Shown here piece by piece: positions 1 through 58,027 of a DNA stretch of 58,027 bases (its first letter is position 1; each line of letters begins with the position of its first letter). The stretch comes from a virus (taxonomy: Duplodnaviria > Caudoviricetes), in the IMG/VR virus record IMGVR_UViG_3300033168_000202, positions 1-58,027 of that record; one strand, 5' to 3'. A program made the translations under genes and the position numbers. The notes under the pieces were generated by a model. It saw only the letters and a program-made list of their open reading frames with translations, was not told the DNA's origin and searched no databases.

Positions 1-1203
1 TCATAGCCCTCTGACCTGCGGGAACGGCAACACTCGGCCTGCCTGTGGGGACGTGGTGGGGATGCCAGACGCCGCGGCGCCCAGAGCCACCCCCACCGCA
101 TCGAGCAGCTCCACGTCTGTCTCGGCCGCCAGATGGCCGTAGATGTCGCTCGTCGTCGCGATGCTCCTATGCCCCAGGCGGCGCTGAATCGCTGTCAGCG
201 GCACCCTCGCGGCGATCAGCATCGACGCGTGCGAGTGCCGCAGGTCGTGCGGTGTCGGCCGACGCTCCACCAGCCCGGCATCCCGGACGGCTCGAACCCA
301 CGGACCGGGCGCTGGCCGGCCCGGGTAACCCGCCCCGGTGAACATCGAGTGCCGCACCGTTCCACCCCTGCGGCCGGTGAACACCGCCTCGTCGCGACCC
401 TTGCCGATAACGAGGGGCCCGAGGACGTCGACTAGCTCCGGGGGCAGCGTCACGGTCCGCCGGGACATGTCCGTCTTCGGCGAAGGTTGCCAGCCGAACC
501 CGTCCGACCAGGTCCACCGGACCTGCAGCTCAGCGCGGCCCAGGTCAACCATGCCAGCGCGAAGCCCGACCGCCTCCCCCCACCGCAGCCCCGTCCCAGC
601 AAGCGTGAGCACCAGCGGCCGGTAATGGCTGTCCATCGCCTCCACCAGCGCGGCGAGCTCGGCCGCCGACAGGAACACCGGGTCCTCGCGCACCACAGTC
701 GGCAGGCTCGTCCCCGCGCACGGATTGGTCGCGATCAGCCGCTCGGTGACGGCCGCGTCCATCATCTCGTGAAGCAGGGCATGGCAGTGCCGCACCGTCT
801 TCGGCGCGAGCTGCTCCCCCACTCTGGCCGCCCACTGCCGGACCGTCAGCGGCGTGATCCCCGCCAGCGGCAGCATCCCCAGCGCGGGCAGCACATGGTT
901 GTCGAGCCGCCCCCCCTTCGCGGCCAGGCTGGACGGCTTCCCGGTCCACGTCTGCCGCCACGCGGCGGCCCAGTCCCCGAGCAGCACCCGCCCACCCCGG
1001 GGGTCGACGTGCGTCCCCTGCGACAGGGTGGCTTCCTGCGCGGCGAGCCACCGTTGCGCCTGCGCCTTGCGGGTGAACGTCTCGCTCACCTTCCGACCGG
1101 CCGCGTAGTACACGACCCGCCACCGGACTGCTTCTCCTCGGCATGTGCACGACTGGCGTTGTGCGGCGGTTCGGCAGCGGCAGCGACGCTCGACCGATCC
1201 CAT
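1..1203 (-). CDS. int: Tyrosine integrase
   Basis: TGLRWGE, HDLRHSHA, LGHRSIATTSDIYGH catalytic motifs; N-terminal arm-binding and SAM-like domains. Confidence 0.96.
   Translation of the reverse strand: MGSVERRCRCRTAAQRQSCTCRGEAVRWRVVYYAAGRKVSETFTRKAQAQRWLAAQEATLSQGTHVDPRGGRVLLGDWAAAWRQTWTGKPSSLAAKGGRLDNHVLPALGMLPLAGITPLTVRQWAARVGEQLAPKTVRHCHALLHEMMDAAVTERLIATNPCAGTSLPTVVREDPVFLSAAELAALVEAMDSHYRPLVLTLAGTGLRWGEAVGLRAGMVDLGRAELQVRWTWSDGFGWQPSPKTDMSRRTVTLPPELVDVLGPLVIGKGRDEAVFTGRRGGTVRHSMFTGAGYPGRPAPGPWVRAVRDAGLVERRPTPHDLRHSHASMLIAARVPLTAIQRRLGHRSIATTSDIYGHLAAETDVELLDAVGVALGAAASGIPTTSPQAGRVLPFPQVRGL
44..64 (+). repeat. Integrase arm-type sites, left end
   Basis: TGTGGGGACG (44-53) and GGTGGGGATG (55-64), 11-bp period; same repeat at 52578-52598. 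Confidence 0.75.
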
Positions 1204-1211
1204 CAGGCCGC

Positions 1212-1245
1212 CCGGCTCCGGCGCCTGCGCAGTAGCCGGAGCCGG
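1212..1245. terminator. GC-rich hairpin, probable terminator between immunity operon and int
   Basis: Perfect 11-bp stem CCGGCTCCGGC/GCCGGAGCCGG. Confidence 0.55.
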
Positions 1246-1260
1246 TTCACAGTCACCCGG

Positions 1261-1938
1261 TCAGCGCCTCTCGCAGGCGATGCCGTCGCCATCGGCGTCG
1301 AGCCCCGTGTTGGCGTCGTACAGCGCCTGAGACTGGTAGAACGTCGTCACGCCGGGCCGGCCGGACGCAGTGTGGTCGACTGCTCCGGGCCTGCCTACAC
1401 CGTGCGGATACTGCTGATGCAGTTCGGTGCAGTTCGAGAATGATGCCGCGCCTGCCGGCGGCGGCGTTGACTCCGGCGCCGCCGCCTGCGTGCTGGGAGG
1501 CGGCTCAGTTGTGGCCTGCGTCGACGCCGTGTCACTCGGCGTCGGTGATGGCGTATCACTCGGCGTCGGCGAGGGTGCCTCGCTAGGCGACGTAGCGCTG
1601 AAAGAATCCGGCGAGGTTGACGGAGAGGCGGACGGAGACGATGAACCGCCGCACCCCGCGAGCGTCAGGGCAAGCGTGAGGCCGACGATCCCGCCCGTGA
1701 TGCTCCAACTACCTGACCGTCGACGCTCTCGCAACCGCCGAAGCCGGTTGACGGTCACTGGGTCGTAGATCAGAGCGTCCCGGCGGTCTACCAGCCGATC
1801 GAGCTGCTGGTAGTAGACAGCGGCCGGTAGACCGAACTGGTCGTAGATTGCCTGCTCTTTCGACCCCCGACGGATAAACCAATCCCGTTCAAGGTCCAGC
1901 ATCGCCTGCTCGTCGCCACCAAGACCGTCCATGGTCAT
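1261..1938 (-). CDS. DUF3263-like domain fused to hydrophobic helix/lipobox, S/P/T linker and Excalibur Ca-binding domain
   Basis: N-term LDLERDWF..GSKEQAIYDQFG..YYQQLDRLVD..DPVTVNRLRRLR; LALTLAGC; C-term FSNC...LDADGDGIACE. Confidence 0.8.
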   Translation of the reverse strand: MTMDGLGGDEQAMLDLERDWFIRRGSKEQAIYDQFGLPAAVYYQQLDRLVDRRDALIYDPVTVNRLRRLRERRRSGSWSITGGIVGLTLALTLAGCGGSSSPSASPSTSPDSFSATSPSEAPSPTPSDTPSPTPSDTASTQATTEPPPSTQAAAPESTPPPAGAASFSNCTELHQQYPHGVGRPGAVDHTASGRPGVTTFYQSQALYDANTGLDADGDGIACERR

Positions 1939-2366
1939 GCCGACTCCTCCCTTGCGCGTATCCGCGCCTCGATCTGCTTCTTCTCGGCTTCAGTCAGGCC
2001 GTCGAGCCGTGCTCGGGCGGTGTGCACATCAACGTCAAGCACTTCGGCCAGTTCGTACTCGTCCTGCGCCCACAGCAGTCCGTCAGCCAGGTCCTCGACG
2101 GTGATCAGCCATCCAGCGGCTTGCCGGTCAGCGTGCTGCTCCTGCCGGTGCTCCCACCAGTCGCCGACCGGCGGGGTGTCGCCTGCATCGGCGTGGGCGA
2201 GTTCGTGGGCGAGGGCGCAGCGTCGCTCGACCCGCCGCAGCCGGCCTTCGAGGACGATCTGGCAGGCTTGCCGGTCGTAGAACCCGTCTATGCCGTCGAG
2301 TCGGCCGAACGTGAGCCGCAAGTGGGGCCGCGCCGCGAGATGCGCCCATGGCGAGTAGCGGCTCAT
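1935..2366 (-). CDS. immA: ImmA/IrrE-family metallopeptidase (antirepressor)
   Basis: RRCALAHELAH HExxH motif and EQHADRQAAGWLI; adjacent to XRE repressor. Confidence 0.92.
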   Translation of the reverse strand: MSRYSPWAHLAARPHLRLTFGRLDGIDGFYDRQACQIVLEGRLRRVERRCALAHELAHADAGDTPPVGDWWEHRQEQHADRQAAGWLITVEDLADGLLWAQDEYELAEVLDVDVHTARARLDGLTEAEKKQIEARIRAREESA

Positions 2367-2833
2367 TCGTCGAACGGGCGGGCAGTGTCAGGACGTTTGC
2401 GGGCGACGGCGCGGAGCTGCCGGGGTGCGGGTGACTCCTCGGCCGGACTGGACGCGGCTGGCCGCAGACGATCGGCAATGGCTGCTAGGAGGGCGACGTC
2501 CCGCCGGGCTAGGCCGGTGACGTCGACGTAGGGGCCACGGGCAGGCGGGGACAGGCTGAGGTCGTTATAGCCGGCCTCCGCCATCAGCGCTTGGCGTTCC
2601 TGCGGTGACAGTCGGAGGGTGTCGGCGATGAGCGCGAGTGTGGCTCGGCTCGGCTTGACGGGGCGTCCGCCTTGCCCGCGGCCCTTCTCTACCTGCCCCC
2701 AGTAGGAGTCTGAGACGCCTGAGGTGAGGGCTAGCTGGCGGATGCTGCGGCCCTGCGCCTCGCGTGCCTGTCTGATCCTTACGCCCCATGGGGGTGGCGG
2801 CGTCGTCTGCGTTCTGGTCACGGATCGGAGCAT
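2363..2833 (-). CDS. Immunity repressor, XRE HTH (ImmR-like)
   Basis: IRQAREAQGRSIRQLALTSGVSDSYWGQVEKG; divergent from cro-like gene; exact start uncertain. Confidence 0.88.
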   Translation of the reverse strand: MLRSVTRTQTTPPPPWGVRIRQAREAQGRSIRQLALTSGVSDSYWGQVEKGRGQGGRPVKPSRATLALIADTLRLSPQERQALMAEAGYNDLSLSPPARGPYVDVTGLARRDVALLAAIADRLRPAASSPAEESPAPRQLRAVARKRPDTARPFDE

Positions 2834-2857
2834 CCATGTACGCGACGACAAGGAGTA

Positions 2858-2994
2858 GCGAACGCTTGCGAACGTGGTTCGCCTGGGATGCCCCTACAGG
2901 TAGAGGCGAGAGCCCATTCGGCACCCATCACTGCACGTCAAGGGCGTATTGCGGTTCGCCGCAGATTGGTGCTTGACAGTTCGTGCGTGTTCGC
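2858..2994. promoter_or_regulatory. Candidate repressor operators (GTTCG-N5-GTTCGC, two inverted copies)
   Basis: GCGAACGCTTGCGAAC at 2858-2873 and GTTCGTGCGTGTTCGC at 2979-2994; extra GTTCGC half-site at 2877. Confidence 0.5.
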
Positions 2995-3001
2995 ACATAG
3001 T
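2973..3001 (+). promoter_or_regulatory. Early lytic promoter, leaderless
   Basis: TTGACA (2973-2978), 17-bp spacer, CATAGT (2996-3001), ATG at 3008. Confidence 0.75.
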
Positions 3002-3007
3002 ACGGAT

Positions 3008-3313
3008 ATGCCGATCCGACCAGCGCCCGTCACCTGGCTGACGGCAGCAGATGGGAGAACCGTGGGCTATCAAATCGACCCCGAGCTGCTGACCGACTTC
3101 ATGCTCCGCGCCGGCATCACCCGCGCCGAGCTCGCCCGACGCATCCCGACCAGCAAGGGCTACATCACCGACATCCTCAACGGTCGCCGGCAGCCCCGGG
3201 AAGGCACCGTCCGCGCCATCGCCGACGTGCTCGACGTGCATCCCCGTGCCCTTCTTCTTCGTGCCATCGCTGCTAACTCAGCAAGCCTCAACCCGAACGA
3301 GAACGCGGCATGA
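3008..3313 (+). CDS. Cro-like XRE HTH protein
   Basis: RAGITRAELARRIPTSKGYITDILNGRRQP. Confidence 0.88.
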   Translation: MPIRPAPVTWLTAADGRTVGYQIDPELLTDFMLRAGITRAELARRIPTSKGYITDILNGRRQPREGTVRAIADVLDVHPRALLLRAIAANSASLNPNENAA

Positions 3314-3531
3314 GCGCCGAACCTGACCTGTCGTGCGCACAGGCCGCCGTCCTGCTCGGTGTGTCCCGGTCGTTTCTGAACCGGCTGGCGCTGCGCCTCG
3401 AGGTCCCCCACTACCGGCATGGGCGACGGCTGACGTTCTCGCCCGAGCACATCGAAACGATCCGCCGCCACCACGAGGTACTCGCTGCACCCGTCAGCGC
3501 GCTGCCGCTGCGCTCACGGAGAGCGTCATGA
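3310..3531 (+). CDS. Excisionase-like HTH protein
   Basis: LSCAQAAVLLGVSRSFL...VPHYRHGRRLTF. Confidence 0.8.
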   Translation: MSAEPDLSCAQAAVLLGVSRSFLNRLALRLEVPHYRHGRRLTFSPEHIETIRRHHEVLAAPVSALPLRSRRAS

Positions 3532-3728
3532 CCGCCGACACCCGCACCCGCCTCGGCATGGTCGGCGCCTGCGCCGCGATCTTCGTCCTGGTCGTCGCCG
3601 GCCCGGTCCTCGTCGCCGTCTTGCTGCCGTGGTGGGCGCTGTTCGCATGGACAGCCGCCTCTGTCCCGCTCGGCCTGCTGGTCGTCGTGGCACTCGGCCT
3701 CCGTGACCAGCACGAGGCCGTTCGATGA
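3528..3728 (+). CDS. Small two-helix membrane protein
   Basis: ATGA coupling on both sides; hydrophobic. Confidence 0.65.
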
Positions 3729-5107
3729 AGCCGCGTCTGCTCGACATGTTCGCGGGCCCAGGCGGCTGGGATGTCGCCGCACGCCAGCTCGGCGTGGACG
3801 CACTCGGCATCGAATCGGACTCGTCGGCATGCGCGACCCGTGACGCCGCCGGCCTGTCCACCATCCAGGCTGACATCACCACGCTCGACCCGGCCGACTT
3901 CGGCGACATCACGGGGCTGATCGCCAGCCCGCCGTGCCAGACGTTCTCCGCAGCAGGGAAGGGCGCCGGGCGCAAAGCGCTCGATCAGGTTCTCACTGGC
4001 GTCGAGCGTGTCATCGCCGGGCACCGGGTTAACCCTGCTGACTACGACGACCCCCGGACCGCCCTCGTCCTTGAGCCGTTGCACTGGGCGTTGGAGCTTG
4101 AACCGGAGTGGATCACCTGGGAGCAGGTTCCGGCCGTGCTGCCGGTCTGGCGGGCGTGCGCCGACGTGCTACGGGCTGACGGCTACCACGCGGTCACCGG
4201 CTATGTGCATGCCGAGCAGCATGGTGTGCCGCAGACCCGTAAGCGTGCGGTGCTGCTGGCCTCTCGGCGCCCGGTGGCGCTGCCGATGCCGACGCATTCG
4301 CGCTACCACTCGCGCACCCCCGACAGGCTCGACCCGGGCGTGGCGAAGTGGGTCAGCATGGCCGAGGCGCTCGGCTGGGGCACCACTGAGCGGCCGGCCT
4401 TCACTTTCGCACCCGGAGGCGGGGGCAACGGCGGCCAGCTCGACCACAACACAGGCACCGCCAACTCCATCCGCCGAGAAATCAGTGCTGGCCGATGGGT
4501 GATGCGCTCGAACTACGGCACAGGTGGCGACCCGGCCGCACGAGGCGAGCGTCATCACGACCAGCCCGCTCCCGCGGTCACAGGCAAGGTCAACCGCAAC
4601 GTGTGGATGCTGCGGAACAACAGCAACGAGAAGGCCAGCGAGCGCACCCTTGATCAGCCTGCAGGCACCCTGTTCTTCGGCGGTCGCGGCAATGCCGTCA
4701 ACTGGGTCCTGCGTTCAGGCCAGACGGTCGACGGTGGTCCTCGCGCGGTCCGATCACTAGACAGCCCGGCGCTGACCGTGATGAGCACGACAGACCGAGC
4801 GAAGTGGTGCCACGAGCGGCCAGCAACAACCATCGCCGGTGACCCTCGCATCCCGGCTCCGGGACACAAATGCCGCGACCACAGCTGCCACGACGGCCAG
4901 ACCACATCGCAGATGGCCGACGCCATCCGGGTCACCGTCGCTGAGGCCGCGTGCCTGCAATCCTTCCCCGACAGCTACCCGTGGCAGGGCTCGCGCACGA
5001 AGCAGTATCAGCAGGTCGGGAACGCGATCCCGCCGCTGATGGCGCTGGCGTGCCTGCAGGCCGTCGGTGCGGGTGCGGCTGCCGCTACTGAGCGGGTGGC
5101 CGCATGA
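3725..5107 (+). CDS. DNA cytosine-5 methyltransferase
   Basis: Motifs [40 protein letters not shown]. Confidence 0.95.
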
Positions 5108-5652
5108 CCGCCCTTGCTCTGGCCCGTACGTGGGCTGACACCGGCCAGCGGGTCCGCTACAGCGCGTCGGGCTGGGTCCGGCTCGGCACCGTCGTCGACT
5201 GGGACGACCACAACACGGCGCTGGTCCGGTTCGACGGCGAGCCCGGCCAGACACTCGCGCTGCCCGTCGGCGACCTGACCCCCGAAGATGCTGTAGCCGA
5301 GCAGGTGTGGGTCGACGTGCATGCCGTCGCCGCTGTCGACCTGCTCGACGCCGCGCAGAAGCTCAGCTGGCAGCTCGACGAGTGCCCTGGCACGCCTGCC
5401 GAGCAGCTAGCACACCTCGGCCGCCTGCTCGAAGCGATCCGTGACCACGACACAGCACTGATCCGCGACAGGTCCGACGCCGACGTCGAGCTGACCCGGT
5501 CCGACATCAGCCACACGGTGCGCCAGCTCGTCCACGGCTCGACGCTGGTCTGCGCCGACTGCATGCGCCTCGCCGACGACCCCAGCCGGGTCCGTCTCGC
5601 CGTCACCGCCGGTCCCGTGCCGCAGTGCGCCTATCACGCCGGAGCGTCCTGA
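5104..5652 (+). CDS. Hypothetical protein with C-terminal Cys cluster
   Basis: Coupled ORF, GC3 bias. Confidence 0.7.
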
Positions 5653-5876
5653 TGGGGAGCTTCGTCCACGGGACCTCCACCGGCTACGACAACCACGGCT
5701 GTCGCTGCACGCCTTGCCATGAGGCGAGCAAAGCCCGGCGCCGGGCCACTCTCGGCTTCGTCCACAACAGCGGTGCTTACACCAATGGGTGTCGCTGCGA
5801 CATCTGCCGTGCCGCGCGCCTCGCCTACAACCGCGAGTGGCGCGCCCGCAAGCTTCGGCGGCAGGCGTCCGCATGA
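5652..5876 (+). CDS. Small protein with two H-x4-Y-x2/3-GCRCxxC zinc-binding repeats
   Basis: HGTSTGYDNHGCRCTPC and HNSGAYTNGCRCDIC. Confidence 0.75.
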   Translation: MGSFVHGTSTGYDNHGCRCTPCHEASKARRRATLGFVHNSGAYTNGCRCDICRAARLAYNREWRARKLRRQASA

Positions 5877-6001
5877 GCTACCGCGACGACGACTGGGCCG
5901 TAGACCGACCCGACCCCGACCTGTACGACGACCGGCCGTCACGCCGGGACTTCGCCGCCGACGAGGCAGCCGCAGACGCACTACCCGACCCCGCCACGTA
6001 A
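5873..6001 (+). CDS. Small acidic protein
   Basis: ATGA overlap; Asp-rich 42 aa. Confidence 0.5.
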   Translation: MSYRDDDWAVDRPDPDLYDDRPSRRDFAADEAAADALPDPAT

Positions 6002-6063
6002 GTCGGGGCGGCCGGTTCAGCGGACGCCCCGAAGACCACCACCCACCAGAAAGGCAGTGGCCC

Positions 6064-6798
6064 GTGAACAGATCATCGCACGCCCCGCTCGACATGAGCC
6101 GCATCAGGCTCGCAAAGGGTGCCCACGAGGCGCCTTCCGACCCCACCGACCCCGCCGGCTGTCTGCTTGAGATCACGGCTTTCGTCGCGGGCGAGCCGTG
6201 GTCCGACCACCCGGACTGTGTCTCGCCGGTGCTCGGCGGCTACGGCCGCGCGCTCAACGACGTGCTGCCCGACGACACCCGCGAGCAGCTCGTCCCGTTC
6301 ATCCCCCGGCTGATCGGCACCGCCGACGACGGTCACGACGAGGCCCGCGGCTACCTGGCGCTCGACTGGTTGGTCCGCACGTACACCCCGACGTGGCTGC
6401 GGCTCGTCGACGGCCTGGTCGTGCACGCCGACCGGCTCGCCAACGCCGCGCAGGTCGTCGACCTTGAGACTGCGGCGACAGTCGGCGAGATCGTCCGCGA
6501 GGCCAGCACCGCCGCTTCTGCGGCGGGGGATGCGGCGTGGGCTGCGGCGGGGGCTGCGGCGTGGGCTGCGGCGGGGGATGCGGCGGGGGATGCGGCGGGG
6601 GATGCGGCGTGGGATGCGGCGTGGGCTGCGGCGGGGGCTGCGGCGGGGGATGCGGCGGGGGCTGCGGCGCGGGCTGCGGCGGGGGATGCGGCGGGGGCTG
6701 CGGCGCGGGCTGCCCTTCAGCCGACCGTCGTTGAACTGCAAGCCAGTGCTATTGACCTGTTCGACCGGATGCTCGCCCCCGTGGCGGCGTCAGCATGA
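6064..6798 (+). CDS. Phage protein with AAW/AAG tetrapeptide repeats
   Basis: GAAAGG RBS; CLLEITAFVAGEPWSDHPDCVSPVL; repeat tract. Confidence 0.8.
   Translation: MNRSSHAPLDMSRIRLAKGAHEAPSDPTDPAGCLLEITAFVAGEPWSDHPDCVSPVLGGYGRALNDVLPDDTREQLVPFIPRLIGTADDGHDEARGYLALDWLVRTYTPTWLRLVDGLVVHADRLANAAQVVDLETAATVGEIVREASTAASAAGDAAWAAAGAAAWAAAGDAAGDAAGDAAWDAAWAAAGAAAGDAAGAAARAAAGDAAGAAARAALQPTVVELQASAIDLFDRMLAPVAASA
6517..6713 (+). repeat. 12-bp tandem repeat G(A/C)TGCGGCG(G/T/C)GG, about 16 copies
   Basis: Directly visible. Confidence 0.92.
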
Positions 6799-7046
6799 CC
6801 GCCCCGGTGAAGCTGTGCGTCCGCTGCGCCATGCAAGACCTGCCGCCGTCCCCGGTCGACTGCGACGGCACCACTCACATGCTGTGCGCCGTCCACCTGG
6901 CGATGTCCAACGCCCGCCTGGCCGGTGCGATCAACGCCGAGTGCCGGGCGTGCGGCCATGTCGCTGCCCCCGGCGACGGCCTGTGCGGACACTGCCGGGC
7001 TGCTGTCGTCCGGGCGCAGGCCTACTGCCGGCAGCGGGCCGTCTGA
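6795..7046 (+). CDS. Cys-rich zinc-finger protein
   Basis: Several CxxC pairs. Confidence 0.7.
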   Translation: MTAPVKLCVRCAMQDLPPSPVDCDGTTHMLCAVHLAMSNARLAGAINAECRACGHVAAPGDGLCGHCRAAVVRAQAYCRQRAV

Positions 7047-7279
7047 TGGACATCTTGGTCCTCGCCCTGCTCGTCCTGGGCGGCTTCATCGTCGGCTCGG
7101 TTTGGGAGGGTGCCCGCCGCGGTGGCAGCGTTGACCTGCTAGCCCGCGCCGTCCGCGCCGAGTTCACAGTCGAAGCGATCGACGATGCGCGACGCCGGCA
7201 GGGCATGGCAGCCCATCCCGCCCGGGGCTGCGACGAGGACATAGCCGCGTTCTGGCGGATCATCGAGGACGCGCTGTGA
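7046..7279 (+). CDS. Small membrane protein
   Basis: TGATG coupling; N-terminal hydrophobic helix. Confidence 0.65.
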   Translation: MDILVLALLVLGGFIVGSVWEGARRGGSVDLLARAVRAEFTVEAIDDARRRQGMAAHPARGCDEDIAAFWRIIEDAL

Positions 7280-8217
7280 GCGCCCCGGTGCAGGTACTCG
7301 GCCCCGACGCAGGCCGTGACGAATGGCTCGCTGCACGCCGGCACGGGATCGGCGCATCCGACATCCCTAAGGTTGCCGGCCTGTCCAAGTGGGGCGGGCC
7401 CCTGTCCGTCTACTACGACAAGACCGACCCCCTCGGGCCCGACGAGCCACCGTCGGAAGCGGCCGAGATCGGCCTCGCGCTCGAACCTGTCCTCGCCCGG
7501 CTCGCCGCGAAACGCCTCGACCGCAGGCTCGCCCGAGTCGGTCTCATCGCCCACCCCGACTGCCCGTGGCAGCTCGCCAGCCTCGACCGGGTAGCCGTCA
7601 TCGGCAACCGGCCCGCGACCGGCTGGGGCAACTACGACGCCGCAGTGCAGCTCAAGACCGCACTCGGCTGGACCATGCTCGACTGGGACCAGATTGACGG
7701 TCGGGTGCCCGACGCCTACTACGCCCAGTGCCAGTGGGAGCTGCACGTCAGCGGGCTGCCGCTCGCCTACCTCGTGGCGCTCGCCGGCCCGTCGGTGCAG
7801 GTCTTCACCATCGAACCCGACGTCGCCTACCAGCGGCAGCTCGTCGCCATCGCCGAACGGTTTTGGCAGCAAGTCCAGGTTCGGACTCCGCCGGCAGCCG
7901 ACGACCTCGAGTCGACCACCGAGTTGCTGCGCGACAGGTGGACCCCCGACCCCGAGAAGATCGTCATCGCCGACCTAGCCGAATGGCAGCAGATCAAAGC
8001 CGGCTACGACGACGGGTCCGCCGGGATGGCCGCCCACGAGGCCGTCAAGCGCGGGGCACAGAACCGCATCCGCCAGCTACTCGGCGAAGCCGAAGCCCTG
8101 ATCCTCGACGGCGAGATCGTCGCCACCTGGAAGCCGAACGTCACCGGCGCCCGTGTCCTGAACATCCCCAAGCGGCCCAAGCCGCTCCACACCGCCCGAA
8201 AGGCCCTCGCAGCATGA
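7276..8217 (+). CDS. YqaJ-like (RecE-type) exonuclease
   Basis: WLAARRHGIGASD, ASLDR, QLKT, YYAQCQW; upstream of RecT. Confidence 0.93.
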   Translation: MSAPVQVLGPDAGRDEWLAARRHGIGASDIPKVAGLSKWGGPLSVYYDKTDPLGPDEPPSEAAEIGLALEPVLARLAAKRLDRRLARVGLIAHPDCPWQLASLDRVAVIGNRPATGWGNYDAAVQLKTALGWTMLDWDQIDGRVPDAYYAQCQWELHVSGLPLAYLVALAGPSVQVFTIEPDVAYQRQLVAIAERFWQQVQVRTPPAADDLESTTELLRDRWTPDPEKIVIADLAEWQQIKAGYDDGSAGMAAHEAVKRGAQNRIRQLLGEAEALILDGEIVATWKPNVTGARVLNIPKRPKPLHTARKALAA

Positions 8218-9164
8218 CTACAGTCGCTCGACCCTCAGACGCCAGCCGTGACGCGCTCGCCCGCCGAGCATCCGGCCAGCCCCCGCAGACCAACGGGGGG
8301 CGCCCCACCCTCGCCCAGCTCATCGAACGGCAGAAGCCTGAGATGGCCCGGGTCATGCCCGACGAGATGAACCCCGACCGGATGGCCCGGCTCGCCCTCA
8401 CCGTGCTGCGCAAAACACCGCAGCTCAACGACTGCACCCCCGAGAGCTTCCTCGGCTCACTCATGACCTGTTCCCAGCTCGGCCTTGAGCCGAGCACCGG
8501 GCAGGGTGCCGAGGCGTACCTCGTGCCGCACAAGAACAAGAAGCGCAACGTCGTCGAGTGCACCCTGATCATCAGCTACCAGGGTTTCGCGAAGCTGTTC
8601 TGGAACAGTCCACAGGCTAAGCACCTTGATGCTCAGGCTGTCTTCGCGGGCGACCACTTTGAGTACGAGTACGGCCTTGAGCCCAAGCTGGTGCACCGTC
8701 CCGCACTGTCGGGCCGCGGGCAGGTCATCGCCTACTACGCCGTCGCGGCACTCACCTCCGGTGGTAGCGCGTTCGTCGTCCTTTCCCCGGAGGATGTCGC
8801 CGCGATCCGTGGCGGCAAGGTCGGCCCGTCGGGTGACATCAAGGACCCGATGCGGTGGATGGAGAAGAAGACTGCACTCAAGCAGCTCGTCAAGCTCCTG
8901 CCGAAGTCGTCGACGCTAACGCAGGCGATCAAGCACGACGGCTCGGTTCGTAGCGACCCGCATGCCGAGGCGATCGACGAGGTCCCTGAGTACCCGGACG
9001 GCGCGCCCGACGTGATCGACGCCGAGCCGGTCGACGAACTGAGGGTGGATACGGACTCCGGGGAGGTCGACCCTGCCGACCGGCAGCTCGGACCGGTCGA
9101 GGTGGAGGACCCGCCGGCTGACCTGGCCGACGCGTTCGCCCGCGACGAGGCAGCCCGCCAATGA
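8214..9164 (+). CDS. recT: RecT ssDNA-annealing recombinase
   Basis: CTPESFLGSLMTCSQLGLEP, AYLVP, ISYQG, WMEKKTALKQLVKLLPKS. Confidence 0.95.
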   Translation: MTTVARPSDASRDALARRASGQPPQTNGGRPTLAQLIERQKPEMARVMPDEMNPDRMARLALTVLRKTPQLNDCTPESFLGSLMTCSQLGLEPSTGQGAEAYLVPHKNKKRNVVECTLIISYQGFAKLFWNSPQAKHLDAQAVFAGDHFEYEYGLEPKLVHRPALSGRGQVIAYYAVAALTSGGSAFVVLSPEDVAAIRGGKVGPSGDIKDPMRWMEKKTALKQLVKLLPKSSTLTQAIKHDGSVRSDPHAEAIDEVPEYPDGAPDVIDAEPVDELRVDTDSGEVDPADRQLGPVEVEDPPADLADAFARDEAARQ

Positions 9165-9222
9165 CCCCGGCCGAGTCGAATGCGTCCGGGTGGCGCGTTG
9201 ACCGAGTAGCTAGGAGAGCCGC

Positions 9223-9453
9223 ATGAGTGGCTGCCGCTGTGGGGCGACGTGGGGCGGGGCGAACACCTCGCACTGTGCCCGCTGCCATGACTCCTTCTCG
9301 ACCGTCGCCAACTTCGACAAGCACTGGAAAGGCGACGAGCACCGGGCGCCTGCGAGCGTTGGCCTGGTCCTGTCCGAGCGTGGCTACTGGGGTGCGCCGC
9401 CGCCTACTCCGGAGCAGCAGGAGAAGCTCGATGCGCTGCGAGGTGCCGCATGA
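9223..9453 (+). CDS. Phage FDxH-type zinc-binding protein
   Basis: CGATW..HCARCHDSFSTVANFDKH. Confidence 0.75.
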   Translation: MSGCRCGATWGGANTSHCARCHDSFSTVANFDKHWKGDEHRAPASVGLVLSERGYWGAPPPTPEQQEKLDALRGAA

Positions 9454-10031
9454 CCCCCTCGACCCCCGCGGCGGCCGGCAAGGGGACGGCAGCCCCGGCC
9501 GTCGCGGGCCTCACCGTCGCCGTCTACGGACTCGACCTGTCCCTGACAGCGACCGGCATCGCCGGACCCGACGAGACGCTGGTGATCGTCCCCGGCAAGC
9601 GCAAGGGCATCGACCGGCTCCGGTGGATCGTCGACCAGGTCAGCCGCCTGCAGGACGAGTACGGCGATGAGCAGGTGTTCGTCGTCGAAGGCCCGTCGTA
9701 CGGCTCGGTCACGGGTTCCCAGCATGAGCGCGGCGGGCTGTGGTGGATGGTGTATGACCGCCTCGACCACATGGGTTGCCGGATCGCTGTCGCCCCTCCC
9801 GCCACGCTGAAGCGCTACGCGACAGGTCGCGGCAACGCTGGCAAGGCTGAGGTGATGTCGGCGGCGTGGCGACGCCTCGGCTACGAAGGCCACGACGACA
9901 ACGTCTCAGACGCCCTGTGGCTGCGGCAGATCGGCCTGGCACACATCGGCCACCCCGACGCGGTTGCGGTGCCTCAGCTTCACCAGGACGCCCTCGCAGG
10001 GGTCGCCTGGCCTGAGCAGGTGGCGGCATGA
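9450..10031 (+). CDS. RuvC-like Holliday junction resolvase
   Basis: GLDLSLTATG, VVEG, LKRYATGRGNAGK, DNVSDA. Confidence 0.9.
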   Translation: MTPSTPAAAGKGTAAPAVAGLTVAVYGLDLSLTATGIAGPDETLVIVPGKRKGIDRLRWIVDQVSRLQDEYGDEQVFVVEGPSYGSVTGSQHERGGLWWMVYDRLDHMGCRIAVAPPATLKRYATGRGNAGKAEVMSAAWRRLGYEGHDDNVSDALWLRQIGLAHIGHPDAVAVPQLHQDALAGVAWPEQVAA

Positions 10032-10843
10032 CCGGCCTCGGTGCGGAGCTGCCACCGATGGCCGACGGGCTGTGCGACGAACCCACCCTGCCGCTGCCGT
10101 ACTACTCCGACGGAACGGTCACGCTGTACCACGGCCGGATGCAGGACGTCGTCCCACTGCTCGACCCGGTCGACTTGATCTGCACGGACCCGCCGTACGG
10201 GGAGACGTCGCTCGAGTGGGACCGCTGGCCGTCAGGTTGGCCCGCCATCGTCGCACCGCTTGCGCGCTCAATGTGGTGCTTCGGCTCCATGCGGATGTTC
10301 CTCGACCACGTCCAAGAGTTCAACGGCTGGAAGTTCGCGCAGGACGTCGTTTGGCGCAAGCAGCAGGGAACCGGCCTGCAAGCCGATCGCTTCCGGCGTA
10401 TTCACGAGCACACATTGCACTTCTACCGCGGCGAGTGGTCTCAGCTGCACAGGCAGGTCCCTCGGGTGGTCACGAACAGCCGGGCCACCGTCATGCACCG
10501 CGATCCTGCTAGCTCGCCGACGCACCAAGCAGCGACACGGTCGGGCGGAACCTACGAGACCGGTGGAACCGCACTGGAGGTCAGCGTGCTCAACGTTCGC
10601 AATATGCATGGTCGTGCGTCTCACCCGACCGAAAAGCCGACCGGCATCCTCGAGCCGCTCATCGCCTACTCCTGCCGCCCGGGCGGCACCGTCCTCGACG
10701 TCTTCGCCGGCTCGGGCAGCACCCTGGATGCCGCCCGCAGGCTCGGCCGCAAAGCCATCGGCGTCGAAGCTGACGAGGGCTACTGCGAGGTCATCGCCAA
10801 CCGGATGCGTAGCGGCGTCCTCGACTTCGGCGGTGCCGCATGA
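10028..10843 (+). CDS. N6-adenine/N4-cytosine DNA methyltransferase, beta class
   Basis: TDPPY before HPTEKP and DVFAGSGS. Confidence 0.94.
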   Translation: MTGLGAELPPMADGLCDEPTLPLPYYSDGTVTLYHGRMQDVVPLLDPVDLICTDPPYGETSLEWDRWPSGWPAIVAPLARSMWCFGSMRMFLDHVQEFNGWKFAQDVVWRKQQGTGLQADRFRRIHEHTLHFYRGEWSQLHRQVPRVVTNSRATVMHRDPASSPTHQAATRSGGTYETGGTALEVSVLNVRNMHGRASHPTEKPTGILEPLIAYSCRPGGTVLDVFAGSGSTLDAARRLGRKAIGVEADEGYCEVIANRMRSGVLDFGGAA

Positions 10844-11167
10844 CCCTGCGCCGGATCGTCCCCTACGCCCAGGAGCACGCCGGCCGTCTCGTCAGACGTG
10901 CCGGAAAGGTGACGGCGTGAACCAGCGGGAGACAGCGTGCGTTCCTCGTCATCACCGACCGCGAGGTCTACCGCGTCACCGTGGAGGTCCTGTGAGCAAG
11001 CCGTCTGTCGTCTGCGACGCGTGCGGCATTGCTGCGTGCCGGGACGACCGGTTCGTGTGCGCCTTGGCCCGGGAAGCCGGCACCCGCATCTGCCGTCACC
11101 GGTCCGCCACCGATCAGGAGCGCGGCTGGGTCTGCGACGACTGCGGCGCCGACATGGAGAGCGACTG

Positions 11168-11458
11168 ATGGCTGGAACCGCGAACGTGAAGGCCTATCTG
11201 GCTGAGGTTCCGCAGGTCAAGTCCATGATCCGCGAACTCGCAGCCGAGTTGGAGCGGGTCACCGCTGACCGGGACGCCGCCCGCGACCTCGCGGTACGGC
11301 TCGAAGGAATGCTCGGCCGCGTCGAGGCCCTGTACCACGGTCCGCATTGGTGTCTCCGTGCGGCCGACGATGGCATGCGCTACTTCTACGGCGGCACCAT
11401 ACGGGAACTGCAAACCTGCCCTACCTGGCTCCTTGCTCATTACGGAGACGCGCTGTGA
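11168..11458 (+). CDS. Hypothetical protein with coiled coil
   Basis: TGATG coupling, GGAGA RBS. Confidence 0.6.
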   Translation: MAGTANVKAYLAEVPQVKSMIRELAAELERVTADRDAARDLAVRLEGMLGRVEALYHGPHWCLRAADDGMRYFYGGTIRELQTCPTWLLAHYGDAL

Positions 11459-12150
11459 ACCCAACGGCCGCGCTCCCCGCGGGCGACCGACTCTTGCGTT
11501 ACATCACCAAGACCGAGAGCGGCTGCTGGGAATGGCAACGGTGCAAGACGGCTTTCGGGTATGGCCGGATTGGCTACGGCGGGCGAGTGTGGACAACGCA
11601 TCGACTTGCCGCGGCCTGCTGGCTTGACTTCGACACATCCAGCGGGTTGCAGGTTCTCCACCACTGTGACAACCCACCTTGCATCAATCCCGAGCACCTG
11701 TTCATCGGCACGGCAGCCGACAACATGCAAGATTGCGCCGCTAAGAACCGGCTGGGTGGCGGCCGCAAATGGAGGACGCTTTACTGCCACCGCGGGCATT
11801 TCCTGGCTGGGGACAATCGCGCTGGGAAGTACGGCGCGTGCCGCACATGCAGAGATGCCTACCCCCGGCAGCCCAAAGAGCGTCGCGCCGAGCTGCGTTG
11901 GCAGCAGCAGCCGATAGTCCCTCTTGAGGTTGGGCAACTCTGGGATGACTGCGACCCGCGCAATGCTGGCCGACGGGTGCGGGTCGTAGAGGTAGGTGGC
12001 TCGCACGCTGTCGTCATCGCCGTCCGTTCCGCCGATGCGGCGCTCTCTCGGATTCCGAGGCGGGGACGCGTCGCTCTATGGCGATTTCGACCAGGGAGCG
12101 GCGGTTTTCGGTTAGTCGCGTACCGGCTCGCTCACGGGACCGATCAGTGA
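11455..12150 (+). CDS. HNH endonuclease with additional C-terminal domain
   Basis: GCWEW, GYG, HHCDNPPCINPEHL; CHRGH..CRTC zinc finger. Confidence 0.88.
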   Translation: MNPTAALPAGDRLLRYITKTESGCWEWQRCKTAFGYGRIGYGGRVWTTHRLAAACWLDFDTSSGLQVLHHCDNPPCINPEHLFIGTAADNMQDCAAKNRLGGGRKWRTLYCHRGHFLAGDNRAGKYGACRTCRDAYPRQPKERRAELRWQQQPIVPLEVGQLWDDCDPRNAGRRVRVVEVGGSHAVVIAVRSADAALSRIPRRGRVALWRFRPGSGGFRLVAYRLAHGTDQ

Positions 12151-12413
12151 CCGCCATATGTGGTGGTGTCGGTCGGCAGTACCGGCGCCGTGTCCGGTTC
12201 TGCCCGGTCGAGCTCCGCCGCCGTCGCTTCGCTGCCTTCTCGGACGACTGGTACGGCGCGACCTGGACTTGCCTCGGCTGCGGTGACAGGTGGACGGACG
12301 GCGAGATGCACGAGCGTCCGTTCCGCCCAGGGTGGCGTATGGCGAACGTGGCCGAAGCGAAGCGCACGTGGGCTCTGGCGGGGCGCTCCGCTGCCCATGA
12401 GGCCGTCGCATGA
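12147..12413 (+). CDS. Hypothetical zinc-ribbon protein
   Basis: WTCLGCGDRWTDGE; coupled overlaps. Confidence 0.65.
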   Translation: MTAICGGVGRQYRRRVRFCPVELRRRRFAAFSDDWYGATWTCLGCGDRWTDGEMHERPFRPGWRMANVAEAKRTWALAGRSAAHEAVA

Positions 12414-12497
12414 CCCGCCTGCGTATCCCCCGCGAGGACTGGCACCTGCCAGACGTCGCCGAGCAGCTTTGTGCGCCGCGCCGGGCGTCGTTAGTTC

Positions 12498-12519
12498 TGT
12501 CGGGACTTACAGGCATGGT
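12498..12519 (+). promoter_or_regulatory. Possible PafBC/RecA-NDp-type promoter
   Basis: TGTCGG-N10-CATGGT versus consensus TGTCGG-N10-TANNNT. Confidence 0.4.
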
Positions 12520-12809
12520 GCGGAAACAGTGGAGCCCCGAGGCGCTCGACACGCCCCGAGGCTCCTGGCACACCCAGGTAGGACTAGTACCCGAGAGGCC
12601 GTTATGAGCATAGGAACATCACCAGGGCCAGGACGCAACAGGGTCACGCCGCCCGCCCCACTGCTTCTCCCGATGCCGCTCGCTGTCGAGCTGGATGACT
12701 CCGAGTGGGCCATCCTGGCAGGCGAGTGCGGCTCGTGCTGCCGTCCTGTCGCAGAGTGCTGCGGTGGCTGTCAGGGCCGGTTCTGCCAGGTGTGCCGGGA
12801 CCGCCGCTG

Positions 12810-13640
12810 ATGGCCCCCGACGACCGGACCTACATCAAGCTCCACGACGGCATGGTGGAGCACCCGAAGACCGAGCAGGTAGGCGGCGACGCGGGCTGGC
12901 TCCACATCTGCGCCATGTCCTACTGCTCACGGTTCAGCACCGACGGCGCGTTCCCAGCCAGCAAGGTCGGACGGCTGTCGGACCGCAAGCAACCCGAGCG
13001 CCTCGCCACCCGGCTCCTGGCAGCCGGACTGTGGCACGCCCCCGGTCACACGTGCGAACGGTGCGTGCAGCCCGCTGAGGGCGAGTACGTGGTGCATGAC
13101 TACCTCGAGCACCAGAGGTCGGCGGGGGAGATCGCCACGCTCAGGGACAAGCGACGGGACGCCGGCCGGCGGGGAGGGACATCTACGGCAAACAGCAAGC
13201 CAGAGCCAAGCACAGCCGAAGCAAATGCTAAGCAAGTGCTTGAGCAAGAGTCGGAGCAGGAGCTAGAGCAAAGAGACGGCAAAACACAAGCAGTGTCAGT
13301 GTTAGAGGTTTTTCCTAACGGAAAAACACCGGCGGCTCCACCTCGGCCTGATGTTGATCAACTTTGCCAGACGCTCCGAGAAGCCATGATCGGCAACGGC
13401 TGCAAACCGCCACGGGTCGCCGCGTCCTGGCGGGAAGCCGCCCGGCTCCTGCTCGACAGCGACAAACGGCCTCTCGATGAGGCGATGCGTGTCCTGGCGT
13501 TCTCGCAGCAGGACCAGTTTTGGCGCGGAAACGTCCAGTCGATGCCGACGTTCCGCAAGCAGTACGACCGCATCCGCCTCAAGGCCGGCGTTGCCGTACG
13601 ACCAGCGGTCGACCGGCAGACGGCGTGGGCACGCCGATGA
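12810..13640 (+). CDS. Replication initiator (actinophage type)
   Basis: YIKLHDGMVEHPK N-term; DQFWRGNVQSMPTFRKQYD C-term; precedes helicase; internal A-rich repeats. Confidence 0.82.
   Translation: MAPDDRTYIKLHDGMVEHPKTEQVGGDAGWLHICAMSYCSRFSTDGAFPASKVGRLSDRKQPERLATRLLAAGLWHAPGHTCERCVQPAEGEYVVHDYLEHQRSAGEIATLRDKRRDAGRRGGTSTANSKPEPSTAEANAKQVLEQESEQELEQRDGKTQAVSVLEVFPNGKTPAAPPRPDVDQLCQTLREAMIGNGCKPPRVAASWREAARLLLDSDKRPLDEAMRVLAFSQQDQFWRGNVQSMPTFRKQYDRIRLKAGVAVRPAVDRQTAWARR
13194..13327 (+). repeat. Probable replication origin: phased AGCA repeats plus inverted repeat
   Basis: AGCA at 13194, 13209, 13220, 13231, 13243, 13255, 13267, 13289; GTTTTTCC-TAAC-GGAAAAAC at 13308-13327. Confidence 0.65.
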
Positions 13641-14908
13641 CCGCCGACATGCTCGACCCCGGACAGCTCGGCGCCGAAGCCGTCGCAGCCGAACGCAGCC
13701 TGCTCGGCGCGCTCCTGACCAGCCCGGACATCGCCGCCGACGTGTGGACCCTGATCGAGCCTGACCAGTTCTGGATGCCGCTGCATGCCACCCTCGCCGG
13801 CCTGATGCGCGACATGCACCGCGCACACCAGCCGGTCGACCTGACGACAGTCAACGGCGAATGCCAGCGCCGTGGGCTGATGAACCAGACGCAGAACGGC
13901 GTCTACCTGTTCACCCTGTTCGAGCAGGCGTTTGCCCCCCTCAACTGGAAGTCCTACGCCTCCGACGTCATCGCATCCCACCGTCGCAGGCGGCTGTTCA
14001 CGGCTGGGCAGCGCGCCTGCCAACAGGCGCTCAATCTCGGCACCGACGTGGACGTGTCGTCGCTGCTGCTGATGGAGGCAGCAGAGGACCTGGCGACCGA
14101 ACGGATGCGGAAGGGCGGCGTGCCGGCGCCGACCCTGGACGAGTTCCTAGCCCAACCCTCGGACTACGACTGGGTTGTCGAGGGACTGCTCGAGCGCGGC
14201 GACCGGCTGATGATCACGGGCGGGGAAGGGCTCGGCAAGTCGGAGCTGTGCCGCCAGTTCGCGGTCACCCTCGCCGCCGGCATCCACCCGTTCAACGGCC
14301 GGCCGATGAAGCCGCTCAAGGTCCTGTACGTCGACTGCGAGAACGGCACCCGGCACATGCGACGGCGGATGAAGCCGCTATGGCAGATCGCCATGCGCGC
14401 CAACCGCGACCCCGGCACACGGCTCCGGGTCCTGTCCCATCCGTCAGGCGTCGACCTGGTGAGGCCGGACGATCAGGCATTCCTGCTCGAGCAGGTGTCA
14501 CTCGCCGCACCCGATGTTCTCGTGGTAGGCCCGCTGTACCGGCTCTACACCGGCAGCGTCAACGACGAGGACGTAGCCCGTGCCGTGACGGTAGCGCTCG
14601 ATGCTGCCCGGGTGCGCGGAAACTGCGCCGTCGTGATCGAGGCGCACGCGCCGCACTCGGAGTCCGGTGGCGTGCGGGTCCTGCGTCCTCGTGGCTCGTC
14701 TTTGTGGATGGGCTGGCCTGAGTTCGGGATCGGTATCCGACCAGCGGTCGATGGCGACGTGCGGGTGATGGACGTGGAGCCGTGGCGCGGGGCCCGTGAC
14801 GAGCGGGACTTCCCGGAGGCGATCCGACGCGGCTGGGACGACGAGTGGCCGTGGGTCGCGACTTTGAGCGAAGTGAAGCAGGCAACCAGCTACAGGAAGT
14901 CCGCATGA
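13637..14908 (+). CDS. DnaB-like replicative helicase (DnaB N-term plus RecA-fold ATPase)
   Basis: AERSLLGALL, GGEGLGKS Walker A, VLYVDCEN. Confidence 0.9.
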   Translation: MTADMLDPGQLGAEAVAAERSLLGALLTSPDIAADVWTLIEPDQFWMPLHATLAGLMRDMHRAHQPVDLTTVNGECQRRGLMNQTQNGVYLFTLFEQAFAPLNWKSYASDVIASHRRRRLFTAGQRACQQALNLGTDVDVSSLLLMEAAEDLATERMRKGGVPAPTLDEFLAQPSDYDWVVEGLLERGDRLMITGGEGLGKSELCRQFAVTLAAGIHPFNGRPMKPLKVLYVDCENGTRHMRRRMKPLWQIAMRANRDPGTRLRVLSHPSGVDLVRPDDQAFLLEQVSLAAPDVLVVGPLYRLYTGSVNDEDVARAVTVALDAARVRGNCAVVIEAHAPHSESGGVRVLRPRGSSLWMGWPEFGIGIRPAVDGDVRVMDVEPWRGARDERDFPEAIRRGWDDEWPWVATLSEVKQATSYRKSA

Positions 14909-15100
14909 CCGACCATCGCAGCGCTACTGCTGCCGCCACCGTCGCCCACTGACTCGAGGAGCCCGCATGACCACCGATGTTGGCCATCACGAAACATGCA
15001 GGTCAGAGCGGGTGCGCGATGGACAAACCGGGGCTAACTGTCCCTGGTTGGCCAAGCATGAAACGAGCAGGGCGAGCAGTGCGATCCGGGCGGCGGCATC

Positions 15101-15484
15101 GTGAGCGCCCAGGTCGCCTGTCACATGCTCGGGGACTACGTTTTGCAATCGGACTGGATGGCGCAGGAGAAGACCGGCGCGCACTTGCCCGCAGCCGCGC
15201 ACGCCGTCACCTACGCGCTGCCGTTCCTGGCGCTCACCCGCAACCCGGGCAGGCTTGCCGTCATCGCCGGGACCCACTTCGTCATCGACCGATGGCGGCT
15301 GGCGCGCTACGTCGTGTGGGCGAAGAACCAGGCGGCGCCGAAGCGGTACCGCTACTTGATGCCAAGTGGTGGAACCGGTTACCACCCCGAGCGGGATGAG
15401 GCTCAGCCGTGGATGACCGTGTGGCTGATGATCGCGGCCGACAACGCGCTACACCTAGCGATCAACGCGGCGGTGCTGGCGTGA
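15101..15484 (+). CDS. DUF3307-like membrane protein
   Basis: HMLGDYVLQSDWMA, THFVIDRW, ADNALH. Confidence 0.82.
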   Translation: MSAQVACHMLGDYVLQSDWMAQEKTGAHLPAAAHAVTYALPFLALTRNPGRLAVIAGTHFVIDRWRLARYVVWAKNQAAPKRYRYLMPSGGTGYHPERDEAQPWMTVWLMIAADNALHLAINAAVLA

Positions 15485-16996
15485 CCTCCGTCCCGGGCAC
15501 TCCCTCCCCGTCTGCCGGGGTTGCAGCGCAGGGCACACCAGACGAAACGATGCGGGCAAGCGTCGCGCGGGCGTTGTACGGGCAGCGGCACGCCTTTCAG
15601 CACCCGCACACCCCGCCCAGCGTCGTCGCCGATATTCTCGCCGATGCCGTCCTGGCTGTGGTCCTGTCCCCCGAGCGGGACGAGCACGACGGCTGGGCTT
15701 GCACCGGCCACTTCCCCCGCAGCCGCTATCGCGTCGTCGCCACGGCTGACGGCTGGGACGTCTACACGCAGGACGAGCACGGGATGGTGGGGTCGTGAGC
15801 GCGCAGGTACCGGATGATGTCCGCGAGCTGCTGGGGCCGCCGGGCCATGCGGCTTACCTCGCCATGCTCATGGCGTCCGAGGACGGCCACCCGATCCGCG
15901 ACTGGCCGATGGAGATGCTGATCGTCGAGACGATCCTCACCGGCATGTGGCCCGCTCTGGCCGAGCGGGACGAGCAGCTACGCCAGCAGGGTCGCGAGCA
16001 GGAACGGGCAGCAGGATCACGCGCCGCCGCCTGTAATGCTGACCACCAGGGGAGCGCTTTGTACCGCTGCGACAAGGACCGTGACCACGGGGGGCTACAC
16101 CGCGACCGATTGGGGACGTGGGCGTGACCGTCCCCGCGCCTGACGTGCTCCGAGCCGAGATCGACCGGCGGCTCGCGGACAGCGCCGCTCGCGTTGCGTC
16201 AGCTCAGGCAGGCGACGGCTGGTGGCCGCAGGTCGCGGAAGTTGAGGAGGCCACCGTCGGCTATCTGACCGCCTTCCGCGCCATCCTCGACGAGCACGCC
16301 GACGAAGAGGGCTACTGCTTGCGCTGCGCCTACGGAGACGCTCACTGGCTCGACTGGCCCTGCCCTACCGTCCGTGCTGTCGCTGCCGCTCTGACCCGGG
16401 AGGACCAGTGAACGTGCGACCCTTTCTGCGACGACGCAAGCATCAGCACGCCCGGCGCCCCGACCGGCTCTACCTGTTCGGTGTCTGCGCCTGCGGCTAC
16501 GTCTTCACCGAGCCTCACCCCTCGCAGGTGGCGCAGTGAGGCACACGTACCACGTCATCAGCCGTGTCGTCATCGCCAGTTTTGCGGGTGCTGTGGCTGC
16601 CGGCTGGGCGGCGTGGCGCTGGCAGGACGCGCTGTCCGTGGTGCTCGGCCCGTGACAGGCCGCCGCGACATCACCGCCGCCAGCCTGACCTGCACCTGCC
16701 CCGCCTGCCCCGGTGCCGACGGAACCACCGCACGCCTCTCAGCCATCCTCCTGCGTGTCCTCACCGCCGCCCACGCCCAAGACTTCGACGAGCTCGACGC
16801 CGCCCTCACCGAAGCCGAACACTTCCTCGACGCCGAACGCAGCCGCCGCGAACAGCAGACCGCAGCCCTCGACCAGGCGCTCGCCGCCGGCACCCTGCCC
16901 GCCGAACCCCGCACCATCGGCTGGTCCGGGCCGTCGCTGTACCCCGAACCCATCCACACCGCCCACCAGACAGCGTGGACACGCGACGGTCGTTAG
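15481..16996 (+). other. Run of short coupled hypothetical genes (15481-15798, 15795-16127, 16124-16411, 16408-16539, 16536-16655, 16652-16996)
   Basis: Successive GTGA overlaps and codon bias. Confidence 0.6.
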
Positions 16997-17059
16997 GTGC
17001 ATGTCGCCACTCACTCGTGCATGATAGGAGCGCACAGACTCGACCCGAAGGAGTCCGCT

Positions 17060-17251
17060 ATGGCCGACCAGCCGAAGCCGGAATGGGACATCTCGACGCA
17101 CGGCGTGCCCCACCCCGACATCGCCCCTGCCTACCAGGTCGTCGACAGCCGCGAGAACGGCCAGCCGCTCAAGGCCAAGGCCCTCGCCGACGCCACGCCC
17201 GACAGCCCGCAGCCCGGCGCCACCGGCCAGGCGACCCCCGCCGGCGCCTGA
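17060..17251 (+). CDS. Small hypothetical protein
   Basis: AAGGAG RBS; CATGAT -10-like hexamer at about 17020. Confidence 0.7.
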   Translation: MADQPKPEWDISTHGVPHPDIAPAYQVVDSRENGQPLKAKALADATPDSPQPGATGQATPAGA

Positions 17252-17271
17252 CCCGTTTCCCGCTCCAACAG

Positions 17272-17808
17272 ATGACGCGCCAACAGCCCCGGCGGCAACG
17301 CCCGGTGACGCTCGCCTCGCAGCGGGACAAGGAGCACCAGGCAGTCCAGCGGGCATTGGCGGGCGACTCTTACGAGCAGATCGCCGCAGCGGTCGGCTAC
17401 ACGAACCGCGGCACCGCCTACACCGCCGTCCGCAGGGTGCTCGAGCGCCGTGAGGTGGAGGACGCCGCGCAGCTCCGGACACTGGAGGGCGCCCGCCTCG
17501 ACCGGCTGCAGGCGGCTCACTGGGACCTGGCCCTCGCCGGTGACCCGAAGGCCGCGACCGTCGTCCTACGAATCTTCGAGCGCCGGGCGAAGCTGTTCGG
17601 TTTGGACGCCCCGGTGCAGCATGTGATGGCCGAGGGGGAGGGTGTGCAGCCCTCAGCGGAGCAGGTGCAGACGTTGCGGGACCTGCTGGCCGCCGAGCAG
17701 ACGTCGGCTGATGGTGAGGGGCCGTCGATTTTGCCGTCGGAGGTGGAGACGGGGCAGATGGCGAAGACGCTGCATCTCAAGCTCCGGGACCGGCAGCGAG
17801 CCGTCTGA
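17272..17808 (+). CDS. terS: Probable terminase small subunit (HTH)
   Basis: SYEQIAAAVGY HTH; RLDRLQAAHW..RRAKLFGLDAP typical of actinophage TerS. Confidence 0.75.
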   Translation: MTRQQPRRQRPVTLASQRDKEHQAVQRALAGDSYEQIAAAVGYTNRGTAYTAVRRVLERREVEDAAQLRTLEGARLDRLQAAHWDLALAGDPKAATVVLRIFERRAKLFGLDAPVQHVMAEGEGVQPSAEQVQTLRDLLAAEQTSADGEGPSILPSEVETGQMAKTLHLKLRDRQRAV

Positions 17809-17816
17809 TGGCGCCA

Positions 17817-18145
17817 TGAGCATCGACATGGACGTCTTGGCCGCGTCTGTAGAGCGGTCGAGATGCGGTGAGTCAGGTTACGAGCCGATGGCGCTGCACT
17901 CCTCCCAGCGCCACAACCGGGATCACCTCACGGTGCCGATCACGTACGAGGACTGCTACCTAGGGTTGACCGCCCATGGCGGGGGTCGCTGCCGCTGCAT
18001 TGCGGGCGGGATCCAATGCTGCGCCGAGTCGTCGACGGCTGCGTGTTCCCACTGCGTACGGTTCTGCCCGGTCGATGACTACCCCGAGGCTGCCGCCGCA
18101 AGGTCGACGCGGGTGGTCACGGTTCCGACAGGGCGAGCCGTCTGA
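17817..18145 (+). CDS. Cys-rich hypothetical protein
   Basis: Open frame between coupled stops; flanked by 15-bp direct repeat. Confidence 0.45.
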
Positions 18146-18549
18146 TGCCCGAGGCGCAGGCCAGGCCAGGTCCGGGTCGGCTGCTGAACTTCAAAGCCGA
18201 CGACCAGACCCGCGCCTACCTGCTCCGCGCCTTCGAAGTGTCCGGCACCCGGTCGTTCTCCGAGTGGGCACGGTCGGCGTTGATCGTCGCAGCGACCCGT
18301 GAGCTGAAGCTGGCCGATGAGGCGCAGCGCCAGTCGGATGCGGTGTCGACGATCAGCGAGGCGAAGGCCCGTGCTGCGGAGCATGCGCAGCGCACCTTGG
18401 GCCGGACCGCGACGCATACAGCCGACTGTGTTCATCCGATTACCGCCCGCCGGCTGTTGCCGTTCGAGGATCGGTGCGGGCTGTGCGGGGTGCTGATTCG
18501 CTCCAAGTTGGGGACGCAGGCGGGGGCATTGCGCCGGGGTGTGGCGTGA
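18145..18549 (+). CDS. Ribbon-helix-helix-like DNA-binding protein with C-terminal zinc site
   Basis: RLLNFKAD..SFSEWARSAL; CVH..CGLC. Confidence 0.55.
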   Translation: MPEAQARPGPGRLLNFKADDQTRAYLLRAFEVSGTRSFSEWARSALIVAATRELKLADEAQRQSDAVSTISEAKARAAEHAQRTLGRTATHTADCVHPITARRLLPFEDRCGLCGVLIRSKLGTQAGALRRGVA

Positions 18550-18908
18550 CCTGCACGGCCGTCGGCTGCGACTCGCCGGTGCTGGCACGGGGCGGCTGCC
18601 ACGCGCACTACGCGGCGTGGTACCGCGCCGGCACGTTGGACGAGCATCCGCGGGTACGCCTCCCGTCGGGCGGTGAGTGCGCGGTCGAGGACTGCACGAA
18701 GGCGGCATACGGCCGGGGCTGGTGCCGGGGGCATCACGCCCGCTGGTATCAGCACGGCGACGTTGACTCGGCCCGCCCGTTGGGACGCCCTGAGCCGGGG
18801 CACGGGACGGATAGTCGCTACTCCTACCGCAAGTGCCGCTGCGAGCCCTGCACGGCAGCGCACCGTGCCTATCAGGCTGACTACCGGGCTCGGCAGCAAG
18901 CAGCGTGA
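18546..18908 (+). CDS. Zinc-finger repeat protein
   Basis: Two C-x4-C..RGxC..H..WY repeats plus HGT..Y..CRCEPC. Confidence 0.7.
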   Translation: MTCTAVGCDSPVLARGGCHAHYAAWYRAGTLDEHPRVRLPSGGECAVEDCTKAAYGRGWCRGHHARWYQHGDVDSARPLGRPEPGHGTDSRYSYRKCRCEPCTAAHRAYQADYRARQQAA

Positions 18909-19417
18909 CGCACCCAGCCGGGACCGTCTTCGTCGAGCGCTCCAACGGGTTCGTCGGGGCCGGCATCCGGCTGCTTACTCGTAGTCGCGTGAACCACGCC
19001 GGGATCGCCCTCGGCGACGGCCGGACCATCGAAGCACAAGCCGACGGTGCCGTCATGGGCTGGGAGTCGAACGGGCCCGGTGTCATCTGGGGCGACGGCC
19101 TGTACCGCGCTGTCGAAGCCCAACGGCCCGGTGCCGGCGCCGACATTGCCGCACGGGCCCGCTACCTGCTCGGCACCCCCTACGGCTACACCGACATCCT
19201 CGCCCTCGCCCTCGCTGACATGGGGGTCCGCTGGCACTGGCTCGAGCGCAAGGTCGACGACCAGCATGCGATGGTCTGCTCCCAGCTGGCCGACGCTGCA
19301 TGCCTGGGCGCCGGGGTACATCTGTTCGCCGACGGTCGGATGCCGAGCCGGGTCGACCCCGGCGACTTGGAATGGCTGTGCGCCGACGAGGGCCGCGGGG
19401 TCGTTGTCGAACAGTGA
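18905..19417 (+). CDS. Permuted papain-like (YiiX/YaeF, NlpC/P60) enzyme
   Basis: NHAGI..TIEA, GTPYGY, CSQL with His before Cys. Confidence 0.82.
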   Translation: MTHPAGTVFVERSNGFVGAGIRLLTRSRVNHAGIALGDGRTIEAQADGAVMGWESNGPGVIWGDGLYRAVEAQRPGAGADIAARARYLLGTPYGYTDILALALADMGVRWHWLERKVDDQHAMVCSQLADAACLGAGVHLFADGRMPSRVDPGDLEWLCADEGRGVVVEQ

Positions 19418-20268
19418 GCAGCCCGGTCGTCAACACGCTGATCTTGCTTGCTATGTGCCTCGCTTGCTGGGCCGTCCTGCTGCCGTCCCTCCCCCTGCTG
19501 GCTGTGCGTCGAGTGCCGACGAAGCTGATAACCGGGCGAACGCTTCTCGACGTTCCCCTCGACGAGCTCGCCACCATGGCGGCTGCCGCCCATCCCGGGG
19601 TGTGGGCCGAAACCGCCCTCGGCTACAGCAACGCGGCGTTCCACTGGGAGTGGTACGACCTGCTCCTAGCCGAACAGCGCCTCGCCCTCGTCGCCCCCCG
19701 CGACCACGCCAAGAGCAGCTGCGTAACGGTGAACTACTCGACGTGGCGGATGGTCCACACCCCCGGCTTCCAGGTCTACGTCTTCGCCGCCACCGCCGAG
19801 CTCGCCGCCAAGCTACTGAAACGGGTCCGGGACACGGTGGAGCAGGCAGCACCCGACCTGCTCGGCGCCGACGTCGACAACGCGACGGAACTGTGGCTGA
19901 CGAACGGCTCGAGGGTGTCGTGTGCCGGCACCGGGAAGAGCATCCGCGGCGCCCACCCTGACCTGATTGTCGGTGACGACGTGCTGGACGAGGATTCGTC
20001 GCTGACCGCGTTGCAGCGTAAGCGGGTGGAGCGCTGGTGGTTTGGGTCGGTGTCGGGGATGGCGCATCCGGGGACTGAGCGGATCGTCGGCGGGCAGCGG
20101 TTTTGGTTCCGGCCGACGCAGATCGTGATTGTCGGAACGCCGTTTCACTCAAGTGATCTTCTGTCGGGCATGCGGGACAACCCGCTTTACGCGTTCTACC
20201 GCTTCGCCGCAGAGTTCGACCCGCTGGCCCTGCCCCGCGCGGGGAGCCTCGCCGTCGAGATCGCCTAG
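19414..20268 (+). CDS. terL: Terminase large subunit, ATPase domain only
   Basis: APRDHAKS Walker A, IRGAHPDLIVGDD Walker B, IVGTPFHSSDL coupling motif, then stop. Confidence 0.9.
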   Translation: MSSPVVNTLILLAMCLACWAVLLPSLPLLAVRRVPTKLITGRTLLDVPLDELATMAAAAHPGVWAETALGYSNAAFHWEWYDLLLAEQRLALVAPRDHAKSSCVTVNYSTWRMVHTPGFQVYVFAATAELAAKLLKRVRDTVEQAAPDLLGADVDNATELWLTNGSRVSCAGTGKSIRGAHPDLIVGDDVLDEDSSLTALQRKRVERWWFGSVSGMAHPGTERIVGGQRFWFRPTQIVIVGTPFHSSDLLSGMRDNPLYAFYRFAAEFDPLALPRAGSLAVEIA

Positions 20269-20306
20269 CACGGCCTGCGGGCCGCCGAACGAGAGTTGAG
20301 CAAGCT

Positions 20307-20546
20307 ATGAGCACGTGCCGCACATGTAGCCACTGGTCGGATTGGCCGCATGACGACATCCGGCCGGACCAGTACGGCATCTGCTTCAACGTCGACGGCA
20401 TGCCACCCGATGACGCACAGCCTGCGGTTTACATCGAGGCCGACTTCGGCTGCCGTCTGATGACGCTGCAGTCGTTCGCCTGTTCGTCGTGGAAGGCGGC
20501 GGAAAGGAGCTCGGAATCGTGGCGCGACAATGGCGCCGGCGCCTGA
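20307..20546 (+). CDS. Small Cys-rich hypothetical protein
   Basis: CRTCSHW..GIC..FACSSW. Confidence 0.55.
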   Translation: MSTCRTCSHWSDWPHDDIRPDQYGICFNVDGMPPDDAQPAVYIEADFGCRLMTLQSFACSSWKAAERSSESWRDNGAGA

Positions 20547-20614
20547 CCGTCCGTTAGGGGTACGTCGGCGGCCTGCTCGACCTCAACCCCGCCGACGACC
20601 GTCATGCGATCCAA

Positions 20615-21028
20615 ATGGCGATGCGCCGCGCCGCGAAAGAGTACGAGGAGGTCGAGAAGCGCGCCGTCGAGTCTGTCCCGAACGTCGGCTACCGCATCGT
20701 CCGGGCCGACGAGCACTTGCGACTTGCCCGCACGCAGCAGAAGCGTGCCGGCAAGTCGCTAGCGCGAGGACACTCGAAGGTTGTCAACGTCGACTTCAAC
20801 GAGATAGACCCCGAAACCCGCAAAGCGTTTGAGGTCGTGGCCCGCGCGTTCTCGATGCAGATGGACTTCAACAAGCGGTTCGACACTCGGCAGCGCCGAC
20901 TTGAGGAGGTAGTGGAGTCCGTCAGCCAGCGTTCCGAGCGGACAGAGGCGGAGCTGGATGCACTGCGGCAGCGGCTTGCTCGCCTCGAAGGCGGGGAGCC
21001 GCCGGCTGATGATTCGGAGGAGCAGTAA
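20615..21028 (+). CDS. Coiled-coil hypothetical protein, possibly 5'-truncated
   Basis: Coding-like frame continues upstream to a TAG at about 20556. Confidence 0.6.
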   Translation: MAMRRAAKEYEEVEKRAVESVPNVGYRIVRADEHLRLARTQQKRAGKSLARGHSKVVNVDFNEIDPETRKAFEVVARAFSMQMDFNKRFDTRQRRLEEVVESVSQRSERTEAELDALRQRLARLEGGEPPADDSEEQ

Positions 21029-21241
21029 TGCATTCGCTGGTCAAGATCGAGAAGGAGCGCTGATGGAAGCCGACGGAATCCTCTCCACTAGAAGCGAGTA
21101 CAGGTGGAACTGTGGCGATCCGCACTGCCACAACCCAATCGCGTCAAGTGGCCGATCGGCTCAGATGGCGGCGATGGAAGCCGGCTGTAGAGGCTTGAGT
21201 TGCATGGGGCCGCCGCCGCTCAACCATTCGGAGGGGCAGTA

Positions 21242-21439
21242 GTGGACGAGGACGAGGTGAGGGCATTGCCCCTGCTCGTCCCGTTCATGCGCGCAGCGGA
21301 CGCTCTTGGGATCAGCCACACGATGGCCGAGGACCTGATCCGCAGCCCTCAGGGCTTCCCGGTTGAGGTGCTGCGAATCGGGCGACTCCGGAAGGTGCGC
21401 AAGGTCGACCTGCTGCGGTATCTAGGGATCGAGCCCTAG
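21242..21439 (+). CDS. Excisionase-like HTH DNA-binding protein
   Basis: AADALGISHTMAEDLIR..FPVEVLRIGRLRKV. Confidence 0.75.
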   Translation: MDEDEVRALPLLVPFMRAADALGISHTMAEDLIRSPQGFPVEVLRIGRLRKVRKVDLLRYLGIEP

Positions 21440-21630
21440 CTCCAGACGACGGCGACCAGGACGAAGGCGAGCAGGAAGCACCCGGTGAGGATCAGGTCCG
21501 CGGCCCGTGCAACCGCAGGACTCCCGCTGCGCCGGCCGATGCGTCGTGACAGGCCGATCCCGACGTGCGGCCCGTACCTGCCGACCGACACCCACGAGAA
21601 CAACCTCACGACTCGTCCCAGGTCTGGCAC
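21436..21630 (-). CDS. Small membrane protein (moron)
   Basis: C-terminal hydrophobic helix; start uncertain. Confidence 0.45.
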   Translation of the reverse strand: MPDLGRVVRLFSWVSVGRYGPHVGIGLSRRIGRRSGSPAVARAADLILTGCFLLAFVLVAVVWS

Positions 21631-21821
21631 GAGTTGATGGTGAGCATCTGGCCGTTGCTGAGGACGTGGAAGTGGTCACCAAAGTCCAGCACCGCGGCGC
21701 AACCGGCGCTGACGGTGAACCGGTCGAGGTTGGCAACGTCGCCATGCTCGTCCCGGCCGAACCGGACCTGCTGCACACCCTCATCGTCGAGTAGGTGTGC
21801 GAGACGCTGCTCTGCTGCCAC
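21606..21821 (-). CDS. Small hypothetical protein, leaderless (moron)
   Basis: TACGCT-N6-GTG on minus strand; GC3-rich frame. Confidence 0.5.
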   Translation of the reverse strand: MAAEQRLAHLLDDEGVQQVRFGRDEHGDVANLDRFTVSAGCAAVLDFGDHFHVLSNGQMLTINSCQTWDES

Positions 21822-21830
21822 GACCTCAGC

Positions 21831-21884
21831 GTAAGACCCCCACAACCGACATGCCAGCCCCCGCCGCGTCGTTCTGGTGACGCT
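21831..21884 (+). promoter_or_regulatory. Late promoter A
   Basis: GTAAGAC at 21831, GACGCT at 21879, in-frame GTG at 21891. Confidence 0.75.
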
Positions 21885-21890
21885 CGACGG

Positions 21891-22100
21891 GTGGCGCACA
21901 TGGCGGACGTGACCCTGCACGCCCAGGCATACCAGGACCTGCTCGACAGCCTCCGCGAAGCGTCCGACAAGCTCGCCACAGTCGACGCCGCCGCGCAGGC
22001 CATGTCCGACGTCCCCGTGTCTCACAGTCCGCCGCGGATGGCTGTCGACCGCGCACTGTGGATCGCCCGCCGCGCCGGTGGCATCCGGGTCGAACCATGA
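21891..22100 (+). CDS. Hypothetical protein, leaderless from promoter A
   Basis: GTG 6 nt after -10; coupled via 22097-22186 mini-ORF to terL nuclease gene. Confidence 0.6.
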   Translation: MAHMADVTLHAQAYQDLLDSLREASDKLATVDAAAQAMSDVPVSHSPPRMAVDRALWIARRAGGIRVEP

Positions 22101-22182
22101 CCCGCCGCTGCGACCATGGCGACGCCCAGCCCGTCGGTGACCAGACGATGGTCTGCCCCGACTGTGGCGAGCGGTGGCGCCG

Positions 22183-23115
22183 ATGACCAAGGCGCCGGCA
22201 CGTTCCCACGTGAACACGAGAAATTCGCTCTGGTCTAGTCGCTGGCCGGCGATCGCCCACCGCGTCCTACCTGACGGCCGGACGTGCATCGAGACGGTGG
22301 AGTCCGCCCCGCCCACCGAGCAGGCCGACACCAAGATGCGTCTCCCATGCGGGACATGCCCCAAGAACACCGCCTGCCTCAACGCCCGCGCGAAGGAACT
22401 CGGCACCCTGCTCTACGGCCGGGAGCTGCTCACCATGCCCCGCACCTCCGAATCGTCCCTGTTCCCCGCCGAACTGTTCGCCCCCCTGCTCGACCCGGAA
22501 GCGACCTGCGTCCCCTACTACCTGAAGCCGTTCCTGGACGAGCATCACTACGCCGTCGCCACAGCCTGGGACCTGGCGTTCTCGGAGAAGACCGGCGGCG
22601 ACTGGCTCGCCAAAGTCACCGGCATCATCGACCGGCGGACCGGGCTGCGGCAGGTCATCGACGTGTGCCGCTGGCAGCAGATCAGCTTCGACGACCAGAT
22701 CGCCCTCATCCAAGCCGAGCACGCCCTGTTCCGCGACGACATGGTCATCATCGAGTCCGACGCTGCCCAGCAGGTCTGGACACAGCACCTACGGGCCAAC
22801 AGCCCCGTCCCCGTCGTCGAGCATTCCGCCCGGGGGAAGAAGGACTTCGCCTCCGGGGTGCCCGGGCTGCTGGTCCAGCTCGAGCAGGGGATGTGGCGGT
22901 TCCCCTACCAGCGGGGGTCGCATCACCATGAGCATGTCCGCGAGCTGCTGAACGAGGCTGAAGCGTTCGGCTGGGTCGACGGCAAGCTGATGGGCGTCGG
23001 CGAGCACGACGATTGCGTTATGGCGCTTTGGCACTGCTCCTGGGGCTTGGAGCGCCTTTCTAGTGTGCCAATGCGCTCATCCAGACGCGGCGTTGTACCC
23101 GGGGCGAGACAGTAA
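22183..23115 (+). CDS. terL: Terminase large subunit, nuclease domain only
   Basis: LWSSRWP linker motif, AWDLA, IIESDAAQ, EHDDCVMALW RNase H-like acidic motifs. Confidence 0.88.
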   Translation: MTKAPARSHVNTRNSLWSSRWPAIAHRVLPDGRTCIETVESAPPTEQADTKMRLPCGTCPKNTACLNARAKELGTLLYGRELLTMPRTSESSLFPAELFAPLLDPEATCVPYYLKPFLDEHHYAVATAWDLAFSEKTGGDWLAKVTGIIDRRTGLRQVIDVCRWQQISFDDQIALIQAEHALFRDDMVIIESDAAQQVWTQHLRANSPVPVVEHSARGKKDFASGVPGLLVQLEQGMWRFPYQRGSHHHEHVRELLNEAEAFGWVDGKLMGVGEHDDCVMALWHCSWGLERLSSVPMRSSRRGVVPGARQ

Positions 23116-23705
23116 TGCAGGTATTATCAGTTGTGGCCGCGTGCAATGTAGATGACTGCTCGATGGCGAGTAGAAGTAGGGGCTTGTGCCCAAAGCACTA
23201 CCGCCGCTGGTGGAAAAGCGGAATCGTAGGACCCGCGGGTGACTTGCGACGAATGAAGGCGCGGCCCTGGCAGGAACGGTTCTGGCGATTCGTCTCTAAG
23301 CCCGATGGGGACAATGGCTGCTGGGAATGGGTCGGCGGCAAGTCTCCCGGTGGCTACGGAGCCTTCAATGTGGCTGAAGGCCAGCTGCGCCCGGCGCACC
23401 GCGTCAGCTACGAGCTGCTGGTCGGCCCGATCCCCGACGGCCTTCACATCGATCACTTGTGTCGCAATCGGCCGTGCGTAAACCCGGCTCACTTGGAGCC
23501 GGTCACCCCGGCGGAGAATATGCGTCGGGGTGAAGGCTGGTCTGGTAGGCATTTCAAGCAGACGCACTGCTTGAGGGGCCACGAGCTCACCCCGGAGAAC
23601 ATCTACAACGCGCCGAAGAAGGCCGACCATCACCGAGAGTGCAAGACGTGTCGCCGAAACGCTCAGCGTCGAGCCGCTGAGCGCAAGCGTGCGGTCGCAG
23701 CGTGA
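23115..23705 (+). CDS. HNH endonuclease
   Basis: ERFW, CWEW, IDHLCRNRPCVNPAHLEPVT, THCLRGH. Confidence 0.93.
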   Translation: MQVLSVVAACNVDDCSMASRSRGLCPKHYRRWWKSGIVGPAGDLRRMKARPWQERFWRFVSKPDGDNGCWEWVGGKSPGGYGAFNVAEGQLRPAHRVSYELLVGPIPDGLHIDHLCRNRPCVNPAHLEPVTPAENMRRGEGWSGRHFKQTHCLRGHELTPENIYNAPKKADHHRECKTCRRNAQRRAAERKRAVAA

Positions 23706-24259
23706 AGACCCTCATGTCCGCTCGCAGCATCCAGGCGCAGTGGCGCGACTACCTGGACACCTGCTCGACGTACGGCACCTATGCGGACCGCGTCCACGAG
23801 TACCGGCCGGTCGGGTCGGCCATGCGCCACCTCGGCCTCGCAGACGGCGACCTGGTTGTCGACGTCGGTGCGGGGGACTGCGGCCTCGACCGCTGGCTAC
23901 GCACCGAAGGCGGCTGGCACGGCCAGTACCTCCCTGTCGACGGCGCGATCCAAGGCGTCGACCTCAACGACTGGGGCCCGAGCCTGCCCGCCGACCTGCA
24001 CGTCGCCGTCGAAGTCGTCGAGCATGTGGCCGACCCGTGGGGGCTGATGGGCGCCATGCAAGCCCAATCCCGCCGCGGGGTCGTCGTCACCACACCCAAC
24101 GCCGATGTCGTCGACGTCCTCGCCGTCGACCCCACCCACGTGTCGGCGCTGCGGCCGGCGGACTTCACCGACCGGGGGTGGACGGTGGACCTGCTGACCC
24201 TCAACGGCCGCGGTGGCGGCGACACGATCCTCGCCAGCATCCCGGGGGGCGCCCGATGA
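23702..24259 (+). CDS. Class I SAM-dependent methyltransferase (non-DNA type)
   Basis: VVDVGAG, EVVEHVADP, VTTPN. Confidence 0.85.
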   Translation: MKTLMSARSIQAQWRDYLDTCSTYGTYADRVHEYRPVGSAMRHLGLADGDLVVDVGAGDCGLDRWLRTEGGWHGQYLPVDGAIQGVDLNDWGPSLPADLHVAVEVVEHVADPWGLMGAMQAQSRRGVVVTTPNADVVDVLAVDPTHVSALRPADFTDRGWTVDLLTLNGRGGGDTILASIPGGAR

Positions 24260-24449
24260 TCCGCCTGCTGCTTCGCAGCGCCGCCGTCCGCGGCGCCCAC
24301 ATGCTCGTTACCGACGACGAACTGCTCCGCTTCCGGGCATGGACGCTGCGGACCGCCGCCGCTCAGGCGCTCACCCGGGCGCACGCCGCCGGCTACCGGG
24401 CGGGCTACCGCGCCGGCGTCGACGCCGCACTCGACCGGAAGGCTCCCTG

Positions 24450-26183
24450 ATGCCGCTGATGCCCGTCCTCGTCGACGGGAAGATCAGACTCCAGAACCTG
24501 CCCCTCGACTCCGGTGCCTACGAGCAGCAGTGCGTCACCGAAGAGTCCCGCCGCACCCGTGACGTGTACCTGCGCCGTCTCTACTTCGCCGGCCAGCAGT
24601 ACGAACGCCGCAACTGGGAGGCGTTCCGCGCGCTCAACCTCAACCAGGACTGGCAGACCCTCCCCGAACATGACCGGCTCCACGCCTACGCCACACAGAT
24701 CAGCGAATGCGTCGAGTTCATCACCGACCAGCTCGCCGAAGGGTTCAACGTCACCGCCACCGACCCGACCGTCGGGGAGGTACTCGCCGGGGTGATCGCC
24801 GCGACCGACACCCTGTCGGGGGACGCGTTCGACGACATGGACGGCCCCGACGCCTCCGATGAGGCCGCTGCGGGCGATGGGGAGGACACGACCGATCCGA
24901 ACATCACCATCGACGAGGTGCTGCGGGACAGCCTGATCGCCGGGGACGTCGCCGCCGAAGTCCTGTGGGACCCGATCGAAGGGACCTGCTACCTGGAGTT
25001 CTGGGAGTCGGAGAAGGTCGAGGTCCGGTTCGCGTCACGTACCCGCGTCGAGGCGGTGATCCGTGAGGAGCTCCGCTGGGTTGTTGACGAACGCTCCGTT
25101 GATTCCAGCCGCAAGCAGGTCGTCGAACGGGTCGTGTACACCGTCGAGGTTCATCCCGACCACGGCCATCCCGAGTGCTGCAAGCAGACGTACTGGGACA
25201 CGGAGGAGGCGCCGGTCCGGGTCGAGTGGCTCGGCTTCCCGGTGCTGCCGTGGGCGCTGCTGCGGGCCGACTCGCGCCGGCTGCGCGGTACCCGCGGTGA
25301 AAGCCTGATCACGATGCAGGCGATGGAGACGGCGATGCGTTACGACGCTGTCGAGCAGCTGTCGTGGCTGATCGCCCGGTACAACTCGCACGGCAACCTG
25401 GCTGTCGTCGGGGACCAGGCGATGCTGAAGGTCGAGAACGACCCGCGAGTAGCGAAGGACGTCGCCGATGTGCTGACGTTCCCCGGCGGCACGAACCTGA
25501 CGTCGATCCAGCTCCCGACCGACCCGCGGATGATCGAGCACCAGAAGGAGGTGCTGGCCGCGCACCTCTACGCCATCTTCGGGTTGGTGCAGCTCGACAC
25601 CGCCAGCCTGCACGGCATGGGCCGCATCTCCGGCTACGCGCTTGAAATCCTCAACCGGAAGACTTCGGGCACGTTCCGGCGCATCCGCCGCAACTTCATC
25701 TCCGACATCCGGGCCCTGTTCAACCTCACCCTGGACGTCACCGCCTACCGGCAGGGCGCCGCAGCCCCCGGCTTCGACACCCCGCTCGAGGAACTCACCG
25801 GCGTCGACCTCATCTCCGACGAGGTGCTGCTCCCCGAAGGGGCGGTGCCGGACGTGCCGTTCTGGGACATTGACCCGGGGGAGGTGTTCCCCGACCGGCG
25901 GATGCAGATCGAGATGGGCACCGGCTACATCGTCGACGATGTGCTGCTCCGCGACGACTGGGTGGCGCGGGTCATCTCCCGTGAGGAGGTGCTCCGTAAG
26001 CGGGGCTACACGAAGGCGCAGATCGCTCAGATCATCGGCGAGTTGGAGAAGACGCCGGGCGGGATGGTGAGCGAGGATGCGGTGTTCGGCGCGAACACGG
26101 TAAGCCTGCCGACGCCCGCGCACACGCAGGGGACGCAGGCTGGCTCTACGGTGGGTTCGACGATCACGAAGGCCGACAGGTAG
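24450..26183 (+). CDS. Portal protein
   Basis: 577 aa, after terL and before MuF; ISGYALEIL SPP1-like motif. Confidence 0.8.
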   Translation: MPLMPVLVDGKIRLQNLPLDSGAYEQQCVTEESRRTRDVYLRRLYFAGQQYERRNWEAFRALNLNQDWQTLPEHDRLHAYATQISECVEFITDQLAEGFNVTATDPTVGEVLAGVIAATDTLSGDAFDDMDGPDASDEAAAGDGEDTTDPNITIDEVLRDSLIAGDVAAEVLWDPIEGTCYLEFWESEKVEVRFASRTRVEAVIREELRWVVDERSVDSSRKQVVERVVYTVEVHPDHGHPECCKQTYWDTEEAPVRVEWLGFPVLPWALLRADSRRLRGTRGESLITMQAMETAMRYDAVEQLSWLIARYNSHGNLAVVGDQAMLKVENDPRVAKDVADVLTFPGGTNLTSIQLPTDPRMIEHQKEVLAAHLYAIFGLVQLDTASLHGMGRISGYALEILNRKTSGTFRRIRRNFISDIRALFNLTLDVTAYRQGAAAPGFDTPLEELTGVDLISDEVLLPEGAVPDVPFWDIDPGEVFPDRRMQIEMGTGYIVDDVLLRDDWVARVISREEVLRKRGYTKAQIAQIIGELEKTPGGMVSEDAVFGANTVSLPTPAHTQGTQAGSTVGSTITKADR

Positions 26184-26192
26184 GAGAGGCTC

Positions 26193-26687
26193 ATGGCAGG
26201 CTTCCAGGGCGGCGTCTTCGGACGGCCGCTGACCGGTTCCCGCGGCCTACGCGGCTCGCAGGGCACCAACATTCCCGGCAGCCCGGCAGGTGGCCGCACA
26301 GCCCGACGCGCTGAGGGCGGGAACACGTTCCCGAACGTCCGCCGGCCGCTGCAGACCCCTGGGAACCTGCCGGACGCCAAGCCGGGCCGCCGTGACGAGG
26401 GCCCGAACATTCCGGGTGACGACTCGGGCGACACGCTGCCCGATACCGGGCTGGGCCGGGCAGGTCAGGGACCGAATATCCCCGGCACCGATGTGACGGT
26501 GACGACGGTCCCCGGTACCGACAATCCGGCGGGGCTGGACAACCCGGAGGGCTACGGCGTCGTCAACGGGGTGCCGTACGGCAACTCGTCGCTAGCGGCC
26601 AACGCTTCACTCGCGCGGCAGAACCTTCTCCGGCCTGCTGCCTACGCGGCGCTGCGGGCAGCGTCGAAGCGGGCGCTGGGGCACTGA
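26193..26687 (+). CDS. Low-complexity protein with G(P/T)NIPG repeats
   Basis: GGAGAGG RBS; repeats visible. Confidence 0.7.
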   Translation: MAGFQGGVFGRPLTGSRGLRGSQGTNIPGSPAGGRTARRAEGGNTFPNVRRPLQTPGNLPDAKPGRRDEGPNIPGDDSGDTLPDTGLGRAGQGPNIPGTDVTVTTVPGTDNPAGLDNPEGYGVVNGVPYGNSSLAANASLARQNLLRPAAYAALRAASKRALGH

Positions 26688-26793
26688 TGGGCGGGCGTCC
26701 TAATCCGGGCACTAAGGCCGATCGCCGGCTGAAGGAGAACAAGCCGCGGCCGGTCAAGGCGACCCCGCCGCCGAAGCCGCGCACCAAAGGCCG

Positions 26794-27510
26794 GTGACCA
26801 GTAGGGCGGACCTCGCCGTCGCCCAGCGCGCCCTGCACGCCCGCACCGGCCGGCTGTCCGATGAGCTGCTGCCCCGCGAGCACGCCTGCTTCGCCGACAT
26901 CGACGCCCTGTGGACCGCCCGGCAGCCGGCCGTGGTTCGCCTCGCCAGTCAGGTCGCGGCGCGCCATTCCGACCCGGATGTCCTGACCGCAGCCCTCGCA
27001 GCCGACCTGCAGGCCCCGCTCGTCACCCTGACCGTCACCCTTGCCGCCCAGTCCCTCGGCCCGGTCCGTGGGCTGCTCGAGGAAGCGGCGCAGATGGCGG
27101 TCGACGCATCCGGGGACACCCTCGGCATCGTCGCCCGCGTCGACCAGGCGCCCGCCGGCCTCGCAGGGTTGGCAGCAGCGCAGATCGCCGAACTCGCCTA
27201 CGGCACGGTCGACTCGTCCGCCGGGCTGTACACCCAGGCCGCCGCGAGGGCCGCGGGGATCACGCAGGCGCGGCTCGGTGAGCAGATCGGCCTCGGCAGG
27301 ATGTACGGCGACACGGCGGGTAAGCGGATCGCCCGGCTCGCCTCCCCCGCCGACGTGGGCCGCCCGGGCTGCTCGGCCGCTGGCATGTTCTGGCGGACCC
27401 CGAGCATGCTCCACTCGGCGGCCCGGGCGGCGACGATCGGGCTGGTCAACACGCTCCGGGTCGCGGCGATGGCCCAGTACAACGACCTGGAACGCCGAGC
27501 CCTGTCGTGA
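26794..27510 (+). CDS. Helical head-associated protein (possible MuF N-terminal part)
   Basis: Position; Ala-rich helical sequence. Confidence 0.6.
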   Translation: MTSRADLAVAQRALHARTGRLSDELLPREHACFADIDALWTARQPAVVRLASQVAARHSDPDVLTAALAADLQAPLVTLTVTLAAQSLGPVRGLLEEAAQMAVDASGDTLGIVARVDQAPAGLAGLAAAQIAELAYGTVDSSAGLYTQAAARAAGITQARLGEQIGLGRMYGDTAGKRIARLASPADVGRPGCSAAGMFWRTPSMLHSAARAATIGLVNTLRVAAMAQYNDLERRALS

Positions 27511-28031
27511 TCTTCAAGCAGTGGGTGTCGGTCATCGACGAACGCACCACCGACAACTGCCTCGACGCTGACGGCCAGGTCCAGCCCGTAGACCGGCCGT
27601 TCGACTGCCTCTACGGTTCCTTCGATGAGCCTCCCGCGCATTCCGGCTGCCGAGCTCAAGTCGTGGAATGGCTCGAGGACATGCCGACCGGGCCGACGGG
27701 CGACAACCCGGGTGCGGCCAACCCGACCTACCCGGATGAGATTCCCCCACCTGCTGTGCCGCTGCCTGACGCCCCGCGAGTGATCCCGCTGCCCCGGTTC
27801 GAGGTCGTCGCGGCGCCGGTCCTCGCGGGCCTGTCACCGGCACGCAGGCTGCTGGTGGCGCAGCGGGTCGACTCGGCGCAGGGCGACTTCGGCGCACTGC
27901 CGGTGTGGCTGCAACGGGCGATCATCGCCGCCGAGCTGGCACTGGCTGAACGGCAGGCGCGGGACGCGCGGCGGCGCCGGTCGTACGCGCTGCCCGTATC
28001 GGCAGGAGCAAGCCGCAGGGGCGAGAACTAG
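27507..28031 (+). CDS. MuF-like minor head protein domain
   Basis: KQWVSVIDERTTDNC..DGQ..PPAHSGCR. Confidence 0.85.
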   Translation: MIFKQWVSVIDERTTDNCLDADGQVQPVDRPFDCLYGSFDEPPAHSGCRAQVVEWLEDMPTGPTGDNPGAANPTYPDEIPPPAVPLPDAPRVIPLPRFEVVAAPVLAGLSPARRLLVAQRVDSAQGDFGALPVWLQRAIIAAELALAERQARDARRRRSYALPVSAGASRRGEN

Positions 28032-28594
28032 TCCGACCCGTAGGCGAAGCGCGTCGAGTTCGGCGCCGGTGCGCTGACGATCGGCACGAGCCGCGCCTCG
28101 GACCGCACGGTCACGACCGCTGCCGCCCCGAGACGGATCTCTGTCTCGGGCCCGCTCAGTTCCCAGCACAATCCGTCCGGGATCGGGACGGAGAAGAACC
28201 GCTCGCGTTCCGCCTGCCCCACGTCGACCAGCTTGTCCATCGCCGCGGCTATCTGATCCGGCCGATCGGGCTGGCCGGCCCCGGTCGCGCCGGCCAGCCC
28301 GGCAGCGGCCCACGGCTGCGGAAGCGTGCCATCACCCACCCGGAGCGTGTCGGGCGGACTGAGCAGCAGCACTGGGCTCACGTGCAGTGCCCGGGCGAGG
28401 GCGCACAAGTCCTCCACCGTGATGCGACGCTCGCCTCTTTCGAGCCGTGACAGTCCCGTGTTCCCGATGGGGGTGCCCTGCTCGGCGAGACGCTCGGCGT
28501 GCTGCTGCTGGTTAAGGCCGCGTTCCTTGCGCCAGTGGCGTACGCGCTCGGCTACGGCGACTGAGGGACTCCCGCCGGCTTCAGTTTGCGCCAC
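28028..28594 (-). CDS. XRE HTH regulator inserted in head module
   Basis: VRHWRKERGLNQQQ..LSRLERGERRITVEDLCALARAL; GACAAT-N6-GTG leaderless start. Confidence 0.85.
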   Translation of the reverse strand: MAQTEAGGSPSVAVAERVRHWRKERGLNQQQHAERLAEQGTPIGNTGLSRLERGERRITVEDLCALARALHVSPVLLLSPPDTLRVGDGTLPQPWAAAGLAGATGAGQPDRPDQIAAAMDKLVDVGQAERERFFSVPIPDGLCWELSGPETEIRLGAAAVVTVRSEARLVPIVSAPAPNSTRFAYGSD

Positions 28595-28618
28595 GGCGCG
28601 ATTGTCCCACGAGCCCAG

Positions 28619-28672
28619 GTAAGACGGCCAGCGGCCACGCACGGCCTGTATCACGCGGCTTCCGGTGATCGT
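28619..28672 (+). promoter_or_regulatory. Late promoter B
   Basis: GTAAGAC at 28619, GATCGT at 28667. Confidence 0.75.
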
Positions 28673-28738
28673 AAACCTCGACGGACCAGCGACCGGACGC
28701 ACCAACACGGGGCGGACGGCAGACCGCGAGGACGACAC

Positions 28739-29542
28739 ATGGCAACCAGCACGGACGACACCTCAACCGGCAGCACCGGGACCAGCACCACCGGGACCGC
28801 GGACAGTGGCGGCAGCCTCCTCGAAGCCGACGCCGACAACCTCGACGACGCCAGCAGCAGCAGCGACGACGCGGACGCCGGCAAAGGTGAGGGGAACGGC
28901 CCGCAGGTCGACGTGGACAAACTCACCGCCGACGTCGAGGCCCGCCTCGACAAGCGCCTCGAGTCCCTGTTCGACCGGCGGATCAACGCCGTCCTGAAGG
29001 AGATTCGCAAGGGCCAGCCCGCCGCCGACAGCGGCAAGACTGACCAGGGCGACACCCCGAAGGGCAGCGCGCCAGCCGTCGACCCGAACCTGCCACGAGC
29101 TGCACGCCTCGCCTACCGCGAGTACGTGGGCGACGAGGTCCGCTTCATCTCCACCGAGGAGCGGGCACACGCCACCGAACTCGCCAACGCCCTCATCGGC
29201 GACATGGCGCGGCGCGGACAGCTCGATGACGAGGACCAGGCCGGACGTCAGGTAGCCCAGCAGGTAGCGAAGCAGATCAAGGGGTTGCGGGCGCACTACG
29301 AGGCCCGTACGACGGCGGCGCTGCGCAAGCGGGGTCTGCTGCGTGAGGACAGCCGTCCAGGCCAGCCAATACCGGGAGGTTCCGGGACTGGTGGGGTCAC
29401 CGCGCAGACGTCGTACGAGCGCGGCGCCCAGCTCGCCCGGGACCGTGCCGCTGCCCGCACCCCGGCCAGGACGGCACCCGCCGCACCGTTCGACCAGGCC
29501 GCCGGGCAGCGAATCCTCAACGCCCAACGCACCAACGCCTAG
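28739..29542 (+). CDS. Capsid scaffolding protein
   Basis: Acidic disordered N-term, coiled coil, position before capsid genes. Confidence 0.75.
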   Translation: MATSTDDTSTGSTGTSTTGTADSGGSLLEADADNLDDASSSSDDADAGKGEGNGPQVDVDKLTADVEARLDKRLESLFDRRINAVLKEIRKGQPAADSGKTDQGDTPKGSAPAVDPNLPRAARLAYREYVGDEVRFISTEERAHATELANALIGDMARRGQLDDEDQAGRQVAQQVAKQIKGLRAHYEARTTAALRKRGLLREDSRPGQPIPGGSGTGGVTAQTSYERGAQLARDRAAARTPARTAPAAPFDQAAGQRILNAQRTNA

Positions 29543-29594
29543 CACCACCCACCTGTAGCGCCCGGAGCGCAGACGAGCCGGAAGGCCACCCACC

Positions 29595-30062
29595 GTGTCT
29601 GTCCTGAACCAGGCCCCGTACGGGCCGCTGCAGCCCTTCGCACCCCAGCCGGGCGGTTCCGGTGGTTTCCAGCCCGGAGTCGTCCGCCAAGGCCCCGCGT
29701 TCCACCTCACCGCCTCGTTCCTCGCGTCGCAGAACATCACCCTCAAGCGGGTCGGTGTGACGATTGACGCGAGCCTCGTCCCCGCCGACCCGGCGAACTA
29801 CAACCGCAAGATCGTCAAGGCCGGCACGCTGCTGACCCGGGTCACCGCGACCGGCAAGGTCGGCGTCTACTCCGCCGCCGCGACAGACGGCCGGCAGACC
29901 ATCACCCCCGACTCCGGCTACCTCATGGAGTCCGTCGACGTGTTCTACGGCGACGTCATCGCCGGGGTCATGCTCGGCGGCTCGGTGCTGTCCGCCCGCG
30001 TCTACCCGACCCCCGACGGCCCGACGACTTCGGCCCTCGCCGGCCGGATCATCTTCCAGTAG
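29595..30062 (+). CDS. Head decoration protein
   Basis: KIVKAGTLLTRVTATGK..Y..AATDGRQT. Confidence 0.75.
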   Translation: MSVLNQAPYGPLQPFAPQPGGSGGFQPGVVRQGPAFHLTASFLASQNITLKRVGVTIDASLVPADPANYNRKIVKAGTLLTRVTATGKVGVYSAAATDGRQTITPDSGYLMESVDVFYGDVIAGVMLGGSVLSARVYPTPDGPTTSALAGRIIFQ

Positions 30063-30078
30063 AAGGGGCGAACTAGAC

Positions 30079-31197
30079 ATGGCGCTCTACGAGCTCGACG
30101 AGTTCCAGGGACCACAGTTCCTCGGCTTCGTCCGCAACCTCCCGACCCCCTACCCGTTCCTCGGCGAGACGTGGCTGCCGAACCAGCCGACGTTCGACCT
30201 GTCCTTCGACTACATCCTCGGCGCCTACAACCGGCCGGTTATGGCGACAGTCATGGGCTGGGACGCCGAGGCACCGATCGCCGGCCGCATCCCGTTCGGC
30301 CCGAAGGTCACCGGCGAGCTGCCTCCGGTCAAGCGGAAGTCGCGCATCTCCGAGAAGGAGATCATCCGGTTCTTGACGCCGCGGGCCGGCATCCCCGACC
30401 TGCAGAACGCGATCAACTCGGTGTACGACCTGTCGGCCCAGCTGGTCGAGTCGGTCCAGGCCCGGGTCGAGTGGCTGCGGATGCAGGCACTGTCGGAGCT
30501 GACGATGGTCGTCAACGAGGGCGGCGCCGTCTTCAACTTCGACTTCGGCAAGACCCCCGGCCTGTTCTACGACCTGGTCGCAGGCGTCGACGGCGCCGGC
30601 GTGCCGATCACGAACGCGACGACGGTCGGCGGCGCTGCCGGTGGCCCGCTCGACGGTTCGGGTGGCGCCGCGAACCCGGCGACGCCGGTCCAGTTCCTGC
30701 AGTCGATCTCCAACCGGATGCAGTTCACCTACGGCTTCCGGCCGGTGGAGCTGGTCGCCTCCCGCAAGGTGCTGTTCATGCTGCTCAACGACCCGTCCAT
30801 CCGCCAGCTCATCCGCGGCAGCAACGCCCCGGCGGCGATCCTCGCCCGCGCCGAACTCGACACCCTGTTCGCCCTCTACGACCTGCCGCAGCTCACCGTC
30901 TACGACGCGTCAGCCAACCAGGAGAACGCCGACGGCAGCCTCAGCCAGATCAGGATGATGGCCGAGAACAAGTGCTTCCTGCTGCCCCCGGCTGAGATCG
31001 AGCTGGGGCAGACGCTGTGGGGACCGACAGCCGAGTCGCGGGTGCTGCTCGGCACCGGCCTGGCGGGGCAGGCACCGGGGGTGTTCGCGTCGACCTATGT
31101 GACGACCGATCCGCCGTCGGAGTGGGTGAAGGCGGCAGCGACCGCGTTCCCGACACTGCCAGGGGCGAACCTGCTCGCCTCCGCGAAGCTTTATTAG
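30079..31197 (+). CDS. Major capsid protein (lambda gpE-like)
   Basis: 372 aa; WDAEAPI, RVEWLRMQAL, DFG motifs. Confidence 0.88.
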   Translation: MALYELDEFQGPQFLGFVRNLPTPYPFLGETWLPNQPTFDLSFDYILGAYNRPVMATVMGWDAEAPIAGRIPFGPKVTGELPPVKRKSRISEKEIIRFLTPRAGIPDLQNAINSVYDLSAQLVESVQARVEWLRMQALSELTMVVNEGGAVFNFDFGKTPGLFYDLVAGVDGAGVPITNATTVGGAAGGPLDGSGGAANPATPVQFLQSISNRMQFTYGFRPVELVASRKVLFMLLNDPSIRQLIRGSNAPAAILARAELDTLFALYDLPQLTVYDASANQENADGSLSQIRMMAENKCFLLPPAEIELGQTLWGPTAESRVLLGTGLAGQAPGVFASTYVTTDPPSEWVKAAATAFPTLPGANLLASAKLY

Positions 31198-31205
31198 CAG
31201 CTCGT

Positions 31206-31238
31206 CTGGCCGGCGGTGGTGATCCTGCCGCCGGCCAG
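31206..31238 (+). terminator. Hairpin after major capsid gene
   Basis: 11-bp stem CTGGCCGGCGG/CCGCCGGCCAG. Confidence 0.6.
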
Positions 31239-31278
31239 GCTGCCAGGTCCACAGACCTCCGGGTGAGAGGCGGCGACG

Positions 31279-31803
31279 ATGCCCCGCGCATGGCTCCGCG
31301 ACGAACCCCGCATCCTCTACCCGTCTACCGGCCGCCCCCCGGTCAACCTGGCCCCGGTCGCGGGTGGGCCGCAGCCCGCCAACCCGGCGCCGGCTGGCTG
31401 GGCCGCCCTCGACGGTGACATCACCCGCGGCGGGTTGCCGTACCGCCCCGACGGTGAGCTGGTCAACCTCATCACCCCCGAGTCGGTCGAGCCGCACACC
31501 GTCCTCACCGTCCTGCACCGCACCCTGACCGGGTACAACGACCTGACCGGCGACCCGACGTTCACGTGGACGCCGACCTTCACCGGCCCCGGCCTGCGTT
31601 CGGACACGTCCCGCGACTGGGACCGCGCCGCCGGGGTCACCGTGCTGACGACAGTCGCCACCTTCGACGACACCGGCGGCACGCAGATCACCGAAGCCGA
31701 CGTGGTAACCGACTCGAGCGGCGCCGAATGGCGGATCACCAAGGTCGACCAGCCCGCCGGCGGCAGACTCGCGCTCACGTTGCAGCGCCCAGAGGGGCAG
31801 TAG
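31279..31803 (+). CDS. Head-tail joining protein (stopper-like)
   Basis: Position; C-terminal beta-rich EADVVTD..WRITKV. Confidence 0.6.
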   Translation: MPRAWLRDEPRILYPSTGRPPVNLAPVAGGPQPANPAPAGWAALDGDITRGGLPYRPDGELVNLITPESVEPHTVLTVLHRTLTGYNDLTGDPTFTWTPTFTGPGLRSDTSRDWDRAAGVTVLTTVATFDDTGGTQITEADVVTDSSGAEWRITKVDQPAGGRLALTLQRPEGQ

Positions 31804-32228
31804 TGCCGATCGTTGCCCGCGGCCTCGACGCGTGGATCACCGGCTTCGAGGACCTGCCGCTGCGTGCCGAGGTCGCCGTCGAAGAAGAGTGGCGCCTCGC
31901 GGCCGGGCTGTTCGTCGAACAAGTCCGGGCACGGGTCCACGTCCTGACCGGGGCGCTCAAAGCCTCCGGCCATGTCCTGCCACCCACGTTCGCCCCCGGC
32001 ATCGTGGAGCAAGCCGTCATGTTCGTAGGCCGCCTTGAAGCCCTGTCGGGCAGCCCGCGGGTATCGCGCAACGGCAAGACATATGTGCCGGGGCAGTACG
32101 GCATCTACGAGCAGGGCCGCGGCGGGGAGCACGCGTTCCTCACCCGCGCCTACGAGGAGGGCGGCCGGGAACTGTTCCTGTCCGCCCTGCATGAGGCGTT
32201 CGGCCGGCTGGCAGCGTCGTGGAGGTAG
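31803..32228 (+). CDS. HK97 gp10-like neck protein
   Basis: HVLTGALKAS, YGIYEQGRG..AFLTRA. Confidence 0.7.
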   Translation: MPIVARGLDAWITGFEDLPLRAEVAVEEEWRLAAGLFVEQVRARVHVLTGALKASGHVLPPTFAPGIVEQAVMFVGRLEALSGSPRVSRNGKTYVPGQYGIYEQGRGGEHAFLTRAYEEGGRELFLSALHEAFGRLAASWR

Positions 32229-32692
32229 CCCCCGCCGCCCGCCGCTACCTGCTGGGCCAGGCTCCGGTGACTGGCTATGTGCAGCAGCGGGTGTACGTCG
32301 AACGGTTGGGTGCCCAGCTGGATGGCACCGGCCAGTCGGCGGTCGTCGTCCGCGCCGCCGGCGGCTGGGCCGCACCGGACGCGGTGGGGACCGCCGAATA
32401 TCCGGTGCTGCAGGTCGAGTGCTATTCGGACGTGACCCGTGACCCGTCGGGCAAGCCGGCCGGCACGTGGGACAACCTGACGCGGGCGTGGGCGATCTAC
32501 CGGACGGTCAACCCGCTGCTGCACGGCCTCGCCTCCCGCGGCGTCACCTGGGGCGGTACGTCGGGGCTGAGGGTCGTGACGTGCGTCCGCCGGTCCGAGC
32601 CGATGCAGGCCGACAGCAGCTCACCCGGCCGGGGCAACCTCGGCGACCTGGGGGTCGTGTCGGTGTCCTACAACCTTGAGGTGCTGCACTGA
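32219..32692 (+). CDS. Tail terminator
   Basis: Position; PVLQVECYS. Confidence 0.65.
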   Translation: MEVAPAARRYLLGQAPVTGYVQQRVYVERLGAQLDGTGQSAVVVRAAGGWAAPDAVGTAEYPVLQVECYSDVTRDPSGKPAGTWDNLTRAWAIYRTVNPLLHGLASRGVTWGGTSGLRVVTCVRRSEPMQADSSSPGRGNLGDLGVVSVSYNLEVLH

Positions 32693-33168
32693 TGCCTCCG
32701 TACCGCCCGCTCGAGCAGCGGTTCTGGGAGAAGGTCAGCAAATCCGACGACGGATGCTGGCTCTGGACCGGTTCGCACTCCGACTTCGGCCACGGAACGA
32801 TCAACGCTGGCCGGTCAGTCAAGATGCTTCGCGCCCACCGGGTCTCCTGGGAACTTCACCACGGCGCTGTCCCTGACGGGCTGTGCGTTCTTCATCGATG
32901 CGACGTGCCTGGCTGCGTGCGCCCGGAGCACCTGTTCCTAGGGACCAAGCGCGATAACACGGCCGACATGTGGGCGAAGGGTAGGCACGTCGCCCCCCCG
33001 CTGAAGCGCGGCGAGGACGGCGCGCGCACCAAGTTGTCGGCGCAGCACGTACTTGAGATTCGTGCGGCCCGAGGATTAGAGAGCAACGCAGCACTGGCGA
33101 GGCGGTACGGAGTAGCCGACTGCACGATTAGTGCAATACATAGGCGGAGACTGTGGGCGCACCTATGA
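32692..33168 (+). CDS. HNH endonuclease
   Basis: RFWEKV, CWLW, LHRCDVPGCVRPEHLFLGT, C-terminal HTH. Confidence 0.93.
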   Translation: MPPYRPLEQRFWEKVSKSDDGCWLWTGSHSDFGHGTINAGRSVKMLRAHRVSWELHHGAVPDGLCVLHRCDVPGCVRPEHLFLGTKRDNTADMWAKGRHVAPPLKRGEDGARTKLSAQHVLEIRAARGLESNAALARRYGVADCTISAIHRRRLWAHL

Positions 33169-34319
33169 GGATCCTGCTCCGCGCCGGCTTCGACTCATAT
33201 TCCGGATTCGGCCGTGACGCGACAGACCTGGCGGTCAACCTGTCCCGCCACGACGACGTGCAGGTCGTCCCGTGGCCGATCGAACTGCTCCCCGGACTGC
33301 CCCGCAACTTCACCGACCTGCTGACCCAGGACCCCCGCGGCGGGACGGCCGGCACCCCGTTCGACGTGGCGGTCTGCTTCTCCGACCCGTGGCGCCTCGA
33401 CCCCACCGTCTGGGCCGACCTGGCACCGAAGGCGGTCGGCTACACCATGTGGGAAGCGGACCGCATCCTCCCGGACGACATGCTGCCCGACCCGTCGACG
33501 CAGGCCCCTGGCGCGCCGTGGACGCCCTCAGCGCCCGACCGGTGGTACTCGTCCACCCCCGACCCGGAAGTGGGCCGCAGGCGGGCCCTGGATCTGCTGG
33601 TCGTGACCTGCCCGATGAACGTCGACGCGTTCGACCACCTCGACCCCCATGTCCCCAAGGCGGTCGTGCCGTGCGGCATCGACCCCAACATCTGGGAGTT
33701 CCGCGACCGGGCGGTCCCGCAGTGCCGCTACCCGGGGCCGGTCCGGTTCGGCGTCATCGGCCAGTTCGTCCCCCGCAAAGCCATCTTCACCCTGCTCGAG
33801 GTGTGGCGCGACCTGAAAGCCAGCCACCCCGGCTTCGACGCGACCCTTGACGTGAAGGACTCGGGTGTCCGGCTGCACCCGCTCGTCGCCGACGCGTACG
33901 GGCCGGGGCTGACGATCCACCACGGCACCTGGGACCATCCCACCCTCGCCGACTTCTACCACCACTGCGACGCCGTCGTGTCGGTGTCGCGCGGTGAAGG
34001 CAACGACAAGCCGCTGATGGAGGGCATGGCGACGGGTTGCGCGGCGATCGGCACTGACTGGTCGGCGCATCAGAACTACCTCACGCCGGACGTGGGCTGG
34101 CCGCTTCCCGGCAGGCTGACCCAAGCCAACCCGGCCAAGCCGACCCTCGACTTCGAGGTCGACCGCGACCAGCTAGCCGCGACGCTGCTGGAGGTCGCCG
34201 CCGACCAGGGCGAGTGTGCCCGCCGTGGTGCGAACGCCGCCGGGGCGATTCAGGACTTCGCGTGGAGGCCGATCACCCGCCGGTTCCTCGACGAGCTCGA
34301 GCAGGTGTGCGACCAGTGA
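33165..34319 (+). CDS. Glycosyltransferase, GT4-like
   Basis: SGFGR, YTMWE, PRK, SRGEGNDKPLMEGMATG (E-x7-E). Confidence 0.9.
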   Translation: MRILLRAGFDSYSGFGRDATDLAVNLSRHDDVQVVPWPIELLPGLPRNFTDLLTQDPRGGTAGTPFDVAVCFSDPWRLDPTVWADLAPKAVGYTMWEADRILPDDMLPDPSTQAPGAPWTPSAPDRWYSSTPDPEVGRRRALDLLVVTCPMNVDAFDHLDPHVPKAVVPCGIDPNIWEFRDRAVPQCRYPGPVRFGVIGQFVPRKAIFTLLEVWRDLKASHPGFDATLDVKDSGVRLHPLVADAYGPGLTIHHGTWDHPTLADFYHHCDAVVSVSRGEGNDKPLMEGMATGCAAIGTDWSAHQNYLTPDVGWPLPGRLTQANPAKPTLDFEVDRDQLAATLLEVAADQGECARRGANAAGAIQDFAWRPITRRFLDELEQVCDQ

Positions 34320-34609
34320 GCCGTCCCAACCCTGCGCAGCGGGAAGCGTGCGACCAGATCGGTCGGCTGCTGCAGGAACTAGCCGGGCAGCTCGGACCCC
34401 GAGAAAGCGACCCCGACGACTACGGCGCTGACCTTGACGTCGAGGAGATGGCCCGCCTCGCAGCGGTGACTAACCCGGCGCTGACCGAATGGGTCGTCCT
34501 CATGCAGTGGGTCGACATGGACTCAGGCGAGGCGTTCCAGACCCGGGTCAACCTGCCCGAGATGCTGACGACCCACATCCAGGGCCTGCTCATGTCGTGG
34601 GTCGACTGA
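34316..34609 (+). CDS. Hypothetical protein
   Basis: Coupled overlaps. Confidence 0.6.
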   Translation: MSRPNPAQREACDQIGRLLQELAGQLGPRESDPDDYGADLDVEEMARLAAVTNPALTEWVVLMQWVDMDSGEAFQTRVNLPEMLTTHIQGLLMSWVD

Positions 34610-34812
34610 TGACCGCCTCGACGGACCTGCGGTGCCCGATCGGCGGGCTGCTCGCGAAAGTCACCGGCCACCGGCCGCTGCACATCACCGACGGCAACCT
34701 GATCGAACTGGCGTGCCGCGATTGCCGGCGCAAGCTCGGCGCCCGGCAGGTACTCCACCGGTTCAATGTGGCGGGCCAGCTTGTCGAGTCCGTCGTCCTC
34801 CACGACGAGTAA
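34609..34812 (+). CDS. Com-like zinc-ribbon protein
   Basis: DLRCPIGGLLAK..IELACRDC. Confidence 0.65.
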   Translation: MTASTDLRCPIGGLLAKVTGHRPLHITDGNLIELACRDCRRKLGARQVLHRFNVAGQLVESVVLHDE

Positions 34813-34862
34813 GACCCCCCGCCCTGCCGCCCCCGGCCGCCGCGGGCCCCGCAGGCGACGCT
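34809..34862 (+). promoter_or_regulatory. Late promoter C
   Basis: GTAAGAC at 34809, GACGCT at 34857. Confidence 0.75.
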
Positions 34863-34937
34863 CGACCGTAGACCGGCCCCGATCGGCACCCCACCCGCAG
34901 AGCCCACCAGGGCTTCACCGGAAAGCAGGGCAGCCGC

Positions 34938-35525
34938 ATGGGCGCCAACACCTACGAAGCCTTTTCGATCACCCACGCCCAGCTCATGGACCGGCAGACC
35001 GCGTTCGACGCCGTCGTATCCAACGCCGCAGCCGACCCCCTCGACATCTACGGCGTCTCCCAAGGCAGCCTCAACCCGGCGATGGGTGAGGCGCAGAACG
35101 AAGGCGACGACGTCGAGCTGTCGTACTGGAGCTGGTTGAACCACTGCGAGGTGCAGGTCGACTCCGGGTACGTCAGCTTCCCGCTGCTCTCGTCCATCAC
35201 CGGCCGGCCGATCTCATCTTCCGGTGCCGCACCTAACCAGTTGTTCGGCATGGACCTGTACCACGAGTCGGGGGTCAACCTCGCACCCTGGCCGATCCTG
35301 ATCCGCATGCCGTCGAAGGACACCTCCGGCCTGGTCCGGACCCTCGACTTCGGGTTGTACCGGGTCACCTGGCAGCCGATCACCGTCACCGGCCCCCAGT
35401 ACAAGCAGGGCGTCAAGTGCAACATGCGCGGCCGGGCGACCTACTCGACGGTCGACGAGCTCGGCAATCCGTTCCCCGACGGCAAGAAGCGGATCGGCCG
35501 CATGATCTCCCGCTCGGCCGTCTAA
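34938..35525 (+). CDS. Major tail (tube) protein
   Basis: 195 aa, directly before chaperones and tape measure. Confidence 0.78.
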   Translation: MGANTYEAFSITHAQLMDRQTAFDAVVSNAAADPLDIYGVSQGSLNPAMGEAQNEGDDVELSYWSWLNHCEVQVDSGYVSFPLLSSITGRPISSSGAAPNQLFGMDLYHESGVNLAPWPILIRMPSKDTSGLVRTLDFGLYRVTWQPITVTGPQYKQGVKCNMRGRATYSTVDELGNPFPDGKKRIGRMISRSAV

Positions 35526-35557
35526 CCCCCACCCGACCTTCTGAGAGGTAGAGCGCC

Positions 35558-36109
35558 ATGAGCGCCGAAGCAACCACCGCCCCCCCGGCAGACACGCCGC
35601 AGGTATCGGCCGATCTCGACACGATCCTCGCCGACCCGTCCCACTTCACCGTCCCCGACGAGACCGGCCAGCCGATCCCGGTCGTCCTGCGCCGACTCAA
35701 AAGCCGCGAGTTCTTCGCTCTCTTGCGGGTCTTCACCGGCCAGTTCGGCGGCTTCCTCCAACGTCAGCAGTGGGCGGGCACACCCGAAGAGGTCGGCGCC
35801 CAGGTCGTCGGGATGCTCATCGCCATGCTCCCCGAAGTCGACGGCGAGTTCCTCGCGTTTATCCGCCTGGTACTCGACCCCGCAGACCAGGCCGACGCCA
35901 CCCGCCTCACTGCCGCGTTGGACAACCCGGAGGTCGAAGTCCTCATCGACCTGGCCGAACACCTCGCCGTCGCCGAAAAGGACGACGTGGTGAGCCTCAC
36001 GGGAAAAGCGACAGCCGCCTTCCGGCGGATGCAGAGCCTCTACCAGACGAAGAAGACCCCGCCGCCGGCCGCTGGGCCGAGCAGCCCTTCGCCAGCACCT
36101 TCGACCTGA
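35558..36109 (+). CDS. Tail assembly chaperone
   Basis: Position; contains slippery site. Confidence 0.82.
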   Translation: MSAEATTAPPADTPQVSADLDTILADPSHFTVPDETGQPIPVVLRRLKSREFFALLRVFTGQFGGFLQRQQWAGTPEEVGAQVVGMLIAMLPEVDGEFLAFIRLVLDPADQADATRLTAALDNPEVEVLIDLAEHLAVAEKDDVVSLTGKATAAFRRMQSLYQTKKTPPPAAGPSSPSPAPST

Positions 36110-36447
36110 TCTCAGCCGCCTACGGATGGACCGATGAGGTGATCCTCAACTTGACGCTCGCCCGCATCAAGCAGGTCCGGGACATCGTCAGCCGCCGGCA
36201 GGCCGAGGAGTTCGACCGGCATCTGCAGGTCGAGGAAGTCAAGCTCCGGCATCTCGTCGGCGCTGTGTATGCCGCGGCGGGTAACGAGCAGGCCGGTGAG
36301 GCGGCCGATGCGGTGCGGCTCCGTGGGGAGCGGTCGTCGGAGTCGCGGGCGAAGCAGGTCGGGAAGCTGGTTGAGGGTGAGAAGGCGCCGGACTGGCTGC
36401 CGTCCGCCGGGCCGTTCGAGCAGGCCGTCGCCGGGTCCGTCCGGTGA
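36001..36447 (+). other. -1 programmed frameshift (G GGA AAA, 36001-36007) and extended chaperone frame
   Basis: -1 frame open to 36447 with YGWTDEVILNLTLARI motif. Confidence 0.85.
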
Positions 36448-39400
36448 CGACACCGGGGATTGGTACCGGCGGCACCGCCGGCGCAGCGGTGTTCACGGCA
36501 GCTGCAAACTTCGCTCCGCTGATCGCCGAGTCCCGTGGTGCCGCCGAGTCCCTGACCGGGCTGCGTGGCGGGCTGCGGGAAACGTCGGTCGCGCTCGACC
36601 AGACCGAGAAGGCCGCGACGACCGTCGGCCGGACCATGGCCGGCCTGCGGACCGCAACGGCGGAGACCGCAGCCGGGAACAGCCGTCTAGCCACGTCGAG
36701 CCTTGAGGTCGCCGGCGCATTGGACAAGGTCGCGGCAGCGGCGGCGAAGTACGGCGACGCCCTCGCCTTGATCCGCCGTGCCCAGTCCGAGGCCGGCGCG
36801 GGTACGGACCGGCTGGTAAGCCAGAACGCGCAACTCGACCGCTCTCTCAGCGCGATCGGCAAGTCGGGTGTGGCGGCCCGCGACGGGCTGGTGCAAGTCG
36901 AGGGGTCGGCGAACAGTGCCCGTGAGGCGATGGCCGTTGTCGGTGCGCAGGCCGACCGGACCGCTGCCCAGCTCCGCGCTGTCGGGACTGCGGCGGCAGA
37001 GGAAAGCCGGGGCGTCGCAGCGATGGGTGCCGGGAACCAAGCCGCTCAACGGGAGCTGGCCGCGACCGGCGCTGCGTCGACCACTATGGGCCGGGACGTT
37101 GCCGCAGGGTCGGCAGTGGCGGGATCGGGGGTCCGCACGACGGGCGCGGCTGCCGCAGAGGCTGAGAGCAAGGCCACGAGCCTAGGCAGCAAGTTCAGCC
37201 AGGTCGGGAAAGGCATGTCTGACACAGGCGGGATGCTGATCTCCAAGGTTCAGAACCCGCTACTCGCGACGGGCGCGGCCGCCTACGTGACCATCAAGGC
37301 GTACTCCAGCTACCAGACGGCGCTGACCCAGCTCGGGACCGAAGCGGGGATGACGCAGGGTGAGATCAAGCAGGTCGGCGACCAGTTCCTGACGATGGGT
37401 AGCCAGACGGGTCAGTCGGCTGATGTTCTCGCCAAGTCGTTCTTCAGCATCCAGTCCGCGATGGGTGCCACTCTCGACCCGGCGACGCGGGTTCAGACCG
37501 AGATGGACGTGCTCAGCGCGGCCGCGAAGGGCGCGGCGATCGACAACAGCAGCATGGCTGACACGACCAACGCCCTCGTCGGCGTGATGACGTCGAACCT
37601 CATCCCCGGCGCCAACAACGCGGGCGACGCCATGAGCAAGATGATCGCCGTCGTCGGCACCGGCAACGCGCACCTCATCGACTTCGTACATGCACTGAAG
37701 TCGGGGCTTACGCCTGAAATGGCAACCCTGGGGGTGTCGTTCGCGGACGCCGGCGCGATCATGGCCCGCTGGGCCGACCTCGGCACGCCGATGGAGATGA
37801 CGGGCAACCGGCTGAAGACGATGGTCGGGCAGCTCGTGAAGCCATCCAAGGAGGGGGCGGCGGCCCTCAACGGCATCGGGATGAGCGGCACCCAGCTAGC
37901 GGAGGACATTCACAGTCACGGGCTGCTGTTCGCCTTGCAGGACTTGCGGACCAACCTGGACAAGACGTTCCCGACCGGGTCGGGGCATGCGATCTCCTTC
38001 GCGGAGCAGCAGAAGGCGCTTACCGACTTTGACCAGGCTTTGAAAGACACAAACGTCACGGGTCAGGCCGCCGCTGACAGCCGCAAGAAGTTTGTCGCCG
38101 AACTCGACAAGTCAGGCTCGGCGGCCGTTATGAGAGAGCAGGCGCTGCTTGCCATCGGCGGCAAGAGTCGCGGCGGCGCATTCCTCGTCGGTACCGTCAA
38201 CCAGCTCGACGCCGAGCAGACCAAAGCCGACCTGATCAACAAGTCGGGGCCGCAGGTCCTCGACGAGGCGATGGCGAAGCGGGCGCAGGACGTCGGGCAG
38301 AAGTTCAAGGACGCTAAAGCCGAGATGCACAACGCGGCGATCGTCATCGGCGCCGACCTGGCACCGGCGTTCACCAAGCTGGCGGCAATCCTCGACAAGA
38401 CGGCCCAGTTCCTTTCCCGCCATCCGGCGCTGGTCAAGGCGCTTGCTTATGCCCTCGGGGCCACCCTTGTCGCCGCGGTCGTGGGTGGGGCGCTGGGAGC
38501 GTTCCTCAAATTCGGCGCCGGCATCTTCAAAGTCGGCGAGCTGGCGGGGAAGACCATCGGGACGATCGGCAGGCTGGCAGCCAGGATGGCTGGTCTGTCA
38601 CGGCTGAAGAACGGTATCGGCCTGCTCGAAGAAACCGGCAAGGTCAGCAAGGGGCAGTCGGCGTTCGACCGGGCGATGGCCGAAACCGGCGGGGTGAGCA
38701 AGAAGGAAGTCCAGGTTTCAGAGAAGGGCGCCGGCGCGGTCGAGGGCAAGCTGGCCCGCCTCGGCCGGCTGGTCGCGAGGCCGTTCAAGGCCGTCTGGAA
38801 CTTCGCCTCCAGCGGCGCGTCTGCAGTCGAGGGCGCCGTCGTCAAGCTCGCGAAGCTTGTCGCCCGGCCGTTCATCGCGGTCTACCGGATGCTGATGGCC
38901 GGCGCGGATGCGGTCGCGAGCGGCATCGCCCGCCTCGGCGGCTTGGCCGCTAAGGGCGGCAGGGCGGTGTTCCGGGCGTCGCTGACCGGTGCAGAGGCCG
39001 TCGGGTCGGGCCTCAAAAGGATCGGCTCCGCAGCACTGGACGCCGGGAAGGCGGGAGCCAAAGCTGCCCTCGATCTCGGCAAGCTGGCTGCGGGCGGGAT
39101 CGCGGCAGGGATCGGGAAGCTGGGTACCGCCTTCATGGCGTTCGGCCGGTCTGCGGTCGGCGCGATCCGGGCGGTGGGCGCGGCGATGCTCGCCAACCCG
39201 TGGATCCTCGTGCTGATGGCCGTCATTGCTGTGATCATCCTCGTGATCACGCACTGGAAGCAGTTCAAGGAAGCCGTTGTAGCGGTCTGGCACTTCCTGC
39301 TCGACGCGGCGAAGACCGTGTGGAAGGCCATCACCGACGCGGTCAGCGCCGCTGTGTCATGGGTCGTCGATTTCGTGAAGAAGCACTGGGACCTGCTGCT

Positions 39401-41021
39401 GGGCATCGTCATGGGACCGCTGGGGCTGATCCTCGGCTTCGTCATCAAGCACTGGGATGACATCAAGCGGATCGTCGGCGACGCTATCGCCTGGGTCGGT
39501 AACAAACTGCAGCAGGGCTGGGACGCGATCAAGAACGCGGTGAGCGCCGCCTGGAATGCTGTCGGGGACTTTATCCGCGGCGCGTGGGACAAGATCAAGC
39601 AGATTGTGTCCGACGCGCTCAATGCGGTGGGGAACTTTCTCAGCACACGGCTGGACAACATAAAGCAGAACTTCAGCAACGCCTGGGACGGTTTCCGTAA
39701 CATTGTCAGCGACGTGTGGAACGCGATCACCGGCGCCGTCAGTGGCGCCGTAAACTCGGTGATCGGGTTTATCGACAATGTGATCGGCAAGATTCAGGGG
39801 GCCATCAACTGGGTGGGGAACCTCGCCAGCAAGATCGGTAGCCTGCCCGGCAAGGCACTCTCGTTCATTGGCCTCGCCGCCGGCGGACCCGTGCCCGGCT
39901 CGGGCGTCGGGGACACCACGCCGGCCATGCTTACCCCCGGCGAGCATGTCCTGACCACCTCCGACGTACACAACCTCGGCGGCCATGCGGGGGTGATGGC
40001 GCTGCGGACCGCCGTGTCCGGTGGGGCCGCAGCCCACGGCGACGGCCGGGGTGGGTTCGCGACCGGTGGCACGCTGGGGGGGATCAACAGCCAGATCGGG
40101 TCGGTACTGGCGCAGATCAAGATCGCCGAGCTACGTGGCGGGGTGACCGACCGGCTACGCGCCGAGCTGTCGGCGTTGCTGGCCGAGCGGAACACGGTGA
40201 GCGGCAGCGGCCACGCAGGGCGCCACAGCACCGGGCATCACCGTGTGGCCGGTGCGGCCCACCACCCGGCCCACCACCCGGCCCACCACCCGGGCCACCA
40301 CCCGGCCGCACACCACCCTGGGACGGCTACACACCACCGGGGAACCGCAGCCCATCACAAGGCGGTCGCAGCCCACCACAAGGCCGTCACGGGCCATCTG
40401 CGGGCCATCCGCACCCACACGAGCACGACCGCGAAGCACACCGGCAAGACGGGAGCGAACCCGGCGCTGCTCGGCTACCTCGAGGCGACCGCGCAGGCCA
40501 ACATGCGCCAGCTCGGCTACGCCGGCTACGCCGACGCGCAGCGCGGCCTCGGGCTGAAGGTCACCGGGTCGGACAACTCGGCGACGTGGCAGGCACTCAA
40601 GCGCGCCGCGTCCGGCCAGGGAGCCGGCGGCAGCGGCGGCGGCGGTAGCAGTTCGGGGATGTCAACGACGGACAACCTGCTGACCCGGATCGCGACCTAC
40701 TGCCAGGCGATCGTCACCGCCATGCACATGCACGGCGCCGCACAGAACCTGCTAGCCGGCACCACCCCCCTCGGCGGGCAGACCATCGGCTCCGGCGGTG
40801 GGATCGCCAACTACGGGGTGCAGGCCCTCGGCGTGTCGCCGTGGATGGGCGGCTCCGGGCTCGCCGCGTTCGCCCACTCCGGGACCACCATCACCGGGCC
40901 CGTCACATCCACCATCAACGTCACGACCAACGTCAACAACCCGGTGCCGCAGACCGCTGCGGAGACGAACGCGGCGACGATGCAGCGCATCGCAGCCCTC
41001 GGCCTGATCCCCGGAGCCTGA
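36444..41021 (+). CDS. Tape measure protein
   Basis: 1525 aa, Ala/Gly-rich, 11-aa Trp/Phe periodicity, GGPVPGSG..AMLTPGEHV motif. Confidence 0.95.
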   Translation: MTTPGIGTGGTAGAAVFTAAANFAPLIAESRGAAESLTGLRGGLRETSVALDQTEKAATTVGRTMAGLRTATAETAAGNSRLATSSLEVAGALDKVAAAAAKYGDALALIRRAQSEAGAGTDRLVSQNAQLDRSLSAIGKSGVAARDGLVQVEGSANSAREAMAVVGAQADRTAAQLRAVGTAAAEESRGVAAMGAGNQAAQRELAATGAASTTMGRDVAAGSAVAGSGVRTTGAAAAEAESKATSLGSKFSQVGKGMSDTGGMLISKVQNPLLATGAAAYVTIKAYSSYQTALTQLGTEAGMTQGEIKQVGDQFLTMGSQTGQSADVLAKSFFSIQSAMGATLDPATRVQTEMDVLSAAAKGAAIDNSSMADTTNALVGVMTSNLIPGANNAGDAMSKMIAVVGTGNAHLIDFVHALKSGLTPEMATLGVSFADAGAIMARWADLGTPMEMTGNRLKTMVGQLVKPSKEGAAALNGIGMSGTQLAEDIHSHGLLFALQDLRTNLDKTFPTGSGHAISFAEQQKALTDFDQALKDTNVTGQAAADSRKKFVAELDKSGSAAVMREQALLAIGGKSRGGAFLVGTVNQLDAEQTKADLINKSGPQVLDEAMAKRAQDVGQKFKDAKAEMHNAAIVIGADLAPAFTKLAAILDKTAQFLSRHPALVKALAYALGATLVAAVVGGALGAFLKFGAGIFKVGELAGKTIGTIGRLAARMAGLSRLKNGIGLLEETGKVSKGQSAFDRAMAETGGVSKKEVQVSEKGAGAVEGKLARLGRLVARPFKAVWNFASSGASAVEGAVVKLAKLVARPFIAVYRMLMAGADAVASGIARLGGLAAKGGRAVFRASLTGAEAVGSGLKRIGSAALDAGKAGAKAALDLGKLAAGGIAAGIGKLGTAFMAFGRSAVGAIRAVGAAMLANPWILVLMAVIAVIILVITHWKQFKEAVVAVWHFLLDAAKTVWKAITDAVSAAVSWVVDFVKKHWDLLLGIVMGPLGLILGFVIKHWDDIKRIVGDAIAWVGNKLQQGWDAIKNAVSAAWNAVGDFIRGAWDKIKQIVSDALNAVGNFLSTRLDNIKQNFSNAWDGFRNIVSDVWNAITGAVSGAVNSVIGFIDNVIGKIQGAINWVGNLASKIGSLPGKALSFIGLAAGGPVPGSGVGDTTPAMLTPGEHVLTTSDVHNLGGHAGVMALRTAVSGGAAAHGDGRGGFATGGTLGGINSQIGSVLAQIKIAELRGGVTDRLRAELSALLAERNTVSGSGHAGRHSTGHHRVAGAAHHPAHHPAHHPGHHPAAHHPGTATHHRGTAAHHKAVAAHHKAVTGHLRAIRTHTSTTAKHTGKTGANPALLGYLEATAQANMRQLGYAGYADAQRGLGLKVTGSDNSATWQALKRAASGQGAGGSGGGGSSSGMSTTDNLLTRIATYCQAIVTAMHMHGAAQNLLAGTTPLGGQTIGSGGGIANYGVQALGVSPWMGGSGLAAFAHSGTTITGPVTSTINVTTNVNNPVPQTAAETNAATMQRIAALGLIPGA

Positions 41022-41022
41022 C

Positions 41023-41880
41023 ATGGCAGCACCCACCGTCACCACCGACGAGCTGTTCACCGCCGACGGGGTCGCGCTCAACACCTACGCCTGGAATGTG
41101 ACCAACCGGGGCGGGCGCTGGTCGCTACCCGCCATCCGAACCGGCAACAACAAGTCCGGCGGCAGGCACGGCTACATCTGGACCGCCCGCAAGGTCCACG
41201 ACGCCGGGGCGATCGTCCTGTCGATGTGGGTGCAGGGCTCCAACCCCGACGGCAGCATGCCCGCCGACCTGAACATGCGCCGCCAGGTGAGGGCCAACGC
41301 CGACGCCCTCGCCCGCACCTTCGCGAAGCGGTACAGCCTGATCCACCTGGTGCAGACCGAGGCGGACGGGTCGCAGCGGGAGTGCTACGCCGAAGTCATC
41401 GCCGGGGTCAACTTCACGACGATGGGGCTGGGCGCACGGGCCGAGTTCGCCGTCGAGCTGGTCATCCCCGCCGTGTTCTGGCAGGACGTGGCGCAGGTGA
41501 CCGAATCGTTCCCGGTGCCGGCGTCGGGGACGATCCTCACCCTCGACGCGTTCGCCGCTGCGACGGCACCGCTCGAGGACTTGCTGTTCACGCTGAACGG
41601 GCCGGGGGCGTCGCCTCAGCTGACCGACCCAGCGTCGGGGGCGACGGTGCAGTACGGCGGCACGCTGGCCGCGGGGCAGGCGTGGACTGTCGACTCCGGG
41701 TCGTGGCTGTCGTCGGTGTCCGGGTCGAACGTGATCGGCCAGACAGTGCATTCGGGGGCGGACAGGTTGCTGCCGCTCGCACCGCAGGTCGGTGGCCCCC
41801 AGGTGCAGGTGTCGGGCTCGGGTTTCACGGGGGCGACGTCGCTGACTGTCGCGGGGCGCCGCAAGTACTACGGGGCCTGA
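41023..41880 (+). CDS. Distal tail (baseplate hub) protein
   Basis: Immediately after tape measure; size and beta-rich content. Confidence 0.75.
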   Translation: MAAPTVTTDELFTADGVALNTYAWNVTNRGGRWSLPAIRTGNNKSGGRHGYIWTARKVHDAGAIVLSMWVQGSNPDGSMPADLNMRRQVRANADALARTFAKRYSLIHLVQTEADGSQRECYAEVIAGVNFTTMGLGARAEFAVELVIPAVFWQDVAQVTESFPVPASGTILTLDAFAAATAPLEDLLFTLNGPGASPQLTDPASGATVQYGGTLAAGQAWTVDSGSWLSSVSGSNVIGQTVHSGADRLLPLAPQVGGPQVQVSGSGFTGATSLTVAGRRKYYGA

Positions 41881-41881
41881 G

Positions 41882-41935
41882 GTAAGACGCCTCGCCGTTG
41901 GCATGGCTGCCCGGCAGGCTTCGGCTTCCTAGCGT
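41882..41935 (+). promoter_or_regulatory. Late promoter D
   Basis: GTAAGAC at 41882, TAGCGT at 41930. Confidence 0.75.
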
Positions 41936-41965
41936 TCTCGCTGACGCCCAAGCGAGGAGAACGCC

Positions 41966-42196
41966 ATGGCAGCCCCCCCGATCCAGGTCCCCGACGGCAA
42001 GCACGTCGTCATCACCGGGCCGGTGTCCGGCAGCGTCGAGGTCGACGGCCGGTCCTACGACGTGAGTCCGCCGCACGTCTTCGTCGACAGCCATGAGGAA
42101 GCCCTCGCCGTCGCCGCTGCCACCTCCGACCTGCACCGCGACCAGTTCCCCGGCCACTACGCCGCCCCTGCCGCCGACCAGCCTGCGGAGGTCTGA
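41966..42196 (+). CDS. Small hypothetical tail-region protein
   Basis: GAGGAG RBS. Confidence 0.7.
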   Translation: MAAPPIQVPDGKHVVITGPVSGSVEVDGRSYDVSPPHVFVDSHEEALAVAAATSDLHRDQFPGHYAAPAADQPAEV

Positions 42197-42198
42197 GC

Positions 42199-42585
42199 AT
42201 GGCCGCCCTTGCCGTTGCTGAGGCGAACCGCGTACTCGGCGCCATGTTCTCCGGGACGCCGTACACCGCCCCGGCGGCGCACAGCCTGAGCCTGCACACC
42301 GCCGACCCCGGCACGTCGGACACCCCGACGTCTGAGGTGTCGACTGGTGGCTACGCCCGGCAGTCGATCGTGTTCGGCACCCCGTCCGCCGGGTCGGTCG
42401 CGAACACAAACGTGATCACTTTCCCGAACCTGCCGGCGACGACCAGCGCCTACTTGGTCGGCTGGAACGCCGCCGCCGGTTCCGGTACCCCGCAGATGAA
42501 GGGCCCACTGTCGCCGTCGGTCACCACGTCGGCGGGGCAGTCGATCACCTTCGCGGCGGGCGCCGCCTCGGCGTCAGACGTCTAG
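42199..42585 (+). CDS. Minor tail/fibre-associated protein
   Basis: LSLHTADPG..EVSTGGYARQSI motif. Confidence 0.75.
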   Translation: MAALAVAEANRVLGAMFSGTPYTAPAAHSLSLHTADPGTSDTPTSEVSTGGYARQSIVFGTPSAGSVANTNVITFPNLPATTSAYLVGWNAAAGSGTPQMKGPLSPSVTTSAGQSITFAAGAASASDV

Positions 42586-42831
42586 ATGACTGATCCGGGG
42601 CTGGTGAACCAGACCGACGGGGCGCAGCGGTCCCCGGTTGTGCTGTCCGATGACGGCCGGCACTACGTGTGCGCCCTCGACCAGGCCGTGATCCCCGACG
42701 GGGCGCATGTGCAGGCCGACTACGATCCGGCCAACCTGCTGGTCGGGGTCCGGGCCGATACCGACCCGGTCGGCCCTGGCGACACCGTCACCCACTCGTG
42801 CGGCACCCTCGCCACGGTTCCGGGAGGCTGA
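42586..42831 (+). CDS. Small hypothetical protein
   Basis: Abuts upstream stop. Confidence 0.6.
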   Translation: MTDPGLVNQTDGAQRSPVVLSDDGRHYVCALDQAVIPDGAHVQADYDPANLLVGVRADTDPVGPGDTVTHSCGTLATVPGG

Positions 42832-42836
42832 GTCCG

Positions 42837-43283
42837 ACGGCTGAGACATTTGAGGTCACCACGGGAACGGTCCAGTTCATCGCGGCAACAGCGAAGACCG
42901 CCGTCGAGCTTGCCGCACCGTCCACTCAGCCATGCCGACTCACCGCCGTGGACGTGTCTTTCGACGGGTCCGCGTCGGGCAACAACGCGAAGGTCGAGCT
43001 GGTCCGCTACACCGCTACCGGGACCGGGACCGTCTACGCCCCGCTCCGCGGCAACGGTGAGGCGCAGAACAAGGCGAGCCTGCTGACTGCGAAGGTCAAC
43101 GACACAGCCGAGCCGGCCGGCGGCACGGTGATCCGTACCTGGTACGTCCCGCTGTCGGGCCTGCTGCCTTACCTGCTCCCCCTCGGCCGTGAGCTGTACG
43201 TCCCGGTGTCGTCGTGGCTCGGGGTGCGTGTCACGAGCCCCGTCGCGATCAACGGTGCGGTCAACCTCGAGTACGAGGAGTAG
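42837..43283 (+). CDS. Beta-rich minor tail protein with non-canonical start (ACG 42837 or CTG 42828)
   Basis: GGAGG at 42823, strong codon bias, no nearby ATG/GTG/TTG. Confidence 0.65.
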   Translation, partial: TAETFEVTTGTVQFIAATAKTAVELAAPSTQPCRLTAVDVSFDGSASGNNAKVELVRYTATGTGTVYAPLRGNGEAQNKASLLTAKVNDTAEPAGGTVIRTWYVPLSGLLPYLLPLGRELYVPVSSWLGVRVTSPVAINGAVNLEYEE

Positions 43284-43289
43284 AGAAGC

Positions 43290-44330
43290 GTGCCCTACGA
43301 CCTGAGCAAGACGACGCTGACCACGATCCTCAACGACATCGACCGGCGGGTCACCGCACTGACGCCGATCTCAGCGGCTGCCCCGGCATCGGTACATCCC
43401 GCGCCGGCGGCCCCTGCTCCCGTGGTCACCCCTGCGCCTGCGTCACCCGCTGCAAGCGCCAAGCCGCTCGTCGGCTGGTCCGGCGCGGCGATCTTCGGTG
43501 TAGTGCCCCACGTCGTCGGCGCGTGGATGAACCGCGCCACCTGGGACGACGTGGCCGGCGCCCGCTGGCTGTCCTACAGCGACCCCCTGAAGGCGTTCGT
43601 CGCCGCTCACCCTGACGGCATCGCCGACGTCGGTGTTCCGCTGATTCCCCACGACTCGCCGCCGGCCGGCTGGAACACGCTGCTCGCCGAAGGCGCCAGC
43701 GGCACCCGCGACGACGCCTACCGCGGCCTCGGTGCGGGTCTCGCCGCAGTCGGCCCGGCCACGGTGTCCGCCCGGCTGTGGTGGGAGTTCAACATCGGCG
43801 GCGACGCGGCCAACATCGACCGTGCCGCGTTCGTGAAGTGCTGGCAGCGCGCCGCCCCGCTCATCCGTGCCGGGTTCGCCGCAGCCGCCCCCACGAAGAA
43901 GCTGCTGCTCACGTGGTGCCCCAACAGCGACGGAGCCCCCATCGAGCCGTTCTGGCCCGGCGCCCAGCACGTAGATGTCGTCGGCCTCGACGCCTACGCC
44001 TCCAAGTGGGGCACCGCCGTCCCGTCGAAGGCTGACGTGCTCGCGCTCGTGCAGTCCCAGCTCGACCGGACCACCGCGTTCGCGAAAAGCGTGGGCAAGC
44101 CGGTCGCGCTCGGCGAGTGGGGCAACATGACCGTCAAGCAGCCGGGACCGGCCGACAGTCAGGGCCTTGGCGACTGTCCCGAATACATCGACCTGATCTT
44201 CGAGTGGGCCACGAAGGTCGGCGCCCTCTACCTGTCCTACTTCAACATCAACGCCGCGGGCGGCATCACCTTCGACCAAACGCCCAACTCGCTCGCCCGG
44301 TTCCAGGCCCGCGCCGCAGCCCTGGCCTAG
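43290..44330 (+). CDS. Glycoside hydrolase family 26-like protein
   Basis: RLWWEFN, WCPN, FWPGAQHVDVVGLDAY, GKPVALGEWG. Confidence 0.88.
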   Translation: MPYDLSKTTLTTILNDIDRRVTALTPISAAAPASVHPAPAAPAPVVTPAPASPAASAKPLVGWSGAAIFGVVPHVVGAWMNRATWDDVAGARWLSYSDPLKAFVAAHPDGIADVGVPLIPHDSPPAGWNTLLAEGASGTRDDAYRGLGAGLAAVGPATVSARLWWEFNIGGDAANIDRAAFVKCWQRAAPLIRAGFAAAAPTKKLLLTWCPNSDGAPIEPFWPGAQHVDVVGLDAYASKWGTAVPSKADVLALVQSQLDRTTAFAKSVGKPVALGEWGNMTVKQPGPADSQGLGDCPEYIDLIFEWATKVGALYLSYFNINAAGGITFDQTPNSLARFQARAAALA

Positions 44331-44369
44331 CCCGGCGTCGAGTTCGAGGAGTAGGACGGGAGAGACGGC

Positions 44370-44882
44370 GTGCCCTTCGGCCCGAACCTGCTGTCCAACC
44401 CAGGTGCCGAGGTCGACGTCTCGGGTTGGACCAGCACCAACTGCACCATCGCTCGGGTCACCACCCCGGTCCACTCCGGCGTGGGGGCGTTCCGGCTCAC
44501 GGCAACAGCCGCAGGTGACATCCACTTGACGTCTGCCGTGAACATCCGTGTGACACCGGGCCAGGCCGTGCAGATCTCGGCATGGGCGCGCACAGCCGCA
44601 ACCGCCCGTTACTGGCAGATACAGATCGACTGGTACGACGCCGCTGTGACGACTTACCTGTCAACGTCGGGCGGCGGCGGTCCCGGCGAGTCGACCGCCT
44701 ACCAGCAGGCCACCGGCATCTACACCGCGCCAGCCAGGGCGGGGGTCGGCATCTTTGGCGTCGTGTGGACCTCAACCGTAGTTGGTGAGATTCACTACAC
44801 CGACGATGTTTTTCTGGGTGTGCAAGTAGCCCCGACCGTCTACGCGTCGCCGGTGCCTGTCCTGACGGCGGCGACTCGGTGA
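44370..44882 (+). CDS. Carbohydrate-binding (CBM4/9-like) domain protein
   Basis: NLLSNPGAEVDVSGW..HSG..YTDDV. Confidence 0.78.
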   Translation: MPFGPNLLSNPGAEVDVSGWTSTNCTIARVTTPVHSGVGAFRLTATAAGDIHLTSAVNIRVTPGQAVQISAWARTAATARYWQIQIDWYDAAVTTYLSTSGGGGPGESTAYQQATGIYTAPARAGVGIFGVVWTSTVVGEIHYTDDVFLGVQVAPTVYASPVPVLTAATR

Positions 44883-47800
44883 GCCGGTTCGGTCGGTCCT
44901 TCCCGATCCAGCCCCGGCTGGTCCGCACCCTCGCCGCACCCGTCGTCGCGGCGACGATGGCTGCGGCCGCCGGCTTCGGTGGCACCCCGACGGCTACGCC
45001 TGCCGGTTCGGCGACGATGGCCGGAGCTGCCGGTTTCGGCGGGACCGGTTCCTACGCGGCTACGGCGGCCATGGGCGCGGTGGCCAGTTTCGGCGGGACT
45101 GCTGCTACGACGCCTACCGCGGCCGGGACAATGGCCGGAGCGGCGTCCTTCGGTGGTACTTCGACGGCCACCGCGACCGGCACTGGGGGCCTCACCGGAG
45201 TCGCCACCTTCGGCGGGGCAGGGTCGTATGCGGCTGCCGGAACGATGGCCGGCGTCGCGAGCTTCACGAGTACCACTCCGATCGCGGGCAGCAGCGGGCA
45301 GATGGGGGCTGTCGGCACGTTCGGCGGCACGCCGTCGCCGGGCGCCCCCGTGTCGATGGCTGGGGTTGCCAGCTTCGGCGGGGCGGGGTCCTACGCCGTG
45401 TCGGCGACGATGGCCGGCGCTGGCGGCTTCGGCGGGATCGCGACCCCTACGCCGACCGCAACGGCGACGATGGCCGGGGTCGCGTCGTTCACCGGAGCCG
45501 TCACCGGACCGCCCACGGCAGTCGCCACCATGGCCGCAGTCGCCTCGCTTGCTAGCACTCCCGGCGTGGGCGCGCCCGCCGCCATGGCAGGCGCCGGCGC
45601 GTTCGGTGCCCCGCAGCCCGGCGTCGGCTCACCTGCCACCCTGGCAGCGGTTGCGGGCTTCGGCGGCACAGGTGCGCTCAACCCGTCCGGCGCCGCCCTC
45701 ATGGCCGCCCAGGCAGCCCTGACCGTCACCGGGACACTCAACCCCTATGCGGGCAGCGGCCTGATCGCCACCGCCCAGTTCGGTGCCCTCACCCCCGCGC
45801 CGATGACCCCGCCGTTCGACCTGCAGCTCCGAGCCCTCGACGGCCCCGGCGGCGGCCCCGGGACGATCCTGCCCGACGCGCACATCGAGTTCGTCGACAA
45901 CTTCTGCGACGTCGGCTCGATCAAGGTCGACTACCCCCGCACCGGCCTCAACGCCGGCTGGCTCGTCGACCAGGCCGGTTTCTGCCTGTTCTCCCAAGGC
46001 GCCGAACTACCCAACAGCCGCTGGTACGTCGAGGACGGCACCGGCGACGACGCCCAAGACGACCTCGGCGGCGGCGGGGCCGACAGCTATGCTGGGCAGA
46101 ACCTCGTCGGCCTGTTCTCCCAGGGAATCGTCTACCCGGCTGGTTGGCCGTCGGTTACGAACCCGAGCTCGCACAGCTTCACCGGCGCCACCATCGGCAC
46201 GATCATGCGGACACTCGTGCAGCGGGCGCAGGCCCGCGGTGCGCTGACCGGCATCACCGTCTCATCCTTCACCGACACCGCCGACTCGAACGGCCAGCCG
46301 TGGGCCTTCGGCATGACCGTCACCTACGACGCGGGCACGAACCTGCTGCAGGTGCTGCAGAACGCCTACGCGCAGGGCGTCGTCGAGTTCCAGACCGTGG
46401 GCCGCAGCCTGCGGATGTACAACCCCGGCACCCTGTCCACGGACCGGACGACCGGGGCGCAACCGGCGATCCTGCGCCGCGGCCGGGACGTCACCGGCGC
46501 CGGCCGGCAACGCTCGTCCCGGTCGATGATGACAACGGTCCTCATCGAAGGTGACCAGACGTCGATGGTCGAGATCGTCGACCCGAAAGCCTCGGGGCCG
46601 CTCGGCCGCCGCGAGGGTTACGTCGCCCAGTCGGGTGTGACCGACACGGGGACGCTGCGGGTCATCGGCCAGTCGACGTTGGGGCAGAAGAACGGGCCCC
46701 GGACGCAGCGCACCTTCGGCCTCGACCTGTCCGCCGGCGGCCCACGCCCCTGGGTTGACTACCTCGTCGGCGACTACCTATGGGCTGACGTCGGCAACCA
46801 GCTGGAGAAGCTGCGGGTCGTGTCGCTCAACGCGACGAAAGACCCCGACGGGATGGTCATCGCCACCGTCGTCCTCAACGACCGGTTCCTCGAGCTTGAT
46901 GTGCTGCTGGCCCGGCGGGTGTCGGGCATCTCGGGTGGCAGTTCGGGGATCGCGAGTGTGGCGCCGCTGAACAGCACCACCCCGGACCGCCTCGCCCCCG
47001 CGGTCCCTGCCGGTTTGGGGGCGACGTCGACGGCGTTCGTGTCCCCCGATGGGATCACCCAGGCCCAGCTGACCGCGTCGTGGGCGGCGGTGACGACGAA
47101 CGCGGACGGCACGGCCTGCACCGACCTGGATCACTACGAGGTGCAGGCGACGGTCGGCGGGCAGGTGCTGAACCTGGGCAGCACCACGACGGCCACCCTG
47201 TCGTACTCGCCGGTCCGGCCGGGGCTGAATGTGGCGGTCCGGGTCCGGGCGGTGGACCAGAACGGCAACCGGTCCCCGTTCTGCTCGGACTACACGCTGA
47301 CCGCCGGGTCGGACGTGACCCCGCCCCCCGTCCCGTCAACACCCACGGTGGTGGCGATGCTGGGGGCGCTGCGGGCGGTCTGGGACGGCCACGGGTCGGC
47401 GGGTGAGGTTCAGCCGGGCGACTTCGACCGGGTCGAGGTCCACGCCTCGACGGTGGTTGGGTTCACCCCGTCGGCCGCGACTTTGCAGGACACGATCCGT
47501 TCGCCTTATGGCGGTACGAGTGTGCTGCTGCTGCCGTTCGTGCAGTTCTATGTCCGGCTGGTGGCCTTCGACCATTCGGGGAACGCATCAGCGCCGTCAG
47601 CGGCTGCGCCGGGGACACCACGGCAGGCCCGTGGCGGCAACACGAGCCTGTCGGCCGGGAGTTCGGCGGGGGCGATGTCGATCTCGACGGGGCTGTCGAT
47701 CCCCGGCGGGACGGCGATCACAGTCTCGGCCGGTACGGCAAGCGCGGAGACGGCAACCACGTCGGGGACGCCGACCGGTACCGGCCCGTTCACGGTCACG

Positions 47801-48871
47801 CTGACCGGGCCGCTGGTCCGGGCGCATGCGCAGGGCGACACGGTCAGCCTCGGCGACCTGGGGACGCTGTCAATCACCGACGCTGAGATTCAGACCCTCA
47901 ACGCCACGAAGATCACCACCGGCATCCTGTCGGCTGACCTGGTCGTCGGCGGCCGGATCAAGACGTCCGACACCGGCGCTCGCGTCGAGATCAACAACGC
48001 CGGGCTGTCGGCTTACGGCATCGACGGGACGACGCGGACAGCGTTCCTGTCCGACGCCGACGGTAGCCTGACGATCAATAAAGGCACCATCACCGGCGCC
48101 ATGATTCAGACCGCAGCCACAGGCCAGCGGATGGTCCTTACCGGAACTGGTGGCAGTTTCGCGGCAACAGCAGCCTACTTATATACAGGTCTGGCCGGTG
48201 AGAACGCGTCGGGTGTAATGGGAGTGCGGCTCGTGCCGGGCTTCAACACCAAGACGCTCGACTTGATCCCACCTGAGTTTGGGCTTTCCGACGGGTCACA
48301 CTCGACGAGCCTTAGCTTGGCAGGCCGTACGTCACCATCAAGCGGCACAGACGCCATCGTTTCAGTCTTTTCGGACCGTTTCCACGCGCAGTCGCCCGAT
48401 GGCACCTGGAACATGGACGCGTACGGTTCAAACTGGGTTATCTCATCCGGTATTGGCGCCACAGCGGCCAGCATTGTCGGCACTCCAGGCAGCGGCGTCA
48501 ACTCAATCAAGATCGGCGCCCCGACTCTCATGTGGGTAAGCGACGGGGCATCCGGATACCGCCCGGTTTACGCATCTGCCTACAATGTCGCCTCGGCACG
48601 CGCACTGAAGACTGACGTGGTCGAACTCTTGGGCGCCCTTGATGAACTCCGACGCCTGCGGCCCGTTGAGTACAGGAATGCCGATAAGGCGGACATTGAG
48701 TGGCATGACGGCCTGCACCGTTCCCTCATCGCAGAAGATGTGGCCGCCGTCATCCCGCATGCATCTCCACCTTCCGCTCAGGGAGAGCCCAGCGGTGGCC
48801 TGTCCCTGATGACGCTGCTCGCCACCACGATCGCCGCCGTCCAGGAACTCGACCGGAAGGTCCACGGATGA
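44879..48871 (+). CDS. Large tail tip/fibre protein with Fn3 domains and C-terminal S74 intramolecular chaperone
   Basis: MAG.ASFGG repeats, central tail domain, VRVRAVDQNGNRS Fn3 motifs, SARALKTDV..LRPVEY. Confidence 0.88.
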   Translation: MSRFGRSFPIQPRLVRTLAAPVVAATMAAAAGFGGTPTATPAGSATMAGAAGFGGTGSYAATAAMGAVASFGGTAATTPTAAGTMAGAASFGGTSTATATGTGGLTGVATFGGAGSYAAAGTMAGVASFTSTTPIAGSSGQMGAVGTFGGTPSPGAPVSMAGVASFGGAGSYAVSATMAGAGGFGGIATPTPTATATMAGVASFTGAVTGPPTAVATMAAVASLASTPGVGAPAAMAGAGAFGAPQPGVGSPATLAAVAGFGGTGALNPSGAALMAAQAALTVTGTLNPYAGSGLIATAQFGALTPAPMTPPFDLQLRALDGPGGGPGTILPDAHIEFVDNFCDVGSIKVDYPRTGLNAGWLVDQAGFCLFSQGAELPNSRWYVEDGTGDDAQDDLGGGGADSYAGQNLVGLFSQGIVYPAGWPSVTNPSSHSFTGATIGTIMRTLVQRAQARGALTGITVSSFTDTADSNGQPWAFGMTVTYDAGTNLLQVLQNAYAQGVVEFQTVGRSLRMYNPGTLSTDRTTGAQPAILRRGRDVTGAGRQRSSRSMMTTVLIEGDQTSMVEIVDPKASGPLGRREGYVAQSGVTDTGTLRVIGQSTLGQKNGPRTQRTFGLDLSAGGPRPWVDYLVGDYLWADVGNQLEKLRVVSLNATKDPDGMVIATVVLNDRFLELDVLLARRVSGISGGSSGIASVAPLNSTTPDRLAPAVPAGLGATSTAFVSPDGITQAQLTASWAAVTTNADGTACTDLDHYEVQATVGGQVLNLGSTTTATLSYSPVRPGLNVAVRVRAVDQNGNRSPFCSDYTLTAGSDVTPPPVPSTPTVVAMLGALRAVWDGHGSAGEVQPGDFDRVEVHASTVVGFTPSAATLQDTIRSPYGGTSVLLLPFVQFYVRLVAFDHSGNASAPSAAAPGTPRQARGGNTSLSAGSSAGAMSISTGLSIPGGTAITVSAGTASAETATTSGTPTGTGPFTVTLTGPLVRAHAQGDTVSLGDLGTLSITDAEIQTLNATKITTGILSADLVVGGRIKTSDTGARVEINNAGLSAYGIDGTTRTAFLSDADGSLTINKGTITGAMIQTAATGQRMVLTGTGGSFAATAAYLYTGLAGENASGVMGVRLVPGFNTKTLDLIPPEFGLSDGSHSTSLSLAGRTSPSSGTDAIVSVFSDRFHAQSPDGTWNMDAYGSNWVISSGIGATAASIVGTPGSGVNSIKIGAPTLMWVSDGASGYRPVYASAYNVASARALKTDVVELLGALDELRRLRPVEYRNADKADIEWHDGLHRSLIAEDVAAVIPHASPPSAQGEPSGGLSLMTLLATTIAAVQELDRKVHG

Positions 48872-49050
48872 GCGACACGAGTGCCCCGACCGGCCAGGAG
48901 CAGATGGACGCTGTGCTCGCTGAACTCCACGACCAGGCGAGCCGCAGCGCCATGCTCCGCGCCCAGCTCACCGCCGCCTTGCGTGACCGCGACACCGAGA
49001 AACGCCGCGCCGACGACCTCCAAGCCGAGCTCGACACCCGCGCCACGTAA
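48868..49050 (+). CDS. Small coiled-coil protein
   Basis: ATGA overlap. Confidence 0.6.
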   Translation: MSDTSAPTGQEQMDAVLAELHDQASRSAMLRAQLTAALRDRDTEKRRADDLQAELDTRAT

Positions 49051-49100
49051 GACCCCCACCCGGCCGCCGGGCCACCCACTGTCCGGTCTGTCGCGACCGT
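49047..49100 (+). promoter_or_regulatory. Late promoter E (lysis cassette)
   Basis: GTAAGAC at 49047, GACCGT at 49095. Confidence 0.75.
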
Positions 49101-49146
49101 GGAGGCCATGACCCTGCAGGCACCGGGCGTGCGGAAGGCCAGGTAG

Positions 49147-49494
49147 GTGACTACGGTCGCCACCCCCACCCTCATGCCGCATCCCCTGACCCTGGTGGCG
49201 GCGCACATCGGACCACGGGTGGCAGCGTTGATCTCCGCCGGCTCGGTCACGATCCTTGCGCTCGACGCCACCACCCTGTCCGCCTTCGGATCGGTCCTGT
49301 CCGGCATCGCCGCCCTGCTCGCCGCCTCCTTCGCGGCCCTCGGTGGCTACACCCGGTGGAAGAACAAGCAGCCCCCCGACGGCGAGCACGACCCGCCGGC
49401 CGGCCGCACCGAAGACGAGACCGCCCACTACCTGCTGCAGGAGATCGCCCGACTCAAAGCCGAGGCGGACAGCAAGCCGAAGGACGGGCCGTGA
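49147..49494 (+). CDS. Lysis-region membrane protein
   Basis: Hydrophobic helices, charged C-term. Confidence 0.65.
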   Translation: MTTVATPTLMPHPLTLVAAHIGPRVAALISAGSVTILALDATTLSAFGSVLSGIAALLAASFAALGGYTRWKNKQPPDGEHDPPAGRTEDETAHYLLQEIARLKAEADSKPKDGP

Positions 49495-50048
49495 ACCGGG
49501 TCGACGCACGGATGGTCCGCGCCCCGTCCGTCGTCCACCTGCTGATCTCACTCGGCGGGCTCACGCTTACCATCGCCGTCAACCTCACCCACGGCAGGCC
49601 CGCCCTGCGGCTTGTTGTCACCGCCGTGTCCCTCACCGTCGCCGTGCTGCACGCCCGGTGGGCGCTCATGTCCCGACCCGGCCACCGGGTCCGCTTCAGT
49701 GACTGGGCCGCCCGCGTGTCCCCACTCGTGCTGCTGTTCATGGGCCTGGTCGCCGACGTCGTCGCCACCATCGCCGGGGGTGTCGCGTTCGCCGTCGTCC
49801 ACCAGAAGCAGGTCGAGCAGACCCGGGCCCAGCAGGCGCAGACGCATCAGATCGTGCAGGTACAGCGGGCGGCTGACATGGCGGTCGCGAAGGTAGAGCA
49901 GGCCAAGCAGATCGAGACTGAAAGGCAGCGGCAGGCGACGTGTGGCCTCGTCAGCGTGTTTCTTTCCGGTCCGCCGCCGACGACTGCCTACACCCAGCAC
50001 AGCCGGGACAGCCTCACCGCCTACGGCCGTGCGTTCAGGTGCCGATGA
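49491..50048 (+). CDS. Lysis-region membrane protein with coiled coil
   Basis: Three hydrophobic segments; C-terminal Cys pair. Confidence 0.65.
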   Translation: MNRVDARMVRAPSVVHLLISLGGLTLTIAVNLTHGRPALRLVVTAVSLTVAVLHARWALMSRPGHRVRFSDWAARVSPLVLLFMGLVADVVATIAGGVAFAVVHQKQVEQTRAQQAQTHQIVQVQRAADMAVAKVEQAKQIETERQRQATCGLVSVFLSGPPPTTAYTQHSRDSLTAYGRAFRCR

Positions 50049-50114
50049 GCCGCGGCCGATGAGCGGCCTCATGGCTCTCGTGCCCGGTAGCCCTCTCCAA
50101 CCCTCGGAGGCACC

Positions 50115-50912
50115 ATGACCACCCGTCAGGACATCGCCAGCCTCGCCCTGTCCCGCAACGGGGAGCAGGACGGCGGCGGCTACGGCCAGCCCACCGTCTA
50201 CAACGGCCACACAAACGGCGTCTACGACTGCCTGCTGTTCTGCTGCTGGGCGTACCGCCAGCTCGGCGTGCCGCTCCCGAGCGTGCAGGGCGGCTACCCC
50301 GACGGCGGGGCCTACGTCCCCTACATGGACGCCTACGCCGTGCAGCACGGCGCGACCCGCCCGTCGTGGGAGGCGCAGCCCGGCGACCTGGTGCTGTTCA
50401 ACTGGCTCGGCGACTCGCTGCCCATCGGTTCCCAGTCGCACGTCGAGATCGTCACCGGCTGGACCGGCGGCGTCATGTACTCCGTCGGCGCCGACTCGGG
50501 GCCGAGCAACATCGACGGCTTCAAGGGCGACGGCGGAATCCACCGGCACTGGTGGCCCGCACCGGCAGGTCAGGGCAACCCGCAGATTCAGCATGTCGTC
50601 GACACCTCCAAGCTGGTCACGTTCGGCGCACCGCCCGCACCCGCTCCTGCACCGCGGCCGAAGCTGGTCCCTGTCCGCACAACCGCCGACCTGCCCGACG
50701 TCGACCCCGCCACCGTGGACATGGCCTCGCCTGTGGTCCGGCTGTTGCAGTTCCGCCTCGGGCAGCACGGCGGGTGGATCGCCCCGACCAACACCGACCG
50801 CGGCGTGCTCCACAACGTGATCGGCTGGATGCAGGACACCGCCGGCATCGCCAAGGACTACGACTGCGGCCCCACCACCTGGGGCTACGTCCTCGCCAAC
50901 CCCGTTCGCTGA
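50115..50912 (+). CDS. Endolysin (CHAP/NlpC-P60 plus peptidoglycan-binding-like domain)
   Basis: YDCLLFCCWAY, QPGDLVLFNW, SHVEIV; QDTAGIAKDYDCGPTTW. Confidence 0.88.
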   Translation: MTTRQDIASLALSRNGEQDGGGYGQPTVYNGHTNGVYDCLLFCCWAYRQLGVPLPSVQGGYPDGGAYVPYMDAYAVQHGATRPSWEAQPGDLVLFNWLGDSLPIGSQSHVEIVTGWTGGVMYSVGADSGPSNIDGFKGDGGIHRHWWPAPAGQGNPQIQHVVDTSKLVTFGAPPAPAPAPRPKLVPVRTTADLPDVDPATVDMASPVVRLLQFRLGQHGGWIAPTNTDRGVLHNVIGWMQDTAGIAKDYDCGPTTWGYVLANPVR

Positions 50913-50926
50913 AAGGCGGCCCCGCT

Positions 50927-51469
50927 GTGAAGCTCGACCTCGAGCACAACCCAGTCCTCATCTCGCTGATGACCCGTCTCATCACCTACGTGCTCGGCGC
51001 TTCCGGCCTGGCGATCTACCTGCCGTCGGGGTCGGCGGCGCAGGTCGCGACGGCCATCGGCGCCGTCGTCGTCGCGTTGCTCGACGTGCTGGTGTCGTTT
51101 CTCGTCCGCTCCAAGGTGGCGAGCCCGGCAACCCGCAAGGCGCTCGCGGCGGCAGCCAAGCAGGTGCAGGCGTCGGGTCTGTCCGCAGCCGATGTGGAGC
51201 AGGTCTTCGCCGGCCTGACCAACCACCGCCAGGTCGTGGCGCAGATCGTCGCCGACGGCGTGGCCGAGGTGGCCGTGGCGGCTGTCGCCCCCGCGCCCCG
51301 TCTGCACCCGCCGGGGCTCGCGCCGTGGCCTGACCCGCAGGCGCCCGACCCGACCAGCGTGTCCCCCGCTCCCGAGCAGGCTGCCCCGCAAGCCCTGAGG
51401 CAGCCGGTCGGTGCCGTCCTCGCCACCCCCACCCCAACCGGGGCGGGACCTACCCAGGCTGGCGCGTGA
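50927..51469 (+). CDS. Holin
   Basis: Two TM helices then VRSKVASP; follows endolysin. Confidence 0.75.
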   Translation: MKLDLEHNPVLISLMTRLITYVLGASGLAIYLPSGSAAQVATAIGAVVVALLDVLVSFLVRSKVASPATRKALAAAAKQVQASGLSAADVEQVFAGLTNHRQVVAQIVADGVAEVAVAAVAPAPRLHPPGLAPWPDPQAPDPTSVSPAPEQAAPQALRQPVGAVLATPTPTGAGPTQAGA

Positions 51470-51987
51470 TGCGCCGGCATGACCACCCGTACACCGAGCG
51501 GTGCGATCACTGCTCGGCTGCCTGGCCCGACTGGGCTGTCCAGTTCGCCATCACCATGGAGGAAGACATGACCGCACTGACCGACGCCCTCACCGGCGCA
51601 CTGACCAGCCTCGCGGAGGCTGTCGACGCAGCTGCTGGCCGGGTGGCTGCCCACGTGGCCGACACCGATTCTGACGCGGCTGAGGTCGCCGCAGCCGTCG
51701 ACAAGATCAAGGCCGCGACCGACAAGCTCACGCAGATCGTCCCTGCCCCCGCGGCGGCCCCCGCAGCACCTGCCAGTCCGGCTGCTGCGCCGGAGCGGAC
51801 CGAGTACGTCGTCGACCCAGGCGTGGCTGTCGACGCCACCGAGTGGCCCGCGTCGGGCAGCACAGCCGCCGACGGCCGGACACTGTACCACTACGCCGGT
51901 GACACCGCACCCGGCGACGCCAAGGGTGACGGCCTCGGCGGTGTGTGGCACGTCTACCACGACCCGGCTGCGGCCCCGGCCGCGTAG
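51466..51987 (+). CDS. Coiled-coil protein with C-terminal Lipoprotein_15-like repeat
   Basis: DGRTLYHYAGDTAPGDAKGDGLGGVWHV; start may be 51568. Confidence 0.7.
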   Translation: MMRRHDHPYTERCDHCSAAWPDWAVQFAITMEEDMTALTDALTGALTSLAEAVDAAAGRVAAHVADTDSDAAEVAAAVDKIKAATDKLTQIVPAPAAAPAAPASPAAAPERTEYVVDPGVAVDATEWPASGSTAADGRTLYHYAGDTAPGDAKGDGLGGVWHVYHDPAAAPAA

Positions 51988-51991
51988 GTCG

Positions 51992-52030
51992 TGCGCCGGG
52001 TCGGGTGAAGGGGAAGCCCGGCCCGGCGCA
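51992..52030. terminator. Bidirectional terminator hairpin
   Basis: 14-bp stem between convergent genes. Confidence 0.7.
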
Positions 52031-52035
52031 GGCAG

Positions 52036-52518
52036 TCAGCCGCTACTGACCTGACCGAGGCGGGCCGTGGCGGCCTGCAGTTCGCTGGTTGCCGTCCCAA
52101 GCAAGGCTTGCGTCGCGGCGATCTTCGCCGAGTCCTGATTCTCAAGACCGGTCACGCAGTCTCCCGCGGCCTGGCCGACCAGCGAGAGCGCTCTTGACCA
52201 GTGGCTTTCGGCGTCGCTGTCGGGGATCGGGCTGTACCCCTGCGCGCCGCCACTGTCTTGCTGCAAGGTCCGGCACGCAGTGATGAGCGCGCCCGGGTCC
52301 TGGCCGTCGGCAGCTTTCTGGGCGGTGCCGAAGTCTGCAACAAGGGTCTGCTGCCAGTGCCGACCGCCGCCAGTGACCCACGCGCTGAGAGCGGTCGGCG
52401 TCGCCGGGGCGCTGGATGCGGGCGCGGTGGCCGATGTGCCGCCGGAACCGCCAGAACCGCCGCAGGCAACGAGTACGGCCAGCGGAATCACCGCAGACAG
52501 GGTCAAAGCTCTACGCAT
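52036..52518 (-). CDS. Lipoprotein moron
   Basis: MRR-hydrophobic-LVAC lipobox, G/S linker, helical domain with two Cys. Confidence 0.8.
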   Translation of the reverse strand: MRRALTLSAVIPLAVLVACGGSGGSGGTSATAPASSAPATPTALSAWVTGGGRHWQQTLVADFGTAQKAADGQDPGALITACRTLQQDSGGAQGYSPIPDSDAESHWSRALSLVGQAAGDCVTGLENQDSAKIAATQALLGTATSELQAATARLGQVSSG

Positions 52519-52577
52519 GGCCGCAGGGTAGCCGCCCGGCATATGTAGAGAACGGGCGCCCCCGGCACGGGCGAGCG

Positions 52578-52598
52578 TGTGGGGACGCTGTGGGGACG
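52578..52598 (+). repeat. Integrase arm-type sites, right end
   Basis: TGTGGGGACG twice, 11-bp period. Confidence 0.78.
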
Positions 52599-52702
52599 CC
52601 GGACGCACAAACCGGCCCCGCAGCGCTTCCAGCACACCAGTAGCAGCCCGCGAACGTCACACGAGGCTGTGACCAGCACCGCCGTCCGGCACCTGTCGGG
52701 GA

Positions 52703-52725
52703 TTCAAGTCCCGTCACTCACCCCA
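52703..52725 (+). other. attR: 3' fragment of tRNA-His (T-loop to CCA)
   Basis: TTCAAGTCCCGTCACTCACCCCA resembles actinobacterial tRNA-His 3' end; no 5' half upstream. Confidence 0.8.
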
Positions 52726-52836
52726 TCTCTGTAAGCCGTTGACCAGCGGAGATGCGGTCCGGGCCTTGCTCCTGGGGGCAAGAACCATCATCATCCGGGG
52801 GCAGCTCCTCATCGCAGGAGCCCCATGGGGGCACCG

Positions 52837-53955
52837 ATGGCCTGGCTCGAGCACCGCGAAGGGCACGTCCGCGTCGTTTGGCGCGACCCCGACACCGGGG
52901 GCAAGACCTACGAGAAGTTCGCCACCGACGCGGAGGCCGACATCTACCGGGGCCTGGTCGAGCAGGCCCGCGGCCGACGGCCCGAGACGCTCTATGAAGA
53001 GCCCGGACGCCCCGCCCGACCGCTGGGCAACCTGCCCTGCACCGTCACCCGCTGGGCCGAGTTCTGGCTCTCCGGACTGTCCGGCGTCCGCGACCGCACC
53101 GTCGCCGACTACCGCGGCACCATTGAGCGCAGCATCCTGCCGTACTTCGGCCAGATGGACATCCGCGACCCCAGCCCAACCGACGTCGGCCGCTGGGTGC
53201 GGTCCCTCGCGGACCGCGGCCTGTCACCCAAGACGATCCGCAACCACCACGGCATCGCTCACTCGCTGTTCCGGGCCGCCCTGGAGCACGAGCCCGCGCC
53301 GATGCGCTCCGCCAACCCCTGCGCCCGCACCCGGCTGCCGGAGGTGGTCCAGGAGGAGATGCGCTTCCTCACCCACCAGCAGTTCGACCGACTCCTGAAC
53401 GCAGCCCCCCAGTTCTACAAGCCCGTCTTCACCGCCCTGGTCGGTACCGGTCTGCGGTGGGGCGAGCTGGCCGGCCTGCAGGTCCAGCACGTCGACCTTC
53501 TTGCCTCGCCGCCAGCCCTTCGCGTGGTGCAGAGCCTGCAGCGCCAGACTGACGGCAGCTACGCCCTGGGACCTCCCAAGACCCGCGCGGCCCGGCGGCG
53601 CGTGACCCTGCCGCAAAACGTCGTCGACGCCGTCCTGCCACTCGTCGCCGGCAAGGAGGGGCACGAGCACGTCTTCACCTCACGAGCCGGCACTCCCCTG
53701 CGCCACCAGAACTTCATGACCCGGGTCTGGCAACCCGCCCTCGCTGCAGCCGAGCTGCAGGGGCTGCGCATCCACGACCTGCGGCACACGCACACCGCCT
53801 GGCTCATCGCCGCCGGCAGGCCGCTGCCCTCGATTCAGCGCCGCCTCGGACACCGCAGCATCACCACGACGATCGACCGCTATGGCCACGTGCTCCCCGA
53901 TGTCGACGCGGGTGACCTGGTTGCCCTCGACCACGCGCTGCAGAGCCAGCACTAA
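52837..53955 (+). CDS. int: Tyrosine integrase of second element
   Basis: TGLRWGE, IHDLRHTH, LGHRSITTTIDRYGH. Confidence 0.95.
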   Translation: MAWLEHREGHVRVVWRDPDTGGKTYEKFATDAEADIYRGLVEQARGRRPETLYEEPGRPARPLGNLPCTVTRWAEFWLSGLSGVRDRTVADYRGTIERSILPYFGQMDIRDPSPTDVGRWVRSLADRGLSPKTIRNHHGIAHSLFRAALEHEPAPMRSANPCARTRLPEVVQEEMRFLTHQQFDRLLNAAPQFYKPVFTALVGTGLRWGELAGLQVQHVDLLASPPALRVVQSLQRQTDGSYALGPPKTRAARRRVTLPQNVVDAVLPLVAGKEGHEHVFTSRAGTPLRHQNFMTRVWQPALAAAELQGLRIHDLRHTHTAWLIAAGRPLPSIQRRLGHRSITTTIDRYGHVLPDVDAGDLVALDHALQSQH

Positions 53956-54119
53956 CTTCCGAAGCCCAGGTAAGCAGGAGATCTCGCCGTGGAGCATGGA
54001 GGGCAGGCGCCCCGAGTCCCCAGCACGCTGACAAAGTCGTGCCGCACCACGGAGCGCCAAGCCATGCGAGTACAGATTCGGGTGGAGGTCCGACGCTGCG
54101 GCGCACATGATGAACTCTT

Positions 54120-55046
54120 ATGCCACTGCCTCCTTTTCCGATCCCCGACGACGTGCGCGAGTGGGTACGCTCGGTCTTTTCTTCATGCAATGCGCGAGTT
54201 ACCGGAAAGTTGGATCGGCTTCCAACGACCCACGAGACGTCGCTCGACCTGTCGCTCATTGAAGCGCTCTCTCAGATTTCGGCACCGGTTCGAACGCCGT
54301 CCGGGCATCTCGTCAGGATTGATGTTCACTTCCTTGGAGGAGGCAGACATTTTGGTACTTGGGAAGTAGCAGATATCGGCGCCCTGCTCATCTACCGAAG
54401 CGGAACCGAAGTTGTTCGCACAAAGGTGGCCCTTCTACAGTCGAAGCGGCTTTATCCAGTTGAGCAGGCCTTCGAAGAGGACTCACCCCTGACTTACGCG
54501 ACGGGCTTCGGCCGGCTAAATACCAGCGATGAAGAATTTCTCCGCGTCACAACACAACGCAAGTTCTCATTCCTTAGGCGAGGCCTCTACGCCGCGACCG
54601 CCATTGGTGACCCGCAGTGGCGCGCCATTGAGGGGTACGAGCAACGCTATGCGATCCCCGTCTATTACAACCTTTACCACCCGTCAGCTGTGCCGTCTCA
54701 CGCGTACCTACCCGCGAATAGCGCGGCCGCCCGCGCACACAGCACGGTAGGTATTGGCTGTCGAGTGATCCCAGCCACTCGGCTTAGATCCGCACTCGCA
54801 CACAAGGCGGTCGGATCCGTTCCATCGTTCAGCGACTTGCACAAGAGCCCGCGCTGTCGTCTAGGTCTGGATGCTGCGGGCCCTGGCTGGCGACTCGAGA
54901 ACTTCTTCGCCGACGAGCTTCTACAATGTAGTACGGGATACATTGCAGGATCTGCGACGGACCCTGGTCTTACGGCGGTGTTCACGCAGCGAGGGGCGCC
55001 CATTGCGGCGGCCATCGCAATAACCGTCGCGGCGCCGGAAGGTTGA
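54120..55046 (+). CDS. Hypothetical protein, putative PD-(D/E)XK-fold nuclease
   Basis: HETSLD..EVADIG..LLQSKRL; lower GC than flanks. Confidence 0.6.
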   Translation: MPLPPFPIPDDVREWVRSVFSSCNARVTGKLDRLPTTHETSLDLSLIEALSQISAPVRTPSGHLVRIDVHFLGGGRHFGTWEVADIGALLIYRSGTEVVRTKVALLQSKRLYPVEQAFEEDSPLTYATGFGRLNTSDEEFLRVTTQRKFSFLRRGLYAATAIGDPQWRAIEGYEQRYAIPVYYNLYHPSAVPSHAYLPANSAAARAHSTVGIGCRVIPATRLRSALAHKAVGSVPSFSDLHKSPRCRLGLDAAGPGWRLENFFADELLQCSTGYIAGSATDPGLTAVFTQRGAPIAAAIAITVAAPEG

Positions 55047-55067
55047 AGAGCGGCCAACCCGCAGTCC

Positions 55068-55355
55068 CTACTGAACGAGGAGTGGCCGTGACGTACGTCG
55101 TGTTCGCTTGGGCAAGGGCTTCGGACAGGCGACAGGCTCTGGAGCCCGCGTCGGCGCAGCCGCCGCGGCGACGATTTGGCGTAGATCGTCCTCACTGAAC
55201 CGGAGGGCCCGTCCCAGGCGGCGGCATGGAACTTTGCCCTCTCGGGCCCAGCACCTCAACGTGCTCTCGCGCACCCGCAGACGGGCGGCCGCGACGTCCG
55301 CCGTGAGGAGCGTGGCTACCGGCGCAGGCTCCGGGCTTCCATTGTTTACGCGCAT
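55068..55355 (-). CDS. Excisionase-like HTH protein
   Basis: LLTADVAAARLRVRESTLRCWAREGKVPCRRLGRALRF. Confidence 0.8.
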   Translation of the reverse strand: MRVNNGSPEPAPVATLLTADVAAARLRVRESTLRCWAREGKVPCRRLGRALRFSEDDLRQIVAAAAAPTRAPEPVACPKPLPKRTRRTSRPLLVQ

Positions 55356-56137
55356 CGTCTCTCCAGACGACCCCACCACCGCGCTTCCACCGCCGACTTC
55401 GCGGCAGAGCCTGCCAACCACTGGTCCCCGAGAGTCCGGTAGCCGCGACCGCCGAATCGCCAGGTCGCGATGTGAACCACCTGCTCTTCGTTCACCTGGT
55501 CCTCGTCAACACGGTGCCACTGCTGCCGTGCCTCGCGCAGCGCCTCTTCAGCTTCCGACAGCAACGCCCGTGCCTGATCAGGGTCCAGGTAGCTCCCCTG
55601 GAAAGGCTGCTGCTCACTGCGCGGTGGCAACACCAGCTCGCACACGTTGCGCGAATCCAGGTCGTCCCGCACCGCTTGGGAGAGAACGGATCGCAGAATC
55701 GCATGCAAGTAGCGCACCGAGCGCGTTGACAGCGGGCGCCCCCGAACGCTCGTCTGCGTGCTCTTCGCGCGAAGAAAGGACCGAACATCCATCGCCGACA
55801 ACCGGTCCAGGCGAATGTGCCCCAGCTCCAGGGCGATGTGACGATGCACCATGTCCGTATCCGATGCTGCTGTGGCCGGCTTGCGGTCCTGCTCGATCAC
55901 CTCGGACAGCCAGTGCTCGAGGTAATCGCCTAGACGGCGCGAGTCGTCGACCACCGGGCGGCCGGACGACCTCGCTTGGTTCATCGCCGCCAACTTCTCG
56001 GCGACCTGCCGGCGAGTCTTGCCGTACACCACTTTGCGGCGTCGCTTACCCCCGGCGTAGCCCAGGTCGACGCTCGCACACCAGACGCCGTCAGCCGGTC
56101 GATAGATGCCGCCCTCGCCGTTGCCCCGCTTCCCCAT
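55346..56137 (-). pseudogene. Truncated tyrosine integrase (catalytic domain missing)
   Basis: MGKRGNGEGGIY N-term and SAM-like domain; similarity ends near LDPDQARALL; no R/HxxR/Y motifs. Confidence 0.85.
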
Positions 56138-56148
56138 GCGAACTCCTT

Positions 56149-56328
56149 CTATGAGACAGGGCGACGCTGGGCGGCGACGAAAGCGACCAGTGCGTCCGTG
56201 GGGATCCGCCGGCTCGCGCCGATCAGGACGGAGTCGAGCTGTCCACCGCGGAGCAGTTCGTAGACCTTGCTGAGGCCGATGCTCAGCGCACGCGCAGCGT
56301 CCTCAGGCGTCAGCAGCAACTTGTCCAT
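56149..56328 (-). CDS. xis: Excisionase (59 aa, absent from ORF track)
   Basis: MDKLLLTPEDAARALSIGLSKVYELLRGGQLDSVLIGASRRIP; GGAGG RBS. Confidence 0.88.
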   Translation of the reverse strand: MDKLLLTPEDAARALSIGLSKVYELLRGGQLDSVLIGASRRIPTDALVAFVAAQRRPVS

Positions 56329-58027
56329 CGCGTCCTCCAGTCAGCCGGTCGTGCCGCGCACGGCGCTCAAGCCTTGAGTCGTCGGTGAGGCGGAAGCGCA
56401 CCCGGGCCGGCGGCAGGCTGCCGTAGACCAGCACGCCGGACCCCAGCGGTAGCTGGCGCAGCACGTCTGCGGGAGCCAGGCGCTCGCGCTGTTGGGTGCG
56501 CGACGTGGACTGTCCCCCGCCGGCCTGGTCGGTCACAGACACCCGGTCGACGTCGGCGTCACCCAGCAGCTTCGACAGGTAGTCCAGAGTGCCGAGGTCG
56601 GTGATGCCTGACAGGGCGAGTTTGCCGCGGTGGTTGTTGACGACGGTCGAGGCAAGCCGGCCGTAGCGGTCGGTCAGCTGCGCGAGGTCCTGCCAAACCG
56701 AGACGACTTGGATGCCTTGGCCGCGCCCGGTTGATGCGATTGACGGCAGGTCCCGCAGGGGTGCGACGTTGCCGGCCTCGTCGAGCAGTAGCAGCAGACC
56801 CGGGTTGCACGGCTGGCCGGCCTGGGCGCGGTTCTGCGTCTCGCGTACCACGGACATGACGAGGGCCTCGAACAGCGGCCGTAGCCGGTCTTGCGCATGC
56901 GTTGGGGTCACCAGGTACAAGGTGCCGTCGCCGTCGAGTAGGGCTGCCGGGTCGATTTCGCAGCTCTCGGCTGAGGCTGCCACGTCGGGGTCGGTGTAGC
57001 AGTCCAGCACCGCTTCGGCAGTGGCGTAGACGCTGCCGAGGGTGTCACCTGGCCTCTTGCGGCTCGCGATGAAAGCGTTCGTAGCCTCGAGGACCCCCAG
57101 CTCCTCGAGAAGTCCAGTGACTTCGGTGTCTTCTTGGGTGTCGATCCACCTGACCACGTCGCTCATGCCCAGACCGGTAGCGCCGGCTGCGAACAGCAGC
57201 GGGGCCAGCAGCTTTCGCGCCAGCGGGGTCCAGAACCGTTCATGTGAACCGTCGCCGCCGTTGCTCGCGCCGGCAGCTGCGGTCAGCCAGCCCGCCATCT
57301 GCGAGGCGCCGGTCCACGTCGTGCAGGACGCCAGCGGAGACCAGGTCGAGCACGGCCGGCCGGTGGAGCGGGTGGGATCGTAGACATAGACCGCGCCGAT
57401 CTCGTTGCGGGCGCGTTCGGTCGCGTCCAGCACGTCGGGTTTCACGCTGGTGACGACCGCCGGCCCGGTCCATCCCTCGAGTGTCGGGATCACCACCGAG
57501 ACTGTTTTTCCTGACCCGGTGGGGCCAAGGACCACCACGCTGTGCCGCGGTTCGGCGGCCAGCTGCTGACCGCTGGCATCGGCTCGGCCGAGACCGATCC
57601 GACCCGGCCGGGTCGCCGGGTCCTCGTCGACGATCAGGGGCCGCAGGTCCCGCTTCGTCGCCCACCGGGCCCGGCCAGCGGGCTGCTGGGGGTGACGGGA
57701 GTAGCGCACGGCAACCGCGACAGCCACGGCGACAATCAAGGCGAGCAGGACACTCGCGATGGCGTAGAAAGCAACCGGACCCGGCAGACCGGCCTGCACT
57801 CCTGCCGGCCAGGCACGACGCGGGTCGGCAATGTTCGCCGGCAGGCGACGCAGCACCTGGCCCGACTGTCCCACCCCTCCAGCGGGCCAGCCGGCGCCCA
57901 GCAGCAACCCCGCCAGGCCGGCGTTGAGCCAGACGAAGCCAGCGGCAGCCATCACCGCCGCGATGACGACCAGCGGCCACCACGACGCCCTACCCGGCAC
58001 GCTGACCCGGGCCTGCCCGCTGCTCAC
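56303..58027 (-). CDS. virD4: Type IV coupling protein, VirD4/TraG family
   Basis: N-term TM helices, ARWA, GPTGSGKT, LLLDEAGN, QDLAQL..YG. Confidence 0.93.
   Translation of the reverse strand: MSSGQARVSVPGRASWWPLVVIAAVMAAAGFVWLNAGLAGLLLGAGWPAGGVGQSGQVLRRLPANIADPRRAWPAGVQAGLPGPVAFYAIASVLLALIVAVAVAVAVRYSRHPQQPAGRARWATKRDLRPLIVDEDPATRPGRIGLGRADASGQQLAAEPRHSVVVLGPTGSGKTVSVVIPTLEGWTGPAVVTSVKPDVLDATERARNEIGAVYVYDPTRSTGRPCSTWSPLASCTTWTGASQMAGWLTAAAGASNGGDGSHERFWTPLARKLLAPLLFAAGATGLGMSDVVRWIDTQEDTEVTGLLEELGVLEATNAFIASRKRPGDTLGSVYATAEAVLDCYTDPDVAASAESCEIDPAALLDGDGTLYLVTPTHAQDRLRPLFEALVMSVVRETQNRAQAGQPCNPGLLLLLDEAGNVAPLRDLPSIASTGRGQGIQVVSVWQDLAQLTDRYGRLASTVVNNHRGKLALSGITDLGTLDYLSKLLGDADVDRVSVTDQAGGGQSTSRTQQRERLAPADVLRQLPLGSGVLVYGSLPPARVRFRLTDDSRLERRARHDRLTGGRDGQVAADA

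Follow-up and report, generated by a model that had tools for sequence, protein, structure and literature searches.

The DNA analysed here, 58,027 nucleotides in all and referred to below as the window, is a prophage with five gene modules, each of which opens with the box GTAAGAC and a weak promoter element. The boxes (A to E), the hexamers that follow them and associated features are arranged as follows:

18145..18549, plus strand: gene of a candidate box-binding regulator of 134 aa, upstream of the terL ATPase gene
21831..21837, plus strand: box A, GTAAGAC, upstream of ORF 21891-22100, the terL nuclease half and the portal gene
21879..21884, plus strand: hexamer A, GACGCT, preceded by GGT; predicted leaderless start at 21891
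28619..28625, plus strand: box B, upstream of a scaffold-like gene (28739-29542), a decoration-like gene and the major capsid gene
28667..28672, plus strand: hexamer B, GATCGT, preceded by GGT; predicted start point about 28679-28680
34809..34815, plus strand: box C, whose TAA is the stop codon of ORF 34609-34812; upstream of the major tail gene (34938-35525)
34857..34862, plus strand: hexamer C, GACGCT, preceded by GGC; predicted start point about 34869-34870
34900..34915, plus strand: conserved leader hairpin GAGCCC-ACCA-GGGCTT, 5' of the major tail ribosome-binding site
41882..41888, plus strand: box D, one base past the TGA of a minor tail gene (41023-41880); followed by 41966-42196 and then by fibre-like genes
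41930..41935, plus strand: hexamer D, TAGCGT, the sole canonical TANNNT among the five; predicted start point about 41942-41943
49047..49053, plus strand: box E, whose TAA is the stop codon of ORF 48868-49050; upstream of the lysis region
49095..49100, plus strand: hexamer E, GACCGT, preceded by CGC; predicted start point 49108
49108..49146, plus strand: 12-codon mini-ORF, leaderless if transcribed as predicted; its TAG adjoins GTG 49147 of the next gene
50115-50912: endolysin-like gene, in the lysis region after box E

These five are the only plus-strand copies of GTAAGAC in the whole window, exactly where the first-pass annotation had placed them, and the overlap of the box with the upstream stop codon at C and E is also as it had described; a single further copy lies on the minus strand, at 54967. 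Three of the sites (C, D and E) plainly lie between genes, and sites A and B fall in stretches devoid of a confident plus-strand gene, B being near a minus-strand HTH gene whose 5' end is uncertain. The many random copies against which the annotation had warned did not turn up, the six found in all comparing with a mean of 1.84 on both strands of the shuffled window, but copy number alone is weak evidence because 1 of 100 shuffles also reached six copies and because there are 16,384 possible 7-mers. One-mismatch variants of the box occur at the level of chance (70 found, 69.5 expected). The motif scan that had been proposed as a check thus returned the copies as claimed, but an unbiased scan for k-mers in gaps did not put GTAAGAC on top; the gene calls used in the latter were rough, with 16% of the window counting as gap and with A and B both falling within minus-strand ORFs that are themselves doubtful, and we do not rely on it.

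A hexamer of the form [G/T]ANNNT begins exactly 48 nt after each of the five plus-strand boxes, with the sequences that had been read at first pass, and it is the sole [GT]ANNNT between the box and the next start codon except at site C, where there is an extra one at +55. Besides the box itself, only four columns are invariant across the five sites: +9 (C), +49 (A), +53 (T) and +72 (G). An invariant A/T column pair within 5 nt of each other in the region -60 to +110 arose in just 1 of 20,000 random five-site sets, and the pair at +49/+53 is non-random, as had been argued. All five hexamers carry the A at position 2 and the T at position 6 of a sigma-A -10 element (TANNNT), four of them having G rather than T at position 1. 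No -35 common to the five units was found, in agreement with the annotation, which had also correctly noted the start codons close behind hexamers A (GTG 21891, 6 nt 3') and E (ATG 49108, 7 nt 3').

Relatives with protein identities of just 40-55% carry the same layout, among them prophages of Actinosynnema and Actinomycetospora, Cluster AT phages of Arthrobacter and IMG/VR contigs; neither megablast of 15 kb of the window against phage records nor single-protein locus searches found a close relative. The box shows syntenic conservation in more than 10 lineages, the shared positions preceding the scaffold/capsid genes, the major tail gene and the first late genes or following the tail fibre genes. 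Counterparts of box B are found in Kitkat (11655), DanielleIgnace (10740, inverted), G001 (2299), G002 (28094), G006 (16209) and G007 (22312), those of box C in G001, G003, G004, Kitkat, DanielleIgnace, L131, G006, G007, L139, L140, L141 and L153, and those of box E, 3' of the tail fibre genes, in G006 (32007) and G007 (43722). Depending on the lineage, the co-oriented box reads GTAAGAC, GTGTGAC or GTATGAC, which means that the sequence put forward at first pass holds for the window and several relatives but not for other lineages. The 7-mer is sharply bounded, information content outside it being about 0 (21 sites from 7 genomes).

Most boxes point in the direction of the phage's late genes. 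In whole records set in phage orientation, plus- and minus-strand copies number 5 and 1 in the window, 5 and 0 in Kitkat, 6 and 0 in G001 and 6 and 2 in DanielleIgnace; for GTGTGAC in 50-kb stretches the numbers are 6 and 0 in G006 and 6 and 1 in G007. L229 has 2 and 0, and G002, with 3 and 3, is an exception to this bias. According to the GenBank annotation, every plus-strand box of Kitkat (5/5) and DanielleIgnace (6/6) lies between genes or on a last codon.

To relate box and hexamer beyond the window, all 49 plus-strand lineage boxes from 16 genomes or contigs, the window's own included, were analysed for the offset of [GT]ANNNT. Two peaks emerge, one at +47/48 (9 boxes) and one, found post hoc, at +56-58 (13 boxes), with about 0.6 per offset elsewhere; when the window's own sites are left out, they hold 4/44 and 13/44 boxes respectively. 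The largest counts in 2,000 random sets were 9 for a 2-nt window and 12 for a 3-nt window, as compared with 11 and 13 observed. The pre-specified +48 rule receives modest support outside the window (4/44 against an estimated 1.1 or so by chance, P roughly 0.03). The 48-bp spacing of the first-pass annotation therefore stands for all five window sites but is not universal, since +56-58 is commoner in relatives and a third, small group lies at +14-16. More than half of the boxes (27/49, including Kitkat 17017, G006 21336 and L107) have no partner at either main distance, and no fixed partner was found within Kitkat or DanielleIgnace taken alone. Permuted 7-mers were considered as a control and proved unsuitable, their copy numbers differing widely. 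The two main spacing classes are 9 bp apart, not 10.5.

Alignment of 23 hexamers gives G21 A23 Y21 S21 N T23, the A at position 2 and the T at position 6 being imposed by the search pattern, with no -35; the first base is G rather than the usual T in 21/23 sites, and 12/23 have a G two bases 5' of the hexamer. The consensus is GAYSNT, which differs from the TANNNT that the annotation cited for actinobacterial -10 elements. Start codons stand 6-8 nt past several hexamers, opening ORFs of 69 aa (window A), 12 aa (window E), 104 aa (G006 32007), 152 aa (G007 43722), 73 aa (G007 10193) and 179 aa (G006 9458, a homologue of the window HTH protein of 17305-17808). To judge from the sequences, this is the geometry of leaderless transcripts, and as far as geometry goes it would mark the hexamers as -10 elements.

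The strong strand bias of the box, and its position on or within about 12 nt of an upstream stop codon at most sites, could also be accounted for by a processing, 3'-end or antitermination signal in the RNA that would stand at the end of every upstream message, be recognised by an RNA-binding factor of host or phage and have nothing to do with the hexamers. Boxes are indeed followed by terminator-like hairpins with T runs in Kitkat (11357, 11655 and 29120) and DanielleIgnace (53927 and 15967), and such a hairpin often fills the spacer in Arthrobacter phages; in Kitkat, three of the four strong plus-strand terminator-like hairpins between 10 and 30 kb (three obtained by terminator calling, one read by eye) begin 5-8 nt past a box. 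Intrinsic terminators, with a G+C-rich hairpin and a T run directly past the box, are recognisable after Kitkat boxes 11655 and 29120 (called) and 11357 (by eye), whereas none was called on the plus strand at the window box sites, so that the hairpin is not a general feature. Folding of the five sites of the window is no better than that of shuffled sequences (z -1.67 to +0.68), and Rfam gave no match at E<=1 anywhere in the window. A box that varies between lineages would be unexpected for a conserved host RNase, and an RNA signal leaves unexplained both the fixed distance from box to hexamer and the start codons 6-8 nt past the latter. It would also have to be read as GUCUUAC at the scaffold site of DanielleIgnace, where the inverted 7-mer GTCTTAC lies one base past a stop codon and is followed by a hairpin and by TGT-GATCCT at +57; the syntenic site of Kitkat has GTAAGAC, a hairpin and TGc-AATCCT at +57 (both offsets hand-counted). 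An inverted box that keeps its +57 partner suggests that a protein recognises it on double-stranded DNA, and we consider a signal acting in RNA unlikely.

The sharp limits of the 7-mer and the lack of a partner common to all sites would equally fit a box that is itself a core promoter, comparable to T4 late promoters, used by a modified or alternative holoenzyme and starting transcription about 6-8 nt past the box. [GT]ANNNT is missing altogether from several stretches between box and ATG, position +11 is enriched in A (8/21 sites), and some boxes lie just 27-44 nt before a start codon (DanielleIgnace 61235, L229 8801, G001 44205, G002 12149), too close for a site at -57. A core element could not function inverted, however, as it would have to in DanielleIgnace, transcripts of Kitkat would start inside terminator hairpins, and neither the hexamer peaks at +48 and +57 nor the leaderless geometry would be explained. 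The window yielded neither a sigma-like gene nor one for an RNA polymerase, and this explanation, too, seems improbable.

A protein reading the box on DNA can be proposed. The product of 18145-18549 combines a ribbon-helix-helix-like part at its N-terminus with a Cys/His zinc ribbon at its C-terminus. Among non-structural proteins it alone is common to the window, Kitkat (as gp3), DanielleIgnace and G001, and its family, which counts 97 members, is also present in G002, G006 and G007, that is, in all seven long box-bearing records. A full-length match is absent from 5/5 relatives that have no box upstream of the major tail gene (absence being judged on 20-kb loci; three of these records are rated 100% complete). 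Being the only non-structural protein in all box-bearing genomes, it is our candidate regulator. A profile search for more loci of the family yielded one new viral locus (L229), and a single-protein search found no others; the bacterial locus L231 was ruled out as an unrelated RHH antitoxin-like gene.

The assignment of this protein to the ribbon-helix-helix class is a weak one. Pfam gave no hit to it, its profile matches PDB entries weakly (RelB, E 0.01; DinJ and VapB26, E 0.25-0.35), and leads from the Atlas are RHH_1 and NikA-like clusters at 0.85-0.86. In the AlphaFold2 model (mean pLDDT 86.7), residues 11-19 are extended and helices span residues 20-33 and 38-81; the top Foldseek matches are the RHH domains of ParD and PrpA, with TM scores by target of 0.59-0.66 but E values of 1.2-3.1. 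The DNA-facing residues of the predicted strand, M-N-R, are identical in Kitkat and G001 (GTAAGAC) and in G006 (GTGTGAC), and since they span both box variants no co-variation between regulator and box appeared. In two relatives the box lies within the core promoter of the regulator's own gene, as box-N7-TACGCT-N7-ATG in G002 and box-N9-TAGCCT in G007, which suggests self-repression.

Ribbon-helix-helix proteins are mostly repressors, and a protein bound to the box could accordingly block or insulate read-through at module ends, as a stoperator or roadblock, with no activation involved. The stoperators of Cluster A mycobacteriophages such as L5 are sites of 13-14 bp, present in about 25-30 copies, at which the immunity repressor stops elongation in lysogens. 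Like them, the boxes are short, asymmetric and multi-copy, run in the direction of transcription and occupy small gaps between genes, often directly 3' of stop codons, and their position in the core promoters of G002 and G007 would suit a repressor. In contrast to stoperators, there are only 5-6 copies here, non-temperate phages also have them, and a distance to the next -10 is kept that a roadblock would not need. No canonical -35/-10 promoter was found on the plus strand of the window's late region, which leaves no other recognisable promoters there. According to the paper describing Cluster AT (PMC5513430), Galaxy is the only integrase carrier among 46 phages; to that extent, Cluster AT phages have the box but lack an integrase, and with it the logic of a lysogenic or immunity repressor. 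Pure insulation is in our view a poor prospect.

Coincidence of the five copies and their partners, to which the single shuffle reaching six copies and the chance level of one-mismatch variants could be taken to point, is hardly credible given the non-random A/T pair, the offset peaks and the syntenic conservation.

We therefore favour activator-dependent late promoters as the explanation of the five units, with a probability of about 0.6. Found at five modules of the window and again in distant phage relatives, the layout most probably represents a common switch by which late genes are expressed. Each unit would consist of the 7-bp box, a 41-bp spacer of free sequence and the -10-like hexamer GAYSNT, which retains the A and T needed by the sigma-A holoenzyme, with no -35. 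With transcription predicted to start 6-7 nt past the hexamers (at 21891, ~28679, ~34869, ~41942 and 49108), the box would be centred near -57. In Kitkat, the predicted starts would follow AATCCT (11712-11717) and GACTTT (29168-29173). We infer that a phage protein, the best candidate being the putative ribbon-helix-helix and zinc-ribbon protein, binds the box on double-stranded DNA and recruits or stabilises host RNA polymerase at otherwise poor promoters, so that the modules for packaging/portal, capsid, tail, fibre and lysis would each be boosted separately, and that it may also repress its own gene. The late-activation regulon suggested by the first-pass annotation thus gains from the syntenic boxes, the fixed-distance hexamers, the start codons and the co-occurring regulator, with spacing, box and hexamer amended as above; its single asymmetric site agrees with the mostly co-oriented boxes but not with the inverted syntenic copy in DanielleIgnace.

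Activator-dependent late promoters of this kind have several partial parallels. In P2-like coliphages, the promoters dependent on P2 Ogr/P4 Delta pair a sigma-70-type -10 with a single activator site whose centre lies some 55 bp upstream, and a small phage zinc protein switches them on together. The units described here resemble them in serving several late operons, in their poor -35 and in having a conserved site at a fixed distance 5' of it. The P2 site is, however, a TGT-N12-ACA dyad, which is not seen here, as opposed to a 7-bp GT-N3-AC box with spacing classes at -57 and -66, and the candidate has no Ogr-family zinc finger by Pfam; its DNA-binding part would be of the ribbon-helix-helix type, and the hosts are high-G+C actinobacteria. 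RinA, ArpU and LtrC of Gram-positive phages are small DNA-binding proteins encoded just upstream of the terminase genes, as the candidate is, and control packaging, morphogenesis and lysis genes; they drive one late promoter, as against five internal ones here, and the candidate falls in no Pfam family. T4 MotA middle promoters likewise combine a single asymmetric box, in place of the -35, with an ordinary -10, but the MotA box is centred at -30, a geometry that only the minor +14-16 class approaches. In ribbon-helix-helix operators (omega protein heptads, the NikR half-site GTATGA) one dimer reads a site of 6-7 bp, and the NikR half-site is nearly equal to the box variant GTATGAC; these are repressor operators with at least two adjacent or paired sites, whereas here single boxes lie far upstream of the promoters.

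For most actinobacteriophages, the way in which late genes are turned on has, to our knowledge, not been described. We found no published description of a box-hexamer late promoter code and nothing on ribbon-helix-helix late-promoter activators of bacteriophages, and literature searches on GTAAGAC in phages and on actinobacteriophage late promoter motifs gave nothing relevant among the matches listed. The words "promoter" and "motif" have no occurrence in the main text of PMC5513430.

The outcome is a testable cis code, made up of box, spacing rule, hexamer and predicted start points, together with one candidate regulator, and it applies to the cultured phages Kitkat, KellEzio and DanielleIgnace, for which a laboratory strain of Arthrobacter serves as host (Arthrobacter sp. 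ATCC 21022 in the case of Kitkat). A wider reading, which we offer tentatively, is that a whole actinophage clade shares a new late code, in which a self-repressing ribbon-helix-helix protein with a TFIIB-like zinc ribbon would activate -35-less GAYSNT promoters from single 7-bp boxes at -57/-66, box specificity having switched between lineages. The clade so defined would range from lytic Arthrobacter Cluster AT phages to Pseudonocardiales prophages. If activation is borne out, these phages would exemplify late activation by a ribbon-helix-helix protein, would show a regulon changing its specificity between lineages and could supply compact inducible promoter-regulator pairs for Streptomyces-like hosts; should the wider late code hold as well, the box variants of the different lineages would amount to naturally orthogonal regulator-promoter pairs for high-G+C hosts.

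Exact matches to the 7-mer GTAAGAC (hereafter the box) occur on the plus strand of the window, an entire 58,027-bp IMG/VR provirus record, at the five positions picked out by eye in the first-pass annotation, and once on the minus strand (54967). Counting from the first base of the box, a hexamer [GT]ANNNT begins at +48 of every plus-strand copy (5/5), and the gene map bears out that the TAA of the box doubles as an upstream stop codon at C and E.

21831, plus: box A; hexamer GACGCT
28619, plus: box B; hexamer GATCGT
34809, plus: box C; hexamer GACGCT; box TAA is the upstream stop codon
41882, plus: box D; hexamer TAGCGT; one base separates the box from the preceding TGA
49047, plus: box E; hexamer GACCGT; box TAA is the upstream stop codon

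Taken alone, the copy number is weak evidence, because 1 in 100 shuffles of the window (mean 1.84 copies, both strands) reached at least six; one-mismatch variants are at chance level (70 found, 69.5 expected; window about 69% G+C). The partner element is not due to chance, as the first reading had supposed for the A/T pair: between -60 and +110, the only columns outside the box invariant among the five sites are +9, +49 (A), +53 (T) and +72, and of 20,000 random five-site sets one held two invariant A/T columns at most 5 nt apart. Apart from an extra one at +55 in C, no [GT]ANNNT other than the +48 hexamer lies between a box and the start codon that follows it. The five boxes are also nearly evenly spaced (6788, 6190, 7073 and 7165 bp). 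The layout of box and hexamer is confirmed, and it extends well beyond the window.

A rough gene map (codon log-odds caller, annotated with PHROGs and Pfam) gives the following features.

1-1113, minus: integrase
about 3-17 kb: early genes
19414-20268: terL ATPase half
22174-23115: terL nuclease half
24450-26183: portal
28739-29542: scaffold-like gene
30079-31197: major capsid
33165-34319: glycosyltransferase
34938-35525: major tail
36444-41021: tape measure
41023-41880: minor tail
44879-48871: fibre-like gene
50115-50912: endolysin-like gene

Each box opens one module, as proposed, with the status of A and B less certain. A gap of about 1.9 kb, which holds box A and small genes, separates the two terminase genes, and the same split is found in the Arthrobacter phages Kitkat (gp4, gp11) and DanielleIgnace (gp4, gp8). 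A split large terminase is noted for Cluster AT, in which Kitkat and KellEzio are placed, in PMC5513430; "promoter" and "motif" appear nowhere in the main text of that paper, and among the literature matches listed, none describes the GTAAGAC box. A Cro/C1-type HTH gene (28028-28654, minus), flanked by the MuF-like and scaffold-like genes, opposes the structural operon, and since its uncertain 5' end may overlap box B, this site could sit in a divergent control region. At the five plus-strand sites no canonical -35/-10 promoter or terminator was called, and RNA folds were ordinary. Two stretches left empty by the gene caller, 17808-18145 and 18549-18905, read as coding, the latter with a Cys/His-rich, HNH-like translation. 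The intervals 1-1113 (minus), 52825-53955 (plus) and 55346-56137 (minus) hold two complete tyrosine integrase genes and one integrase-like fragment; the right 5 kb of the window, where the lone minus-strand box falls, may be part of a second element or host.

Megablast of 15 kb of the window against phage records gave no close relatives. Among cultured phages, Kitkat, KellEzio, BeatusComedenti and DanielleIgnace (Arthrobacter) come nearest by their major tail protein (44-45% identity); further loci from IMG/VR, metagenomes and bacterial genomes were gathered by alignment-based search. In the window, Kitkat and three of these records (G001, G003, G004), GTAAGAC stands 95-150 nt ahead of the start codon of the major tail gene; it also precedes this gene in DanielleIgnace (two copies) and locus L131, with no information content in the flanks (n=21 sites). 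By GenBank annotation, boxes are intergenic or in a last codon in Kitkat (5/5) and DanielleIgnace (plus strand, 6/6).

Box copies by strand (G003 and G004 in phage orientation)
Window, whole record, GTAAGAC: 5 plus, 1 minus
Kitkat, whole record, GTAAGAC: 5 plus, 0 minus
G001, whole record, GTAAGAC: 6 plus, 0 minus
G002, whole record, GTAAGAC: 3 plus, 3 minus
G003, whole record, GTAAGAC: 1 plus, 0 minus
G004, whole record, GTAAGAC: 3 plus, 1 minus
DanielleIgnace, whole record, GTAAGAC: 6 plus, 2 minus
G006, 50-kb stretch, GTGTGAC: 6 plus, 0 minus
G007, 50-kb stretch, GTGTGAC: 6 plus, 1 minus

The GTAAGAC pattern is absent from the prophages of Actinosynnema (G006, L088 contig) and Actinomycetospora (G007, L089 contig), which carry GTGTGAC before the first late genes, scaffold and major tail and after the tail fibre genes. 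GTGTGAC also precedes the major tail gene in metagenome lineages L139, L141 and L153, and GTATGAC does so in the L140-146 group. Because these variants replace GTAAGAC at the same boundaries, the box is, judged by sequence comparison, a family feature, GT[AG][AT]GAC, with lineage-specific middle bases. In place of GT-N3-AC, loci with a tail protein 38-44% identical (L016-L091, L145-L210) have CCGAT(A/T), frequently as GCCGATAG or CCGATTAGTCAC, about 60-90 nt upstream of the major tail start codon (about 27 of 60 loci by eye, among those listed). This element resembles the -10 of sigma-28/WhiG-type promoters, and these loci may have a different late signal at the same place. A separate hairpin, GACCC(C)-loop-(G)GGGTT(G/C)AC, stands upstream of the ribosome-binding site of the major tail gene, at a distance of a few bases to about 30 nt, at 34900-34915 in the window and at homologous places in L008-L011, L088, L089, L131, L134, L139-L141, L153 and L015. 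The window and 13 of 14 regex-checked loci have it (the Kitkat variant escaped the regex), and the window and L089 both carry a compensatory GAGCCC/GGGCT change. This hairpin may act in mRNA stability or in translation.

Over every plus-strand lineage box (49 sites in 16 genomes or contigs, near-duplicate contigs left out), [GT]ANNNT offsets form two sharp peaks, against about 0.6 per offset elsewhere.

+47/48, 9 sites: five window sites, Kitkat 29120, DanielleIgnace 16050, G003, L131
+56-58, 13 sites: Kitkat 11357, G004 333, L115, L131, G006 (two), G007 (three), L139, L141, L153, L140

The fullest 2-nt and 3-nt intervals hold 11 and 13 sites; across 2,000 randomly drawn sets of 49 positions the maxima were 9 and 12. 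The proposed +48 rule, which holds throughout the window, has only 4/44 sites outside it at +47/48 (about 1.1 expected by chance, an estimate; roughly P 0.03), where the second class accounts for 13/44. Aligned on the hexamer, 23 sites give G21 A23 Y21 S21 N T23, a G two positions upstream in 12/23 and nothing -35-like, in keeping with the earlier remark that no -35 is shared. A smaller group at +14-16 (9 matches) consists mostly of canonical TANNNT hexamers.

A start codon 6-8 nt after the -10 is the known geometry of actinobacterial leaderless transcripts, and six sites show it, including A and E, where it had been noticed.

Window A: GTG at +6 from hexamer, ORF of 69 aa
Window E: ATG at +7, ORF of 12 aa whose stop abuts GTG 49147
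G006 32007: ATG at +7, ORF of 104 aa
G007 43722: GTG at +8, ORF of 152 aa
G006 9458 (TACCAT at +34): ATG at +6, ORF of 179 aa, homologous to the window HTH protein 17305-17808
G007 10193 (TAGTGT at +26): ATG at +7, ORF of 73 aa

By this geometry the hexamers would behave as -10 elements. Neither a core promoter element nor an RNA signal would survive inversion, but at the DanielleIgnace scaffold site an inverted copy, GTCTTAC, stands one base 3' of the gp14 stop; a hairpin comes next, then TGT-GATCCT at +57. Kitkat, at the syntenic site, has GTAAGAC with a hairpin behind it and TGc-AATCCT at +57 (both offsets hand-counted). Double-stranded DNA is probably the form in which the box is read, and either orientation could suit a roughly two-fold symmetric protein that binds GT-N3-AC. 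If so, the spacer would be free sequence, usable for ending the upstream message, hence the terminator-like hairpins directly after boxes in Kitkat: of four strong plus-strand ones identified at 10-30 kb (three listed by computation, that at 11357 read by eye), three start 5-8 nt after a box.

A candidate for such a protein is the product of 18145-18549. When window proteins were compared by phmmer with the full ORF sets of Kitkat, DanielleIgnace, G001 and G002, it was the only one among the non-structural proteins listed common to three genomes (Kitkat, DanielleIgnace, G001). It is the counterpart of gp3 in Kitkat and DanielleIgnace, directly before the terL ATPase gene. The family aligns with an N-terminal LN(F/V)RxDD...S.WAREAL, and C, H, P, C, (C) are invariant towards the C-terminus; a profile search of 1.84 billion representatives yielded 97 relatives (about 95-125 aa). 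Among PDB sequences, ribbon-helix-helix antitoxins match best (RelB, E 0.01, then DinJ and VapB26). The AlphaFold2 model (mean pLDDT 86.7) shows two helices, an extended segment at the N-terminus and a small sheet at the C-terminus; its top Foldseek matches (ParD and PrpA ribbon-helix-helix domains, TFIIB zinc ribbon; all E above 1) are concordant, though not significant. The profile also detects the gene in G002, G006 and G007, making 7/7 long box-bearing records; a full-length match is absent from 5/5 relatives without a box before the major tail gene (20-kb loci), which include three records rated 100% complete and two with weak C-terminal partial matches only. A new lineage reached through this protein, L229, has two plus-strand and no minus-strand boxes, at sites homologous to two DanielleIgnace sites. 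Upstream of the family gene itself, G002 has box-N7-TACGCT-N7-ATG and G007 box-N9-TAGCCT, a box within the core promoter that would resemble a classic self-repression layout. As a single anecdote, Phycicoccus locus L231 (9864-9888) carries GTAAGAC-GAAT-GTCATAC, an imperfect inverted pair of box variants 5' of an unrelated ribbon-helix-helix antitoxin-like gene, which fits GT-N3-AC as a half-site for such proteins.

The late-activation regulon of the first-pass annotation, with one asymmetric site near -57, is thus upheld in part. The syntenic box, its hexamer partner and the leaderless geometry suggest that the box units are promoters with an activator, to which we give a probability of about 0.6. 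We go no higher because some boxes have a start codon within 27-44 nt, which leaves no room for a -57 site, 27 of 49 have no partner at either spacing, major-tail sites such as Kitkat 17017 and G006 21336 among them, the two classes differ by 9 bp, short of a full helical turn, the predicted DNA-facing residues of the candidate family do not track the box variant, and ribbon-helix-helix proteins are usually repressors. That the regulator is the 18145-18549 product is less assured. RinA/ArpU-type late regulators are similar in gene position and stoperators in their multi-copy, co-oriented layout; neither these nor P2 Ogr/P4 Delta match the box system by family. The P2 Ogr/P4 Delta late promoter set is the closest known functional analogue of the box units.
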